A stretch of DNA of 64,000 nt from Dehalococcoidia bacterium (GCA_050011565.1 JBEKIW010000001.1:480001-544000); one strand, 5' to 3'; positions 1-64,000 are shown, counted from the stretch's first letter. The notes: generated from the sequence alone by a model not told the origin. Numbers and translations are program-made.

Positions 1-111
1 GCGTAAGCTTGGTTAATTCCAGGCTGATTCCTACCAAAGGCAGTGTGGCAAGCTGGTATGCAGTAATTCCAGTGTACATTCCACTGTGCATGCCCTGAAC
101 GAGGAGACGAA

Positions 112-153
112 TTACGAAATCGCTGGTCGTCAGTTCGACTCTGACCGCTGGCT
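112..153 (+). pseudogene. 3' half of a tRNA (Thr-type acceptor end), probable att-site remnant
   Basis: ATCGC-TGGTC-GTCAG-TTCGACT-CTGAC-CGCTGGC-T reads as anticodon 3' stem, variable loop, perfect T-arm, and acceptor strand complementary to a Thr-type GCCAGCG 5' end. No D-arm or 5' half upstream. Confidence 0.7.
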
Positions 154-315
154 GTATAGCTTAATTGAGGGACTCCTCCAAAAGGCGACCGTCAGTAAAC
201 ATTTGCCTGTTTTGTTACTTCATTGCAAATTAAGCCAAAAGGTGCCACGATAAACATGAAAATAACTCCCGACCTGCTGGCTGGGCTATGCCTTTGATAG
301 CGAACTGCACAATCT

Positions 316-450
316 TAGGTTCTAGCTTCTATCATAGGTTCTAGCTTCTATCATAAGCTCCGTTTCTGGATCTTTAAGCTCCTAAGCTTTAGAGCTAAGT
401 CCTAGCTTGAATCTCTAGTTCCTAGGCTCTGGATCTTAAGTTCCTAGCTC
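316..450. repeat. Tandem and degenerate repeat tract rich in CTAG/TTAAG/AGCT
   Basis: Exact 19-bp tandem TAGGTTCTAGCTTCTATCA at 316-334 and 335-353. A second unit TCTGGATCTT(T)AAG(C/T)TCCTA(A)GCT lies near 365-388 and 428-449. Confidence 0.75.
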
Positions 451-835
451 ATCATAAACAGGAGACCTAGATTCTAAAGAGGAATCTCGCCACGGAATTG
501 AAGAAGATGAGGCTGAAAGCGCGGCAACGCCAAACTTGTATTAATTACGCCTTTTACGATCCTATTGAAGAGTAGGTCAAAGTGAGGTAAAATAAGACGA
601 TAGTTGCCCCAGGATCATGATGATAAATATTGCCGGGATGTAGTGGCAGTTAACCCAAAAAACTTAAGATAACTTAAGCTTAATAACCGGAAATCTCATA
701 ACCGAAAGTATTAACAATATGAACGGAGAGATGGCAAGAGCTCATAACAGCAAGCAATTAGAGCCCCTGATACGCGGGGGGCTTTTACCAGGCTACGGGA
801 GCCGGATTGAGGTTCCGGGAAAACCGCTTACATTT

Positions 836-876
836 CATCGCAGAGGTCACCTGTTCAAGTCCAGTACCGCCCACCA
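836..876 (+). pseudogene. Degenerate 3' half of tRNA-Val, probable att-site remnant
   Basis: CATCGCAGAGGTCACCTGTTCAAGTCCAGTACCGCCCACCA ends in a Val-type ACCGCCC-A-CCA. The T-stem has two mismatches and there is no 5' half. Confidence 0.7.
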
Positions 877-919
877 TTCGAATCTAATTCCAAATCAGGC
901 GTGTATTCGGCCGCAAGGA

Positions 920-1483
920 CTAGCGGGACGAAGTCAATATCTCAGCCATGCGGCTGCCAAGCCTTCTTGCCTCCTCGATTAGTGCCGCATCGTTCTTTAC
1001 TTCACCCGGCTTACTGGCACAGCCCGAAAGTATGACTATCCTGTCATCTGGAATGTCAGCAGATAACTTAACAAACCGTCTCAACGCCCTGACGGTGTGT
1101 TCCAGGCCGGCGCTACCGCCGATAACAATCAAACCGGCACAGACCATACGGGGGGAAATGTTATGCCTGTAGAGGAAATAGTTGCGGTCGACAAAGGCTT
1201 TCATCTGCGCGGTCATGTTGTAGTAATATACCGGACTGCCCAGAATTATTCCTTCTGCATTGCAAAATTTATCCAGAATCCAGGGAACATCATCATCCTG
1301 TTTGCAAGCTGAAAATGAAGAGCAGTTGTCATGACCCTGGCAGGGGTTGACTTTATATTGAGTCAGTATAATCTTTTCCGTCTCGAGACCGTGGGCGGCA
1401 GCTTCTTGTAGTGCCTGGTCGACAAGATAGCTGGTATTGCCCTTGGGTCTGGGGCTGCCAACAATAGCTAAAATCTTCATCAT
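920..1483 (-). CDS. Flavodoxin-fold / iron-sulfur flavoprotein (NADPH-dependent FMN reductase family)
   Basis: Motifs GSPRPKGNT, GSPVYYYNMTAQMKAFVDR and CxxHxxCx5C. Confidence 0.85.
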   Translation of the reverse strand: MMKILAIVGSPRPKGNTSYLVDQALQEAAAHGLETEKIILTQYKVNPCQGHDNCSSFSACKQDDDVPWILDKFCNAEGIILGSPVYYYNMTAQMKAFVDRNYFLYRHNISPRMVCAGLIVIGGSAGLEHTVRALRRFVKLSADIPDDRIVILSGCASKPGEVKNDAALIEEARRLGSRMAEILTSSR

Positions 1484-1606
1484 TGTCTCCTAATTTTTTC
1501 CGTGTTATGGCAGAATCTTAAGGGTTAGGAAATTGATTGTCAAAGCTCGTTGTTGGCGCGACGTTGGTTGATGGGCAAACCGTGTGGTTCTACGGATGCC
1601 ATTGAA

Positions 1607-2515
1607 CTACAAACTGAAAGTCGACTTCAGGAAATTCATAATTTGCCTAAGCAGGAGCGGATAGAACAGCCAAATAGAAGGATGGGTGGCAGGATACCAT
1701 TTTATTTCAGGTTTACCGCAAGCTTCCCAAAAATCGATTGTGCCTTGCTTCGGAATTCTCTCGTCCCACATTGCGTTAAGCATCAGCAGTGGACGCTGAC
1801 GGAGATAGGTAGCAAATGTCACGGGGTCCGTCAGATAGCTCTGCTGGGATGGGGTCACTTCCTCTATGCCCTTTTCTGCAACTTCATTCAGATATCGGTT
1901 ATAGAAGTTTTGAGATCGGCTATATTCCGCCTCGCTGTGGTCGGGCTCGGTTTTTCTGAGCCAGGCACGACCTTGATAATTGCCGCCGGCTACAAAAATG
2001 ACGCCGGCAGCTATTCGTTCATCTACGCCCATTGATATGGCTGAGATAATTCCACCGAGGCTTATGCCGATAACTGCTATATGGTCCTTATTTATATCTT
2101 TGTTTTTGCCCGCCCAATCAACTATTTGACGAATATCAATTACGGATGTCTGATAACCTTCAAACCACTCTTCGGGAGTGAGGTTAGGCAGCCTTTCCCT
2201 GATTACATATGGCATACGTCTTTGATGGAATACCAGATATAAGATAAAGCTGGCTATGCCCTTCTTAGTCAGGTCTCGTGCCAGCAGACGGCAAGGGATT
2301 ACGCTGCGGTCGCCCCATCCGTGGACTAGAATTGCTAACGGCCAATTGGCTCCCCGGCGAGGCTGATAGTACTCGCCGTATGCTACATTATTTTCTTTGT
2401 ATCCGGTGGGCCTGGCAACAGGGAATTTAACCGCGTAACGCAACCATCTATTAGTAGTCTGGTTTAACTGTAAGTCAAAGTCAGGCTCAATGCCGGGGTA
2501 GTTATACGGATTCAT
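1607..2515 (-). CDS. Alpha/beta-fold hydrolase
   Basis: HGWG oxyanion motif, GISLG nucleophile elbow, WDERIP Asp and C-terminal His. Confidence 0.8.
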   Translation of the reverse strand: MNPYNYPGIEPDFDLQLNQTTNRWLRYAVKFPVARPTGYKENNVAYGEYYQPRRGANWPLAILVHGWGDRSVIPCRLLARDLTKKGIASFILYLVFHQRRMPYVIRERLPNLTPEEWFEGYQTSVIDIRQIVDWAGKNKDINKDHIAVIGISLGGIISAISMGVDERIAAGVIFVAGGNYQGRAWLRKTEPDHSEAEYSRSQNFYNRYLNEVAEKGIEEVTPSQQSYLTDPVTFATYLRQRPLLMLNAMWDERIPKQGTIDFWEACGKPEIKWYPATHPSIWLFYPLLLRQIMNFLKSTFSL

Positions 2516-2760
2516 TGAAATTAATGGTAACCTTTCTGAGGACCACCGCGAATAATAGCACTACCCACTCCGAATTCCAAACTGCGTAGTATAGGTTTCA
2601 TTACCCGTGACTAATTTTAACATATGCTCTGCTCTATCTAATTGAACGGCTTGTTGTCGAAAACCAGGGGTGATATGATACGATTTATTCCCACGGGCAA
2701 AACGGAAGCTGAATAGAACACAGCGTTTTGAATAAAACAGGACGATAGAGGAGATATCAA

Positions 2761-4137
2761 ATGAAAGTAAAGGTTAGACTGTTTCAAATAGCGATTTGCG
2801 TCTTGATGGTCATGAGTCTGGTTGCTTGTTCAGCCAGCCAGGAATACAAATTCAAATACGAGTCCGACGCGGTGCTTCAGGATAGCTTGAAAGCCGTGCC
2901 TGCCTATCCTGAAACGAACTTTGTTGTTTTTAGCGATCCGCACGTTTACGACCCTTCGCTGGGAACCGAAGGAAAGGCGTTCGAAAACTATCTTGCATCC
3001 GACCGAAAACTTCTGAGAGAGAGCACTGAAATCCTGGAGGCGGCCATTGCGGCAATTAAGAATGAGAAAGCCAGTATTGTGCTGGTACCGGGAGATATGA
3101 CCAAAGACGGTGAACTCAGCTCGCACCAGCTCGTTATAAGCTATCTGAAGCAGCTCGAAGCCAGCGGAAAACAGGTGTATGTGGTGCCGGGCAATCACGA
3201 TATTAAGAACGGACACTCATTCAAATATGTCGGCGATACAGCCGAACGTGTGCCCAATATAACGCCTGCAGAATTTGTCGACATGTATGGTGATTTCGGA
3301 TATAAAGAGGCGCTTTACCGTGATACTGCTTCGCTGAGCTACGTCGCTGAGCCGCAGTCCGGCCTCTGGTTACTTGCGCTCGATAGCTGCCGCTATGCCG
3401 AAAACGTAGAGAATGAAGCGCCCATCACTGACGGCAAATTCAGCACAGCTACCATGCAGTGGATTGAAGATATGCTGGAGAAAGCGACGACGGAGAAGAA
3501 GGCAGTTATTGTGATGGTTCATCATGGAGTAGTCGAACACTACGTCGGGCAGGAAAAGAACTTCGGCGAATATCTACTGGATGATTTTCCTGCAGTCTCC
3601 AGGCTATTGGCAACATACAACGTACGCCTTGTTTTCACCGGCCATTACCATGCCCAGGACATTACCCTGGCTCGCTGGTCGAAACCAGATAAATTCATCT
3701 TCGATATTGAAACCGGCTCTCTGGTCACATATCCTGCACCCTATAGAATAGTAAGCATAGACGCCACCCAGAAAGCCGCAATAAGAACGAAACATGTAGA
3801 ATCAATACGTTCCCATCCGAACGATTTTCAGGAGTATGCCAGGGCATATGTACAGAGCGGCATTGAGGGCATTGCCACCCGCGCTATAATGGGGTACAAG
3901 GTCAATCAGGCTGAAGCGGAAAAGCTCGCCGGGCAAGTTGCTCAAGCGTTCCTGGCCCATTATGCCGGCGACGAGTATCTTCCGGCAGGGCAGGAGGCGA
4001 TGCAGACCAGCGGGTTAAGTATACCGGGCTGGGTTGTAGTTAATTTCCGAAAGAACCTGGTCATCGGGCTGTGGCACGACTTGCCACCACCTGATAATAA
4101 CGTTACTATCGATTTGAAAACGGGTAGCTGGCAGTAA
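2761..4137 (+). CDS. Calcineurin-like metallophosphoesterase, lipoprotein
   Basis: Lipobox LVAC; motifs DPH, GD, GNHD, HH and GHYH. Confidence 0.88.
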   Translation: MKVKVRLFQIAICVLMVMSLVACSASQEYKFKYESDAVLQDSLKAVPAYPETNFVVFSDPHVYDPSLGTEGKAFENYLASDRKLLRESTEILEAAIAAIKNEKASIVLVPGDMTKDGELSSHQLVISYLKQLEASGKQVYVVPGNHDIKNGHSFKYVGDTAERVPNITPAEFVDMYGDFGYKEALYRDTASLSYVAEPQSGLWLLALDSCRYAENVENEAPITDGKFSTATMQWIEDMLEKATTEKKAVIVMVHHGVVEHYVGQEKNFGEYLLDDFPAVSRLLATYNVRLVFTGHYHAQDITLARWSKPDKFIFDIETGSLVTYPAPYRIVSIDATQKAAIRTKHVESIRSHPNDFQEYARAYVQSGIEGIATRAIMGYKVNQAEAEKLAGQVAQAFLAHYAGDEYLPAGQEAMQTSGLSIPGWVVVNFRKNLVIGLWHDLPPPDNNVTIDLKTGSWQ

Positions 4138-4246
4138 GAATGACTGTCCCAGGCTTTAAAGAATCGGCTTCCTCAAATAGTACAGCGTTTTCCGTGGGAT
4201 GATTGTCCAACGAGATTGAATCTGCGCTAGAGCTACAGCAGCAGCT

Positions 4247-5800
4247 CTACCGGCTTTGAAAGACAATCAATTGAGCCTTGGGCCCTAAGCCGACCGGGAA
4301 AATTATGAAATCACCGGAAACTGCAGGCCAACCATTAATACCTCCCGGTGCCTGATAATTCCAGACCTCCGCACCGGTTTTCTTGTCTAAAGCGTATATC
4401 TTCCCATCTAAAGTCGACGTAAAGACAAGGTCATTGACCACGGTTGCCGCTCCGATGGTTATCGAATCAAAACTTTTACTCCAAAGAGGTTTACCTGTGG
4501 AGATATCGAGGGCGACCAGTTCTCCCGTGCCCGCGTTTTCATTGTATGTCGATTCGATGAAGTCGGTCGGGGTGTAATCACCGAAGTGATTAACAACGGG
4601 CACATAGAGGACGCCGTCGTCACATGCCATCGGTGTCAAGACGCCGCCGTCCGGGCCGGGTAAAACCCTGGTCGTACCTGCAGGAAGCTCTGTTAACTCG
4701 TCATCCTGGTGCTGCCCAACGGGCGTTTGCCAGTATATTTCACCGCTCTTTCGGTCGAAAGCGTAAACCTTGCCCAACTTTCCCGACCCAATTACGATTT
4801 TAGTTTCCTTGCCATTTATCGTTGCTGTTGTCAGTATCGGTGAAGATTGAAAATCGAGGTCGAATAAATCATGTGGTTTGACCTGGTTATACCACAGTAG
4901 TTTTCCGGTACTTGAATCCAACGCCAGCATACTATCGCTGCAGAGGTTAGGACCGGGACGGCTGGAACCGCTGGGAAATTCCTCCGTACCGGGAACAGGT
5001 GCAGGATTCCCAGTACCCCAATACGTAATTCCTGTATCCGTATCAATAGCCGGCGGACACCAAGCTCCACTGCCACTGTTAACGCCGGGATTACCCCAGA
5101 TTTCCTCGGAATCGACCGTATTAAATTTCCAAACCACCTTACCGGTTTTCTGGTCTAAAGCGTGGATAACGCCATATCCTCCGCCGGTATAGAAATCAGC
5201 GTTGGTCGAGCCGGGGACTGTGGCTACATAAACCATGTTGTTGTAAGTAATTAACTGGATATCGATGCCAACATTAGTCTTGTCAGATAACCTCGTTGAC
5301 CATATCTCTTTCCCGTTTTCTAAATTTAAAGCGGCGACCTCGTAGTGGCCTTTAGGGACAAATAGCTTATCCCACCCGACAGCCGGTCCGTTAGGCCCGA
5401 AATTATCGAGGTTATACTCCTTTTTCCATAGTAATTTGCCTGTCGCCAAATCGATAGCGAAAACATTGCTCTTTAAATCTTGAAGATAGACGGTATTATT
5501 CAAGATGAGCGGGTTCGTTGCCGCAGCGCCCCACTCGCTGAATCCGGTAAGCTCAAAGGTCCAGGCTACGCTTAACTTCTGTACGTTTTGCGAATTGATC
5601 ACTGAATCTTGAGTTGCCCTGGTATTACTGTAATCTTTATTGGCTGCTGGCCACTCGTCAGCGAATTTGGCCATCTCCGTCGGCACAATGTTATCTGATT
5701 GGCAGCTTAATAGGCTGAGAGCACCAAATAGCAGAACAAGTAAAACTGGCAGTACTCCGGCAACCAAAAAAAGTGGTTTGAACCTAAATATTTGTGCCAT
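4247..5800 (-). CDS. PQQ-binding-like beta-propeller protein, probable lipoprotein
   Basis: Signal peptide ending LLSC, repeated ALDxxTGKxxW blades and an HDLFDLD motif. Confidence 0.85.
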   Translation of the reverse strand: MAQIFRFKPLFLVAGVLPVLLVLLFGALSLLSCQSDNIVPTEMAKFADEWPAANKDYSNTRATQDSVINSQNVQKLSVAWTFELTGFSEWGAAATNPLILNNTVYLQDLKSNVFAIDLATGKLLWKKEYNLDNFGPNGPAVGWDKLFVPKGHYEVAALNLENGKEIWSTRLSDKTNVGIDIQLITYNNMVYVATVPGSTNADFYTGGGYGVIHALDQKTGKVVWKFNTVDSEEIWGNPGVNSGSGAWCPPAIDTDTGITYWGTGNPAPVPGTEEFPSGSSRPGPNLCSDSMLALDSSTGKLLWYNQVKPHDLFDLDFQSSPILTTATINGKETKIVIGSGKLGKVYAFDRKSGEIYWQTPVGQHQDDELTELPAGTTRVLPGPDGGVLTPMACDDGVLYVPVVNHFGDYTPTDFIESTYNENAGTGELVALDISTGKPLWSKSFDSITIGAATVVNDLVFTSTLDGKIYALDKKTGAEVWNYQAPGGINGWPAVSGDFIIFPVGLGPKAQLIVFQSR

Positions 5801-5860
5801 GATGTCTCACCCCCATTGAACTAAATACGACAGTCTTTGTCAGCGCTCAAAGATAAGGAG

Positions 5861-7201
5861 TCATTCAATAGCGTGCCCCACATTCTTGCTTGAAATATTT
5901 CTGAACAGCTCATAGCCCATGCAGCTTAATACTACCACATATTCCACTGCTACTAACCAAAGATTCTCGGAATAAGGCACTGTCCGATATGCCGAGTAGC
6001 TCAATATTATGACCGCGGACCACACAATAGGATACCGATAGCTGGTAAATAACGATACTAGCACCAACGATGTAATATACCAGGGATGTACGGTAGTAGC
6101 CAGGAGAAAATACGCGGTTAGACACATGAGCATTCCTTGAAATAGCGATAGCCAGGTAACTGTCTTTTCTCTGACAGCAATGACGATAATTGTCAGGAAT
6201 GTGGCGATGGCCAAGACAATACCCAGGGTAGCGATAATGTTGTAACCGGTAAACTGATAACCAATCCAACGTAACAGGTAATATAGGCTGGCATTAAATT
6301 CAAATGTTTGGAAGTAGAGACGAAGGCTGGAGAAATAATTGGGAATCAAGTCGACACTATAAAAGGGCAGGAAAAGGACCACGACCGTCGCTCCTACGGT
6401 GGCGTAAAAAATCATACTTTTTGCCAGTCCAAGCCGCTTGATTAACAATGGCAAAAAAATGAGTGGCAACAGCTTGACGCCGACCGCCAGGCCAAAGCTT
6501 ACTGCAGCATAGACTTGTTTTCTCAGGACCAGCAAATATATAGCCAGGACTAGAAATAGTAGCATTACTGCTTCCAGGTGCAGGTTCCCTGTTAACTCAA
6601 TAATAACCAGAGGATTAAAAGCGTATAGAGCAACGACGTTCGGTAATACGGCTAATTTAGAACTTAATCTATGCAGGAAAATAATGACTCCGAACTCTGC
6701 CAGAAGTGTTACGAGCCTGATAATGATGATATTGCCCAGTATATTACCGCCGGCAAGTTTGGCGCTGAGACCGAAAATGAATTCGCACACGGGTGGATAG
6801 ACTGTATAGTAGTCAGGTGAATTAAGACCTGTGTAGAGGCTATTGGTAATGCCGGTTACAATATGTGCGTTGGGAATGAATTGGGAAGGCAGGATAAGGT
6901 AAGGATTATAGCCGTGAACAAACAGAAGTCCGTCCCAGATATATCGGAAATAATCATCGGTCAAGTTAGGGGTCATGAACATCAGGGAGACGCGCAGCAG
7001 CATGGCACTGCCGAGAATCAGCGGGAATCCGACATCAAAAACCTCTCTATACAGCGCGAGAATATAAAGGCCCGAAAGGAAACCGAACAGTAAAATAAGC
7101 TGAGCGAAATCACTTCTTACAGTGCCGTAGCCGATCCAGATATAACCAGACAAGGATAAAAGAGTAAATACTATTATCTGAACAGTACTTCGCCTATCCA
7201 T
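5861..7201 (-). CDS. GT-C membrane glycosyltransferase (GT87/MptB-like, polyprenol-phosphate-sugar dependent)
   Basis: Multi-TM protein with TDDYFRYIWDG, YPP, FNPL..E..GN.H.E and HPWY motifs. Confidence 0.8.
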   Translation of the reverse strand: MDRRSTVQIIVFTLLSLSGYIWIGYGTVRSDFAQLILLFGFLSGLYILALYREVFDVGFPLILGSAMLLRVSLMFMTPNLTDDYFRYIWDGLLFVHGYNPYLILPSQFIPNAHIVTGITNSLYTGLNSPDYYTVYPPVCEFIFGLSAKLAGGNILGNIIIIRLVTLLAEFGVIIFLHRLSSKLAVLPNVVALYAFNPLVIIELTGNLHLEAVMLLFLVLAIYLLVLRKQVYAAVSFGLAVGVKLLPLIFLPLLIKRLGLAKSMIFYATVGATVVVLFLPFYSVDLIPNYFSSLRLYFQTFEFNASLYYLLRWIGYQFTGYNIIATLGIVLAIATFLTIIVIAVREKTVTWLSLFQGMLMCLTAYFLLATTVHPWYITSLVLVSLFTSYRYPIVWSAVIILSYSAYRTVPYSENLWLVAVEYVVVLSCMGYELFRNISSKNVGHAIE

Positions 7202-8711
7202 TGGCGTGTTTTGTTGTTGTCATGGCATGTACTATCGAATAATAGAATACATATCCAAAGCCTAGTGACAACATAAGATAAAAGGGAAGCAGCCCATAAT
7301 TTTGAAAGTATATAGACAGATATACGCCTGCCAAGAAATAGGCGGTTAGCAGCGCTTCAAATATGGTGACGCCGTTGATACCCTTAACCAGATACTTGTT
7401 TGCCTGCCATCTGTCCTTGCTGCTGGTGATGTTAAATTTTGGTGTTCGAATGAACGGAATCTTTTTCCCCGCATAGCCTTCGCACAACGCAATCGAATTA
7501 TGTAGCGAAAATCCCATTGAAATTGACAGGAATAGGAGAAACTTACCCAGGAACGAGGGGAATGAAGTGCCCCGTCTCTGTGTGGCAGAAACCCAGTAAA
7601 AGTAGCTAAGCAATAAGAGGCTAAATGGTGAAAACAAAGCAAATAAAAAAACCTGGGCGTATTGGGGGTGGCTGCTCTTAATAAATAACAATGGGATACT
7701 GAGTATTGCGGCCAGAAAAATACAAATGAACACCGTGCAATTCATCAGGTGAAAAATGGCGTGAACCTTGGTTGTACTTGAGGTATGCTTCGAACTAAGG
7801 ACCGATGGGAGGTTTTTTTTAACGCATTCCGCAGCCCCTTTTGTCCAACGAAACTGCTGTGTTTTCAAAGCGTTTATAGTGACGGGAAGTTCGGCGGGAC
7901 TTTCAACGTGCTCGAGATAGATGAACTTCCATCCTTTTAGCTGCGCTCGATAGCTCAGGTCAAGGTCTTCGGTCAACGTGTCAGATTGCCAGTTGCCGGC
8001 GTCGATAATACAACTTTTCCGCCATATACCGGCAGTACCATTGAAGTTCATGAAATGCCCACCTGCGTTACGGCCATACTGTTCAATGGTAAAGTGGGCA
8101 TCGAGCCCGAAAGCCTGCAGCCTGGTTAATAAAGAATAGTCTTCATTTACATGCTCCCATTTTGTTTGCACCAGACCCACCTTATCATCCTGAAAATAGG
8201 GGATGGTTTTTAAAAGAAAATCAGCCGGAGGAATAAAGTCGGCATCGAAAATGGCGATGAATTCACCTTTTGCCTCCCGCAGCCCGTAAGCCAGCGCACC
8301 TGCCTTGAAACCGTCTCTGGTGCCGCGACGAATGTGCCAGATATTTAGCCCTTTTGCTTTAAGAGTTGCCACTTTTGATTCGGCCAGTGATACCGTTTCG
8401 TCGGTTGAATCATCAAGTACCTGAATCTCGAATCTGTCCGTGGGGTAACGAAAGGCAGCAACAGCATCGATAATCCGTTCGACAACGTACAATTCGTTAT
8501 AGATAGGCAGTTGGATGGTAACGAAGGGATATTTGTTTGGCATAGTTGGCGCTATGCTTTTGTTTACAAACTGACTTTTTTGCCGTTTGGAGGTTAGGTA
8601 GAGATGGACTAGATGCGCCTGTGCCACGCTGTAACTGAAAATAAATAGAAGTGACAATCCGTATATCACCAGTATTACAATAGTAACCGTATTCAAAATG
8701 GCGTCAGTCAT
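7194..8711 (-). CDS. GT2 glycosyltransferase, cellulose-synthase-like (CslA-like)
   Basis: QLPIYNE, KAGAL, DADF, TEDLD and QQFRW motifs. Start reassigned to ATG 8711, which overlaps the stop of the upstream GT2. Confidence 0.88.
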   Translation of the reverse strand: MTDAILNTVTIVILVIYGLSLLFIFSYSVAQAHLVHLYLTSKRQKSQFVNKSIAPTMPNKYPFVTIQLPIYNELYVVERIIDAVAAFRYPTDRFEIQVLDDSTDETVSLAESKVATLKAKGLNIWHIRRGTRDGFKAGALAYGLREAKGEFIAIFDADFIPPADFLLKTIPYFQDDKVGLVQTKWEHVNEDYSLLTRLQAFGLDAHFTIEQYGRNAGGHFMNFNGTAGIWRKSCIIDAGNWQSDTLTEDLDLSYRAQLKGWKFIYLEHVESPAELPVTINALKTQQFRWTKGAAECVKKNLPSVLSSKHTSSTTKVHAIFHLMNCTVFICIFLAAILSIPLLFIKSSHPQYAQVFLFALFSPFSLLLLSYFYWVSATQRRGTSFPSFLGKFLLFLSISMGFSLHNSIALCEGYAGKKIPFIRTPKFNITSSKDRWQANKYLVKGINGVTIFEALLTAYFLAGVYLSIYFQNYGLLPFYLMLSLGFGYVFYYSIVHAMTTTKHANG

Positions 8712-9402
8712 AAGCCCATCGATTCTTAAGCAGGGTGGCAAGTATGCTGTACCCGGCACATACCGTTCCTTTAAAGGTCCCCGATATTTTGGAAGTCCCG
8801 ATTCTGGCTCGATATGTAACCGGCACTTCAAAACAGCGAAGTCTTTGTTTGGCTGCTTTCGCCTGCATCTCAGCAGTCCAGCCGTATCTCTGCTCTTTGA
8901 TATCCAGCTTGAGGAGCTTATCCAGTTTAATCGCACGGAAAGGGCCGAGGTCAGTGTAACGAACGCCATAGAGGGCATTAATCAGCATAACCGCTAATCG
9001 ATTTCCCAATACCTGATGCCAGAGCATAGCGCCTTTCTGACGTTTGCCCAATAACCGTGAGCCAATCACCATATCATAGTCTTGCTGAATTATCGGTTGT
9101 ACCAGGCTTGTCATTTCCTCAGGGCAATCCGAATAGTCGGCATCGAGAAAGACAATAACGCCCGTTTTTTTTGGCCTTGATAGTACATACTCTATCCCTT
9201 TTAAGCAAGCAAATCCGTATCCTTTTCGACCCTCATGAACAACCGTGGCTCCGAAATTTCGCGCCACCTCAGCCGTGGCATCGGATGAATTATTGTCGAC
9301 TACAACAATCTCAGACGCTATATTACTTGGAATATGCGCCAATACCCTGCCGATGGCTCTCTCTTCATTCAGTGCAGGCATGATGATAACTATTTCAGGC
9401 AT
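8704..9402 (-). CDS. GT2 glycosyltransferase (dolichol/polyprenol-phosphate sugar synthase-like)
   Basis: PALNEE, VDNNSSD, DAD, GSR and EVPVTYR motifs. Confidence 0.88.
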   Translation of the reverse strand: MPEIVIIMPALNEERAIGRVLAHIPSNIASEIVVVDNNSSDATAEVARNFGATVVHEGRKGYGFACLKGIEYVLSRPKKTGVIVFLDADYSDCPEEMTSLVQPIIQQDYDMVIGSRLLGKRQKGAMLWHQVLGNRLAVMLINALYGVRYTDLGPFRAIKLDKLLKLDIKEQRYGWTAEMQAKAAKQRLRCFEVPVTYRARIGTSKISGTFKGTVCAGYSILATLLKNRWAYD

Positions 9403-9513
9403 TTCCTACATCTCATTATATAATCACAATGTGTGTAGCGTAAAATGAGAGGCAGGCGGAAAACACGTAAATGCTATAATTAGAGAAGACAGAAAATTCG
9501 TTGGAACTGCCAT

Positions 9514-10182
9514 ATGAAGCAAAAGACACAATTAAGCGCATTGCTTGTATTTGTGCGTGCTCCACGCCCGGGAAAAGTCAAGACCCGTTTAGCGAGGTCG
9601 CTAGGTGATGAAAAAGCGGCTGAATTTTACAGGCTATGCACTGATGCAGCACTTGAGGAGATCGGGCAATTATCCCGAGAGGTCGAAAAATATATTTGCT
9701 TTGCTGAGCCGATTAATAAATACGAAATGAAGCGATTGGCCGATTTAGGATTCAAGGTTGCAGTTCAGGAAGGTGAAAGTCTGGGGCAGCGACTGTGCAA
9801 TGCTTTTAGTAGGGTACTGGAGAACGGAGCACGGAAGGTTTTTATAGTAGCCAGCGATGTACCTGACCTGTCCGCAAAGATTATGAAAGAGGCTGTTAGT
9901 GGTCTTGATAATAGCGATGTCGTTATCGGCCCCTGCTACGATGGCGGCTATTATCTAATTGGCATGAAGGAATTGCACGAGGAGCTTTTTCACGGTATTT
10001 CCTGGGGAACGGAACGAGCCTATCAACAGACGCTTGCTGCGGCAAAGGAAAACGGGTTGACAGTTAATCGACTTCCCATTCTTATTGATATCGATACTGA
10101 AGCCGACCTACGTCGGTGGTCGGAGGTTGACGGGCATAAAAAGCCGGCTATTATGGACTTTATTAAAGCCATCCGCCTATAA
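9514..10182 (+). CDS. TIGR04282/DUF2064 family transferase (rSAM/selenodomain- and arsenosugar-associated)
   Basis: PRPGKVKTRL, QEGESLGQRL, SDVPDL, GPCYDGGYYLIG and DIDT..DL motifs. Confidence 0.88.
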   Translation: MKQKTQLSALLVFVRAPRPGKVKTRLARSLGDEKAAEFYRLCTDAALEEIGQLSREVEKYICFAEPINKYEMKRLADLGFKVAVQEGESLGQRLCNAFSRVLENGARKVFIVASDVPDLSAKIMKEAVSGLDNSDVVIGPCYDGGYYLIGMKELHEELFHGISWGTERAYQQTLAAAKENGLTVNRLPILIDIDTEADLRRWSEVDGHKKPAIMDFIKAIRL

Positions 10183-10203
10183 TTAATCTTGGAGTTTTAA
10201 TAT

Positions 10204-11208
10204 ATGCCACCTGTGTTGACTAAAGACAAGCGTTACGATTTCTACGATGCACTGGCTAAGCATGATCTGAAGCTAGTCCCAATCTCTATTGAGACGTTAT
10301 GGGTCAATGTTACTCGTCTGTGTAACCAGGCTTGCCGTCACTGTCATGTTGATGCTTCGCCCGGAAGAACCGAACAAATGGAGCGGGAAACCGTTGATCG
10401 CTGTCTTGAAATATTGGAACAATACGAGCGAATCAAAAATCTGGACATTACCGGTGGGGCTCCCGAACTCAATCCGAACTATGACTATTTTGTCGTTGAA
10501 GCAAGAAAGCTTAATAAACGTGTGGTCAGTCGACATAATCTAACAGTCATCTTTGATGGCAATCCTGACAACGGCGAACACAAGGAATATCTACCTGAGT
10601 TCTTTGCCGACAATCAGGTTGAGATACTTGCATCACTGCCACATTATGAAGCTTATTATACAGACAGCGTGCGGGGTAGGGGTGTCTTCCAGAAAAGCAT
10701 TGAAGGAATACGTTTGCTTAACGCTGCAGGTTATGGCAAAAGGGAGACCGGCCTTATTTTGAACCTGGTCTACAATTCAGATGGACCCGTATCCCCGAAA
10801 CAGCGTACGGAACTGGATGCAAGATTCAAAGATGAATTGTTACGGTACGGACTCATCTTCAATAAGCTTTATGCAGTGACTAATATGCCGGTAAACCGTT
10901 ATCGGGCACAGCTTCAGCAGTCGAGAACATACGATGAGTACATGAATAGCCTGATAAAAAACTTCGACCCGGAAGCTGCTCGGGGCGTAGCCTGTCGTTC
11001 GCTTGTCAGCGTGGCTTATGATGGCCGGATTTATGACTGCGATTTCAACCAGATGCTGGATATGCAGATTACAAATTCTAGACCGCTAACCGTTTTCGAT
11101 TTTGACTTCGATGCCCTGATGGAGCGAAAGATTCGTTTTGCCTCTCATTGTTTCGGTTGCACTGCCGGTGGTGGCGGCAGCTGATTCGGGAAGACTCTGC
11201 CCGTGTAG
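10204..11208 (+). CDS. arsS: Arsenosugar-biosynthesis-type radical SAM (seleno)protein, Sec at UGA 11182-11184
   Basis: CNQACRHC, ITGGAPELNP and YDCDFNQML motifs. The C-terminus reads HCFGCTAGGGGS-UGA-FGKTLPV-TAG, with the UGA at the family's terminal Cys/Sec position and a hairpin following. Confidence 0.85.
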
Positions 11209-11213
11209 GCAGA
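11196..11213 (+). promoter_or_regulatory. Putative bacterial SECIS element
   Basis: TCTGCC-CGTGTA-GGCAGA hairpin starting 11 nt after the UGA, with G in the loop. Confidence 0.75.
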
Positions 11214-11285
11214 TAGAAACCGTTAAACATAACTCCCTTGGAAACGTCAGAATTATAAAAGATTAAGAGCGTACGAGGCCGAATC

Positions 11286-11570
11286 TTGGCTAGGGTCAAT
11301 ATCAATTTTATCGGACTGTGGCGGGTCTTACTGGATGTACGGTCAGTAACGGTGGAAATAGACAGCATTGATGAAGCCAGGGATTATGTTGAGGCTACTT
11401 ATATGCCAGTATTTCAGAAAAAACTTAAGTCCAGGGGTATCACCAAGAAACAATCGGTCTGGGATAACAGTAATATACTTCTGAATGGTAAAAATATCCG
11501 TCAGCTAGATAAGCCAGTCCTCAAAGACGGCGACAAGCTCGACCTAATATCAAAGGTTGCGGGCGGTTGA
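11286..11570 (+). CDS. MoaD/ThiS family sulfur carrier
   Basis: ILLNGKNI...LKDGD..VAGG C-terminus; adjacent to AOR. Confidence 0.85.
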   Translation: MARVNINFIGLWRVLLDVRSVTVEIDSIDEARDYVEATYMPVFQKKLKSRGITKKQSVWDNSNILLNGKNIRQLDKPVLKDGDKLDLISKVAGG

Positions 11571-11621
11571 AAAGGGTGATTGACTATAGTGGCTAGCTAG
11601 CAACAACCCAGTCGTTAAATA

Positions 11622-13469
11622 TTACTTGGCGCCGATTGAGGCCGCGATTTCTGACATCCCCAGGCTTTCCAAGCGTTTTTTTGAGGGCTTACCGGTAGCT
11701 TTGTCCCAGTCTCTGAGCGCATAGTACTCGGGCAGCATCTTCTCCATATTGGGCACATGGCCCTCTGTTCCGCCCTCGGGTATAGGCTTCATGATTAGCT
11801 CGGGCAGCACGTCATCTTTCGCAGAGATGCCGAGCTTGCAGGAAAGGGCTCGCTGCAACTGGAAGATACGTTCCCCCGCTCTCAACAACTGCTCCAGGTC
11901 CGTATTCCAGCCTGTAGAGGCATTGACCATAGCGGTTATCAAGGTAACTGGTATAATTGCCCACACGCAAATACCGATGGAATCGCTTACAGCTACCCAG
12001 TTCTGGCTTCTTTCTACCATCGCTGCTTTATCATCAGCCCAGCGGTCTGTTATATCAAAAGCCAGGTCAGGATGCCCTGTGCCGCCATCTATCAGGTAAC
12101 CGGGGCTTTTGTTGTTGTCGGCACCGCGTGGCGAGGTGGCGTAGATAAGCCCCATGCTATGGTATGCCCTTGGGTCATGCATCGGAATCTCGAGGCCCTT
12201 CGTCTGGACAGCCTCTCCAATAGGCCGGCCGTATTTTTGAGCCATGCGCTTCGTCCCGCCGGCCAGTATCGCACCGAAGCCCTGGTTCTTGCCGATAAGG
12301 TGCAAAAGCTTAACAGCGGCATCGACATTACCCCAGGTGAGTTTGAGGCCACCAGTTTCCTTCTCCGAAATTACACCTAAGTTATAGAGATAAAATGCAT
12401 AGCCGGCACTGGCGCCACTACTTATAGTGTCGAACCCATAAGCGTTACACATCTCGTTAAGGTAAACAGCGGTGGACATATCAAGGTCCAGCCCCATCAT
12501 CGCCCCCAGAGCAATCAATGTTTCATATTCTGGCCCTTCGACCCTATCATATAAATGCTTTCCTTCTTTGATTTGTAATATCTTGCGGCAACGTATCGGG
12601 CAGCTGTAACAAGCGGTGCTGTCGGTCTGAAATTTCTCAAACTGCTCGGCGCCGCTTATTTTGGTTGCTTGCGGCAGGGTAGGGGCAGTGTAGTAATTGG
12701 TTGGGCCATCGCCATAGGCAATCGCAGAATCGACCCATGAGGCTGTGCCGCCTTCATGCATCCACTGCGTAAAAAATCCCTCTTTCACTTCCTGCATAGC
12801 CTGGCGCGCCAACTCACGAAACTTTTTTGAATCGTGCATGGGTAGTTTCATTTTGCCGCGCACTGCGATAGCTTTGACCTTCTTTGAGCCCATAACACAT
12901 CCCAGCCCAGCCCGGCCCAAGCAGTGGCCATACTCTGACATGATATTGCCATAAAGTACCAGGTTCTCCGAGGCGGGGCCGATACATGCAATTTGTGTGC
13001 GATTATCTCCAAATGTCTTCTTAATTTCCTCCTGAGTCTTATAGGTATCCTTGCCCCAAAGGCCATTAGCATCTTTAAGTTCCGCAGTGCCGTCCTTAAC
13101 ATAAATATACACCGGTTTAGCCGACTTGCCTTTGAGTATAATGCCATCGTAGCCGGCGTTTTTAAGTTCAGCGCCGAACCAGGCGCTGGCATTGGCGTCA
13201 CCATAGTGCCCGGTATAAGGTGATTTAGTAGCTCCACCCCATCGGCTAACACTGGGACCGCTGGTACCATTGAGTAGACCCGGCATCAGGATAAGCGGGT
13301 TATCAGGTCCCAGCGGGTCGGTTTTCTCATCGACCATGTCATACAGGTAGCGAGCAGCAAGGCCGGTGCTGCCGATGAAATCGCGGGCATATTTCTCATT
13401 CAGAGGTTCATCGATAAGCGTACCTTGGCCAAGGTCAGCTACCAGGATTTTGCCATGATATCCGTTCAT
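11622..13469 (-). CDS. aor: Tungsten aldehyde:ferredoxin oxidoreductase
   Basis: KSPYTG, GR.GLG.VMGSKKVKAI, CYSCPIRC, GPEYET, G.DTIS and HDPR motifs. Confidence 0.93.
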   Translation of the reverse strand: MNGYHGKILVADLGQGTLIDEPLNEKYARDFIGSTGLAARYLYDMVDEKTDPLGPDNPLILMPGLLNGTSGPSVSRWGGATKSPYTGHYGDANASAWFGAELKNAGYDGIILKGKSAKPVYIYVKDGTAELKDANGLWGKDTYKTQEEIKKTFGDNRTQIACIGPASENLVLYGNIMSEYGHCLGRAGLGCVMGSKKVKAIAVRGKMKLPMHDSKKFRELARQAMQEVKEGFFTQWMHEGGTASWVDSAIAYGDGPTNYYTAPTLPQATKISGAEQFEKFQTDSTACYSCPIRCRKILQIKEGKHLYDRVEGPEYETLIALGAMMGLDLDMSTAVYLNEMCNAYGFDTISSGASAGYAFYLYNLGVISEKETGGLKLTWGNVDAAVKLLHLIGKNQGFGAILAGGTKRMAQKYGRPIGEAVQTKGLEIPMHDPRAYHSMGLIYATSPRGADNNKSPGYLIDGGTGHPDLAFDITDRWADDKAAMVERSQNWVAVSDSIGICVWAIIPVTLITAMVNASTGWNTDLEQLLRAGERIFQLQRALSCKLGISAKDDVLPELIMKPIPEGGTEGHVPNMEKMLPEYYALRDWDKATGKPSKKRLESLGMSEIAASIGAK

Positions 13470-13490
13470 GGTTGCCTCCTTTTGATACTA

Positions 13491-14666
13491 TTAAAAGTCA
13501 ATGCTGTTACCTTCGTAGGCGTAGCTGAAGATTTTGCCCAGGTCCTCCCCCTCGGGAATGCGGGCTACGGTCATGGTCATAGCCTCGTTCAAGGCTCTGT
13601 CTATCAGCCCGGGAATTGATTCATCGTACTTCGTCTTGTCGATGTCGCATTCCTTGACACACAATGGTTGACCGATTTCCTTGGCTAGTGCCCGGATTTT
13701 GGCGACCAGGGCTTTAGCACATTCCTTGTCAGAACTGGCGGATGAAATGCGGCAATAGCGGGCTATCTCCGCATACTTGGCCGTCGTTTCCTGGGAGCCG
13801 TTTATAAGGTATTCCATAGTATAGGGCAGGAAGAGACCCACGGTGCGTCCATGAGGCACATGGAAAATTGCACCCAGGGCGTGGCCGGTGCTATGGCCCA
13901 ATCCGGCCATAGAATTACCGAAGGACATTCCACCGAGTATGGCGGCGTTCTGCATTTCCTTACGTGCCTCAAGATTGCCCCCATTTTTATAAGCTTCAGG
14001 CAGATATTCGAAAGCTTTCCGCGTGGCAATCAATCCCGGCCCCTCTGTGATACTGGTACCCCAGCTTGAAACGTATCCCTCAATGGCGTGAGTGAGTACA
14101 TCCATGCCAGTATCGGCTGTGATTTGCGGTGGCATGCCAACAATCATAGCAGGGTCAAGGATGGCGACATCTGGCATACATTCTATATTCATCATGCTGA
14201 TTTTACGCTGCTCTTTCGTGTCGGTGAGTATTATCATTGATGTAGCTTCAGACCCCGTGCCGCTGGTGGTGGGAATGGCCATGAGCCTGGCCTTGGCTCT
14301 GAAATTGTAAGTATCGGAGGCAATCATACAATCCGGCTCCAGGTCCGGTCGTACCAGCAGGATAATAATAGCTTTGGCAGCGTCCATGCATGAACCACCG
14401 CCTATTCCGATGACCCAGTCTGGCTGGTACTTTCCTACAGCTACACCTCCCTTTTTAATCGTATTAAGTGAAGGCTCTGGTTCTATTTCATTAAAAATTT
14501 GCCATTTGATATTTACTGCATCCAATTGGTCGGTAACCAGCTTTGTTAACCCGAGTTTTACGATGTTTTTGTCTGTGACAATGAAAGCTTTTTTACCCTG
14601 AATCTGTGCTATGTACTCAAGAGAATTATCACCATAGGCGATAAATGGGCATGAAAAAGTCCACAT
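13491..14666 (-). CDS. Iron-containing alcohol dehydrogenase
   Basis: GGGSCMDAAK, PTTSGTGSE, DVLTHAIE and H..GH..G...HVPHG motifs. Confidence 0.92.
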   Translation of the reverse strand: MWTFSCPFIAYGDNSLEYIAQIQGKKAFIVTDKNIVKLGLTKLVTDQLDAVNIKWQIFNEIEPEPSLNTIKKGGVAVGKYQPDWVIGIGGGSCMDAAKAIIILLVRPDLEPDCMIASDTYNFRAKARLMAIPTTSGTGSEATSMIILTDTKEQRKISMMNIECMPDVAILDPAMIVGMPPQITADTGMDVLTHAIEGYVSSWGTSITEGPGLIATRKAFEYLPEAYKNGGNLEARKEMQNAAILGGMSFGNSMAGLGHSTGHALGAIFHVPHGRTVGLFLPYTMEYLINGSQETTAKYAEIARYCRISSASSDKECAKALVAKIRALAKEIGQPLCVKECDIDKTKYDESIPGLIDRALNEAMTMTVARIPEGEDLGKIFSYAYEGNSIDF

Positions 14667-14706
14667 GATAGCCTCCTCTATTTTCGCGCATCCAAACTGG
14701 TCTAGA

Positions 14707-15114
14707 TTAGTCCAGCCACTCAGTTGGCACGCGTGTGGTGCTGGTGGTCAACTCGTTAGCCGCCTTGACGTAGCGCATGATTTTGGCCATATTTCCTGAG
14801 AGTTTGGCTTGTCTGGTAATCATAGCCTTTATAGGGTCGAGCTCTTTTGTAGCTATTCTCTTCCAGACAGGATATGAGGCTGACATCGTGAATTCAGGTT
14901 TGTATTTGCTGGGATCGGTAACAATTTCTATTTTTCGGCATTTGCCGTGATAAAGGTCTATGTACTGATAACCCAGCTCTTTGACCGGGCCGCCTGCCTC
15001 CATAATAAAGTAAAAATCACCCTCCCAGGTTTTGGCTGCCTCCTCGTATGTCTTGTTGTTATTTATCGCCTCCTTGTATAAATCGCCCCATTCTTGAGTG
15101 AAGAACTTCGCCAT
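14707..15114 (-). CDS. SCP2 sterol/lipid-binding domain protein
   Basis: F...W......IN....Y......W pattern and LDPIKAM....KLSGNMAKIMR. Confidence 0.8.
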   Translation of the reverse strand: MAKFFTQEWGDLYKEAINNNKTYEEAAKTWEGDFYFIMEAGGPVKELGYQYIDLYHGKCRKIEIVTDPSKYKPEFTMSASYPVWKRIATKELDPIKAMITRQAKLSGNMAKIMRYVKAANELTTSTTRVPTEWLD

Positions 15115-15283
15115 TGCAAAACCTCCCTTCGCAAACTAATCGATGAAAACAAATCTAGCATTAGTTAATAGCCTTGTCAAGAGGTTGTCAGTGCAACTAA
15201 GACCGGATTACCAACAAAGGTTTGCCTATTCCATCTGAGTCCATAAAATTTGAATTTTCTAGCTATTCGTGACGTTGGTACTA

Positions 15284-15312
15284 TTGACATTTTACTCGTT
15301 ATGGTTTATTGT
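15284..15312 (+). promoter_or_regulatory. Sigma70-type promoter of DUF5679 copy 1
   Basis: TTGACA-17 nt-TATTGT followed by SD AAGGAGG. Confidence 0.6.
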
Positions 15313-15333
15313 GTATTGCTAAGGAGGGAAGAA

Positions 15334-15474
15334 ATGCAAGCATACTGCATGAAGTGCCGCACTAAGAGGGAAATGAAGGATCCAAAGAGCATAAAGATGA
15401 AGAATGGCAAGCCGGCAACCAACGGTACATGCCCTGTGTGCGGGACTAAAATGTTCAGAATAGGTAAAAGCTAA
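15334..15474 (+). CDS. DUF5679-type small basic zinc-finger protein (46 aa), copy 1
   Basis: MQAYCMKCRTKREMK...GTCPVCGTKMFRIG with a strong SD; start shortened relative to the ORF track. Confidence 0.85.
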   Translation: MQAYCMKCRTKREMKDPKSIKMKNGKPATNGTCPVCGTKMFRIGKS

Positions 15475-15500
15475 AGTTATTCGGTAGTTAAGACTTCTAA

Positions 15501-15540
15501 AAGGGCTGGGATTCTATCGGATATAGATACCCAGCTCTTT
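15501..15540 (+). terminator. Intrinsic terminator-like hairpin
   Basis: AAGGGCTGGG...CCCAGCTCTT stem after the DUF5679 stop. Confidence 0.6.
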
Positions 15541-15600
15541 AATTTCATATCTGGCTGCTGATAGCTTGATGCATTGAGTATTTAAAGCGTTGTTCTGATT

Positions 15601-16416
15601 ATGGGACGACCTTTATGGTTTGTCGGACTTATCAAGAAAGCTTTCCCCGCCCGGTTTCTAGCCGCCAAACTGACCAGATTGCCATTGATTGGCACGGCGA
15701 TTGACCGCTGTTTTTTTGCCGGTGACGACATAATTTACCTGCCCAAAGACCGGGTAATTCCCCTGAATATATCCGTTGATAGGCCTGATCAGGTGGTATT
15801 GCCATCTCAGGTGGTAGGGCATTTTATTGAGAAGGCAAATTATCACTGGATTATGAATACCTGCATCTGCCGTGATGCCTCTAAGTGCCAAGACTACCCG
15901 ATTGACCTCGGCTGTCTCTTACTGGGAGATGCGGTATTAGGTATTAATCCGGAACTCGGCCGCCGTGTGACTAAAGAGGAGGCACATGACCATGTACGGC
16001 GCTGCCGGGAAGCCGGCTTGGTTCATCTCATCGGCCGCAATAAGCTTGACACAGTGTGGCTCGGTATTGGGCCAGGTAACAGATTGCTCACTATATGCAG
16101 CTGCTGCCCCTGCTGTTGTCTGTGGCGGATACTACCTCATATCGCTCCTCAAATTAGCGCCAAAACAACGAGAATGCCTGGGGTTAAGGTGACTGTTAAC
16201 GGGCAATGCACCGGCTGCGGGACCTGTGCTCAAGGCGTATGTTTTATTGATGCTATCCATCTGGTCGACAATCATGCTGTCAGAAGTGATGACTGTCGTG
16301 GTTGTGGTCGCTGTGTTGATATCTGCCCCCAGGGAGCAATTCAAATTTCGATTGACGAGGAACAATTCGTAGAAAAGACAATCGAACGCCTGGCTCCTTT
16401 GGTTGATGTTTCGTGA
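15601..16416 (+). CDS. Cys-rich 4Fe-4S binding protein
   Basis: CICR..C, ICSCCPCCC and two C-terminal CxxCxxC ferredoxin motifs. Confidence 0.85.
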   Translation: MGRPLWFVGLIKKAFPARFLAAKLTRLPLIGTAIDRCFFAGDDIIYLPKDRVIPLNISVDRPDQVVLPSQVVGHFIEKANYHWIMNTCICRDASKCQDYPIDLGCLLLGDAVLGINPELGRRVTKEEAHDHVRRCREAGLVHLIGRNKLDTVWLGIGPGNRLLTICSCCPCCCLWRILPHIAPQISAKTTRMPGVKVTVNGQCTGCGTCAQGVCFIDAIHLVDNHAVRSDDCRGCGRCVDICPQGAIQISIDEEQFVEKTIERLAPLVDVS

Positions 16417-16453
16417 TTAAGGATATTGTGCCAAAATTCTTATGGCAGTTGGT

Positions 16454-16472
16454 CTGCGGCGAACCGCCGCAG
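16454..16472 (-). promoter_or_regulatory. Putative SECIS for the C-terminal Uxx* selenocysteine
   Basis: CTGCGGCG-GTT-CGCCGCAG hairpin (minus strand) 10 nt after UGA 16485-16483. Confidence 0.7.
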
Positions 16473-16473
16473 T

Positions 16474-17184
16474 CTAGATAGTTCAGCCGCCGCCGAAACC
16501 CACCTTGACCTCGTCTCCAATTACCAGAATAGGAACTATGCCTTTACCGTTCGAAAGACGCATTACCTCCCGGACAACCTTCGGGTTGTCCTGAGTGCTT
16601 AACTCGTTATAAGGAACACCACGCTCTTCAAGGTCCTGCTTAGCTGCAGCACAAAAGGGACAACCTGGCTTTGTGTATATAGTTACCTGTCTTGGCACAT
16701 GAACAGTATTAATCTTGGTATCAAGTTCGTAGAGCTTCTCGATGACGAACTGGACATAATGGTCGCATTTTTCCTTCGAGATACCCGATTCCTGGAACCG
16801 TTGGTATCCCCCGGGTTCAGAAAAATCGATCCCAACCAAATTGAGGCAAATAATAGAGCCGAATTTCTCGTTGAATTCCCTGATAAGTTCACTCGCGTTT
16901 TGACGTGCATCTAATCGTGCTTGCTTGGTCTTCTGTTTATCTGTTGCGTAATTACCATGGCGCAAACCGAGGCAAATTGCTGCAGCAGATATGGCGCCGC
17001 ATGGTGCTTGCTGTTGCCCACCTATGCCACCTGTGAATGCGGTGCCCGACCAAAGAAGGTCTTCGTTGCCCAGTCCGTAAGTTTCCCACATAACTTGCAG
17101 GACGCTCGGACCTCAGTGGTAACCCCGATGCATCAGTTCGATGGCACGCTCCTTAGCCTCCTTAAGCGACATCTTTAATGTCAT
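16474..17184 (-). CDS. C_GCAxxG_C_C domain + Uxx-star glutaredoxin-like fusion selenoprotein (236 aa, Sec24 and Sec234)
   Basis: SD + ATG 17184 gives MTLKMSLKEAKERAIELMHRGYH-UGA-GPSVLQV, in frame with ORF 16483..17091 (PCGAISA, ICLNL, KC; CPFC glutaredoxin). The protein ends GFGGG-UGA-T-I-TAG. Confidence 0.85.
17073..17111 (-). promoter_or_regulatory. Putative SECIS for the N-terminal selenocysteine
   Basis: Upper stem CCTGCA-AGTTA-TGTGGG starts 11 nt after UGA 17115-17113; lower stem GTCCG/CGGAC. Confidence 0.7.
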
Positions 17185-17400
17185 GATTGCCTCTCTTCTA
17201 TTGCTGTTGAGTATGCGACGGTTTGTAAGTATGTTAATTCTACTACTTAATAAGTGTCAAGGTCTGAAAGAGTTGCGGGTATTCTGTGCAGACGTACGCG
17301 GGTTTTCGTATGGTACTAGTGAGCGAAAGCGCGTAGAATGTAATTAATGATAGCACAGACTTTAGGCTACTAAAATATAGTCATATAAAGGAGGAAAAGG

Positions 17401-17703
17401 ATGGAAGTCAGAGTTGCATCTACAAAAGACGTGTCCACCGGGAAAATGATAGGTATTGAAAATAGTGGCCAAAAAATAGTTGTCGCCAACGTAAACGGAG
17501 CATATTATGCGGTGGGAAATATTTGTACACATAGAGGTTGCAAGCTTTCGGATGGGACTCTAAATGGAGAAAAAGTTCAGTGTCCCTGTCATGGTTCAAT
17601 TTTTGATATAAGAACCGGAGCAGTTATAAAAGGACCGGCAACGAATCCTGAGAAATCTTTCAAGGTAAGAGTTGATGGAGACGCGATATTAGTTACCATA
17701 TAA
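17401..17703 (+). CDS. Rieske-type [2Fe-2S] ferredoxin
   Basis: CTH...CPCHGS.FD motifs; SD AGGAGG. Confidence 0.9.
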   Translation: MEVRVASTKDVSTGKMIGIENSGQKIVVANVNGAYYAVGNICTHRGCKLSDGTLNGEKVQCPCHGSIFDIRTGAVIKGPATNPEKSFKVRVDGDAILVTI

Positions 17704-17819
17704 GACAAAAAGCGAGTTTAAGATTAGACTGTGCCAGAAACATTGCATTTTACTTATAAAACATTTTCGTTAAGAGGGTGAACTGAAGTAGGGAGTCTGC
17801 GGGTCGCGCCTTAAAACGA

Positions 17820-17850
17820 ATGGTGGGCCTAAGTGTACAATAGACAGAAC
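17820..17850. repeat. Distal attachment site of the tRNA-Ile island
   Basis: Core ATGGTGGGCC is identical to 56933-56942. Arm TGTACAATAGACAGAAC (17834-17850) is the inverted repeat (15/17) of GTTCTGCCTACTGTACA (56914-56930). Confidence 0.88.
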
Positions 17851-17981
17851 TTTTCGTCTTCACTTCAGCCTATCTCGATAGCAGCCGATTACACAAAACA
17901 GGCTAATGTTCAAAGCACAACGATTGACACTTAGCCTGAATGTGGTATATCCTACGCTCAAATACAAAAGGGAGGTGTTTA

Positions 17982-18122
17982 ATGCAAGCATACTGTATGA
18001 AATGTAAAACAAAGAGGGAAATGAGTAATCCGAAAGCCATTAAGATGAAGAATAGCAGGCCGGCAACACAAGGTACTTGCCCAAAATGCGGAACTAAGAT
18101 GTTTAGGATTGGCAAGGGTTAA
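17982..18122 (+). CDS. DUF5679-type small basic zinc-finger protein (46 aa), copy 2
   Basis: MQAYCMKCKTKREMS...GTCPKCGTKMFRIG; SD GGAGGTG; TTGACA at 17924. Confidence 0.85.
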   Translation: MQAYCMKCKTKREMSNPKAIKMKNSRPATQGTCPKCGTKMFRIGKG

Positions 18123-18147
18123 ATCAATTTATTCTGAGATTCGACAG

Positions 18148-18182
18148 AGCTGGGTATTTGGGTACAAATGCCCAGCTTTTTT
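18148..18182 (+). terminator. Intrinsic terminator
   Basis: AGCTGGGTATTTG-GGTA-CAAATGCCCAGCT followed by a T tract. Confidence 0.8.
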
Positions 18183-18354
18183 ATTAAAACTGTACAATAT
18201 GGACAATTGTGTTATCGAGTGGGCCTTCGAAAATAAATTCTCTCAATTGAGTACATTACACTTTCTAAACTAAACTGTATATTTACGGCAACTAACCCCA
18301 AAACAAATTCAGAATAGCAAAGAACAGCTGCAGAACATGTTGCCTCTTAAACCT

Positions 18355-19248
18355 TTAAGGTGGTGTCACACTTACTGAAATCTGATAACCCTCTTTTGCA
18401 CCATTCTGAACCAATACATCGAAATCCCGAACCTCACCAGGCTTAAATGCTGCAGGTTGCAAGTCGATAGATCCTGGCTGATTAAATGTCCTACCCTCCA
18501 ACCCTTCTACTTCGTATTGTACCCAGATGGTTACATCAAGAGATGCTTGTGTAACTTCACCTGTGTTCTTAACTTTCCCACGAACATAAGTAAAAGTACC
18601 AGCTGGTGGATGCTGCTCAATTACTAGACGGTGCTCAATTATTTGAATCTCTGATTTTGATAGAGGCGCAATTTTCGTGAAGTGGGCAACCAAATCCTTG
18701 TTTGAGTCCATAGTTACGTTAATAACCAGCGATATGTCTGTAGAAGCACCACTCCAATGACTAAATGTGTAGCCGCTCGATGGGCTAGCCGTTACGCTTA
18801 TCTGTTCGCCTTGCTGGTACTGACCACTTGATGGAGATACAGAACCAGCACCAGAAGGGTTGACACTTGTACTGAGAGCGAAGGTAGCCGGAGGAAGTGT
18901 TCCTGCTGGGGGCGAGGGCTGAGCTGTAGAAGGAGGGGTGCTAGGTGCAGTACCTTGCGAAGTCATGCCAACAGCACAGGCTATTCCACCTATCAAAAGG
19001 ACGAGCGTCATCACGCCAAGACCCACGATAAGCCACGGACTCTTCTTTTTGCGCTGGTTTTCTATCTGCTGGCCATAGCCAGCTTGCTGCTGATGCGCCT
19101 GCCAACCAACTGATTGTTGCTGATATTGTGATGGAGGTTGGGGTTGCTGTTGCGCTGGCCAATTTAGCTGTGTTCTGCAATGACCGCAGAACCTGACCCC
19201 AAAAGCAACTGGAGCACCACAGTTAGGACACTGATACCACTGCTGCAT
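18355..19248 (-). CDS. Zinc-ribbon / TM / InlB B-repeat-like surface protein
   Basis: N-terminal CPNC..CGHC, Q-rich linker, one TM helix, and a P.GAGSVSP..G.Y..G...A.P..GYTF.HWSG repeat domain. Confidence 0.7.
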   Translation of the reverse strand: MQQWYQCPNCGAPVAFGVRFCGHCRTQLNWPAQQQPQPPSQYQQQSVGWQAHQQQAGYGQQIENQRKKKSPWLIVGLGVMTLVLLIGGIACAVGMTSQGTAPSTPPSTAQPSPPAGTLPPATFALSTSVNPSGAGSVSPSSGQYQQGEQISVTASPSSGYTFSHWSGASTDISLVINVTMDSNKDLVAHFTKIAPLSKSEIQIIEHRLVIEQHPPAGTFTYVRGKVKNTGEVTQASLDVTIWVQYEVEGLEGRTFNQPGSIDLQPAAFKPGEVRDFDVLVQNGAKEGYQISVSVTPP

Positions 19249-19451
19249 CTCACCACCTACTCATTGATATTCCCAAGCTGTATTATAGACAATTCTCATC
19301 AGCCAGTAAATAGTATGAAACGACAAAGCATTAAAACTGAACTTTTCGCCCTTTTGTTTATGCATTTGTCACATTGGAGCTGGCCGGATACTTTTATTAA
19401 TTATTTCTTGAGAAATATTTGAGCTCATATTGAACAAGCCGCTAGATGTCT

Positions 19452-19538
19452 CTGGAATCGTTGCGCCAGCCGGTTGAGGACAAGGTAATTACCATCAGCC
19501 GTGCCCAGGGCAGCGTCACCTTTCCGGCCAACTTAATG
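19452..19538 (+). pseudogene. comM: Internal fragment of comM/yifB (Mg-chelatase-like ATPase)
   Basis: Translates to LESLRQPVEDKVITISRAQGSVTFPANLM, matching the conserved LE.LRQPLE...V.ISRA.....FPA ComM block. No start codon or remainder. Confidence 0.8.
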
Positions 19539-19570
19539 CCCGTCTTTCAAGGTCTATAAACCCTCATCTT
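19533..19570 (+). repeat. 38-bp imperfect direct repeat, copy 1
   Basis: TTAATGCCCGTCTTTCAAGGTCTATAAACCCTCATCTT; 34/38 identical to 22055-22092. Confidence 0.8.
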
Positions 19571-19852
19571 CACGAACTAAAGGCTATACACGATATTCTT
19601 ACAAAGCGTTAGTAAAGATTCTGCTACTAAAGCGCCAGTTTATATGCTACTTTCCAGGTAACGTAGTTATAGCGAACGTCGCTCTGTCACATGCTCCTAT
19701 CACGTGAGTGTCGAGCAGTGGATTAATCGGCCACCTGATTAAAGTCCTCTGGTATCCACGCGTACTGCTGCAAAAAATGGAGTAGAGAGTATTTTATTCT
19801 GGTTTGGGTGTATAATTGAGGCATAAAATCAATATTGTAGAGCTATGACCAC

Positions 19853-21283
19853 ATGGTTTTTAACATAACAGTCAAGAATTTCAAATCGATATCCTCTATT
19901 GACTTGGCACTCAAAGAAGGTTTGAACATTCTGATTGGCCCTAACGGGTCAGGTAAGACTTGCATACTCACTTCACTAAAATTCGTGCGTGATTTGTTTG
20001 TATTAGGGGCCGCACAAGCGACGGCAAGAAATGGAGGAGCCACACGTATATTCCGAAGAGGAGAGGATACAGTCTCATTCTCCATAGAACACGATTATGG
20101 TGACAGAGTATATCGAAAACGAAAATGGCCATGCACATTCTCTTGGAGAGTTGAGATTTCTCAGATGGGGCCAGAGAAGATTGCCGCCATAAAGTGTGAG
20201 GACGTGAGTATATATGCTAATGTGCGAGGCAAGCAAAAGCTTCTATTTCGCTTGAATGTTGACCGAGGAAATCCACAAAGCACTAAAACAATACTGCACC
20301 TATCTGAACCCCATGAATTCGGGCGTGACCTATTCTCACGGTGGAATAGGATGTTTTCATCCAAGTCAAAGAAAGACATACATAGTGAATTTGAGGAAAG
20401 AATGCTGCGGCTTATTATTAGACGGGCAAGAGTACGACCAGATGAGTCCGTGTTTCCACTCATTATGAGATTTGATGACAAACTTCAACATTTATATAAC
20501 CTCTTCTTCTATCTTAATGAATATAATATTCACCCTGATACCGCGCGACAATCCGCAGAGCGTCTGCCTTTCGCTAAAATGCAGCCAAATGGAGATGGGG
20601 TAGCTGAAGTAATCGACGCATTGGAGAAGAGGAGCTTTGATAGAATAGAGTTGGCCCGATATTATGGTATGGAAAGCTTTATGGGTTACGATTACCCCAT
20701 GACTGATTTTCCATATTATGCATACCCTCATCGTTATGATTACAGATTTCGGAGATACACTCCTACGGAACTGCAGAGAGTCTACAAACAGGCCTTCGAA
20801 AACATTAACAAGGAATTATCTGCAGCAGTAAAACCTATTGAAAGTGTAAGTGTTAAGATAGATGAGACTAACGGCAAGCGATTCGTCGTCTTTCGGGCAG
20901 GCAAGGAAACATTTTATCCGCAGGAAGTTTCTGACGGAACCATAAAATGGTTGTGTATTTTGGTTAGCATTTTTGTTCCATATTCCTCGGTTTATATACT
21001 CGAGGAGCCGGAGAACTTCCTTCACCCTTGGATGCAGCAACGATTAATCAGCATGATGCGAGAACATGCGAAGATAAACAATGCTATTTTCGTACTGGCA
21101 TCTCACTCGTCTACAGTACTCAATTCGGCGTTTGCCGAAGAGGTTCTTATTGTAAGTCAAACCAAGGATGGTACGAAAATCAACGAAATTGCTGATAAAG
21201 AAGAAATAGAGCGTGTTCTTCTGGAATCTGACTTCCGTCTTGGTGATTTCTGGGTAAGTGGCGCATTAGGTGGAGTTCCTTAG
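19853..21283 (+). CDS. ABC/AAA_21-type ATPase (defence-associated)
   Basis: NFKSI, Walker A GPNGSGKT, SDGT signature, Walker B LEEPENFLHP and SHS H-loop. Confidence 0.88.
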   Translation: MVFNITVKNFKSISSIDLALKEGLNILIGPNGSGKTCILTSLKFVRDLFVLGAAQATARNGGATRIFRRGEDTVSFSIEHDYGDRVYRKRKWPCTFSWRVEISQMGPEKIAAIKCEDVSIYANVRGKQKLLFRLNVDRGNPQSTKTILHLSEPHEFGRDLFSRWNRMFSSKSKKDIHSEFEERMLRLIIRRARVRPDESVFPLIMRFDDKLQHLYNLFFYLNEYNIHPDTARQSAERLPFAKMQPNGDGVAEVIDALEKRSFDRIELARYYGMESFMGYDYPMTDFPYYAYPHRYDYRFRRYTPTELQRVYKQAFENINKELSAAVKPIESVSVKIDETNGKRFVVFRAGKETFYPQEVSDGTIKWLCILVSIFVPYSSVYILEEPENFLHPWMQQRLISMMREHAKINNAIFVLASHSSTVLNSAFAEEVLIVSQTKDGTKINEIADKEEIERVLLESDFRLGDFWVSGALGGVP

Positions 21284-21284
21284 C

Positions 21285-21842
21285 ATGCGTAAGGTTGGCG
21301 TTATTGTAGATGGGCAAGGTGATTATAACAGTCTAAAGGCTCGATTTGTAGAAAATTGTAGGATTCTAAAGACAGACGGGCCGAGAAGCCATACTACTCC
21401 CATTGAAGCTATTGTGTTAGGTTCTCGCAAACAAATCTCCATGCTCAGGGCTTGCGGTTGCAACAAAGTAGTAATCCTAACTGATTTTGAAATGAGAACG
21501 GATGACTATGATCACTTCGTTGCTACGTTAAGAAGCCGATTAACTGCTCAGTATGCTGGAAATCGAGTCACTGCAGCTGTCCCAAATAGGATGATAGAAA
21601 ACTGGTATCTAGCTGATATTGAACAGTTGTCGAGTCAGAAATCCTTTATCATGAACAATTTAAGGCAGAAGAATTACGAAGGTTCGAATGGCAAAGATGA
21701 GCTTAAGAAGTGTTTTACAGGCAAACACTCATATAGCGAAACAATACACGGCCCCCAAATGTTCGAGATTCTCAGATTTCACATAGCAAGGCGTAACAGT
21801 GGCTCCCTGCATGACTTTCTTCTGATACTTGAAGGAAACTGA
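21285..21842 (+). CDS. DUF4276/TOPRIM-like partner of the ATPase
   Basis: IVDGQGD, ILTDFE and IENWYLAD motifs; starts immediately after the ATPase stop. Confidence 0.7.
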   Translation: MRKVGVIVDGQGDYNSLKARFVENCRILKTDGPRSHTTPIEAIVLGSRKQISMLRACGCNKVVILTDFEMRTDDYDHFVATLRSRLTAQYAGNRVTAAVPNRMIENWYLADIEQLSSQKSFIMNNLRQKNYEGSNGKDELKKCFTGKHSYSETIHGPQMFEILRFHIARRNSGSLHDFLLILEGN

Positions 21843-22054
21843 TAGTAAAGTAACCTGCTGGATTTGTCGTGTGACGCTAGTGCATATTGTCCGGCGCTGA
21901 GCACCTGAGTAAGGCCGCAAAACTAAAGATTCCTCCCACCATGCTTACGGCCCTACCTAATATTGGTACTCTTTGGCCTATCATCTTAATAGCTGCACTA
22001 GTATCGCGGCTATATATGTATTGATTTTGTTGCTACGTAGGCTTTCTTAATCAG

Positions 22055-22092
22055 TTAATGCCAGTATTTCAAAGTCTATAAACCCTTATCTT
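22055..22092 (+). repeat. 38-bp imperfect direct repeat, copy 2
   Basis: TTAATGCCAGTATTTCAAAGTCTATAAACCCTTATCTT. Confidence 0.8.
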
Positions 22093-22330
22093 TCCTTGTT
22101 TTGCCCATTCCCTATTATGTTGAATGTGGCTTCGCGTTCCAACATGGAACCCCAGCAGCAACATACCAGTCATTGCAAACAACCAATACTAGTACTAAGA
22201 TAGCGACATAACAACACTGCTCAGGAGGTGAAGAATGGGGAAAATGAAGGCAGTTATCCAAGCACTCTCAAACATGAATGTATCACGAATACTCGCGTCT
22301 ACACAAACCGCTATTTTGTGACATTCACGT

Positions 22331-22474
22331 TTATCGTCCTGTCATCAGGTACCACAGGGCTTGGAGCGGTTTCAGCTTGATGAATGGTGGGGGTACCTCC
22401 AGCTGGATTTTCTCGGCTACGGGGGAGGTGTTGATTCGGTCAACCTCCCGCCAGATAATGCGTTTGTCACTCAT
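22331..22474 (-). CDS. Small hypothetical protein (47 aa)
   Basis: SD AGAGG + ATG 22474 directly downstream of the UDG-like gene. Confidence 0.4.
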   Translation of the reverse strand: MSDKRIIWREVDRINTSPVAEKIQLEVPPPFIKLKPLQALWYLMTGR

Positions 22475-22509
22475 AATCTTTTCCTCTAAGTTGAGATTGA
22501 GGATGCCTC

Positions 22510-23301
22510 TTATTTTAACTGCTTGTTTCGTTTGCATCCTTCAAATGTGTTCTTGTAGCAGAAGATGAGCATCTTCCTTGAATCGCTCAGCTTTTGTCTT
22601 TCAAGGCGCTTCTTAGACTTCGTAATAGCCCACTCGGTGCCGGCTTCGGATAGAAGCGCGCTGGCGAAGTCTTTAAGGTCTTTTTCAGTAACGTTTCGCT
22701 TAAACTCTTTGAACTCAGGTTTTCTTCCAGCAACGAATTCCTTTCGGGCTCTGGTATTCCTGTCTGAGTGGTGTAACAGATATACAGGCTTATAGTCAAA
22801 TTTACCCTGAACCCGTTTCTGGGTCAGAAAGTCAGCCACATCTCTGCCGATCGCAAACACTGTCGCATCTTCCCTGGCCACCAGCTTCAGCTCCTTTTCA
22901 AGCAACGGAAACCACCCCTCCCAGCGTTCTTTACGGCCATGCTTTGCCCTTTTCACCGGCATCGCGCCTTTGGACATGTCAGTGATGTAATAGGTCTGTC
23001 CTTCTGTGCACAGATACTTCTTAGCACAATAGTGTAAGATGCAGACCCCAAGGCTGCCAGGCATGAAGCTTCGGTATCCCTTGTTGACTGCTGCCTCCCC
23101 ACCTTTTCGCTTTGGAGTACTCCCTGCCCATTTCGTCGTTAGAGAAGGCTCCATTGCAATGAAAATGTAATCTGCCTGACAACTGGGCCTGATGAACGGT
23201 GGCACATAGACGGTATCCTTGCATTTGTCTCGGTCCCGTTTTACTTCTTTCTCGAAGCACTCCTCCAACTCTTCATACTGCTTTACGAAATCTGGCATCA
23301 T
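22510..23301 (-). CDS. Uracil-DNA-glycosylase-superfamily-like protein
   Basis: FIAMEPS (motif A-like), YITDMSK, E.KLV...VFAIG and LLHHS (motif B-like); SD AAGGGGG before ATG 23301. Confidence 0.6.
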   Translation of the reverse strand: MMPDFVKQYEELEECFEKEVKRDRDKCKDTVYVPPFIRPSCQADYIFIAMEPSLTTKWAGSTPKRKGGEAAVNKGYRSFMPGSLGVCILHYCAKKYLCTEGQTYYITDMSKGAMPVKRAKHGRKERWEGWFPLLEKELKLVAREDATVFAIGRDVADFLTQKRVQGKFDYKPVYLLHHSDRNTRARKEFVAGRKPEFKEFKRNVTEKDLKDFASALLSEAGTEWAITKSKKRLERQKLSDSRKMLIFCYKNTFEGCKRNKQLK

Positions 23302-23693
23302 AACCCCCTTTTCGTTTCTTAAGTCCATTTTATTATATCATTTGAGGTTTTCATTTTAGCTTCAAAGCAAATATGGAATATATGAATAATTTCAGCTGAT
23401 TCTGAAGCTGACATGGTGACCTGCTCCCAACAAATATATATTTGCTAAATCAGCCTCACTAGCATAATAGCATCAGGAGTAGGCGGTCGATAATTGAGTT
23501 CACTATGTGAGTTCCTGTTCAATAGATGGGAATTGCACGATAGTCAGTATTGTTGCCTAACTCCACAGCTGCCAATAATGGCTACGTTTTTGTCCGGGGT
23601 GCGTTGTGCCTCTTTATTTTCGTTATCCTTGACATGTCTACGCAATTTGATTATGCTCAAATTGGCGGCGTTCGATTCGGTTAAGTTGGGGCA

Positions 23694-26600
23694 ATGATGA
23701 CTCTAAATATTAAACCCGGTCATAAATCGGTCAAAGCATACTATGAAGCTATCAGTAGCCTCTCTGACCTTGGTGTGGCACATGAAGGCGCTGTATCACC
23801 GGCTTTTGCCTCATTAATTCGCCATTGCGCCGGTCAATTCGACCAGACACTCATTGAGAAGTACCCCTTTAAAACTGGCACGCATACCAAATTTGTTGAT
23901 GGCGCTCTGGTCGACACGTTCAACCTTGTGCATGGCTATTGGGAGGCAAAGGATACCAGCGATGACCTCGACAAAGAAATAAAGAAAAAGTTTGATGCTG
24001 GCTATCCTAAGAATAACATACTTTTTCAAGCACCAGACCGTATTGTTGTATGGCAAGATGGACAAAAGGTCTTTGATGAGGATATCTCTAAGCCAGAACT
24101 TCTCATAGAAGGTCTAAAAGTCTTCTTCGAATACGAGGCACCTGCCTTTGAGCAGTGGCAGAAGGCTGTCGAAGAATTCAAACTCAAAGTACAAGAATTA
24201 GCCACCGGCTTGCTTGGACTCATCGAAAAGGAACGCCAAACCAACAGCCTTTTTATTCAGGCATTCAACGATTTTGTTCAACTCTGCCAGGAGACCATTA
24301 ATCCCAATATCTCAATTCAGGCTGTAGAGGAGATGCTTATTCAACACCTACTTACCGAGCGCATTTTCCGCAAAGTCTTTAATAACCCCGATTTCGTTGA
24401 ACGAAATGTCATAGCCCATGAAATTGAAAAAGTCATCTCAGCTCTGACATCGCAATACTTTAGCCGCAACGAGTTCCTCAAGCCGCTTGACCGCTTCTAT
24501 GTCGCTATTGAGACGACCGCGGCCACTATCGACGATTTCTCCCAGAAGCAGAGCTTCCTTAACACGGTTTATGAAAAGTTCTTCCAGGGCTTCTCAGTCA
24601 AAGTGGCTGACACACACGGCATAGTCTATACTCCGCAGCCCATCGTGAAATTTATAGTCAAATCCGTAGAGCATATCCTGCAAAAAGAGTTTGGGCGTTC
24701 TCTCTCCGATCAGGGGGTGCATATTATTGACCCATTCGTCGGCACCGGCAATTTCATTTTGTGGGTTATGCGGGAGATGCAGCGCTCAAGATTACCCTAC
24801 AAGTATGTCAGTGAGCTCCACTGCAACGAGGTCATGCTTCTGCCCTACTACATCGCCTCGATGAATATTGAGCATGAGTATTATGAGGCTACAGGAAACT
24901 ACCAGCCGTTTGAGGGAATCTGCCTTGTTGATACCTTTGACCTTGCTAAAGTAAAGCAACTCTCGTTTTTTACTAAAGAGAACACTGCGAGAGTTAAGCG
25001 GCAGCAGAGTACACCCATTTTCGTCATCATTGGCAATCCGCCTTATAACGCCGGACAGGTAAACGAAAATGATAACAACAAGAATCGTAAATACGAGGAA
25101 ATAGATAGGCGTGTTTCACAAACCTATGGAAAGGGTTCAAAAGCCACTTTACTCAGAAAATTGAACGACCCCTACGTTAAAGCTATACGCTGGGCATCGG
25201 ACAGAATCGGTGACGAAGGAATAGTAGCCTTTGTGACCAATAATAGCTTTGTAAATGAAATTACTTTCGACAGTATGAGAAAGTGTTTAGAAGAGGATTT
25301 CAATTCCATTCATATTTTAGATTTAGGTGGCAATACTCGTAAGAACCCGAAGCTATCCGGCACCACTCACAATGTCTTCGGCATTCAAGTAGGGGTAAGT
25401 CTTAATCTCTTTGTGAAGATGAAAAGTAAATTGCCCAAGAAGGCCAAGATATATTATGCCCGGGTCGATGAACTCTGGCGCAAAGAACAGAAGTACGATT
25501 TCCTTAATGAGAAGCAGTACTTTACCAATGTGCAATGGAAAGAAGTCATACCTGACAGAAACCATACTTGGCTAACCGAAGGCTTACGAAGTGACTTTGA
25601 AACATTCATGCCGGTGGCAAAACCGAAGGTAAAAGCGGGCGGACCTGAATCATTTTCTATATTCAATACTGTTTCGCCCGGTGTTAACACCGCCCGTGAT
25701 GCACTGGTTTACCATTTTAACAGGCAAAGTCTTGAGAAGAGCGCACAACAATTTGGCGATTATTATAACTCGGAAGTGTACCGCTATATCCAAAAAAATA
25801 AACCCCAAGATATTGATAGCTTCGTGAATTACGACCATATTAAATGGAGCAGAAATCTAAAACGGCATTTGAAGAATACCGATACATTCAATTTTGATAG
25901 ACAACGTATCCGTGCAAGCCTTTACAGGCCATTTACTAAGCTGTATCTGTATTATGCAGATATCATAGTGGATGAACCTGGTATCCATGAACGATTGTTC
26001 CCCCTTCATTCTGTAGATGAAAACCATGTGATTTGTGTGAACCTGTCTGGTGAAAAGCCATTTTGCTGCTTGATGTCAAATGTAATTCCGAACTTCGTCA
26101 TGTGTGGTGGTTTCGGCGCAGCTACCGCGTGCTTCCCCTTGTTCACGTACTCGGAAGATAGCACTAACCGGCAGGACAACATAACAGATTGGGCACTAAT
26201 TCAATTTCAAGAGCACTACCAAGACAACCATATTTCAAAGCTGGATATATTCCACTATATCTATGCTGTCCTACATCACCCTCAGTACCGTGAGAAATAT
26301 GCGGCCAATTTGAAACGCGAGCTGCCGCGCATACCTTTTGCCCCCGATTTCTGGGAATTCGCCAAGGCTGGGAAGCAGCTCGCAGAGCTTCATATAAACT
26401 ATGAAGGACAAACCGAATACCCGCTTACCTGGTTAGAAAATAAAGATGCTAAGGTAAATTATCGTGTAGAGAGAATGACCCTGTCCAAGGACAAAACGCA
26501 TATTGTCTACAATGACTTTCTCACTTTGGATGGTATCCCTCCGGAGGTTTTTGAATACCGTTTGGGCAACCGCTCTGCTCTCGATTGGATTATTGACCAG

Positions 26601-26750
26601 TATCAAATAAGTACCGATAAAAGAAGTGGCATAGTCAATGACCCAAACAGGGTCGACGACTCCCAGTACATCATACGTCTTATTGGTAAAGTAGTTTCGG
26701 TTAGCTTGAACACTGTTAAGATAGTTAATTCTTTACCCGGACTCTTTTAG
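23694..26750 (+). CDS. Single-chain restriction-modification enzyme (type IIG / ISP-like N6-adenine MTase with C-terminal specificity domain)
   Basis: N-terminal DG...WEAK nuclease motif, G..YTP, DPFVGTGNF, NPPY, and LlaBIII-like YRPF / LPRIP C-terminus. No helicase motifs. Confidence 0.88.
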   Translation: MMTLNIKPGHKSVKAYYEAISSLSDLGVAHEGAVSPAFASLIRHCAGQFDQTLIEKYPFKTGTHTKFVDGALVDTFNLVHGYWEAKDTSDDLDKEIKKKFDAGYPKNNILFQAPDRIVVWQDGQKVFDEDISKPELLIEGLKVFFEYEAPAFEQWQKAVEEFKLKVQELATGLLGLIEKERQTNSLFIQAFNDFVQLCQETINPNISIQAVEEMLIQHLLTERIFRKVFNNPDFVERNVIAHEIEKVISALTSQYFSRNEFLKPLDRFYVAIETTAATIDDFSQKQSFLNTVYEKFFQGFSVKVADTHGIVYTPQPIVKFIVKSVEHILQKEFGRSLSDQGVHIIDPFVGTGNFILWVMREMQRSRLPYKYVSELHCNEVMLLPYYIASMNIEHEYYEATGNYQPFEGICLVDTFDLAKVKQLSFFTKENTARVKRQQSTPIFVIIGNPPYNAGQVNENDNNKNRKYEEIDRRVSQTYGKGSKATLLRKLNDPYVKAIRWASDRIGDEGIVAFVTNNSFVNEITFDSMRKCLEEDFNSIHILDLGGNTRKNPKLSGTTHNVFGIQVGVSLNLFVKMKSKLPKKAKIYYARVDELWRKEQKYDFLNEKQYFTNVQWKEVIPDRNHTWLTEGLRSDFETFMPVAKPKVKAGGPESFSIFNTVSPGVNTARDALVYHFNRQSLEKSAQQFGDYYNSEVYRYIQKNKPQDIDSFVNYDHIKWSRNLKRHLKNTDTFNFDRQRIRASLYRPFTKLYLYYADIIVDEPGIHERLFPLHSVDENHVICVNLSGEKPFCCLMSNVIPNFVMCGGFGAATACFPLFTYSEDSTNRQDNITDWALIQFQEHYQDNHISKLDIFHYIYAVLHHPQYREKYAANLKRELPRIPFAPDFWEFAKAGKQLAELHINYEGQTEYPLTWLENKDAKVNYRVERMTLSKDKTHIVYNDFLTLDGIPPEVFEYRLGNRSALDWIIDQYQISTDKRSGIVNDPNRVDDSQYIIRLIGKVVSVSLNTVKIVNSLPGLF

Positions 26751-26834
26751 TAACTTCATAATGAGGAGGTGGATAAGATTGTGGCAACATGAAGTCGAGC
26801 AATATTAAATTGCATATTTAGGAGGGTCCCTTCA

Positions 26835-28301
26835 ATGCCGAAAGAAGAAAGACGTATATTAACTGAGGAAGAGAAAAAAGAGCTACTTGAAAAACACAAA
26901 AATTGCTATATCTGCAATGACCCGCTAGAAGGCTACAACAGAGAGGAAATTCAATTTGACCACATTTACAGCTATGGTGATGGTTATCCGCAGGACTTGA
27001 GTAACTTTGCCCCGGTACATGCATCACCGGATGAACGGAAACTTAATTGCCACGCTGCAAAGGGTAGAAAGACGCCTATTGATTATCGAGAGGAAGTGAG
27101 AATTAAAAGGTGCCTCAAGAGCGTACAAGGTTTTGCGGATTTATGCCCATCTGCAGTTCCGTCTGTTTACTCTATATCAACAGATAATAGAACAATAACG
27201 TTCAACGGTGTCCAGTTACCATTGTACAACCAGAAGATTGGAGTTAAGGATCACTATTATTTTTTTCACGAAATAGAAACGAAATACATTGAGAATGATA
27301 ACGAAATCCAGCTGCGGCCTCTTGATGATAATAAAATACTACCCCTTATATTTAACCTCAAATCATCGACTCAACTTTTGCCTTCTCTTACTCGCCTCGA
27401 CCCGGATACAAAAACCCTTAAGCTTTTCGATGGTCAACACAAGGCTGTGGCCCAAATGATCGGAAATAACAAAGACCGCATATCCTGCTTAGTATTTGTT
27501 TCCCCTGATGTCAATGCTCTGCGAGTAACGGTATATGAGGCACACACTGATTTTGTTCAGCAACGCTATAAGAAATCACACATTGATGCCAAGCTAGCCG
27601 ACATATATGGACAAAAAATTGAGGCTTTTAGGAAAAGGTGTGGTGACCCACAGGCCCCATATTCTGAGGCAGATATTCTCAGCGGCGAATCCGTCCCAGC
27701 CATCAGAAGCTTTATACTCTCTTCCATCCTTAAAGAAATCAACATCGAGACGGATATCATTCGTTTGTATGGTGCTGAAAGTCGCACTGATCAGAAGCAA
27801 CAACCTATTCTGTGGCAGAGCATTGAAAGATTCATTTCAAAATTCTGTAATCTCTCAGCGGTAGGGGACTTATCTGAAAGTGATACTAATTACCGATCAG
27901 ACGAAATTGATAATTTGATTTTTCTTTTAAGACTAATCGAAGAATACGCAATTACGGACAAGTGGGACCCTAATAATCCAACATCTAAGCACCATAAAAT
28001 GTCGCGAACCTTCTTCTATCGAACGGCATTCAATAATTGGCTCAACACATTAGAGGAAGGGCTTCGGTTTAGCCTTGAGCAGATGAGAGGCAGTAAAGTT
28101 TATGGCTCACTTTGTTATCGACCAAGTTTCCCTCCCGAAGTGCGTAGTAGGTTTAGTGCCATAGCTAAACGCTTGTTCGACCATCCTCTATGGGTTCAAG
28201 AAGCTATACAAGACGAAATTGCGAAAACGAACCAGGATGTTGTAGTAACAAACATCTTTATGCGTGAGGGTTTAGACTACATTTACATAACCAAGCTATG
28301 A
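26835..28301 (+). CDS. HNH endonuclease fused to a ParB/DndB-like DGQH domain
   Basis: CYIC...FDHI...NFAPVH...NCH..KG followed by Q.RPL...KLFDGQHKA. Confidence 0.7.
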   Translation: MPKEERRILTEEEKKELLEKHKNCYICNDPLEGYNREEIQFDHIYSYGDGYPQDLSNFAPVHASPDERKLNCHAAKGRKTPIDYREEVRIKRCLKSVQGFADLCPSAVPSVYSISTDNRTITFNGVQLPLYNQKIGVKDHYYFFHEIETKYIENDNEIQLRPLDDNKILPLIFNLKSSTQLLPSLTRLDPDTKTLKLFDGQHKAVAQMIGNNKDRISCLVFVSPDVNALRVTVYEAHTDFVQQRYKKSHIDAKLADIYGQKIEAFRKRCGDPQAPYSEADILSGESVPAIRSFILSSILKEINIETDIIRLYGAESRTDQKQQPILWQSIERFISKFCNLSAVGDLSESDTNYRSDEIDNLIFLLRLIEEYAITDKWDPNNPTSKHHKMSRTFFYRTAFNNWLNTLEEGLRFSLEQMRGSKVYGSLCYRPSFPPEVRSRFSAIAKRLFDHPLWVQEAIQDEIAKTNQDVVVTNIFMREGLDYIYITKL

Positions 28302-28511
28302 GGATGCCTATACGATGTCTTATCTCCATCCTCGTACTTCTACGGCTGAACATTCCGTCATCCTGTTTAACACGTGTCGGGATATTGGTATTGCGTACAT
28401 AGAACCTCAGTGCTACAATCCGAGTGAAATAAACCTAGTAGAGGTCGTTCGGCAGACCATGATGGGGCAACCAACAATAAGTAACCGTTTTGCAATTTAC
28501 GACCACATTTA

Positions 28512-29321
28512 ATGGCTAGCCAAATGGATAAGCTAACACAAGCGCAACAGGCTAAGAATACCATAGAATCTTTTCTTAAGTTGTTCAATGAATATGCTGA
28601 CGAAATCTTTGGTGAAAGAAGAAGAGACCGTCTTGACAACCTCCGGACAAAATTGCAGCAACTATCACCTAAAGTAACTGGGCTAGTGTTAGAAATAGTG
28701 GGTAACGGAGCAGTCAGCACAGGCGGCACATACGGCGTCGCATCTCAAGCAATCTCTCACGGAGCTTTGCTTCTCACTGCGCTGATGGGTGGGCATAATG
28801 AGACGAAATACAATTTCTATGAGTTTAAGGCACCTGTGACGGCGTTGTTGAACACAGCTCTTGGAACAATAGAGGCAGGAATTTGGCCTCGGGAAGAGCC
28901 TAATCCCATATTAGTTATTAAGGATAGTGGACTTCGGAGCCGTTGTCTGGACCTGCTGAGGGCTCCGACAGCATATGACAGAGTGATTCGAGAAGCAACA
29001 ACTATTTTAGAAGACCGCATCCGGAGCAAGCCATCACATGCAACATTGGCTCGCTTGATTCCTCAAGCTAATGACCAGGTTGGTGAAAATCTTGTGAATA
29101 AGTTATTTTCACCCGACAATCCCGTTTTGGTGGTCAGTAGTGAAAGACAGAAACAGGCCTCATTTCATCGTATAATGCTTGGCGTATTTTCTTATCTCAG
29201 AAATCCATACCACCATAAACTTGACCCCGTTACGGAATGGTCATGGGCATGGTCTACTGTCGGTCTAATAGATAGGTTGTTGGCAGAGATTGAAGGGTGT
29301 TCTGTGAATGAGCGAATATAG
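28512..29321 (+). CDS. TIGR02391 (Ymh-like) family protein
   Basis: IREA...LEDRIR, G.NLV..LFS and G.F..LRNP.HH motifs. Confidence 0.75.
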   Translation: MASQMDKLTQAQQAKNTIESFLKLFNEYADEIFGERRRDRLDNLRTKLQQLSPKVTGLVLEIVGNGAVSTGGTYGVASQAISHGALLLTALMGGHNETKYNFYEFKAPVTALLNTALGTIEAGIWPREEPNPILVIKDSGLRSRCLDLLRAPTAYDRVIREATTILEDRIRSKPSHATLARLIPQANDQVGENLVNKLFSPDNPVLVVSSERQKQASFHRIMLGVFSYLRNPYHHKLDPVTEWSWAWSTVGLIDRLLAEIEGCSVNERI

Positions 29322-29368
29322 GTATTCGTAAGACTAAACAATAAGCCAAAAGGTGTTTTCTTATTCCC

Positions 29369-29608
29369 TCAGCCGACCCGGATGCATAGGCAGGTAACCG
29401 TTCTATTGATGCCTGAGATATTATGTATCTTTGTAGCAACAACGTTACCTATGGTGTTAAGGTCGGCTCCTTCAATCGTGACAATAATGTCATAGGGTCC
29501 AGTCACTGTGTCAACGCTCTTTATCGCCGCTAGTTTTTGCAAAGCACTAAAGACTTCTTTGGTCTTACCCACTGCTGTTTCAATTAGGGCAAAAGCCTTT
29601 GCTTCCAT
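29369..29608 (-). CDS. Stand-alone Lrp/AsnC ligand-binding (RAM) domain protein
   Basis: KAFALIE...VTGPYDIIV...I..I.GI.RTVT; SD GGCGAGGT before ATG 29608. Confidence 0.85.
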   Translation of the reverse strand: MEAKAFALIETAVGKTKEVFSALQKLAAIKSVDTVTGPYDIIVTIEGADLNTIGNVVATKIHNISGINRTVTCLCIRVG

Positions 29609-30078
29609 ACTACCTCGCCTCCTTGATTGTGATAACTTGCTATTTCCAGTTGATACGCTATTATGGCCCCATTTACTGGACAAATGCAATGGTGATATGT
29701 CTCATGACTGTTACAAGCCCAAATACTGCAACCCTCGTAATCCATTACAAGCCTTTTGGGCAGGGATTTCAATCGCAAACTCAACATTTCATCGTTTTGT
29801 TACACTCGTTACTAGCCCACCCTGCTGTAGAATTTTGGCTGGACTTTCGCACATCCCCATTGAACACCAAGGGGAAGGATAGCTTCTTCAGCCCTGACCC
29901 CAACTGAATGAAAAAGAGATCATAAAACACATGGGCGTAATTCACAGTAACGCCAACTCCAACGCCAGTTTAGCTACAGCCTACGGTCTAACTACGATGC
30001 AAAACAGCGGTCTACTAGTTCTATGTAATAGTGGAGGGAGGCTTAAAATTACATCGATTATCTGAAAGCAGGCGTGAG

Positions 30079-30122
30079 CAAGGGTCATAAATATTGACCT
30101 TGCCAGTCCTCGATGCTATTTT
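30079..30122 (+). promoter_or_regulatory. Promoter with overlapping inverted-repeat operator
   Basis: TTGACC-17-TATTTT with TG extension; CAAGGGTCA-N7-TGACCTTG overlaps the -35. Confidence 0.5.
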
Positions 30123-30173
30123 GCGTTACAGTCAATCTTTTCACTACAATGAGGCAGTTTTTAGGAGGCAGGA

Positions 30174-31142
30174 ATGACAAAGATCAATACCGTCCTCGGC
30201 ACAGTCCCCGCTGACCGGATGGGACCCACACTAATGCACGAGCACATGGTACTGGCCTACCCGGGATGGGAACATGATGCACTGGCACAACCACTTGATC
30301 TCAAGGAACTAGCAACTACCTGCGCTGAGGCCCTGGGTGAGGTCAAGAAGTATGGGATCAAAACCGTAGTGGACGCCACGCCCTGCGACCTATGGAGGAA
30401 CATAGAGCTTGACAAGATGGTTGCGGAGAAGACCGGGTTGAATATTATCTGCGCCACGGGCATGTACTACGAGGCCGAGGGCATGCCGGCCTATCTCAAG
30501 TTCCGCAGCCAGGTAATGGATATCACGGCTGAACTGCACGAATCTTTCATGCATGAACTTACGGTGGGCATAGGCAAAACTGGTGTAAAAGCCGGTGTAA
30601 TCAAGGTGGCAACGAGCCATGGCTGCATCACTCCTTACGAGGAAAAGGTACTCAAGGCGGCTGCCAAATCCCAAAAAGAGACCGGGGTGCCGATATTGAC
30701 GCATACGCAACAGGGCACTATGGGGTCCGAGCAGGCATCGCTGCTGACGGGCGAAGGTGTGGACCCGAAAAAGGTAGTGATCGGGCACATGTGCGGCAAC
30801 GCCAGCCTGGACTACCAGATGTCGGTGATCGATAAGGGCGTCTACGTCGGCTTCGACCGGTGGGGTATCGATTTACTCTTTCCCGATAACCTGCGCAGGG
30901 CTACGGTGCTTGACTTGCTCAGGCTGGGGTTCGCCGACAGAATTCTGCTCTCTCAGGACTGCAACGCACGTGTCCTGGGGCGGAAATTGGTCATGCCTGA
31001 TTCCATACAGGCACTCCTCGCCAACTGGTCTTATACCCATATATTCAAGAACATCATCCCGCAGCTTAAACAGGCTGGAGTGACCGATGCACAGGTAGGC
31101 CAGATGCTGGTGGAGAACCCAAAGAGGATCTTCGGCGGGTAA
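30174..31142 (+). CDS. Phosphotriesterase-family amidohydrolase (PTE/lactonase-like)
   Basis: TLMHEH, ATG.Y, GVIK, TH, GH, LSQD and NP.R.F motifs. Confidence 0.9.
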   Translation: MTKINTVLGTVPADRMGPTLMHEHMVLAYPGWEHDALAQPLDLKELATTCAEALGEVKKYGIKTVVDATPCDLWRNIELDKMVAEKTGLNIICATGMYYEAEGMPAYLKFRSQVMDITAELHESFMHELTVGIGKTGVKAGVIKVATSHGCITPYEEKVLKAAAKSQKETGVPILTHTQQGTMGSEQASLLTGEGVDPKKVVIGHMCGNASLDYQMSVIDKGVYVGFDRWGIDLLFPDNLRRATVLDLLRLGFADRILLSQDCNARVLGRKLVMPDSIQALLANWSYTHIFKNIIPQLKQAGVTDAQVGQMLVENPKRIFGG

Positions 31143-31210
31143 TTATTATTGGTTGCGTGAGTGTGGGGCGATTACACGACCCTATCTAAGTTTAACTAAT
31201 CCGTTAAAAA

Positions 31211-31675
31211 TTAACTCCGGCTGGGCAGTACAACGGTAGCCGTGCCCGGAGTCGTCACCTCGCCCTTGCCGTTTTCAATCCAGATATCGCAGTCCACGTA
31301 ATGCTGGCCACCCTCGTCGTATTTTTTTGTCACCTTCCCCTTGCAGTGCCAGGTATCACCCTCCTCGGGTGTAAACGGTGTCGCCATTTTGCGCGGCCAG
31401 TCCATCGCCCGGTAGCTACAGGAGAACTTCCTAAGCATCCCCTGCTCGCCCATCCAGTCGGTCATTAGCTGGACCAGCCACTGGCGTTTTAAGGCACCGT
31501 GGACAATCGGGCTGCCCACTCCCTGAGAAGCCGCAAAGGCGGCATCGTAGTGAAGCGGGTTGAAGTCTCCCGAAGCGCCAGCCCATTTAACCAGCATCAG
31601 GGTGGTAGCTACTTTAGGTAACGGCGTTACCTCATCGTTGACATTAACATCTTCCCAGAATTTCTGCTTTACCAT
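31211..31675 (-). CDS. MaoC-family dehydratase, catalytic subunit
   Basis: AGASGDFNPLHYD...HG hydratase-2 motif. Confidence 0.88.
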   Translation of the reverse strand: MVKQKFWEDVNVNDEVTPLPKVATTLMLVKWAGASGDFNPLHYDAAFAASQGVGSPIVHGALKRQWLVQLMTDWMGEQGMLRKFSCSYRAMDWPRKMATPFTPEEGDTWHCKGKVTKKYDEGGQHYVDCDIWIENGKGEVTTPGTATVVLPSRS

Positions 31676-31702
31676 CTATTTCCTCCTGAAAGTGATGGGG
31701 AT

Positions 31703-32203
31703 TTAGCGATAAATCGCAGTGGCACGCGCCATAGCTGCCAGCTCGTTACTCTGATTATGATAAGCCGTCTCGATAATCATGAAAGCCATCTTGCCTGTTT
31801 TGCCTTCCCGCTCACGGATGTCTTTAATGAAGGATTTGGCTGTCAGAACGTCACCGGCGCGTACCGGCCGGAAAAATTCGTACTCTATGCCGCCGTCGAC
31901 GACACGCCAGAAGCCGGCTTTCGCCAATGCCGCCCTCAGGTTTTCTGCCACCTCAGGAGGGTCGACTATTTCTGCGGGTGTTTGTAACGTCATACCTCTG
32001 GGCAGCTTTATCGGCCATCCGAAGAAACCAGGCGGCGCAATGATGGAACCGTGACTCGATTTCTCGGCGAATTTTTCGTCCCAGTAAAATGGATTCGGGT
32101 CATCCACGGCATCGGCAAATCTCTTAATAGACCCCTTCTCCACCTCGCAGGCCACAGTGCCGATGCTTTTCCCGATGAATTTGGTTACCTCGTCAGGCAG
32201 CAT
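31703..32203 (-). CDS. MaoC-dehydratase N-terminal-type partner subunit
   Basis: VEKG.I..FA.AV.D.NP.Y, APP.F and EF.RPVRAGD.L motifs. Confidence 0.85.
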   Translation of the reverse strand: MLPDEVTKFIGKSIGTVACEVEKGSIKRFADAVDDPNPFYWDEKFAEKSSHGSIIAPPGFFGWPIKLPRGMTLQTPAEIVDPPEVAENLRAALAKAGFWRVVDGGIEYEFFRPVRAGDVLTAKSFIKDIREREGKTGKMAFMIIETAYHNQSNELAAMARATAIYR

Positions 32204-32412
32204 GTTACACCTCCCTTTTGGAAACTGGAAACCGCAGTAATTTTATGTTTGTAGCTGCCTATTGTCAAAGGTTTTATTAATTTTTCCAGGCTCATATACT
32301 TGGTGCAAATGTATGTTGCGCTAGAATATTATGGTGCACCGCCTATTTATCCCATCCATTGTCGTTAACGGGACCGGTTTCGAGAATTTTTGACAGAAAG
32401 CCTTCGGACCTA

Positions 32413-32474
32413 TTGACAAGGTGTTCGCTTTATGATATTCTCGATAAACCGATTGGTCTAGACCGAGCGTTCAC
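32413..32474 (+). promoter_or_regulatory. tetR promoter with tandem palindromic operators
   Basis: TTGACA-17-TATTCT (TG extended), followed by TAAACCGATTGGTCTA and overlapping TAGACCGAGCGTTCAC. Confidence 0.65.
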
Positions 32475-32499
32475 TCTATAATATTAATTTATTATTAAC

Positions 32500-33123
32500 A
32501 TGCCCACTTCTATAAGAACCTATAGCCAAGATAAGGACTTGGTGAATCTTCGCAGAGAGAAAATTGCGCGATCTGCAACTATGCTTTTTGTCAAGAAGGG
32601 ATATGATAAATCAAATATCCGCGAAATTGCCAGGGTTTGCGGCATGAGCATCGGCACTCTTTACCACTATGTCGGATCAAAATACGACATTCTCAGCCTG
32701 GTTTTTGATTATGTCATGTCTCGTGAGGCACAGTTTGGCGAGATTGTATCCAGCTTTAACACTCTCCCTCCAACTGAAGCCCTCCAAAAGGCCATAGAAG
32801 TTTACTATCGGAATATCCACGAAATTCAAGACATGGTTCTCCTTGGGTATCAAGAATCAAAGAGCTTGCAGCGAGAGGTTCGGGAACGTACTTTTGAACA
32901 AGAGAAAAGTATTAACAGCGAGTTTGAGAAGATATTAGCTAGGGGGTGCGAGACTGGGGAGTTTAAGGTGAGTGATATTACTCTGGCTGCGAATAACATA
33001 AGGGTTATCGGCGATACTTGGGCCTTTAACCGCTGGTTATTGGCAAAACGCTATACCATAGAAGAGTACATAAGAGAACAGACCAATCTTATTCTGGATG
33101 GAATACGTTCTCACAGCCGATAG
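32500..33123 (+). CDS. TetR/AcrR family regulator
   Basis: LF..KGY....IREIA...GMSIGTLYHY..SK HTH. Confidence 0.92.
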   Translation: MPTSIRTYSQDKDLVNLRREKIARSATMLFVKKGYDKSNIREIARVCGMSIGTLYHYVGSKYDILSLVFDYVMSREAQFGEIVSSFNTLPPTEALQKAIEVYYRNIHEIQDMVLLGYQESKSLQREVRERTFEQEKSINSEFEKILARGCETGEFKVSDITLAANNIRVIGDTWAFNRWLLAKRYTIEEYIREQTNLILDGIRSHSR

Positions 33124-33203
33124 CGTAAACGAAGAAGACTCAGAGGGCATAGGCCGTTTACAAATCCGCTCCAAAACTAGCAGAAGTGGAGGAAGGAGCT
33201 AAA

Positions 33204-34817
33204 ATGAACTTTGAGACGAGCGATAAAAATGTGCTTGGTCAGCTGCTAGATGAAAAGGCCGAAAGAAGCAAGGATAAGCCCTTTCTATATTTTGAAGATG
33301 AGAAGATAACCTGCAAAGAAATACGTGAGAGAGTAAATAAGGTTGCAAACGGTTTTGTCCGAATGGGCATTAAGAAAGATGATAAAGTTGCAATCATAAT
33401 GGAGAATTGCCCAGAGTACGTCTATACATGGTTTGCTCTCTCGAAGATTGGTGCTATTGAGGTCCCAATTAACACCTTCCATAAAGGCAGTATTCTTGAA
33501 TATCTAATCAACTATTCCGATGCTGAGACTTTGGTTATAAGTGACAGTGTCATCCCACAGATTAAAGCAATAGAAGACAGTCTGGAAAATATTAAAAAAG
33601 TGATAGTTCACGGATCTACTCGGGAAGCGAGAACTCTGCGCTTCGCTACAGAATCATATCAAACTTTGCTCGATAATCCTTCGTCTTTTCCTCCAATGGA
33701 TGTTCGCCACAACGACTTGATGGCAATCATGTTTACATCCGGGACCACAGGACCATCCAAAGGGGTTATGATAACACACAATCAGGCAATCTTTGTTGCG
33801 AGCCAGTACGTTGACTTTCTTAAATTAAGTGGTGATGACCTCTTCTATCATTATATCCCCTTGTTTCACGAGGCTGGTCAATTTGCAGGGGTGATGGCAC
33901 CCCTGCTTGCCGATATTGCTATAGTATTGAAGAAGGGATTCAGCGCAACCGGCTTTTGGGATGACATTAGAAAATATGGTTGTACTATTTCAGGCATGTT
34001 CGAGGCAGTTCTAAACATACTGTATAAAGCGCCCGAAACGGATGACGATACCAACAATCCTTTGAGGGTATGTGCAACCGCACATATCCCTCCTGACATT
34101 CATGAGCCATTTGAAAAGAGGTTCGGAGTTAGACTGGTCAATGTTTACGGGATGACTGAAGGTGATTGTACGGTGAGCGCAACATACGACGATATCAAGA
34201 TAGGTTCTTTTGGTAAGCCAAGAGGTTATTTTGATGCGAGAATCTTTGATACAGATGATAGGGAGCTTCCATCAAATAAGGTGGGTGAGCTTGCTTTACG
34301 CCCTCTTCAGCCGCACATCATGTTTGAAGGGTACTACAAGATGCCCGAGAACACTTTGGCAACATTCAGAAATCTATGGTGGCATACCGGCGACCTGGCA
34401 TATAAGGATGATGAGGGATATTTCTACTTTTTCGGTAGAGAAAAGGATATGATCAGAAGAGGAGGAGAAAACATCTCTGCCCTCGAGGTTGAAGGGGTGG
34501 TTATGTCACACCCAGATGTAAAGGAATGTGCAGCTGTAGCAGTGGAATCGGACATTTGGGGCGAGGAAGTCAAGATAGTTGTGATACCGAAAGAAGCAAG
34601 GCAAATTAAACCTGAGGAGCTTGTGGCTTACTGTGATGAAAGAATGGCTTACTTTATGGTTCCAAGATATATTGAATTTATAGAAGATTTTCCTAGAACA
34701 GGGGCCAGCCAAAGACCTATAAAAGGTTTGCTTAAAAATATCACGCCAACGACATGGGATAGAGTACGAGCGGGGGTTAAAATTACAAGAGAAAGGGAGA
34801 AGGGAAAGAAAAAGTGA
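33204..34817 (+). CDS. Acyl-CoA synthetase (CaiC-like ATP-dependent CoA ligase)
   Basis: FTSGTTGPSKG, YGMTE, HTGD and R.KDMIRR.GENIS motifs. Confidence 0.9.
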   Translation: MNFETSDKNVLGQLLDEKAERSKDKPFLYFEDEKITCKEIRERVNKVANGFVRMGIKKDDKVAIIMENCPEYVYTWFALSKIGAIEVPINTFHKGSILEYLINYSDAETLVISDSVIPQIKAIEDSLENIKKVIVHGSTREARTLRFATESYQTLLDNPSSFPPMDVRHNDLMAIMFTSGTTGPSKGVMITHNQAIFVASQYVDFLKLSGDDLFYHYIPLFHEAGQFAGVMAPLLADIAIVLKKGFSATGFWDDIRKYGCTISGMFEAVLNILYKAPETDDDTNNPLRVCATAHIPPDIHEPFEKRFGVRLVNVYGMTEGDCTVSATYDDIKIGSFGKPRGYFDARIFDTDDRELPSNKVGELALRPLQPHIMFEGYYKMPENTLATFRNLWWHTGDLAYKDDEGYFYFFGREKDMIRRGGENISALEVEGVVMSHPDVKECAAVAVESDIWGEEVKIVVIPKEARQIKPEELVAYCDERMAYFMVPRYIEFIEDFPRTGASQRPIKGLLKNITPTTWDRVRAGVKITREREKGKKK

Positions 34818-34962
34818 GTCAGTGATATGACTGAATGTTCCTGGGAAAGAAATGTTCAGATATGGGTAGCGCGTTCCAGAATAACACATACTGAAAAAAG
34901 TTACTTTTTGTCAGGGCTATAGGGCAAGCAACACAAAAATATGTTCAGCTAAGGAGGGTGAA

Positions 34963-36114
34963 ATGAAGGCACTTATATTAGGTGGCTGTGGAGTTATGGG
35001 CTCATCGGTCGCTCGAGATCTTATTAAGAGCGATGATATTACGGAAGTTATCCTTGCTGATAGGAGGATAGACATGGCTAAGATGCATAAATCTCTCCAA
35101 AACAGCAAAAAGGTGTCGACACAAACTATAGACGTGGCTGAGTTCAAAGCCTTAGTAAGATTAATAAAGGGGAACGATGTTGTCATCAACTGTGTAGGCC
35201 CATTCTACAAATATGCTATCTCGATTATGAAGGCTACCATAGAAGCAGGTGTCAACTATCTTGATATCATGGATGATTATGACACCACTATTGCTGCTTT
35301 TAAAGAGATGGATCAGCCAGCTAGGAAGGCGGGATTATCTCTTTGCATCGGCTTCGGCAGCAGTCCTGGCTTTGGCAACATAATCGTGAAATACGCTGCT
35401 GATAAACTTGATGAGGTGGATGAGGTTCGTATATTGTGGCTAGGTGCAATAAATGATCCCTCGGGCACAGGAGCGATGGCACATGCTTTCCATTGTCTTA
35501 AAGGCGAGCACCCGCAATACTTAGATGGCAAACTGGTAAATGTCGCTGGATTCGATGGTGAAGAAGAATTTGACTTCGGAGAGCCATACGGTAAGTGTCC
35601 TGTTTATTACTTCGGACATCCTGAGCCAATAACAATTCCCCGCTACATAAAGGGAGTAAAGACGGTGGTTAATAAGGGAGGCTTCCTTCCACTATGGTTC
35701 AATCAACTGATCAAGGAATTAATCGCGCGTGGTTTTGCTGAAGACGAACCTATACTGGTGGGCAGTGCTTCGGTAGTGCCTATAGATTTCGTGACTTCAA
35801 TAATAGGACAATCACCCATCCTTAGAAAGCAGGTGGAGGCATACACAACGGCACCATTTAGTGCTGTTATCAAGGGCAAGGAAGGAAATAAGAATGTAAC
35901 TTATGTCTATAGTTCAGGTGGCGGGGCAATGGCCCCGGGGACTGCAATTCCAGCCTCGATCTGCGCGCAAATGCTAGCCCGCGGCGATATTAAGGTAAAA
36001 GGAGTTGTAGCTCCAGAAGGTTGTATTGACCCTAATGCTTTCTTTAGAGAGTTTGCTAGGAGGGGATTCCGTCTCAGTGAGACAAAGACAGTGACAGAGG
36101 AGATTAAATTTTGA
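34963..36114 (+). CDS. Saccharopine-dehydrogenase-like oxidoreductase 1
   Basis: GGCGVMG Rossmann, GPFY, G..PG, HPEP.T.P and GV..PE motifs. Confidence 0.88.
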   Translation: MKALILGGCGVMGSSVARDLIKSDDITEVILADRRIDMAKMHKSLQNSKKVSTQTIDVAEFKALVRLIKGNDVVINCVGPFYKYAISIMKATIEAGVNYLDIMDDYDTTIAAFKEMDQPARKAGLSLCIGFGSSPGFGNIIVKYAADKLDEVDEVRILWLGAINDPSGTGAMAHAFHCLKGEHPQYLDGKLVNVAGFDGEEEFDFGEPYGKCPVYYFGHPEPITIPRYIKGVKTVVNKGGFLPLWFNQLIKELIARGFAEDEPILVGSASVVPIDFVTSIIGQSPILRKQVEAYTTAPFSAVIKGKEGNKNVTYVYSSGGGAMAPGTAIPASICAQMLARGDIKVKGVVAPEGCIDPNAFFREFARRGFRLSETKTVTEEIKF

Positions 36115-36413
36115 TTAATGGACTATTTAGAAAGTAGATAGGGATAGGAGCAGATTTTTAAGGGGAATCCATGAAGCTGGCAAGAGCAAAATAGATTTTA
36201 GTGAGAGTTAATATAAGAGGAACGTTAGGTCTAGACTCAGACCTGTAACAAAACTAAACAGTCTAAGTAAGAAAAGGTGGGCAGAATCAAGAGTACAAAT
36301 TTAAGGTATATAGGCACTGAGGGCTTTACTGAAAGAAGAAAATTGATCTAGTCAGGTATACAAGAACTAAAAGGGCAAGCGGGGCAGAAATATATTTAGC
36401 CAAGGAGGGTGAA

Positions 36414-37559
36414 ATGAAGGCGCTTGTATTAGGTGGCTGTGGAGTTATGGGCTCATCGGTCGCCAGGGATCTTATCAAGAGCGATATCGTTAAACAAGTC
36501 ATCCTTGCTGACAAGAAGATAGACATGGCTAAGGTGCATGAATCTGTCCGAAACTCCAAGAAAATATCTACACAAACACTCGATGTCACTAATTTTGACG
36601 CATTAGTTAAGGCGATAAGTGGAAATGATGTCGTTATCAATACAGTTGGACCATTCTATAAGTTCAGCACTCAAATCATTAAGGCCGCAATAAGGGCATG
36701 TACAAATTACATTGATATTTGTGATGACTATGATGCAACTAAAGACGCTCTCGCCCTTAATGAATCAGCGATAGAAGCGGGGATCTCTATTTGCATCGGT
36801 TTTGGTGCTGGTCCCGGTGTTAGTAATTTGTTAGCCAAGTATGCTGCTGATAAATTAGACACAGTAGATGAGATTAAGTTTTTTTGGGCGGCCGGACTTA
36901 ATGATCCCGTTGGTTTTAGTGCGTTACTCCACGGAATGCACATGTTTACTGGATTAGTGCCCCAATTCCTAGATGGCAAGCTAGTAAATGTGCCTGCTGG
37001 GTCTGGTGGCGAAGAGGTTGAGTTTGTAGAGCCAACTGGTAAAGCTGAAGTCTATTATGTTGGGCACCCAGAGCCAATAACCTTACCACGCTACATAAAG
37101 GGAGTAAAAACTGTCATTAACAAAGGCGGCGTGCTACCAACGTGGGCAAGCAAAATGATCATGGAATGGGTTGATCGGGGATTCCTTGACCCAGAGCCAC
37201 TCAAGATAGGCGACGTGCCAGTATCACCTCAGGATTTTATGGTGATTATTCTAAAGTCCGCGCCAAAATTTAGGAAGCAAGTGGAAAACTATACAGACGC
37301 GCCAAGCATTATCCTCGTCAAAGGTAAAAAAGGGGATAAAAGCATAACCTACAGTTATAGTTCTGGCGGCCGTCAGGCTGCAGGTACGGGCATTGCATGC
37401 TCAATAGCCTCACAAATGCTTTATCGAGGGGATGTAAAGATAAAAGGTGTGGTGGCACCGGAAGGTGCTTTGGATCCCAAGGCTTATTTTGCCGAGTTCG
37501 CCAAGAGAGGTATGAGGGTTTTCGAGGAAAAGACAGTAGTTGAGGAGGTTAAGTTCTAA
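36414..37559 (+). CDS. Saccharopine-dehydrogenase-like oxidoreductase 2
   Basis: Close tandem paralog of 34963..36114 with the same motifs. Confidence 0.88.
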   Translation: MKALVLGGCGVMGSSVARDLIKSDIVKQVILADKKIDMAKVHESVRNSKKISTQTLDVTNFDALVKAISGNDVVINTVGPFYKFSTQIIKAAIRACTNYIDICDDYDATKDALALNESAIEAGISICIGFGAGPGVSNLLAKYAADKLDTVDEIKFFWAAGLNDPVGFSALLHGMHMFTGLVPQFLDGKLVNVPAGSGGEEVEFVEPTGKAEVYYVGHPEPITLPRYIKGVKTVINKGGVLPTWASKMIMEWVDRGFLDPEPLKIGDVPVSPQDFMVIILKSAPKFRKQVENYTDAPSIILVKGKKGDKSITYSYSSGGRQAAGTGIACSIASQMLYRGDVKIKGVVAPEGALDPKAYFAEFAKRGMRVFEEKTVVEEVKF

Positions 37560-37749
37560 TTAGAGAGCCCCAGATGCGGGGAATCTTGAAAATCGATAAA
37601 GACAAAGATCAAGAAGGCTATCTATAAACAAGAAGTAAGGGTTCATGATTTCTAAGTGATTGCTACAAATGAAGAGGAGGAGAAACATATGGTGGAGTGA
37701 AAACATAGACCGTTCACTAACTTAATACAAAGAAGGGGGTAAAGTAAGT

Positions 37750-39576
37750 ATGAAAGAAACTAAAAAACGAACGCGGAAAGTAGCTACGCGAATAGAGCCT
37801 TATTTAATGGCACTGCTTGCGCGGAGATTCGAAGTCATCAACAAAGAAATGACCAATACTCTTTTACGTACAGCACGATCGGCTGTTTTAAATATAGCCA
37901 GGGATTTTTCCTGTGCCATAACCGACAAAGACGCCCGGCTTGTTAGCGTAGCGGAAGGCCTTCCAGTCCATACCGGGACCTCTCACATGATCGCAGAGCC
38001 AGTATTAGAGCTGCATAAGCATGAACTGAAGCCAGGTGACTGCTACTTTAATAACAGTGCCTACTACGGCGGGACTCACCTAGCCGATTTCACTCTTGCT
38101 GTACCGGTCTTTTACAAGAATAAACTAACTTTTATCACCGTGAATAGGGCACACCAGGCAGATTGTGGACATCCCGTACCGACCACTTATAGTTATTTTG
38201 CCAAAGATGTATATGAAGAGGGGCCTCACCTCCCTTGTGTAAAGATACAGCAAGACTATAAGGACGTAGAAGATATTATTCGGATCCTAAAGACGAATAT
38301 TCGTGCATCCGATGTATGGTACGGTGATTATCTAGCCCAACTTGGTGCTGTTAGGATTGGAGAGAGAAGAATAATAGAGCTCTGTGAAAAATATGGCCTT
38401 GATATCATAATGGCATTTTCCGATGAGTGGCAAGAGTATGGCAAGCGCAGGATGATTGAGGCGATTAGAAAGCTGCCTAAAATAACCGCCGCCGGCGAAG
38501 ACTGGCACGACCCTATTCCCCTAGTAGCAAACGAAGGTTTTCCAATAAGGGCAAAGGTTAGCGTGGATCCCGATGAAGGCTATATAACCATTGACCTAAT
38601 AGATAACATCGACAACCTTCCTGGTGGTGTCAATCTGAGTGAGGCAACAGTTACTGCTGGTGCGCTGTCAGGAGTATATTATGTACTCGACCCCACCCTA
38701 CCGCATAACGAGGGTGCCAATAGTAGGGTAAAAATCCTAACCCGCGAAGGTGCCTGCATAGGCAGGCCTAAATTTCCCGCTGGGACAGGCGTGGCAACAA
38801 CCGATGCATATGATCGGCTTGTACTCCTCATTGCTAGACTACTTACTGAAGCACTGGGATATCCCTACGGAACAGCCCAAGGTGCCACCGGCATGAATGG
38901 GGCTCCTGTTGTTTCTGGAACGGACTTCCGCCGGGGTAATAAACTCTATGTTAACCAAATGATCCCACAACTGATTATGGGTGGAGGAGGTCATTATGGG
39001 GCAGATGGATGGGTGACCTATGCACTCCCAGGGGTGTCAGGGATGATGACATCTGGTTCCATTGAGATCCTCGAGCAACTCTACCCTATTAAATATGATA
39101 TGTGCCAAGTTGCGACTGACTCATTTGGCGCTGGTCAGTGGGACGGTGGGCCATCTATGGAAGTGGCCCTAGGGCCCAGGAAAGACCCGGCAATTGTTGT
39201 GAGCGTCAGTGATACCAACAAGTTCCCAGTGAAGGGCGTTCTAGGTGGCCAAGATGCTCCGCTATCTCGGAATCAAAAATATAGCATCGAGAAACCGGCA
39301 GAAAAGACTGATGTAACTCCCACTGGGGTTGAGATGCTACAACCTAACGAGAGGATATATTATTGGAAGAGCGGTGGTGCTGGCTATGGCGACCCATTGG
39401 AACGTGATCCTGAGTATGTAAGACACAGGGCTAGAGAAGAATGGATAAGTTTAGAGAAGGCGAGGGATGTATACGGAGTAGTGCTCGACACCAAACCTGA
39501 GAAATATGCCGTAGCCTATGAGGAGACAAGAAAGGTTCGCGAACAGTTAAGAAAGGAAAGGGGGGAGAAAAAATGA
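37750..39576 (+). CDS. Hydantoinase B / oxoprolinase family subunit
   Basis: DFSCAI, GGTHLAD, AHQAD, E..E..YP and G.GYGDPLERD motifs. Confidence 0.92.
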   Translation: MKETKKRTRKVATRIEPYLMALLARRFEVINKEMTNTLLRTARSAVLNIARDFSCAITDKDARLVSVAEGLPVHTGTSHMIAEPVLELHKHELKPGDCYFNNSAYYGGTHLADFTLAVPVFYKNKLTFITVNRAHQADCGHPVPTTYSYFAKDVYEEGPHLPCVKIQQDYKDVEDIIRILKTNIRASDVWYGDYLAQLGAVRIGERRIIELCEKYGLDIIMAFSDEWQEYGKRRMIEAIRKLPKITAAGEDWHDPIPLVANEGFPIRAKVSVDPDEGYITIDLIDNIDNLPGGVNLSEATVTAGALSGVYYVLDPTLPHNEGANSRVKILTREGACIGRPKFPAGTGVATTDAYDRLVLLIARLLTEALGYPYGTAQGATGMNGAPVVSGTDFRRGNKLYVNQMIPQLIMGGGGHYGADGWVTYALPGVSGMMTSGSIEILEQLYPIKYDMCQVATDSFGAGQWDGGPSMEVALGPRKDPAIVVSVSDTNKFPVKGVLGGQDAPLSRNQKYSIEKPAEKTDVTPTGVEMLQPNERIYYWKSGGAGYGDPLERDPEYVRHRAREEWISLEKARDVYGVVLDTKPEKYAVAYEETRKVREQLRKERGEKK

Positions 39577-41642
39577 CTTATCGGGCTAGCATTGACGTAG
39601 GTGGAACTTTTACTGACCTAGTTTTTACTGATGAAAATGGGGAGCTGGCGGTGTTTAAAGCGTCAACAACGCCACGGGAAACCTGGAAAGGAATGCTTGA
39701 TGCTCTGGAGTTAGCTGGCAAATATTACCAAATGCCGCTGAGTAAACTTTTAGCAGAGACCGCCGCAATTACTTACAGTGGAACAACTGGTACTAACGCC
39801 ATTATTACAGGTACGGGAGCTAAAGTTGGTCTTATATGTACTAGAGGTTTTAGAGACATACTCCTTGCGAGGGAAGCGCCAAGGAAGGAGTCTGCTTACG
39901 ATTGGCCGCCGTTTCCCGAGCCCTACGTTCCCCGATATTTGACCTTGCCAGTAACTGAGAGAATAAATGCTGAAGGCGGTATAGACGTACCTCTTAAAGA
40001 GGACGAAGTCCGCCATGGGGTACGCCAATTTAAGGAATGGAAAGTAGAGGCAATAGCGGTATCGCTTTTATGGTCTATTACCAATCCTATACACGAGGAG
40101 AGGATCGGAGAGATCATCAAAGAAGAACTGCCCGGAATACCCTACGTTTTATCGCATGAATTGAATCCGATCATCCGCGAATATAGGCGAATGATCTCAG
40201 CTGCTATTGATGCTTCGTTGCACCCCATATTAGTGAAAGATATTGATCAGCTCGGCAGGCAGTTGAAGGAAAAGGGGTTTAAAGGAAATCTGCTGGTAGG
40301 TACTGCAAGCGGTGGCGTACTAACACCGGAGGAGGCTTGTAGCCGGCCCATCTATACCATTGGATCGGGTCCAGCGTTAGGTCCTGTTGCAGCTAAATAC
40401 TTCGCCCTAAAAGAAGGAGATAACAATGACGTAATCGTGCTCGATATGGGAGGAACTAGCTTTGATGTCAGTATAGTGACAAAGGGCACTATTGTTGTGA
40501 CAAGGGAGACAATGGTAAAGGATGAAGTATTACCCATAAGTAGGGTAGACGCGAGAAGTGTCGGAAGCGGAGGTGGTAGCATAGCTTGGATCGATCCAGG
40601 AAAGCTCGTGCATGTCGGTCCACAAAGCAGTGGGGCCGAGCCCGGTCCGGCCTGTTACATGAGGGGTGGCAAAGAAGCAACAGTAAGTGATGCCAACCTC
40701 GTCCTTGGTTATCTTGACCCTGATTATTTTCTTGGTGGTAGAATGAAATTAAGTCCTCAGTTGGCACAGGAGTTCATTCAGGGCAAGGTTGCTAAGCCAC
40801 TTAGCTTGGAAGTGCCCGAAGCAGCCTTCACAATTTTTAGCACAGTGACCCACTCTATGATCGCTGCGATACGTGATATAACTATATGGCAAGGCATTGA
40901 TCCCCGGGAGTATCTTATAGTTAGCGGAGGTGGGGCCACTGGCATGCACATCGTGCCCATGGCCCAGGAGCTCGGTGTGAAGCAGGTCCTAATACCTAAA
41001 GTTGCGGGGACACTCAGTGCTCTCGGGGGCCTGGTAGCTGATATAACTACCGAATATAGTGCCAGCTATTTCACGAGCAGCGATCAGTTCGATTATGAGG
41101 CGGCTAACAGTGTATTGGAGTCTCTCCAAAAAAAAGGTGAGGCATTTTTAGCGATGTCTAAAGGGACTTCCCGAGAAGGTAGACTCGAATATTTTGTGGA
41201 GGCGAGATATCCGTACGAAGTATGGGAGCTCTCCATCCCGCTTAGAAGCAATCGAATTAAAGGAGAAAAGGAGCTGGCAAAGCTAATCGAAGACTTCCAT
41301 AATACACACGAAAGGATTTTCGCTGTCAAAGAACCTGGGCAATCTATCGAGTGCATAATCTGGAGAGTAGTAGCAACGACTAAGATAGCACAGATAAAAG
41401 CAAAGGAAATGGCAGCTGGTGGCAAAGATCCATCAGCCGCAATGATTGGCAAGAGAGATGCCTATTTCAAAGACATAGGAGGCTTTGTGAAAACGCCCGT
41501 TTATAGAGGTGACAAGCTAACGAATGGGAATAAGATTGCTGCGCCAGCAATAATTGAGGAGCCTACAACAACGATAGTTCTGTTCCCCGGCTCTAAAGCG
41601 ACCATTACTAGATTCGGCAACTATCTCATTGATGTAGGTTAA
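39573..41642 (+). CDS. Hydantoinase A / oxoprolinase family ATP-binding subunit
   Basis: DVGGTFTD, SGPA.G, DMGGTSFD, G.GGGSIA and GP.S.GA.PGPACY motifs; ATGA overlap with subunit B. Confidence 0.92.
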   Translation: MTYRASIDVGGTFTDLVFTDENGELAVFKASTTPRETWKGMLDALELAGKYYQMPLSKLLAETAAITYSGTTGTNAIITGTGAKVGLICTRGFRDILLAREAPRKESAYDWPPFPEPYVPRYLTLPVTERINAEGGIDVPLKEDEVRHGVRQFKEWKVEAIAVSLLWSITNPIHEERIGEIIKEELPGIPYVLSHELNPIIREYRRMISAAIDASLHPILVKDIDQLGRQLKEKGFKGNLLVGTASGGVLTPEEACSRPIYTIGSGPALGPVAAKYFALKEGDNNDVIVLDMGGTSFDVSIVTKGTIVVTRETMVKDEVLPISRVDARSVGSGGGSIAWIDPGKLVHVGPQSSGAEPGPACYMRGGKEATVSDANLVLGYLDPDYFLGGRMKLSPQLAQEFIQGKVAKPLSLEVPEAAFTIFSTVTHSMIAAIRDITIWQGIDPREYLIVSGGGATGMHIVPMAQELGVKQVLIPKVAGTLSALGGLVADITTEYSASYFTSSDQFDYEAANSVLESLQKKGEAFLAMSKGTSREGRLEYFVEARYPYEVWELSIPLRSNRIKGEKELAKLIEDFHNTHERIFAVKEPGQSIECIIWRVVATTKIAQIKAKEMAAGGKDPSAAMIGKRDAYFKDIGGFVKTPVYRGDKLTNGNKIAAPAIIEEPTTTIVLFPGSKATITRFGNYLIDVG

Positions 41643-41682
41643 TAGGTAAGAGAAGACAATCTCTGAACTATAGAGCAACACG

Positions 41683-42459
41683 TTGATGCTGCAAGTTAGC
41701 AATTTAACCAAACACTTTGGTGGCTTAGCTGCTGTGAACGATCTTTCTTTCGGGGTAGAGAAGGGAGAAATCGTGGGGTTAGTAGGCCCTAATGGGGCTG
41801 GCAAAACTACTGTTTTAAACCTGATTACCGGTTTCTATGAGCCTTCCAAGGGAAATGTAACATTTGAGGGGCGTGACATAACTGGCAAAAAGCCAAGCGC
41901 GATAGCTGCTCTAGGATTAACGCGAAGTTTTCAGTCAAGCGTTCTATTTGATCATCAGACCTGCCTCGAAAATATGCTTATAGCACATCATTTGCAACGA
42001 AAGGCCAACTCTTTCGCCAGAGTATTTGGTACCCGATCCAGCCGAGAAGAGGAGAGGAAAATACGAGGCTTTGCCGAGGAAATCTTGGAGCGCGTGCGCT
42101 TAGTTCAAGTGAACGATCAGCTTGCTGGAAGCTTGCCCTTAGGGTCAAAGCGAGTCTTGGGAATGGCCGTTGTCTTAGCCACTAATCCCAAAATGGTTCT
42201 ATTGGATGAACCAGTAGCTGGCATGGGGCACGCGGAAATCCAAGTTATGAAAAATTTGATTGAGCAGTTAAAGGACGGGGGCCTAACATTTATATTGGTA
42301 GAGCATAATATGAGATTGGTTATGGACATATGCGACAGGATTGTAGTGCTCAATTTCGGCGTAAAACTTGCTGAAGGCACGCCTCGGGAGATAACCAGCA
42401 ACCGACTTGTAATCGATGCTTACACAGGAGGTACAGAGAACAGGGGACATGCTACTTGA
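41683..42459 (+). CDS. livG: Branched-chain-amino-acid-type ABC transporter ATPase
   Basis: FGGLAAV, GPNGAGKTT, LLDEP.AG and VEH motifs. Confidence 0.9.
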   Translation: MMLQVSNLTKHFGGLAAVNDLSFGVEKGEIVGLVGPNGAGKTTVLNLITGFYEPSKGNVTFEGRDITGKKPSAIAALGLTRSFQSSVLFDHQTCLENMLIAHHLQRKANSFARVFGTRSSREEERKIRGFAEEILERVRLVQVNDQLAGSLPLGSKRVLGMAVVLATNPKMVLLDEPVAGMGHAEIQVMKNLIEQLKDGGLTFILVEHNMRLVMDICDRIVVLNFGVKLAEGTPREITSNRLVIDAYTGGTENRGHAT

Positions 42460-43156
42460 ACTAAAAGGCATAGTAGCACACTATGGTGGCGTTGAAGCTG
42501 TCAAAGGCGTTTCTCTGGAGCTTGAGAAAGGAAAACTGATCGGCCTAGTCGGGCCGAACGGAGCAGGTAAGACAACAATTTTGAGAACTATATCCGGGCT
42601 AAAAAAGCCCAGCTCAGGACAGATTCTGCTCCAGGGGGAAAGAATAGACGGGGCATTGCCTGAAAGTATTGTAGCGAAAGGCGTTAGTCAAGTACCCGAA
42701 GGTAGAAGAGTCTTCCCTTACATGACGGTGTATGAGAATTTGAGGATGGGCGGATATCTGCAACAGAACAAAAAGCGCTTTGAAGAGAACCTTTGTTACG
42801 TGTATGAGTTGTTTCCAATACTCAAGATAAAAAACAGACAAATGGCAGGAACCCTAAGCGGTGGCGAGCAACAGATGTTGGCTATAGGGCGCGCTTTGAT
42901 GAGCAATCCAAGGATAGTTTTGATGGATGAGCCAACAATAGGATTAGCTCCATATCTAGTAGAAGCGCTTGCTGAAGCCATTGTTGGGCTGCGGCACAAG
43001 GGCATCAGTGTAATACTAGCAGAACAAAATGTAAAAGTTGCCCTTGACGTTGTTACATGGTGCTACGTGATGGAGTTGGGTGTGATTGTTCTGCAGGGGC
43101 CACCTCAGGATCTCACTCATGATGAACGCATACTGAAAGCCTATCTCGGAGGATAG
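42449..43156 (+). CDS. livF: Branched-chain-amino-acid-type ABC transporter ATPase
   Basis: VPEGRRVF, LSGGEQQMLAIGRALM, EQN and AYLG; start moved to ATG 42449. Confidence 0.9.
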   Translation: MLLELKGIVAHYGGVEAVKGVSLELEKGKLIGLVGPNGAGKTTILRTISGLKKPSSGQILLQGERIDGALPESIVAKGVSQVPEGRRVFPYMTVYENLRMGGYLQQNKKRFEENLCYVYELFPILKIKNRQMAGTLSGGEQQMLAIGRALMSNPRIVLMDEPTIGLAPYLVEALAEAIVGLRHKGISVILAEQNVKVALDVVTWCYVMELGVIVLQGPPQDLTHDERILKAYLGG

Positions 43157-43311
43157 GGTCGCTTTTGGTGAAGAATTACGAGAGAGAAAGGAAATACCTA
43201 ATATGAAAGGAGGGAGAAGGGGATGAAATTTCAGAACTCTAGGTGACTAGAAGGTTGACTTCTTAGATGACTACGGAGTGCTAGAAAGAAATAACACGCA
43301 CAAGGAGAAAA

Positions 43312-44547
43312 ATGAAAAAAATTTTTGCAATATGGTTAATGATTGTACTAGTTGTCACTTTGTCTATTGTGGCTTGTGCCCCAGCAGCACAGGAAGTATC
43401 TTCTAAGACTCTGAAATGGGGGGTATGCTTACCTCTTACTGGTCCTAATGCGGGTTACGGAGTGCCCACGCTCGCTGCAATACAAGTCGAGGTAGCTAAG
43501 ATCAATAGCGAAGGCGGTGTCAAGATAGGAGGAGTCAATTACCAAATTGAGGTTATTGCTGAAGACGACGGGTTTACTTCTGACGGAGCCAAAACCGCGG
43601 GTGAAAAATTAGTTTTTCGTGATAAGGTCAAGTTTATTTGGGGTGGTACAGAATCCAACGATACTTTGGGACTGCAACTGGTTACCGTGCCGAACAAAGT
43701 GATGACCTTTAACACAGCATGGGCAGATACTGTACTAAGGGACCCGGCGACAAAGCAGGCCATTCCTTATTCTTTTAAAGTACTACAAGCTCCTCACGAG
43801 ACGCTCCGGGGAGTATGGGGTTCTATACAGAAAGCCTATCCTGAGATTCACAGGGTTGCTTTGTTTACACCTAATACACTAAGTGGCCATTATGGTCAAG
43901 AACTAAGCGCGAAATTGGTACCGTATCTCGGCTACGAGGTAGTCTATAACGACTATTTTGAGTTCGGCACACCCGATTTCACTTCCTACCTAAGCAAGAT
44001 ACTTGCGACAAATCCCGATATTATCCACGGTTCGGCCACTGGTTTGGCGGACTGGGGCTCAATCATCAAACAGTCCCGGGAGATGGGTTACCAGGGATAT
44101 TTTATGTACGAACTAGCTCTCGGCGGGGATTTGCTTTTCAGCGTAGCGACTAAAGAGGCTGCAGAAGGCTTCATTGGGCTTGATTTTCCTTGGCATGGCC
44201 CCAACACAGTGCCAGAGTTAAAGGATTTCAGTGATAAATACGTAGCCGCAGCTGGATTTTGGTTTCCTGAGTTATGCAATCTGCCCATAGCCGCAGAGTG
44301 CCTTGTTCAGGCGATGCAGACCGCTGGCAGTATAGACGATACTGACAAAATCACACAAATCCTTGAGACTTCGACCTTTAACGTTATGGGCCAAAGTGTT
44401 CAGTTTGCAGGAAAAGAATATTATGGGGCAAACCGTGTTCTGGCTGTACCCTTGACGGTAGCCGTGATAAAAGGGGGTGAACTTGTCCCTATAGGAGCCA
44501 TCTCCGTGGCGGAGCAAGTCTCTCCTTGGCCGCCAGGCCTTGACTAG
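43312..44547 (+). CDS. LivJ/K-type ABC substrate-binding lipoprotein
   Basis: Lipobox IVAC; PLTG..A..G, IN..GG and DF...L.KI....PD motifs. Confidence 0.88.
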   Translation: MKKIFAIWLMIVLVVTLSIVACAPAAQEVSSKTLKWGVCLPLTGPNAGYGVPTLAAIQVEVAKINSEGGVKIGGVNYQIEVIAEDDGFTSDGAKTAGEKLVFRDKVKFIWGGTESNDTLGLQLVTVPNKVMTFNTAWADTVLRDPATKQAIPYSFKVLQAPHETLRGVWGSIQKAYPEIHRVALFTPNTLSGHYGQELSAKLVPYLGYEVVYNDYFEFGTPDFTSYLSKILATNPDIIHGSATGLADWGSIIKQSREMGYQGYFMYELALGGDLLFSVATKEAAEGFIGLDFPWHGPNTVPELKDFSDKYVAAAGFWFPELCNLPIAAECLVQAMQTAGSIDDTDKITQILETSTFNVMGQSVQFAGKEYYGANRVLAVPLTVAVIKGGELVPIGAISVAEQVSPWPPGLD

Positions 44548-44910
44548 GTTGACATTCATTGGTTTCAGTTTTTCGGCAAATGGGTCATCCTTGCTCTTAA
44601 TGTACCGTTGTGTGTAGGTCTGTCAGAAGAACTGAATGGTGTCGTTAAGTTGTTCGCAAGCGATGACTTCGATTTCGTGGTTTCATTCCACGTGTTGAGG
44701 GCAGGGTGAGGATTATGTACATATAAAGAGATATTACGTATCAAGTTCCAGCTAAATGATGTGCAGGCGGGCATAAGCTGAATCTCAACAGCGCTGTGGT
44801 TTTCAATCACTAATGCTGCAAAGTGTTGAGTATCGCTATTGTCCTCCTCAAAACAGCTATGAACGTATAGTCGAAGAATCGCAATTAATATAAAGGGATA
44901 ATACAGCGTC

Positions 44911-45765
44911 ATGGTAACTTCGTTAGCCCAGGTCTTCATTAACGCACTAGAACTAGGTTTGATTTATGCCTTAGTGGCTTTGGGTTTTTCTCTAATTTAT
45001 GGTGTGGGGAGTGTGATATTCTGTACTCACGGTGAAGTGTACATGGTTGGCGCAATGTCCTCTTATTTCTTGACCACTAAACTGGGCTTACCGTTCCCTT
45101 TAGTGCTAATTTCAGTCGGTCTAGGCACAGGTGTCTTTGGCTTATTAATTGAGAGGTTCTTGTTTCGCCGGCTCCGCGGCAATGACTTCGCTATTTTTGT
45201 AGTATCGCTAGCACTAGCTATGGTTATCCTCAACTTGTTCTCAGAAATATTCGGGACTGAACCCGTTCGAGCTAACGAGCTGTTTTCTGGGTACATAGCT
45301 CCAATGGGTGTGAACCTTTCACTAGACAAGATGATAGTAGCACTAATCTCTGTTGGTTTGATACTGGGTTTACACGTCTTCTTTCAGCGAGTAAAGGTTG
45401 GGCAGTCCATGCGTGCCGTGGCGCAGGACCCCGAGGCGGCAGCTTTACAGGGAATTAGCATCAACAAGACCGTTTCACTGACCTTTTTCCTTTCCCTTTC
45501 CCTGGCAGGGGTGGCCGGAGTACTTGTGGCGCCTGTATTTATCATTAATACGGGGATGGGTACTTCTGCTCTCATGAACACTTTTGTGGTTGTAATCTTA
45601 GGTGGCATAGGAAGTTTTCCCGGCGCTATCGCTGGAGGTCTCTTTTTGGGTATTCTGCACGTCGTTGGAGGCCTTTTCATAGGAAAGTTTACCTTTCTCC
45701 TTAGTTTTGTGGCTGTTATCATTTTCTTAGTAGTAAGACCACAAGGATTCTTTGGCCATGAGTAA
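44911..45765 (+). CDS. livH: ABC transporter permease
   Basis: YALVALGFSLIYG, MRAVAQD...A.L.GI, LGGIGS..GA and RPQG motifs. Confidence 0.9.
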   Translation: MVTSLAQVFINALELGLIYALVALGFSLIYGVGSVIFCTHGEVYMVGAMSSYFLTTKLGLPFPLVLISVGLGTGVFGLLIERFLFRRLRGNDFAIFVVSLALAMVILNLFSEIFGTEPVRANELFSGYIAPMGVNLSLDKMIVALISVGLILGLHVFFQRVKVGQSMRAVAQDPEAAALQGISINKTVSLTFFLSLSLAGVAGVLVAPVFIINTGMGTSALMNTFVVVILGGIGSFPGAIAGGLFLGILHVVGGLFIGKFTFLLSFVAVIIFLVVRPQGFFGHE

Positions 45766-46765
45766 ATATGGTTTAATGAAACGTATCTCTGTTTTGACCC
45801 TGACGATCGTCTTGCTAGTCTTGCCAGTAGTGGTGCGTAATGACCAGTTCCTAGTACACGTTCTCATCATGGCAGGCGTTTACTGCATACTTGCTGTGAG
45901 TTTGCGTTTTGTATACTTGGCGAACATATGGCTTGTTGGTCCGGCTGCGTTTTACGCTATAGGAGCTTACGGCGTAACTTTGCTGATGCGTGCAATAGGG
46001 CTGTCATACTGGATTTGCCTTCCCTTGGTCGGCGTTGCAGTGGCAATTATTGCTTGGGGATTTGGGTACGTGACTATAAGAGTACGAGGCCTGTATTTCG
46101 CCATATTAAGTATAGCGTTTATCGAAGTTGTCAGATTGACATTTGTAAACACACTGGGTAACCAAATGCTATTAATGGTTCCTGCTCCTAATCCCATAAC
46201 AATTCCACATTTGTTTACAATAGATTTCGCCAGCAAGATGGACTACTACTACTTCATGTTGGCTTTGTTTGCGATAACCCTATTTATTCTGTTCAGAGTG
46301 GAGAGGTCACCAATCGGGGCAAACTTCAAGGCTATTACAGAGAGCGAATTATTAGCCGAAAGCCTTGGCATAAAAGTCGTACGACATAAAGTCTTAGCAC
46401 TCTGTATAGCAGCTTTTTTTATTGGCATAGCAGGTGGTTTTTTCGCTCCCTATAATCAAACTATAAGCCCGGAGTCTTTCACAATTGGGGCTTCAATGTT
46501 GGTCTTGATTCTGATGGTCGTTGGAGGGACAGGTTCCATTTGGGGGCCAGTGATCGGTGCTACTGTTCTAACAATTTTACCAGAGTATCTCCCTGTTAGC
46601 CCTATTGTCGAGAATTCAATTTATGCGGTGTTTGTAATCCTTATTCTTTATTTTCTGCCAGGCGGTCTTGTAAGTCTCCCTAATGTTATTACAGGACAGG
46701 CTTGGTGGCAAAAAACCAAGGAGGCAAGAAATAACATGCTGGCTCGTATACGTAGGGGGTTCTGA
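45752..46765 (+). CDS. livM: ABC transporter permease
   Basis: AAFYAIGAY, RVRGLYFAI, GG.GS.WGP..GA and P.GL motifs. Confidence 0.9.
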   Translation: MAMSKYGLMKRISVLTLTIVLLVLPVVVRNDQFLVHVLIMAGVYCILAVSLRFVYLANIWLVGPAAFYAIGAYGVTLLMRAIGLSYWICLPLVGVAVAIIAWGFGYVTIRVRGLYFAILSIAFIEVVRLTFVNTLGNQMLLMVPAPNPITIPHLFTIDFASKMDYYYFMLALFAITLFILFRVERSPIGANFKAITESELLAESLGIKVVRHKVLALCIAAFFIGIAGGFFAPYNQTISPESFTIGASMLVLILMVVGGTGSIWGPVIGATVLTILPEYLPVSPIVENSIYAVFVILILYFLPGGLVSLPNVITGQAWWQKTKEARNNMLARIRRGF

Positions 46766-46893
46766 TAGTGACTCAGATCTATCATGTTAGAGCGCCTTGT
46801 GGGTTCCTTAGTGAATTTGCAAGCAGCTTATAAGTGGAACTCAAGTTTTATGAAGTCAAGGAAATCAACAAGATTAAGGAGGTAAATAGTAGC

Positions 46894-48099
46894 ATGAAGA
46901 AGATTATAGTATTGGGTGGGGCGGGTTTTATGGGGTCTGAAATAGTTTACCAATTAGTCCAACGTAGCGATGCCAAGATAATTATTGCTGATGCCAATCT
47001 AAGTAAGTTACAGCAGTTTGGTCAGACTAAGCACGAAGCTAGAAAGATAGCTCTCAATGAGCTGAAAGAGAGGGTGGCTACAGTTGCTATAGATGTTGAG
47101 GACTTCAATAGTTTGGTTCATTTGATTAGAAACGCAGATCTGGTAGTCAGTGCTATTGGGCCATTCTACAAGTATGCCAGTAAAGTAACTAAGGCTAGCA
47201 TTGCGGCTGGAGTAAACTTCATAGACATAAACGACGACTATGATGCAACCAAAGAGGTGCTTTCTCTAAATGAGGAGGCAAGAAAAGCAGGCGTTACTGC
47301 GGTAATAGGATGTGGGGGGAGCCCAGGAATGACAAACATGCTAGCAAAATATGGTGCCGACAAAATGGAGAGAGTAGATGATATTCGCATATTCTGGGCA
47401 GAAAGTGGCATAGACCCAACAGGGCCTGCGGCTGTAACTCATTGGTTCCATATCACATCGGGAGACGTTCCCATGTTTATTGAGGGAAATTGGGTTAATG
47501 TTAAAGCTTTATCGGGGCCCGAAGTTGTAGAGTTTTCTCCTCCGCTTGGTAAGATTGAAGTGCGTTATACAGGCCATGCCGAACCAGTGACTTTGCCACT
47601 CTATATAAAAGGGGTGAAAAACGTAACTATTAAGGGTGCGCTTTTTCCGACTCGTATGATGGAGCTCTATAAAATCTTGACTGAAGTTGGCTTTACAAGT
47701 CTAGAAAACTTCACAGTAACAGAGAAATTATCCGTGCCTCTTAGAGAATTAACGACTAGGATTGTCCGGGCTCTTGGGCATTTCAATCCAGCATATTTCG
47801 AAGCCATGTCTGAGGAGGTATCAAAAATATACCAAGACTCTCCGGGAACAACAAGGGTCGAAGTAACTGGTAAAAGGGATGGAGAAAAAGTGCACTATGT
47901 TTATGAAAGTACGATTGATTCAGTAACTCTTGGTACAGCTATACCTGCGGCAATTGGTGCTCTTATGATTTTGGATGGTAAGGCTAAGGGAACGGGTATT
48001 TTGGCTCCAGAGGGCGCTTTTGACTCTGGTCTATTTATCTCGCTGGCCTCTAAGGACGTGCGGGTACACGAGACAGAAACAAGAAAAAGGGCAATATGA
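46894..48099 (+). CDS. Saccharopine-dehydrogenase-like oxidoreductase 3
   Basis: GGAGFMG, GPFYKY, GGSPG and HAEPVTLP motifs; SD AAGGAGGT before ATG 46894. Confidence 0.88.
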   Translation: MKKIIVLGGAGFMGSEIVYQLVQRSDAKIIIADANLSKLQQFGQTKHEARKIALNELKERVATVAIDVEDFNSLVHLIRNADLVVSAIGPFYKYASKVTKASIAAGVNFIDINDDYDATKEVLSLNEEARKAGVTAVIGCGGSPGMTNMLAKYGADKMERVDDIRIFWAESGIDPTGPAAVTHWFHITSGDVPMFIEGNWVNVKALSGPEVVEFSPPLGKIEVRYTGHAEPVTLPLYIKGVKNVTIKGALFPTRMMELYKILTEVGFTSLENFTVTEKLSVPLRELTTRIVRALGHFNPAYFEAMSEEVSKIYQDSPGTTRVEVTGKRDGEKVHYVYESTIDSVTLGTAIPAAIGALMILDGKAKGTGILAPEGAFDSGLFISLASKDVRVHETETRKRAI

Positions 48100-48124
48100 A
48101 TTTTGTTTAGGAGGTAAGTAAGAA

Positions 48125-48877
48125 ATGGATTTCTCTTTGGAAGGTAAGGTGGCTCTGGTGACCGGTGGCAGCCGTGGCATCGGTGAGGCTATTGCCTTGG
48201 GGTTGGCCAAGGCTGGTGCTGATGTTGCCATAGCCAGCCGTAAGCTGCCTGAACTGGAGAAAGTAACTGAAAAGATAATTGGATTGAGGAGAAAGTCGTT
48301 GGCTATAGCCGCGCATGTAGGCAAGCTCGAAGAAATAAACAATCTGGTTGGCAAGGTCAAGGCTGAGTTTGGGAGGATTGACGTCCTGGTGAATAATGCT
48401 GGTACCAACCCGACTATGGACCAGGCTATAGACATAGAGGAGCGTGCTTGGGACTCCATTATGAACCTCAATTTGAAAGGTTTGTTCTTTCTCAGCCAGG
48501 TAGTGGCCAGGCTAATGAAGGAACAGGGTGGAGGCAAGATTGTAAACGTTGCCTCAGTAGCTGGAATTACCCCCGATATATTACCAGTTTACTCCATCAG
48601 TAAAGCTGGGGTGATCATGGCGACTAAGGTCATGGCGCAGCAATGGGCTAAATACAATATTAGGGTGAATGCCATAGCGCCGGGACTGACCAAGACCCGC
48701 TTCAGTGAAGCTCTTTGGAATAATCCAGAGGTCCTAAAGGGTGCAATGAGCACACTTCCTATGAGGAGGGTAGCCGAACCAGAAGAAATGGTAGGAGCTG
48801 TCATTTACCTAGCCTCCGATGCCTCTAGCTATGTAACCGGGCAGGTTCTCGCCATAGACGGTGGTGCCACTATATGA
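48125..48877 (+). CDS. Short-chain dehydrogenase/reductase (DHRS4-like)
   Basis: TGGSRGIG, NNAG.NP and YSISK motifs. Confidence 0.92.
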   Translation: MDFSLEGKVALVTGGSRGIGEAIALGLAKAGADVAIASRKLPELEKVTEKIIGLRRKSLAIAAHVGKLEEINNLVGKVKAEFGRIDVLVNNAGTNPTMDQAIDIEERAWDSIMNLNLKGLFFLSQVVARLMKEQGGGKIVNVASVAGITPDILPVYSISKAGVIMATKVMAQQWAKYNIRVNAIAPGLTKTRFSEALWNNPEVLKGAMSTLPMRRVAEPEEMVGAVIYLASDASSYVTGQVLAIDGGATI

Positions 48878-49171
48878 ATTGGCTGTTGAAAAACCGAGTA
48901 GTGGCCTGTCGGCAAGCAAGCAGCCATGGTAGTGGTTATCCCAGGATGGGACAAATCGGTATGATTGGTAGCCATAATTTAGAAAGAAACAGAGAATATA
49001 GCTAAGTGCCTGACAGGTTTCCTGTTGAAGGATAATACCCTTTCAATAGGCTAGCGTTGCTGATATGTGAGAGAGATGCGGTCATGACAAGCGGGTCAGG
49101 TGTGAGCTGGCCCGTGTTTCGAAATTACGCGTTTCTTACAGAAATAAAGAGAAAAGGAGGTCGAAAGGAAA

Positions 49172-50707
49172 ATGGAGTGTTATCCATGGTGGAACGAAAC
49201 TCAGAAGAAGCTTGCTGAAGAGGTAAAGGCGGTTACAGACGAAGTACTGATTCCGTTGGGTGAGAGATGTGCCTGGAAAAAGGAGTTTCCTTGGGAAGCG
49301 ATAAAGGAGATGGCTAGAAGGGGGTGGTTTGGGGCGCAAATCCCGGCCGAGTACGGGGGTCGGGCAGAGGAATGGGGAGTCACCGGTGCCTGCATCATAC
49401 TGGAGGAGACAGGACGGGCTGGTGAAATATCTTTACCCTTAGCATGTACCATGCAAGGTGGTATTCACCAGATTATTCACGATGGAACCGATGAGCAGAA
49501 GAAGCGATGGCTCCCAAGGATTGCTAAGGGAGAATTACTCGGTGCTATAACTATGACCGAGCCGTATGCTGGTTCAGACATAGCAGGTATAGAGACCACT
49601 GCTGCCAAGGATGGCGATTATTACATCGTCAATGGAAAGAAGAGATTCCAGACCTCGGCTGCAGCAGCAGATATATACATGACCTACGTAAAGACCAGCG
49701 ATAAAGCCGAGGATATAGCCAAATATTGTCACCTTACTGGTTTGATCATTGAGAAGGGGACACCTGGGTTCACGATCGAAAAGGTCAACGATCTCATGGG
49801 GATGGATGGAATATATAATTGCTACCTTAACTTCGACAATTCAGCGGTACCGGTAAAGAACAGAATAGGTGCAGAGGGTTCCGGCTGGCAAGTGATGACA
49901 AGTGGTCTGAACGTAGAGAGAACTCTCGACGCGGCTGCACCACTGGGTTCGATGCGAGAGGCGATTCGATACGCCGTGCAGCACTTACAACGGAGAGTCC
50001 AATTTGGTCAGCGGACGGGAGACATGGCAACAAATCAGTTTAAGGTTGCCGATATGATCTGGAAGCTGCAACTGTCAAGACTACTGACATATTATACGGC
50101 GTACTGCCTTGACCTTGGCAGAGAAGTACCATTGGAAGCAGCAATGGCAAAGATGTACATTACCGATAGCACCTTGCAAACTGCAATTGAAGCTATCCAG
50201 TGTATGGGAGGTAATGGAGTTACCCGGTACTATCCTGTCGAGAGGATTATGAGAGATGTAAAGCTAATGCAAATTGCTGCTGGCACCAACGAGGTGGCGA
50301 GACTTCTCATTTACAGGCAGGGGTTGAGGAGCCTGATGCCAGATTTGAAGGTTCCAGCCAGAGTTATAGACGATGCGCTTAAGGTGCCAATGCCTTTAGG
50401 AAAGGCACCGCCACCAAGGTTATGCTCAAGTGAAGATGATGTCATAAAAGTACTTGGAGAGGAATACCGGATTAATCCAGGGCTGCACATGACAATAGAG
50501 GACATCAAAGGGCTGTTGGCTGTGAACGATGAAGACCTTAAAAAACATCTAGTCAGTCTGGAAAAGAAGGGGTTGGTCAGCCTATATCGGGATAGACGTG
50601 GCACAATCGCCTTAGCTAGGGCAACCTATAAAGGATTAGCTCAGGCAAATCCCCCAGAGTATTACAAATACATCCCAGAATGGGTTGCTAAGAAGGACAT
50701 ATTCTAA
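49172..50707 (+). CDS. Acyl-CoA dehydrogenase with ~120-aa C-terminal extension
   Basis: TEPYAGSD, NGKK.F, R.QFG, GGNG and GTNE motifs, plus an extra winged-helix-like tail. Confidence 0.88.
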   Translation: MECYPWWNETQKKLAEEVKAVTDEVLIPLGERCAWKKEFPWEAIKEMARRGWFGAQIPAEYGGRAEEWGVTGACIILEETGRAGEISLPLACTMQGGIHQIIHDGTDEQKKRWLPRIAKGELLGAITMTEPYAGSDIAGIETTAAKDGDYYIVNGKKRFQTSAAAADIYMTYVKTSDKAEDIAKYCHLTGLIIEKGTPGFTIEKVNDLMGMDGIYNCYLNFDNSAVPVKNRIGAEGSGWQVMTSGLNVERTLDAAAPLGSMREAIRYAVQHLQRRVQFGQRTGDMATNQFKVADMIWKLQLSRLLTYYTAYCLDLGREVPLEAAMAKMYITDSTLQTAIEAIQCMGGNGVTRYYPVERIMRDVKLMQIAAGTNEVARLLIYRQGLRSLMPDLKVPARVIDDALKVPMPLGKAPPPRLCSSEDDVIKVLGEEYRINPGLHMTIEDIKGLLAVNDEDLKKHLVSLEKKGLVSLYRDRRGTIALARATYKGLAQANPPEYYKYIPEWVAKKDIF

Positions 50708-50984
50708 GTTAATCTCAGTAAAGTATGCCTGGTCAGGTTGAAAATACAGCCTTTTCCTGTAAGTGATATATCCTAAGGAAGTTCGGGAACTCTCCATGCT
50801 GCTCAATAATCAATTGATACAGAACGGGAGCGAGCACTGGTTCCGATCGACCACCTAGTGACCTATCGGCAGGCACTGGAGGGAAAACTGGCCGTAATGT
50901 TCATTAAGAGTTGAATTGAGTATTATTCACGAGGCGCGACTGCAATTCTAAATCGTACCAATTCTGTTTCAAGGAGATATTAAC

Positions 50985-52166
50985 ATGAAAGGTGCACTAG
51001 CAGGTGTTACGGTTCTAGATCTCACTCAAGTTCTGAATGGACCTTTTGCGACAACAATGCTTGCCGATCTGGGAGCCGAGGTCATCAAAGTTGAACCTCC
51101 TGAAGGAGAAGTGGCAAGAGCCGCCCCTCCCAAGATTGGAAATGAGTCCTACCCATTTATGCAACTTAATCGCAACAAGAAAAGTGTCACCCTGAACCTC
51201 AGAAGCAAGCAAGGGAAGGAAATCTTCAACAGACTGGCAAGAAAAGCGGATGTGATAGTTAACAACTTCTCACCGGGAACAATGGACAAGATGGGGCTCA
51301 GCTATCAAGAGTTGAAAAGAATAAATCCTCAAATTATCTATGCGTCCAGTTCTGGATTCGGGCAGAATGGGCCTTACTCTTCGCGAAGAGCCTACGATCC
51401 AGTGATCCAAGCTGCTTCAGGTATAATGAGCCTTACCGGCTATCCAGATGATCAGCCCACTAAGGTTGGGCCCAGCATTACTGATTTCATGGGTGGCATG
51501 ATGACCGCTTTGGCTATTGTATCTGCGCTGTATTATCGAAAGGAAACTGGGAAAGGTCAGGAAATAGATATCTCAATGCATGATATTGCATGCAGCATAA
51601 CCCTAGAGTTTTGGGCAGATTATCTTGTAGGCGTCAAGGTCCCACGGCGAGTAGGAAATGAGGATCCTAACGTGGCACCGGCCAACGGCTATGCTGCTCG
51701 GGATGGATACGTGATGATTTTTGCAGGTTTCGATCATGAGTGGGCCAGGCTAGCGAAAACTATGGGAAAAGAAGAGCTAGTCGACGACCCGAGATTCTCG
51801 AGTGCAGAAGCTAGAGTGCGACACCGAAAAGAAGTAGATGCCATAGTGGCGGGATGGGTAGCAAGCAAATCTGTCGAAGAACTACTGAGTGAGCTTGATA
51901 ATGCAAAGGTGGTCTCTGGGCCAGTTCTTAACCTTGAGCAGGTGCTTGACGACCCTCATGTCCGGTATCGTGGAATTATGTCTGAAATTGACCACCCTGC
52001 CGCGGGTAAAGTGAAGGTACTTGGCCCATTGATGAAGTTTTCGCGGTCGCCAGCAGAAATAAGGTCTCCAGCTCCTCTTTTGGGGCAGCACAATGCAGAG
52101 ATTCTTAACGAGCTAGGCTATAGTACTCAGGAGATCGTGGAGCTTCGAAAAAGCGAAGTAATCTAA
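50985..52166 (+). CDS. Family III CoA-transferase (CaiB/BaiF)
   Basis: GPFAT..LADLGAEVIKVEP, NRNKKS, SGFGQ.GP, YD and APLLGQH motifs. Confidence 0.92.
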   Translation: MKGALAGVTVLDLTQVLNGPFATTMLADLGAEVIKVEPPEGEVARAAPPKIGNESYPFMQLNRNKKSVTLNLRSKQGKEIFNRLARKADVIVNNFSPGTMDKMGLSYQELKRINPQIIYASSSGFGQNGPYSSRRAYDPVIQAASGIMSLTGYPDDQPTKVGPSITDFMGGMMTALAIVSALYYRKETGKGQEIDISMHDIACSITLEFWADYLVGVKVPRRVGNEDPNVAPANGYAARDGYVMIFAGFDHEWARLAKTMGKEELVDDPRFSSAEARVRHRKEVDAIVAGWVASKSVEELLSELDNAKVVSGPVLNLEQVLDDPHVRYRGIMSEIDHPAAGKVKVLGPLMKFSRSPAEIRSPAPLLGQHNAEILNELGYSTQEIVELRKSEVI

Positions 52167-52690
52167 AAATCTGCCATTCGATTGTCCGAAGGGTATTGCT
52201 TGTTTGTGAGGATTTATTTGGGTTCGGTAGGGAAGGAAATCTCGAAATGCAACTCGACTTCAATGATACTCTTACCATCGGCGAAGAAGTCAATAATGTC
52301 CCCCCTAATTCCTCGTGAGCATTTTCCCCAAACGGTACTCGACGTTTCCACGAAGAATTGAAATCGAACTACGGCTATAACCACTCGAGTTAAGAAAAGA
52401 GCTTGTAACGAGAGAATAAAGTATTGTGACTTCGCCTAGGTTACGGAGTTGCTCACTAGTTTTGGCTATGGCCATTGTTGATTTTTCTGTAACAATATGC
52501 CGTGTGGCCAACATTCGCCTGATTTGTTACCTATGTTGCACGTTCAGCTAAAATGGGGAACTTGAAACAACCACCCAGCCTATTCGTATCAACAGCCGGC
52601 CAGTTTCATTAGAACTCATCGACTTGACAGGTGTTCGACCGAGGCCCAGGCATAGCTCAGTTTTAAGCTCCAGAATAAATTGGTTTCTAT

Positions 52691-53581
52691 TTAGTCCTCC
52701 GGTTCGGCCAAATCTACCCAGCGGTCACCCAACATTAAATCCTGTTTACTTCTATGAGGATGAGCTAACCCCTCTGAACTCTTATACTCCCGGAAGTGAT
52801 GCTCGCGCTTGTCACTTAACTCAATACCGACTGTTTCCCCCGTCGGCACACGTCGGGTAAGTTGCTTTACTTCGGCAACTTTATTCTCAAGCTCAGATAA
52901 CATATGTTCGAGCGAAACTAATTTGGTATTTACCTGATTAATTGAAGTCCGATCACTTCGGACTGACTCCCGGATATGGTTCACAGTTGTCGATAGCTCA
53001 TATAACTCGTTAGCTGTAGCCGTTGCTTTTCCTTCTATTTTCGAGAGATGATCCTTACATGATTCGCCGTTCTCGTGTATACCAGCAGCTAGCATTTTAT
53101 ATGTATTCGATGTCTCATTCTGAAGCGACTTAAATTTTCCAGTAAGCTCGGCTACCATAGTACCCAGCGCCTCTCGAGAAACGTATCCGGATTCCAGTTG
53201 CTCAGTCAGTTTACCGAGCTGCTCACTAAACTGGCTCAGCTGCTGGGTAAGCTCAGCGACCTGCTCAGCTTGCTCAGCTGCTCGCTCACTTACGCTTGCC
53301 AGTCGCCGGGTAAGTGGTACTTCGGTATAACCAGACTGGACATCCAGATCAGAGTCCCTCAGTCCAATAGCTTGCTCTAGCCTTGCTAACCTTTGCTCCA
53401 GGCCACCGAGCCCATGCTGAGCAGGTGGTGGGAACCCAAGGCTGAAGCCTGGGGATTGCTCAGCAAGCTGAGCTGCTGGTTCCTTGGAGCGGTCACCGTT
53501 ATTGGAATGAACAAACTGATTGTGTCCAGCCAAACCCTGCGTATTCTTAAATTCTTTCTTACAGATCGTACAGGTAACCAT
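52691..53581 (-). CDS. C2H2 zinc-finger + long coiled-coil protein
   Basis: CTICKKEFKNTQGLAGHNQFVH, heptad-rich middle; SD AAGGAGGT. Confidence 0.75.
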   Translation of the reverse strand: MVTCTICKKEFKNTQGLAGHNQFVHSNNGDRSKEPAAQLAEQSPGFSLGFPPPAQHGLGGLEQRLARLEQAIGLRDSDLDVQSGYTEVPLTRRLASVSERAAEQAEQVAELTQQLSQFSEQLGKLTEQLESGYVSREALGTMVAELTGKFKSLQNETSNTYKMLAAGIHENGESCKDHLSKIEGKATATANELYELSTTVNHIRESVRSDRTSINQVNTKLVSLEHMLSELENKVAEVKQLTRRVPTGETVGIELSDKREHHFREYKSSEGLAHPHRSKQDLMLGDRWVDLAEPED

Positions 53582-53723
53582 GATTAACCTCCTTTTCAGA
53601 TGATCATTTTGGCAACAAAGACTAATAGATAGAACAATAGATTAACTGGATATCAAGGTAAGTTCGAAAAAGGTAACAGTATTCGGTTTTGCAGTAAGAC
53701 CGCTATAGCCACCAACCACAGTT

Positions 53724-53795
53724 AAGTCGAGGATCAAGTCCAAGTCCAAATCAAAGCCCAAATTGAAGTCAAAACAAAAGTCGAAACCAAAGTAA
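53724..53795. repeat. Degenerate 6-bp periodic tract (12 units)
   Basis: AAGTCG AGGATC AAGTCC AAGTCC AAATCA AAGCCC AAATTG AAGTCA AAACAA AAGTCG AAACCA AAGTAA. Confidence 0.6.
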
Positions 53796-53816
53796 AATTT
53801 GCACATGTTGAGAAAG

Positions 53817-54056
53817 TCAGCAAAATGGGCACCTGGTTGGTGGCGAGGCAACACTTGCCGTTATATGTATTTTCCCATGTGTCTCGCATTTGATTGCATA
53901 GCCGATTCGGCCCGTGGTGATACCGCCATTTACACTAGTATTCTCCTTAGTATTCTTTACGGGTCTTGTCTCTGCATCTTTACGGCCGCAATTCGGACAT
54001 TTCGACAAATCCGGCGGGATAGTACAACCGCACTCAGGACATTTCATGTTTGACAT
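53817..54056 (-). CDS. Small double zinc-ribbon protein
   Basis: CPEC..CPNC and CETH..CPFC motifs; SD AAGGAGGT. Confidence 0.7.
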   Translation of the reverse strand: MSNMKCPECGCTIPPDLSKCPNCGRKDAETRPVKNTKENTSVNGGITTGRIGYAIKCETHGKIHITASVASPPTRCPFC

Positions 54057-54221
54057 TTTGACCTCCTTCTAACCTTTGCGAAATAGAAATCAGAGGAACT
54101 GAGTGGTCTTTCTTGACAGATCTGTTTTGTCTCCATGTTCTTCCATGAGCCATATTTATCCCGTCTATCGGAGGACTTCCTGTGCTGCACATAACATGTC
54201 AAAGAGTCCACGTTATCCATG

Positions 54222-54362
54222 TCAGGGACGTTCAGGTCCTCGCTCTTGATCACAAGCATGTTTCGCCAGCAGTCGCTTGGCGATCAGTTTTGCCAAAATC
54301 CTCAAGCCTTGTAACTTTGGCTGTTCACTAACATCGCCGATCTCATACTCGGAGTTTGACAT
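54222..54362 (-). CDS. Small hypothetical protein (46 aa), not in ORF track
   Basis: MSNSEYEIGDVSEQPKLQGLRILAKLIAKRLLAKHACDQERGPERP; first ORF behind the leftward promoter, with an amphipathic basic helix. Confidence 0.5.
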   Translation of the reverse strand: MSNSEYEIGDVSEQPKLQGLRILAKLIAKRLLAKHACDQERGPERP

Positions 54363-54385
54363 GGCCGAAATCACCCGATATCGCC

Positions 54386-54478
54386 AAAGTAGCATCTTGT
54401 CAGACAGTTGTCAAGTGATATCATGCCTAAATAATACATCCCACAGCACTTGACAACATATGGTAACTATGCTATTAT
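54386..54478. promoter_or_regulatory. Back-to-back symmetric sigma70 promoters of the integration module
   Basis: Rightward TTGACA(54450)-17-TATTAT and leftward TTGACA(54414)-17-TACTTT, both TG-extended. The -35 boxes sit in a perfect 11-bp inverted repeat. Confidence 0.7.
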
Positions 54479-54518
54479 TTCAGCAGCAAATACCATTTTG
54501 AACCTGAGGAGGATGAAC

Positions 54519-55343
54519 ATGGTCAAACGCACCAAAAAACCACCGGTCCCACCCGAGAAGGCCAGGGAGTGGCTGCGGCGCCTTGAAGATAGAGGGGAAT
54601 CTGTGCCGCAGATTGCCAAAACGGATTACTACGATGTCAGGACGGTGCGGAAGCAGGTGGAAAAAGCTAGAGAGGAACGGGACCGACGGCAGTCAAGGCA
54701 GATGGTGCTGCGGGAGGCGCTGGAAATGCACTATGCTGATCTTTGCTCCTTGGCCGAGAAGATAAGGGCCGATCTGATAAGAAATACCCCTTCAAGTCTG
54801 TCGCTGTCACTGAGAGATGATCCGCTATATGAGGCTCTCAAGAAGCATGTGCCCAAACTGCGCGTCTGGAAAAACATTGAGCGGTTGGGGACCATGGAAG
54901 TTGAGTTTCGCGAGGTCGCAACGAACTTAAGACAGCGTATTGCCGCTGAAGCGGGAGAGAGTCTATCGCTGCCAGTTGGCGTAGAACCAGGTAAATCGGG
55001 ACTTGATGAGGATTTCGTCAAGGCAATGCTATCCCACCTAGTGAATAAGGCAAGTCGCGGGCAGGGCCTTGATGACCAGGCTTACAAGACCGTCCCCACA
55101 GATTCGGGAATACGGCTGGAGCGCGGCGTTTTTCTCATAGCGCTGGCACCAAAGGTACGGGTCAAAAAGATACAAACTACGTTTGACAGGATGATGGTCG
55201 AGGCACTGGCATGGGAGGAATATCTCCACATGTCCGGGATTGTGTCCGAGTTCTACCAGATCCTGTCCAAGGTGAAAGATGAGCTCACTAAAATAATTCT
55301 GACGCGGGTGGTACCAGGGAGGTGTGATTACTGTCCGATTTAA
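54519..55343 (+). CDS. Integrase-associated hypothetical protein with N-terminal HTH-like region
   Basis: GESVPQIAK....DVRTVRK HTH-like segment and C-terminal GRCDYCP; SD GAGGAGG; co-oriented upstream of the integrase. Confidence 0.7.
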   Translation: MVKRTKKPPVPPEKAREWLRRLEDRGESVPQIAKTDYYDVRTVRKQVEKAREERDRRQSRQMVLREALEMHYADLCSLAEKIRADLIRNTPSSLSLSLRDDPLYEALKKHVPKLRVWKNIERLGTMEVEFREVATNLRQRIAAEAGESLSLPVGVEPGKSGLDEDFVKAMLSHLVNKASRGQGLDDQAYKTVPTDSGIRLERGVFLIALAPKVRVKKIQTTFDRMMVEALAWEEYLHMSGIVSEFYQILSKVKDELTKIILTRVVPGRCDYCPI

Positions 55344-55401
55344 CAGGGAATGCGGACTACGTGGTATCGTGAGACAATAATCCATTGCTCGGAGGCATGT
55401 C

Positions 55402-56991
55402 ATGAAAGCAGCAATCTACGCTCGAGTGTCATCGGAGAAGCAGGATATCGAACTCTCAATATCAGCGCAGCTGAAAGCGTTACGCGAATACGCGGCGCGA
55501 AACGGTTACGTTGTGGTAAGAGAATTTGTAGACGAGGCGGAGAGCGGCAAGACTTCATCCCGTCCTCAATTTATGGAAATGATTGCCACTGCCAAACGTT
55601 CTTCAAAACCTTTCGATGTCATACTCGTCTGGAAGTATTCCCGCTTTGCTCGTAACCGACAGGATTCTATTGTGTTTAAGACGATGTTGCGAAAGATGGG
55701 AGTCCAGGTGATATCGATCAACGAGCCGGTTGAAGATACGCCAACCGGCAAGCTTACTGAAGCAATCATAGAGAGCTTGGACGAATTCTACTCGGCGAAC
55801 CTGGGCGAAGAGGTTACTCGTGGTATGAGGGAAAGCGCCTCACGAGGGTTCTACATCGCCAGCTACACCCCGTATGGATATAGGCGAATAAGAGTAAGGG
55901 ATGGTGGTAAGGAGAGACCAAAGCTGGAACCTGAACCGCATGAGGCTGAAGTTGTAGTTAGAATGTTCAGGGAAGCCCAAGACGGAAAAGGTCTAAAAGA
56001 AATCCTCAAAGGTCTGAACACAGAAGGTATCAAAGCACCCAGAGGTAAAGGATGGATAAAAACCACTCTTTATCACATACTCTGCAACGAGGCTTATACT
56101 GGCTGCCTGGTCTGGGGCAGAAATAACATCAGGAAATTACCTACCATCCGTGTGGAAAGCGCCTGGCCAGCGATAATCGATAAAGATGCTTTCTTACAGG
56201 TGCAAAGCATACTTAAAAGTCGAGCACCGGCATATCTTCACCCCAAACGAACCGCCAGCAGTTTTCTACTTAGTGGAATCGCTAAATGTGGCTATTGCGG
56301 TAAAGCTCTCGTCGGCAACAACGCCAAGAGTGGAAGATTCAGCTATTACGTCTGCGGAAGCTTGCTCAAGAAGGGATCAGGCGCTTGTAACACCAGATAT
56401 ATCAACAGCAAGGATTTTGAGACACTAGTGATTGACAAAATAAGGGAACATATCTTGACTGAAGACAATTTGCGAGAACTCGTACGTCTGGTAAATGAAG
56501 AGATGGATTCTCTATCTACAGAATATAGGGCAAATCTTGACACCGTTAACTGCGAGATTATGGATGTCGATAAACGTCTGGACAGATTGTACGATGCGAT
56601 CGAGACCGGAAGATTAGAAGACACAGACATAGCACCACGTATAAAACAACTCAGGGAACGCCGAGATAACCTACAAAATAGAAGGTGGGAGCTTGAGTGG
56701 CAGTTAAAGGACCGGAAAGTCGAGCTTGCCGATCTACAAACCGTAAAGCGCTACGTCGATGATCTTAGAAGCCTACTAAGCGACGGTTCTATCATTGAAA
56801 GAAAGTCGTTTATCAAGAGCTTTGTCAAAGAGGTTAAAGTCACAGGGAACCAGGCATGCCTCACCTATACAATTCCAATTTCAAAGGGAGGCACGACGCA
56901 GGAACAGATCGCGGTTCTGCCTACTGTACAACATGGTGGGCCATTGTGGACTCGAACCACAGACCCCGGTCTTATCAGGACCGTGCTCTAA
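55402..56991 (+). CDS. Large serine recombinase (integrase)
   Basis: YARVSS, SRFARN, PYGY, CGYCG...YYVC zinc ribbon and coiled coil. The last codons run antisense through tRNA-Ile. Confidence 0.95.
   Translation: MKAAIYARVSSEKQDIELSISAQLKALREYAARNGYVVVREFVDEAESGKTSSRPQFMEMIATAKRSSKPFDVILVWKYSRFARNRQDSIVFKTMLRKMGVQVISINEPVEDTPTGKLTEAIIESLDEFYSANLGEEVTRGMRESASRGFYIASYTPYGYRRIRVRDGGKERPKLEPEPHEAEVVVRMFREAQDGKGLKEILKGLNTEGIKAPRGKGWIKTTLYHILCNEAYTGCLVWGRNNIRKLPTIRVESAWPAIIDKDAFLQVQSILKSRAPAYLHPKRTASSFLLSGIAKCGYCGKALVGNNAKSGRFSYYVCGSLLKKGSGACNTRYINSKDFETLVIDKIREHILTEDNLRELVRLVNEEMDSLSTEYRANLDTVNCEIMDVDKRLDRLYDAIETGRLEDTDIAPRIKQLRERRDNLQNRRWELEWQLKDRKVELADLQTVKRYVDDLRSLLSDGSIIERKSFIKSFVKEVKVTGNQACLTYTIPISKGGTTQEQIAVLPTVQHGGPLWTRTTDPGLIRTVL
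56914..56942. repeat. tRNA-proximal attachment site
   Basis: Arm GTTCTGCCTACTGTACA plus core ATGGTGGGCC overlapping the tRNA CCA end. Confidence 0.88.
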
Positions 56992-57010
56992 CCAACTGAG
57001 CTAATGGCCC
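56934..57010 (-). tRNA. tRNA-Ile(GAT)
   Basis: GGGCCATTAGCTCAGTTGGTTAGAGCACGGTCCTGATAAGACCGGGGTCTGTGGTTCGAGTCCACAATGGCCCACCA folds into a full cloverleaf with encoded CCA. Confidence 0.97.
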
Positions 57011-57074
57011 CGGCAAAAAGTATAACTTTTGCGCTGAGATAGTGTCAAGGTTGTTTTGGTGCTCCTTGAAACCG

Positions 57075-58514
57075 TCAATCACGCCTGATAGCCCTTTGAG
57101 CTTCCGCGTATTTGACCAGTGCAGCCATAGCACGTGCAGCCTGCTCAGGTGTGTCATATACAGGTATGCCGGCTTCTTTCAGGATTTCGATAGTAGGGTC
57201 GTCAGTCCGGCGGAAGCGCACAGTAATAATCGGTTTGTTATATTTGTGGGGGAGGGTGGCAAAACGTCTGCAAGCTTGAAACGAAGCTTCGATTGAATTA
57301 GATAAAGTCTTGTCGGTTTCTGCTGATGTGGGTTTAAGCCCCCAAATCATTGGGTTTACGGGAACATTCGTTATCACGCCGTCTATGTAGTCAAGGCCGA
57401 GGAATTTTTCTACTACTAACACCTCGTTAAGGGTGGTGCGGTAGCTGCCGGCGAAGTCAACTGGATTCTTAGCCGGTGGAGCATGAGCCGGTAACAGTTT
57501 TTGTAAATCACTGGTGGTCTCACTGTCGAACTCAGGAACTTCAAGCCCCAGGGAGACGCAGGCGTCGGTAACAACGACACCCTGTCCACCGCTTCCCATA
57601 ATAGCCACTCGTTTTCCCCTGGGCAAGGGTTGTCCTACGAGCGCCTCGGCCATTTCGAAGGAATGTATAGCTTCGCCAGCCCGTATGATACCTACCTGCC
57701 GGCACATACTTTCGAACACGTCCTCAGAACCAGCGAGTGAGGCGGTATGCGATAACGTGGCTCTGGCACCGGCGGCAGTGCTACCGCCTTTATAGATGAT
57801 TATGGGTTTCTCCTTTATAACTTCTCTGGCGAGTTCGAAGAATCTTTTGCCGTCCTTAAAACCCTCCATGTAGAAAACGATGACTTTTGTATCATTATCC
57901 ACGGCAAGGTATTCCAGGTATTCAGAAGCGGTGATATCTGCCTGATTTCCGATGCTGATGAATTTGCTCAGACCGTAACCTTTGGCACTGGCTATTTCGG
58001 ATAGATAGCCGCCGAAGGTACCACTCTGTGACACGAAGGCGATGGCTCCCGGCTTAGGTGCTTGATCGAAGCAGAGGTTGAGCTTTCCGGCGGCACTCCA
58101 TATTCCCATGCAATTTGGGCCCACAAATCGTATCCTTCCTTCTCTGGCTATTCTTACCACCTCTTCTTGAAGCGCTTTACCCTCTTTACCGGCCTCGGCA
58201 AACCCGGCAGAAATAACGATGGCGCCTTTCACATGTTTGGCAACACATTCTTGCATCAGCATGGGCGAGACGGCAGCTGGAGCTACTATAACTGCCAGGT
58301 CGACCTGGTAGGGAACGTCGAGGACGCTTGGATAAGTGGGCAGGCCGAGAATATCTTTTTTATTTGGATTTACCGGATATATAGTTCCACCAAATCCGGT
58401 ATTTAGTGGCCTTTCAACCATTACATATCCCCATTTGCCAGGTCTATCTGAAGCGCCCAGTATGGCGATGGATTCAGGTTTAAAAATAGGCTCCAATTGT
58501 TCTATGACGCTCAC
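57075..58514 (-). CDS. ADP-forming acyl-CoA synthetase, CoA-binding (alpha) subunit
   Basis: P.SIAILGAS, SAGFAE, GPNCMG, SQSG, SHTASLAG and NPVD motifs; start moved to GTG 58514 with SD AAGGAG. Confidence 0.9.
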   Translation of the reverse strand: MSVIEQLEPIFKPESIAILGASDRPGKWGYVMVERPLNTGFGGTIYPVNPNKKDILGLPTYPSVLDVPYQVDLAVIVAPAAVSPMLMQECVAKHVKGAIVISAGFAEAGKEGKALQEEVVRIAREGRIRFVGPNCMGIWSAAGKLNLCFDQAPKPGAIAFVSQSGTFGGYLSEIASAKGYGLSKFISIGNQADITASEYLEYLAVDNDTKVIVFYMEGFKDGKRFFELAREVIKEKPIIIYKGGSTAAGARATLSHTASLAGSEDVFESMCRQVGIIRAGEAIHSFEMAEALVGQPLPRGKRVAIMGSGGQGVVVTDACVSLGLEVPEFDSETTSDLQKLLPAHAPPAKNPVDFAGSYRTTLNEVLVVEKFLGLDYIDGVITNVPVNPMIWGLKPTSAETDKTLSNSIEASFQACRRFATLPHKYNKPIITVRFRRTDDPTIEILKEAGIPVYDTPEQAARAMAALVKYAEAQRAIRRD

Positions 58515-58536
58515 CGTTTGTCTCCTTATCTGATAT

Positions 58537-58959
58537 TCAATCGACCAGCTCATTAAGGCCGGTATAGTTGTCCATTTGCCGGCGAAGCTGGTAATCAAGT
58601 TCCCCTATTGTTACCTCGGCGGTAGAAAATATGGTTGCCCCGGCCAGATGGCCGCCGGAGCAGATATCATGTCCCGAGAGTTGAATGTGTATGTGGATAA
58701 TAAGTGTATCATCTTTTAATGCTATAGAGCCCTGGGCACAGACAATTTCTAAGGGACCGATATAGTCCACGCTTTCATATTTACCTGGTAACGCTTTCAG
58801 GAAATTGAGTTTGGCGTTATCCACCGAGCCGATAATGCCGATGATTACACCTGACGAGATACTATTATCCTGACAATAATTCGATATGCCGCCAAGCAAT
58901 TCTTGGCCCGGTTTGATCCTGAATACATGTATTTTTTTGAACAACAGGTTGCCTCCCAT
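58537..58959 (-). CDS. PPC/DUF296 domain protein
   Basis: R..PGQEL, IGS, E....G.I, HIH, GGHL and TAE motifs. Confidence 0.88.
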   Translation of the reverse strand: MGGNLLFKKIHVFRIKPGQELLGGISNYCQDNSISSGVIIGIIGSVDNAKLNFLKALPGKYESVDYIGPLEIVCAQGSIALKDDTLIIHIHIQLSGHDICSGGHLAGATIFSTAEVTIGELDYQLRRQMDNYTGLNELVD

Positions 58960-59145
58960 TTATTGTCTATTGCTAATTAGTTTATCATAGCTTTAGCCCG
59001 GTCTTCTTTCAATATTTACCTTTTGGCCAATCTGCTAGTCATCTAATTTCAGCGATGTTATACGGGCCTTATCCGTGAGTTGAAGTTATTAAGGTTGTGT
59101 TATACTTATTCGGGTCGGACATGAATTCTAAAAAGTGAGTTAGTG

Positions 59146-60063
59146 ATGGGAGTCAGACTTTATAAGGAACCGAAGTTGATTGATCCGGTTTTGATAGCCT
59201 GCTGGCCAGGAATTGGGAACATTGGCATCATGGCTGTCGATATGCTTAGAAGGCTGGTCGCGGCAGAGGAGTTCGGCGAGATAGAATCATGGGACTTCTT
59301 CTATCCCAGAAAGGTTTTGATAAGAGACGGTGAATTGAAAGATTTGGAGTTCCCTGATAACAAGTTCTATTTTAAAAAAACTGGGAAAAAAGATTTATTG
59401 TTCTTTATTGGAGAAGAACAGCCTAGTGATGGCGCGGGAGTTTATGCTGAGGGAACAAAGGCTTATAGAATGGCTAATCTCGTTCTGGACGTAGCACAGA
59501 GATTCGGGTGTCAGAGGGTGTATACATCAGGTGCAGCTGTGGCGCCCATCCATCACACTACCAGGTCGAGGGTTTGGGTGGTGCCTAATAGTAAGGATCT
59601 GCTTGACGAGATAAAACGTTATGGAAATACTGTGCTGATGTCTGAGGTAGAAGGTAGGGACGGTCAAGGTAACATTACCGGGCTGAATGGACTATTGTTA
59701 GGTGTAGCTAAGAAAAGGGGGTTGGAGGCTATATGTGTTATGGGTGAGATACCAATTTACATCCACGGTTTTCCAATTCCGTATCCCAAGGGGTCCAAGG
59801 CAGTGCTTGAGGTATTGAGCGCTGCCCTGGCCATTAAAATACCTATGGACGAAATCAACGCACTTATCGAGCAAAGCGATAGTGAAATCGAAAGTGTTTA
59901 TCAAAAACTTCCTTCAGAGATTAAAGAGCAACTTGATAAATTAAAATATGTTGTTTATGCCAAGCCTAGTGAACCGGAACCGATAACGGAAGAGGACAAG
60001 AAGAAAATCCTGCAGGAAATAGACAAGTTGTTCAAGAAAGACACCGGGAGAGACCAGTTTTGA
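59146..60063 (+). CDS. PAC2 family (proteasome assembly chaperone-like) protein
   Basis: WPGIGNIG, G..QP, G.I.GLNGLLLG, GE and P....VL motifs. Confidence 0.82.
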   Translation: MGVRLYKEPKLIDPVLIACWPGIGNIGIMAVDMLRRLVAAEEFGEIESWDFFYPRKVLIRDGELKDLEFPDNKFYFKKTGKKDLLFFIGEEQPSDGAGVYAEGTKAYRMANLVLDVAQRFGCQRVYTSGAAVAPIHHTTRSRVWVVPNSKDLLDEIKRYGNTVLMSEVEGRDGQGNITGLNGLLLGVAKKRGLEAICVMGEIPIYIHGFPIPYPKGSKAVLEVLSAALAIKIPMDEINALIEQSDSEIESVYQKLPSEIKEQLDKLKYVVYAKPSEPEPITEEDKKKILQEIDKLFKKDTGRDQF

Positions 60064-60899
60064 GCGAGGGGAAATCATTTAAACTGTTTACCAGACCTAA
60101 GTTTGATAATTCGTCGGTGGTTATAGTCTGGAACCAGGATGTCGGGAGGCTCGGCTCAAAGGTTGCTGATTATCTGGCCAGACAACTGGAAGGCCGAGAG
60201 CTTGGCGAAATTAGTCCCGATGGCTTTTTCTCGCTCAGCGGAGTTACAGTAGAAGACGATATAGCTCAATTTCCAGAAAGCAAATTCTATCGGTGCCGGA
60301 CTGAGAACTTTGTGATTTTCAAGAGTGATATACCCAGGTTCGATTGGTACGGGTTTATTAACCTGGTCCTGGATATCGCAGAGAAATATTTTAAGGTTAA
60401 GCAGATATATACCGTTGGTGGTATGGTGCTGCCAAGCGCGCATACTACGCCACGAACGTTGTTGTCGGTGGTCAATTCGACGGAGATGAAGAGGATATTA
60501 GGCGGTTATGACATAGTCCATGACATGGATTATGAAACGCGCGAAGACCAGAGACCAACCTTCAGTTCTTACCTTCTTTGGGCTGCGAAGATAAGAGATA
60601 TTCCCGGTGCCTGCCTTTGGGTACCCGTGCCTTTCTATTTAATGACGGTTGAAGACCCACAGGCTTGTAAGAAAGTCTTGGAATTCTTTAATAGGCATTT
60701 GGAGTTGAATATTAATCTCGCAGATATAGATAAGGAAGTGGAAGAGCAGAACCAGAAAATAGCTCTGGTGAGGGGCCGGTTTCCTGACCTGGACGGTTAT
60801 ATAAGTAAGCTTGAAAGCAATCTTGGACTGACGGCAGACGAGGGTGAAAGACTGGTTAAGAAAATAGATGAATTGCTGGGGGGCAGCCATTCAAACTGA
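60060..60899 (+). CDS. PAC2 family protein
   Basis: WNQDVG, P.AHT.P and LWVPVPFYL...DP motifs. Confidence 0.78.
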   Translation: MSEGKSFKLFTRPKFDNSSVVIVWNQDVGRLGSKVADYLARQLEGRELGEISPDGFFSLSGVTVEDDIAQFPESKFYRCRTENFVIFKSDIPRFDWYGFINLVLDIAEKYFKVKQIYTVGGMVLPSAHTTPRTLLSVVNSTEMKRILGGYDIVHDMDYETREDQRPTFSSYLLWAAKIRDIPGACLWVPVPFYLMTVEDPQACKKVLEFFNRHLELNINLADIDKEVEEQNQKIALVRGRFPDLDGYISKLESNLGLTADEGERLVKKIDELLGGSHSN

Positions 60900-60938
60900 A
60901 CCATAACACGGATTTTTACTGGATTGGCCGGCTTAGCT

Positions 60939-61778
60939 CTACTTAGCGCTTTTTGCAATTGCAGCCAGTGCGCCGGGACCACCGTGTACTCCCAATGCAG
61001 GCCCTAGTCTTGATATCCTCGGTATTAGGTTGGGAAAGAGCGACCGGGCGTAGTCAGCCAGCGTTCGTGCATCATCTATCGTAGTACTGTGCACTATGGC
61101 GAGGTCGTCGATGTCTGATGTCGCTATGAAATGGCGCAGTCGGTCTATGCCTTTCATTCGGCTGCGTGTCAATCCGGCTGGACGTATCTCTCCGTTAACA
61201 AGGGTAATCAAAGGCTTGATGTTAAGCTTTGATTCCAGGGCGAAAATGGTATTGCCCAGACGTCCGCCTTTTACTGCATATCTAAGAGTATCCAAAAGCG
61301 CTATGGCATGCAGTTGATTGATAGTGCTATGAGCTTTGTTTACCACCTGTTGTAAGCTGCATCCGGCCCTGGCAGCCTGAGCGGCGACTATGGCAACAAG
61401 ACCCTGCCACATAGTTAAGCCTTGTGAGTCAATAACTTCAATCTTGTAACCTTTTCCTTTGGCAATGTCTCTTCCCACCAGAGCAGAATCGTACATCGCG
61501 CTGTGCTTCCTGGTAACGTGTATAGAGACGATCTCGTTGGTTTCTTTGGCTACCTCTTCATATACCTTGGCAAAATCTCCCGGCGATGGTGCCGCAGTAG
61601 ACGGGTGAATAGAGCTGGTTGTTAGTTTCTCGTAAAATTGGTCACAATCGATATCTACTCCGTCACGGTAGACCTCATTGCCAAAATGAAGATAAGCCGG
61701 CACTACTGTAATACCTAATTTTTTGGCTTCCGCCTGAGTAATATCGGAACAACTGTCAGTAACGATTTTGATTGTCAT
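60939..61778 (-). CDS. DegV family fatty-acid-binding protein
   Basis: VTDSCSD, TAAPSPG, IDS, KGGR, IKP and HGGPGA motifs. Confidence 0.92.
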   Translation of the reverse strand: MTIKIVTDSCSDITQAEAKKLGITVVPAYLHFGNEVYRDGVDIDCDQFYEKLTTSSIHPSTAAPSPGDFAKVYEEVAKETNEIVSIHVTRKHSAMYDSALVGRDIAKGKGYKIEVIDSQGLTMWQGLVAIVAAQAARAGCSLQQVVNKAHSTINQLHAIALLDTLRYAVKGGRLGNTIFALESKLNIKPLITLVNGEIRPAGLTRSRMKGIDRLRHFIATSDIDDLAIVHSTTIDDARTLADYARSLFPNLIPRISRLGPALGVHGGPGALAAIAKSAK

Positions 61779-61987
61779 AAGTTACACTTCTTAATAAAGA
61801 TGGCACTAAAGGATTAAGTTTAGAGTATACTTTATGATTGCAGCCGTGTAAAGTGATTGAATGAAGTTAAGTCATCTGGCTTGAAGTATAAGCGTTAGCA
61901 AGTTACAATTAGGACCGGCTGCTGTCTCAGGCAAGAAGTTTAATAGACTAATAGTACCGATTTACTTTAAACAAGGGCGATAATAGT

Positions 61988-62452
61988 ATGCAACAGATTT
62001 TTCCTTGTCCTGTGTGTGGTGCACAGAACTGTATAGGTCAGGCGTTCTGCCAGGTTTGCGGGCAGAGATTTCAATATAATTGTCCTTACTGTGGTGCTGT
62101 TGTTGACTCTACGCTGGTAAATTGTCCCGGGTGTCGCCAGAGCCTTTTCTGGCCAACACCACAGAGGGTAAAGCCTTTTCCCAAACAACCGGCGGCCGTT
62201 AGAGGACGTGGAGAAGGTGGAGAAGAGGAAACTAAAACCAAACAGAAGTCCGACCCCTGGCTTACGGGATGCCTTGGTTTGGTAATTATTGCGATTTTAT
62301 TGATGGGAGCCTACTTCATTTATGATAATTTCATTAAGGAGAAGCCGTCGCCAACATTGCCGCCGGTATCAGGCGTCGAAACCGGTTTCAAACCAATGGA
62401 ATTTGCAGAATTTAGCCCGATTCACGATATAAGCAGAATGACTCAGATATAG
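61988..62452 (+). CDS. Double zinc-ribbon membrane protein
   Basis: Four CxxC pairs followed by one TM helix. Confidence 0.75.
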   Translation: MQQIFPCPVCGAQNCIGQAFCQVCGQRFQYNCPYCGAVVDSTLVNCPGCRQSLFWPTPQRVKPFPKQPAAVRGRGEGGEEETKTKQKSDPWLTGCLGLVIIAILLMGAYFIYDNFIKEKPSPTLPPVSGVETGFKPMEFAEFSPIHDISRMTQI

Positions 62453-62485
62453 TGGAACCATAAGAGGAAATTCGTCATACAGCAA

Positions 62486-63271
62486 ATGTTCGATTTCTTT
62501 CCGTATTTTTTCGCTAATCCCAGTGTATGGGGGTGGAGCTTAGCAGTAATCTTTGGTGCTATTTGGCTGGCTTGCTATCGCCCACCGATGATTACTAAGC
62601 CGTGGCTGTGGGTGGTTCTAGTTGCCGGTGCCATTCTGGCACCCATTGCCATCGTCATTACCTACTTCATAGTAGGGGCTGGGATTAGTAAATTACTCAG
62701 TTACTTCTGGAATCAACAGACCGTTGAGAGCTGGAGCTGGCTTCTGAGTATACCATCCATTTTCATTTTTGGACTGGTCTGGGAAGGGGCCAAGTTGTTG
62801 CCGGTGGGCATCTATTGGTGGCGGAAAAACAGGGAGATTGAGCCTAAGTTAGGTTTACTAGTCGGCGCTGTGGCCGGGGCCGGTTTTGGCATACTTGAGG
62901 CGCAGTGGGCGCTTAATTATTTTATTCGCGGTTCTAACTGGAGCTGGCAGCTGGTACAAGCTGAGGGATTTCCGGCGATAACAGGATTCTGGGAGAGTTT
63001 TTTTGTTTTGGGTCTGAACGTCGCTTCTACGGCTCTGGCTGGTTGGGGAGTGGCCAAGGGTTGGGGATGGAAATTCTATCTACTGGCCTGCTTCGTATAT
63101 CTCGTTACTAACTATAATACGGTTTTGGTGAGCCGTGGCCTCGTTTCGGCAACTCAAGCGCAATTCCTTATTGCTGCCTGGGCGCTTATAGTAGTAGGGG
63201 TGACTCTGTGGCTCCGCGAGAGGAAGTCAAAGGCTTTACGCAGGAAATCAAAGACTTTACGCAGGAAATAA
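62486..63271 (+). CDS. PrsW-like intramembrane protease family protein (possibly inactive)
   Basis: WEGAK (EExxK-like) and GAGFGILE motifs in a multi-TM protein; the canonical His positions are not evident. Confidence 0.6.
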   Translation: MFDFFPYFFANPSVWGWSLAVIFGAIWLACYRPPMITKPWLWVVLVAGAILAPIAIVITYFIVGAGISKLLSYFWNQQTVESWSWLLSIPSIFIFGLVWEGAKLLPVGIYWWRKNREIEPKLGLLVGAVAGAGFGILEAQWALNYFIRGSNWSWQLVQAEGFPAITGFWESFFVLGLNVASTALAGWGVAKGWGWKFYLLACFVYLVTNYNTVLVSRGLVSATQAQFLIAAWALIVVGVTLWLRERKSKALRRKSKTLRRK

Positions 63272-63286
63272 AAGGGAGGTATTACT

Positions 63287-63601
63287 ATGGATATCGGGTG
63301 GTTCAGAGACCTTGTTATTTGTATCTCGGGACTGGTAATAACAGTAGTGGTCATATTCATCGCTGTGCTGGCATATTTATTATATAGTAAGATAAGGCCA
63401 GTATTGGATTCGATGAAGGCGACTTCGGCGACCATACACGAGATTACTTCTACTGTATACGAGATTACTTCTACTGTGAAGGACGAAGTAGTAAAGCCCG
63501 CAGTTCAATTTGTGACTTTAATTCGCGGTATAGTTCAAGGTATTGAGTTAGCTAGTAAATTATTCAAGAGGGAAGAAAAGAAAGGAGACTGCAATGACTG
63601 A
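63287..63601 (+). CDS. DUF948-like small membrane protein
   Basis: N-terminal TM plus amphipathic helix; precedes a YtxH gene. Confidence 0.65.
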   Translation: MDIGWFRDLVICISGLVITVVVIFIAVLAYLLYSKIRPVLDSMKATSATIHEITSTVYEITSTVKDEVVKPAVQFVTLIRGIVQGIELASKLFKREEKKGDCND

Positions 63602-63824
63602 TAGAGACGGAGGCACTGGATTTGGCGTTGGACTTCTGGTAGGGGCGGCACTGGGTCTGGCTATTGGTTTTCTCTTTGCCCCGCGGTCAGGCGAGGAGAC
63701 AAGGCAGTTGTTGAAGGAGAAGGCTGGGGCAGCTCGTGAAAGGGCGGCAGAAGCTACCAGAAAAGTGAGGGAGACTGCTGGCGAAGCCGTAAAGAGAGCT
63801 CGAGCGAAAATGGAAGAAGCCTGA
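63594..63824 (+). CDS. YtxH domain protein
   Basis: F..GLL.GAA.G...G.LFAPRSGEETR motif. Confidence 0.9.
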   Translation: MTDRDGGTGFGVGLLVGAALGLAIGFLFAPRSGEETRQLLKEKAGAARERAAEATRKVRETAGEAVKRARAKMEEA

Positions 63825-64000
63825 GCGAAGCCAGATTAAACTTTACATAATCGCTTAGCACTTCGGTTACTGAGGGCGGTGTGCCCTGGAATAACTCACA
63901 TCTTCACTTATTAACACCCTCGATTTTTAGGACTGAACGCATCGAGAGGAGCTAGAGTTGGAGACATCGAGTAACATTTTCAAGAGGCAATGGCGGCTTA

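Follow-up and report, generated by a model that had tools for sequence, protein, structure and literature searches.

A serine-integrase island at the 3' tip of a Dehalococcoidia tRNA-Ile gene carries its attP within the integrase gene and leaves a conserved coding tail at its far end

Dehalococcoidia are a class that includes organohalide-respiring bacteria. The DNA analyzed here (the window, a 64,000-nt stretch of one Dehalococcoidia genome) contains a 39.1-kb integrative island at the 3' tip of tRNA-Ile(GAT), with the following features:

17820..17829: attL core, the left 10-bp copy, a displaced copy of the tRNA-Ile 3' tip
17830..56942: whole island, 39,113 bp with one core copy counted
17830..17850: P' arm of attP, TAAG followed by TGTACAATAGACAGAAC
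17831..17881, plus strand: detached integrase end, the last 16 codons (KCTIDRTFRLHFSLSR) and a stop, in frame with the gene only when the ends are joined
17940..18122, plus strand: first island gene, a DUF5679 zinc-ribbon protein (Pfam PF18930, E 5.9e-16)
19853..21842, plus strand: defence pair, AAA_21/AAA_15 ATPase and DUF4276, HEC-01 / PARIS-like by domains
23694..26750, plus strand: Type ISP / IIG restriction-modification enzyme, by domains
30174..52166: catabolic block, by domains
54450..55343, plus strand: conserved partner gene (297 aa), immediately 5' of the integrase gene, by tblastn
55402..56991, plus strand: large serine recombinase, integrated form, 529 aa, with Resolvase, Recombinase and Zn_ribbon_recom domains
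56914..56932: P arm of attP, within the integrase ORF, encoding VLPTVQ(H)
56933..56942: attR core, the right 10-bp copy
56934..57010, minus strand: tRNA-Ile(GAT), the integration target, intact by tRNA prediction

The core ATGGTGGGCC, which the initial annotation had placed at 17820 and 56933, occurs exactly twice in the window (17820-17829 and 56933-56942), and none of 100 shuffled sequences contained it twice. The identity between the two copies is 10 bp, with no further base shared at either side. Because the only tRNA in the window lies at 56934-57010 on the minus strand, the core corresponds to the final 9 nt of this tRNA (GGCCCACCA), read in antisense, and one further base. Contiguous synteny across 17820 in relatives had been named as an observation that would count against an island; the relatives instead place the left flank beside the tRNA. 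A 381-nt contig of a near-identical strain from another study (run X4) matches 17467-17829 with three differences, departs exactly after 17829 and continues into ATTGTGGACTCGAACCAC, the tRNA side of the right junction, and thus represents an empty site. In relative G011 a Rieske gene is followed after ~150 bp by tRNA-Ile, and in G012 the homologue of ORF202 is followed by it after ~100 bp. The empty site in the near-identical strain fits attP x attB recombination by the serine integrase that the island encodes, and it is solely from this site, which could be the ancestral state, that the island may be judged mobile today. No contig of the attP circle was found among assembled metagenome contigs, which drop rare forms. 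The one loose contig end before 17820 in the probable source run continues into unrelated sequence.

The catabolic block encodes a phosphotriesterase, MaoC dehydratases, a TetR regulator, an acyl-CoA ligase and three saccharopine-dehydrogenase-like genes, together with hydantoinase A/B, a branched-chain-type ABC transporter, an SDR, an acyl-CoA dehydrogenase and a CoA-transferase. Strong GC skew between 33 and 51 kb had raised the idea of a prophage, which was set aside as the genes there are metabolic, and no relaxase or transfer genes were recognisable on the island by Pfam. In 37 related loci, tblastn places a homologue of the 297-aa gene immediately before the integrase. Searches of Pfam, PHROGs and a protein atlas returned nothing above noise for this protein family, with weak HTH hints only, and we regard the protein as a candidate accessory or directionality factor.

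The integrase has an N-terminal resolvase-type catalytic domain (PF00239, E 5.8e-34, residues 3-149), followed by PF07508 (2.4e-23) and a zinc ribbon (PF13408, 2.1e-13), and it matches solved serine-recombinase catalytic domains, weakly by sequence (3bvp, TP901-1, 1.3e-11; 9iu2, 1.1e-05). An AlphaFold model of its database homologue P0091 (530 aa) contains coiled-coil helices at 354-402 and 407-440, giving the same domain set and coiled coil as phiC31, Bxb1, A118, SPbeta and TP901-1. The integrated ORF (55402-56991) runs across the core at 56933-56942 and ends in ...VQHGGPLWTRTTDPGLIRTVL. Its last 58 nt (56934-56991) are antisense to tRNA-Ile, and residues 515-529, the last 15 codons, are read from the antisense tRNA strand. 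The position of the core inside the ORF, the C-terminus encoded by the tRNA antisense strand and the 58-nt overlap of the mRNA with the tRNA were all proposed in the initial annotation and stand as proposed.

Joining the island ends would give a 50-bp attP with 17-nt arms around a 16-nt centre. The arms GTTCTGCCTACTGTACA (56914-56930) and TGTACAATAGACAGAAC (17834-17850) are complementary at 15 of 17 positions, which bears out the symmetric attP that had been anticipated. This site would centre on the GG at 17825-26 / 56938-39, and the crossover is placed, by inference, at this GG, which corresponds to tRNA positions 71-72. The arm-plus-core pattern occurs once in the whole 2.0-Mb genome, and the motif ACAATAGnnAGAAC is found again at far ends of related islands. 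Each of the 23 related loci with a tRNA has the arm 20 nt before TGGT, and the arm follows a common consensus, which is also present in at least 118 contiguous metagenome sites. A ~50-bp palindromic attP with a non-palindromic central dinucleotide is shared with phage large serine recombinases. To our knowledge, phage-type large serine integrases have their attP outside coding sequence; nor are their targets tRNA tips, unlike those of the present family.

Since attP is located within the recombinase gene, at its 3' end, insertion separates the last 16 codons from the rest and places them at the opposite end of the island. The orphan frame 17822-17881, which had been put forward as the C-terminus of the excised form, translates as GGPKCTIDRTFRLHFSLSR followed by a stop, and this tail motif has a single occurrence in the 2.0-Mb genome. 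Dissimilarity of the tail to the C-termini of homologous integrases would have spoken against that assignment. The same stop codon position and the motif TI[GD]RTFxLxFxL are found at 17 of 21 distal ends in related genomes and, among the matches listed, at 68 of 117 contiguous metagenome junctions; in P0091 the tail is contiguous with the integrase. The F-x-L-x-F-x-L tail is kept in 75 distinct related island ends. A protein search limited to the tail region, with the native tail of P0091 as query, scored only four candidates, too few to gauge the frequency of contiguous full-length forms. The tail was also considered as an independent small ORF and rejected, as the frame lacks a start codon within the island and other ORFs there lie in other frames.

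It is very improbable, in our estimation, that the tail is a neutral by-product of an attP that overlaps the gene end, with its conservation reflecting constraint on the DNA (an extended attP, a promoter or a site for an accessory protein). The attP arms do require DNA conservation, the first seven tail codons are the P' arm itself, and the tail is short and, in the structural model, disordered. Past the arm, however, the second codon position is fixed and the third is free: at L13, F15 and L17, position 2 carries 1.6-2.0 bits and position 3 carries 0.02-0.83 bits. A stop stands at codon 20 in 76 of 124 distinct sites listed, and all three stop codons are used at this one position (TAG 32, TAA 28, TGA 16); right after it, conservation drops to ~0.1 bit. 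Length differences respect the frame, with tails three residues longer in 15 of 117 listed junctions, mostly through a short in-frame insert after TIGRT. The codon pattern of the tail largely refutes the neutral account, and on this comparative basis the orphan frame 17831-17881 is coding sequence under protein-level selection across the family. Since these detached 16 codons are under such selection, the circular form would encode the native 530-aa enzyme, and the chromosomal form is the enzyme without the conserved F-x-L-x-F-x-L tail. A second island, in run X3, has SLTFNLAN after RTF, followed by the stop.

That att sites can lie within the integrase gene of Dehalococcoides ssrA islands was correctly stated in the initial annotation: as described in the available part of McMurdie et al. 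2011 (PMC3146451), the 3' end of the gene for the integrase DsiB invariably overlaps the att repeat, and the stop lies outside the island. The present integrase shares this layout. Its comparison with DsiB is by published layout and not by sequence kinship; further points of likeness are a ~540-aa serine recombinase at the island edge, a tRNA-like 3' end as target and the same host class. Unlike those islands, the present one targets tRNA-Ile, with many other tRNAs targeted in relatives, and not ssrA. The published module comprises six genes (DsiB, the small serine recombinase DsiA, RecF-like, ParB and Mom proteins, and an RNA-polymerase-domain protein with an embedded tRNA-like locus), whereas here the conserved neighbour is a single 297-aa protein, and no Pfam domains of that module were detected in the genes beside the integrase (52691-55343). 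The DsiB alignments are described as divergent where they overlap ssrA, and in the available text a conserved distal fragment is not mentioned; here, by contrast, the detached piece is conserved coding sequence. The att-in-integrase layout has thus been known since 2011 at Dehalococcoides ssrA; what is added is the conserved coding tail and the many tRNA targets, and the 2011 observation is extended by settling the nature of the far-end piece as selected coding sequence.

A further precedent is the myxophage Mx8 IntP/IntX system, in which, according to the portions available (PMC6070905, PMC4383910; Tojo 1996 and Magrini 1999 cited there), attP lies in the integrase gene and integration gives a new 3' end and an enzyme that behaves differently. 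The present attP also lies within the integrase ORF and integration likewise changes the C-terminus, but Mx8 is a phage with a tyrosine recombinase, whereas here a serine recombinase on a non-phage island exchanges 16 residues. By analogy with Mx8, our best guess is that the free circle alone would produce the full-strength, integration-competent enzyme and the chromosomal copy an attenuated or altered one. The mRNA of the resident integrase would run head-on into the tRNA gene, and the altered enzyme and the head-on transcription may both stabilise the inserted state; excision would then rely on the weakened form with an accessory protein, possibly the 297-aa neighbour. We consider it probable, on balance, that this is the best overall explanation: a family island with attP in its integrase gene, whose conserved tail is lost on insertion, leaving a resident enzyme that is attenuated or altered and an inserted state that is stabilised.

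A stricter consequence of tail loss would be that the inserted copy is dead. In SSV-type 'suicidal' integrases the site lies in the ORF, integration splits the gene and target specificity varies across the family (available part of PMC7253208). If the present tail were likewise essential for any activity, exit would need another copy of the enzyme, or an adjacent second island that supplies the tail. Besides the SSV precedent, the same idea was raised by McMurdie et al., who speculated, in the part of PMC3146451 available, that dsiB might be fully functional only on the circle or beside a second island. The contiguous metagenome junctions bear on this. Contiguous arm-core-arm sites were considered as excised circles and rejected, as the integrase upstream is truncated or absent; they are most simply stacked or decayed islands. 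Among the matches listed, 39 of 118 contiguous junctions retain only 3' integrase fragments, and none of the 40 listed junctions with at least 1600 nt upstream (0/40) has a full-length in-frame integrase, the longest reaching 187 codons. The absence of rebuilt full integrases would be expected if rebuilt genes were lost by excision, but the decayed genes upstream may simply belong to old stacked islands. Furthermore, SSV integrases are archaeal tyrosine recombinases that are left as two inactive pseudogenes, whereas here the loss is confined to 16 residues, all of them beyond the recognised domains, which are kept in one 514-residue piece of a serine recombinase. In many genomes and across many species the integrated gene is a complete ORF without interruption, which suggests that the tail-less enzyme is still useful and not merely crippled. 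We therefore regard a dead resident copy as quite unlikely.

Tail loss may instead set the direction of the reaction, a bolder reading of the proposal in the initial annotation that two isoforms could determine directionality or stability. The native tail would favour attP x attB or block attL x attR, and its loss would license excision, alone or with the 297-aa partner, so that the choice of reaction would follow from the topology of the element. In favour of this, the tail is under selection and exists solely in the form that has to integrate. Integrated C-termini across related loci share neither sequence nor length, varying between 'GGR*' and over 40 residues, and therefore the informative state would be the presence or absence of the tail. 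In phiC31, as far as the available account goes, the directionality factor contacts acidic residues at the extreme C-terminus of the integrase, and a paper entitled 'Control of serine integrase recombination directionality by fusion with the directionality factor' (PMC5737554) points the same way, going by its title. However, known large serine recombinases set direction by the coiled coil and a separate factor, which the conserved neighbour could be, and the tail is predicted to be disordered: residues 509-530 of the AlphaFold2 monomer of P0091 have pLDDT <50, and therefore no docking site for the tail is predicted. A built-in directionality switch of this kind is a possibility that we take seriously but think unlikely. 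Serine integrases are among the leading tools for inserting large DNA and their choice of direction is an active structural question, to which a family whose insertion edits the C-terminus of the enzyme would offer a simple state switch.

Judged from sequence comparisons, the island belongs to a family of elements moved by large serine recombinases that is common in Dehalococcoidia, and the attP-in-gene layout is family-wide. Among the best 30 related loci from the same taxonomic order, the integrase gene converges on a tRNA in 23 and overlaps it with its 3' end (Ile 9, Ala 9, Leu 3, Lys 1, Glu 1), and no tmRNA was found in these 30. In 44 of 80 loci from species-representative genomes the arm abuts a tRNA (Ala 19, Val 10, Ile 8, Leu 4, and Met, Lys and Glu). 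A further 14 of the 80 have diverged arms and a tRNA, called by ARAGORN, on the other strand from the integrase (Asn, Ala, Asp, His, Leu, Ile), counted by the strand of the tRNA and not by its abutment to the integrase 3' end. The targets are the tips of at least seven tRNA species if abutting arms alone are counted, and probably of 11 when the diverged-arm elements are included. According to the available part of the 2014 Islander paper, targeting of tRNA genes is not known for serine integrases; the present family targets seven tRNA species by abutting arm and probably 11.

The handle of the family on tRNAs is likely a motif that every tRNA shares. The antisense of the T-loop, CGAAC, lies 6 nt nearer the centre than the AGAAC of the attP arms, much as the outer motif lies nearer the centre on the bacterial site of phage enzymes (a register shift of 5 bp in attB, according to the available part of a phiC31 preprint). 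We infer that the T-loop is the outer recognition motif of the tRNA half-site and, because it is universal, its recognition would account for the movement of the family from one tRNA species to another. In the B arm of the present genome no clear GTTCG-like motif or symmetry is visible. One could go further and propose, as a speculation that we doubt but do not dismiss, that the tail senses topology, distinguishing an integrating from an excision-permissive or silent form, and that the family reads the universal T-loop and the CCA tip, so that few changes in the part reading the acceptor stem would retarget it to any tRNA. If true, these serine integrases would form a family that regulates itself and is naturally retargetable. 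The family also seems to be one of the main carriers of defence and catabolic genes in Dehalococcoidia.

The 64-kb window contains exactly two copies of the 10-mer ATGGTGGGCC, starting at 17820 and 56933 as the initial annotation had reported, and none of 100 dinucleotide-preserving shuffles contained two matches to it. Identity between the left and right copies ends at both edges of the 10-mer, and the right copy is the antisense of the last nine bases of a tRNA-Ile gene, encoded CCA included. The features around this site are as follows.

17831-17881, plus strand: orphan frame at the far end of the island
54450-55343: gene for a 297-aa protein, directly upstream of the recombinase
55402-56991: large serine recombinase ORF of 529 aa, with Resolvase, Recombinase and Zn_ribbon_recom domains
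56934-57010, minus strand: tRNA-Ile(GAT), identified with ARAGORN and Rfam and the sole tRNA placed

The recombinase frame reads across the core and ends in ...VQHGGPLWTRTTDPGLIRTVL, its final 58 nt being antisense tRNA, which bears out the earlier proposal that the core lies inside the integrase gene and that the integrated C-terminus is encoded by the antisense strand of the tRNA. The symmetric attP expected on joining the island ends was also recovered: the arms (56914-56930 and 17834-17850, 17 nt each) are complementary at 15 of 17 positions and, with the ends joined, would surround a 16-nt center, giving a 50-bp site whose midpoint GG falls inside the core. Crossover would take place at this central GG (tRNA positions 71-72). 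Onward from the left core copy, the frame reads GGPKCTIDRTFRLHFSLSR and remains open until a stop at 17879-17881, so that the gene is split between the two ends of the island.

Each flank of the island, 15600-17819 on the left and 56934-59000 on the right, was searched on its own in 41 related genomes, including that of the window, and contigs from four public sequencing runs were compared with 15500-20500. In one run from a different study (X4), a 381-nt contig matches 17467-17829 with three differences and then continues for 18 further letters, ATTGTGGACTCGAACCAC, which are the exact sequence following the right core copy, from 56943. This contig is an empty attB from a near-identical strain, and its break coincides precisely with the core. 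A 409-nt contig from a second run (X6) has a match likewise ending at 17829, and depth is zero over the island cargo (18339-19173 and 19675-20500) in both runs. Among the related genomes, G012 has both flanks on one contig about 100 bp apart, and in G011 the tRNA-Ile gene lies about 150 bp after the Rieske-protein gene, whose end is at 17703 in the window. Contiguous synteny across 17820 in relatives would have spoken against an island; in X4, G011 and G012 the flanks instead lie together without it. Among the contigs of the four runs, none linked the two ends of the island itself, which is not evidence against excision because contigs drop rare forms. Depth was raised over the left end of the island (17838-18171) in other samples that lack the cargo.

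The main new result is that the detached tail is a coding sequence under selection. When distal island ends were located in many genomes of the order by the pattern of a tRNA tip plus P' arm, 21 sites matched among the window and 30 fetched loci; their frames read GG..TI[GD]RTFxLxFxLxx, and 17 of the 21 share the same stop codon position. A metagenome scan for contiguous arm-core-arm sites yielded at least 118 loci, and among the matches listed 68 of 117 stop-reaching tails have exactly 26 residues, counting from the V of VLP, and 15 have 29, most of these with a short in-frame insert after TIGRT. Pooling all sites, with the metagenome part drawn from the matches listed, gave at least 131 sites and at least 124 distinct 120-mers. 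The stop falls at codon 20 in 76 of these 124 (TAG in 32, TAA in 28 and TGA in 16), a class that yields 75 distinct tails, and selecting it by the stop fixes the stop column and not the pattern before or after. Among these 75 tails the information at codon positions 1, 2 and 3 is 0.54, 1.60 and 0.16 bits for Leu13, 1.80, 2.00 and 0.83 bits for Phe15, and 0.93, 2.00 and 0.02 bits for Leu17, falling to about 0.1 bit at each position past the stop. Such a pattern is the mark of selection acting on the residues and not the DNA. It strongly opposes the reading that the tail has no function, the least probable of those we considered.

Lacking its own start codon, the tail frame can be translated solely as the recombinase C-terminus. 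Across the whole host genome, the tail motif and the arm-plus-core each occur once, each at a core copy. Nearly all of the best 120 database homologues end in tRNA-antisense tails, ranging from 'GGR' to more than 40 residues, and the FxLxFxL tail was found by pattern in only one of them, a 530-aa protein (P0091) that carries it contiguously, as expected if the orphan tail resembles the C-termini of homologous integrases. Three others (P0010, P0063 and P0106) carry a variant, ...ETFF[ED]L[ST]I, as judged by eye. A second conserved tail type, ...GGPWGTVPELLFEKKxLIPxLQQL, ends six of the 120 (P0019, P0045, P0047, P0050, P0082 and P0105) and may reflect a different P' arm class or a target that encodes protein.

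The split-gene layout is a trait of the whole recombinase family, with many tRNA targets. Searching the recombinase query (P0001) against 201 genomes of the order at E <= 1e-40 returned matches in 40. Of the top 30 loci, 23 have a recombinase gene whose 3' end overlaps a convergent tRNA gene (Ile in nine, the window being one, Ala in nine, Leu in three, and Lys and Glu in one each); the other seven, mostly at contig ends, have no such tRNA. In all 23 the arm consensus GTTCTnnCTATTGTAC begins 20 nt before the antisense CCA end TGGT(G/A)G, starting with GTTC in 22 and GTTT in one. Among 80 loci from species-representative genomes, nearly all titled as Dehalococcoidia or Dehalococcoidales MAGs (with two Dehalogenimonas and a few other labels), the arm abuts a tRNA in 44: Ala 19, Val 10, Ile 8, Leu 4, and Met, Lys and Glu one each. 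In another 14 the pattern missed the arm, and the integrase has a tRNA on the other strand, listed at any distance from the gene end (Asn 5, Ala 4, Asp 2, and His, Leu and Ile); the remainder comprise 14 of other kinds, seven without a tRNA and one with a contiguous native tail. The 297-aa gene occupies the same position just upstream of the integrase in 37 related loci. A family search gave this protein no assignment, with weak helix-turn-helix hints only, and its obvious candidate role is that of an accessory or directionality factor.

How the family might use so many tRNA genes is suggested by the half-sites. The AGAAC of the P' arm (17846-17850) starts 26 nt from the core TGG, and for CGAAC, the antisense of the universal T-loop (56953-56957 in the window), this distance is 20 nt in every tRNA target. 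The T-loop CGAAC would be the recognition motif of the tRNA half-site, 6 nt closer to the core than AGAAC, a shift that resembles the 5-bp change in register of the zinc-ribbon domain on attB described for phiC31 in a preprint. Such recognition would account both for the use of tRNA tips and for moves between tRNAs.

The contiguous arm-core-arm junctions were considered as excised circles and this was set aside: among the matches listed, not one of the 40 sites that have 1600 nt or more upstream has a full-length in-frame recombinase, the longest upstream open frame there being 187 codons, and 39 of the 118 sites (L085-L202) carry 3' fragments only, spanning about 290-330 to 513-521 of P0001. 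The simplest reading is that islands have piled up at these sites and that the older one, on the side away from the tRNA, has decayed; the tail at each junction would then belong to the element on the other side. One possibility for the absence of intact upstream genes is that a gene rebuilt with its native tail is active and removes itself. The arm GTTCTAGGTATCGTCCCCTT ('VLGIVPF') recurs at L093, L098, L104, L139 and at least about 17 more loci among the matches listed, and upstream of it lies a semi-conserved module of roughly 90 nt without recombinase homology; these loci could be an integrase-less satellite or a remnant keeping a usable site.

The initial interpretation is supported in its anatomical part, a grade that does not extend to its functional idea, that two isoforms could set directionality or stability. 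Because the integrated tails share nothing, the meaningful difference is between the tail being present (circle) and absent (chromosome). Most likely, by analogy with Mx8, full-strength enzyme would be made from the circle only and the resident gene would give a weakened or altered form; the resident transcript would also run head-on into the tRNA gene. Foremost among the alternatives to attenuation is that the tail is a true directionality switch. Less probable than such a switch is a resident gene that is wholly dead, on the logic of SSV. An AlphaFold2 model of P0091, built from a 70-row alignment including 15 tail-bearing fragments, has a mean pLDDT of 81.8, with the catalytic, recombinase, zinc-ribbon and coiled-coil parts as expected; residues 509-530 fall below 50, and in this model the tail has no predicted docking site within the molecule.

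The split-integrase design is striking and directly testable, and it was anticipated in print by the ssrA islands of Dehalococcoides (McMurdie et al. 2011, PMC3146451). There the serine recombinase gene always overlaps the att repeat with its 3' end, so that its stop codon falls beyond the island. The available portion of that paper suggests that the integrase perhaps reaches full function only on the circle or with another island beside it, calls its ssrA-overlapping portion divergent, and describes no conserved distal fragment. The islands studied here share that design, carried to tRNA tips and with the detached gene end under selection. In the sections available, the Islander paper of 2014 (PMC4383910) states that tRNA genes are not known as targets of serine integrases and cites Mx8 and SSV as integrases extending across attP. 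The Mx8 case is set out in a myxophage review (PMC6070905), Badel et al. 2020 (PMC7253208) treat suicidal SSV-type integrases, and a tycheposon preprint mentions large serine recombinases as a minority in tRNA-associated elements, with no split-gene layout. The non-subscription literature searched held no serine integrase that targets tRNA tips and has a conserved, detached C-terminus.

Phage structural genes and recognizable relaxase or secretion genes were not found among the island genes, which comprise the following in addition to the 297-aa gene, the recombinase and several small genes of no assigned function.

17940-18122: DUF5679 zinc-ribbon gene, the first of the island
19853-21842: ATPase and DUF4276 pair, HEC-01/PARIS-like (best score to PADLOC HEC-01A/B, also matching AriA of PARIS)
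Within the island: Type ISP/IIG restriction-modification enzyme
Within the island: Hypoth_Ymh protein
22-kb catabolic block: phosphotriesterase, MaoC dehydratases, TetR, acyl-CoA ligase, three saccharopine-dehydrogenase-like genes, hydantoinase A/B, ABC transporter, SDR, acyl-CoA dehydrogenase and CoA-transferase

A second DUF5679 zinc-ribbon gene is chromosomal, at 15250-15474. Two of the saccharopine-dehydrogenase-like genes form a tandem duplication (34921-37562, copies 1451 bp apart and 71-77% identical), with a third paralogue at 46834-48099. Outside the window, the same genome (G000) carries a decayed fragment of a related serine recombinase (C1, 195754-196858; 26-34% identity, with internal stops) and two more distant serine recombinase genes, on contigs C6 and C4.
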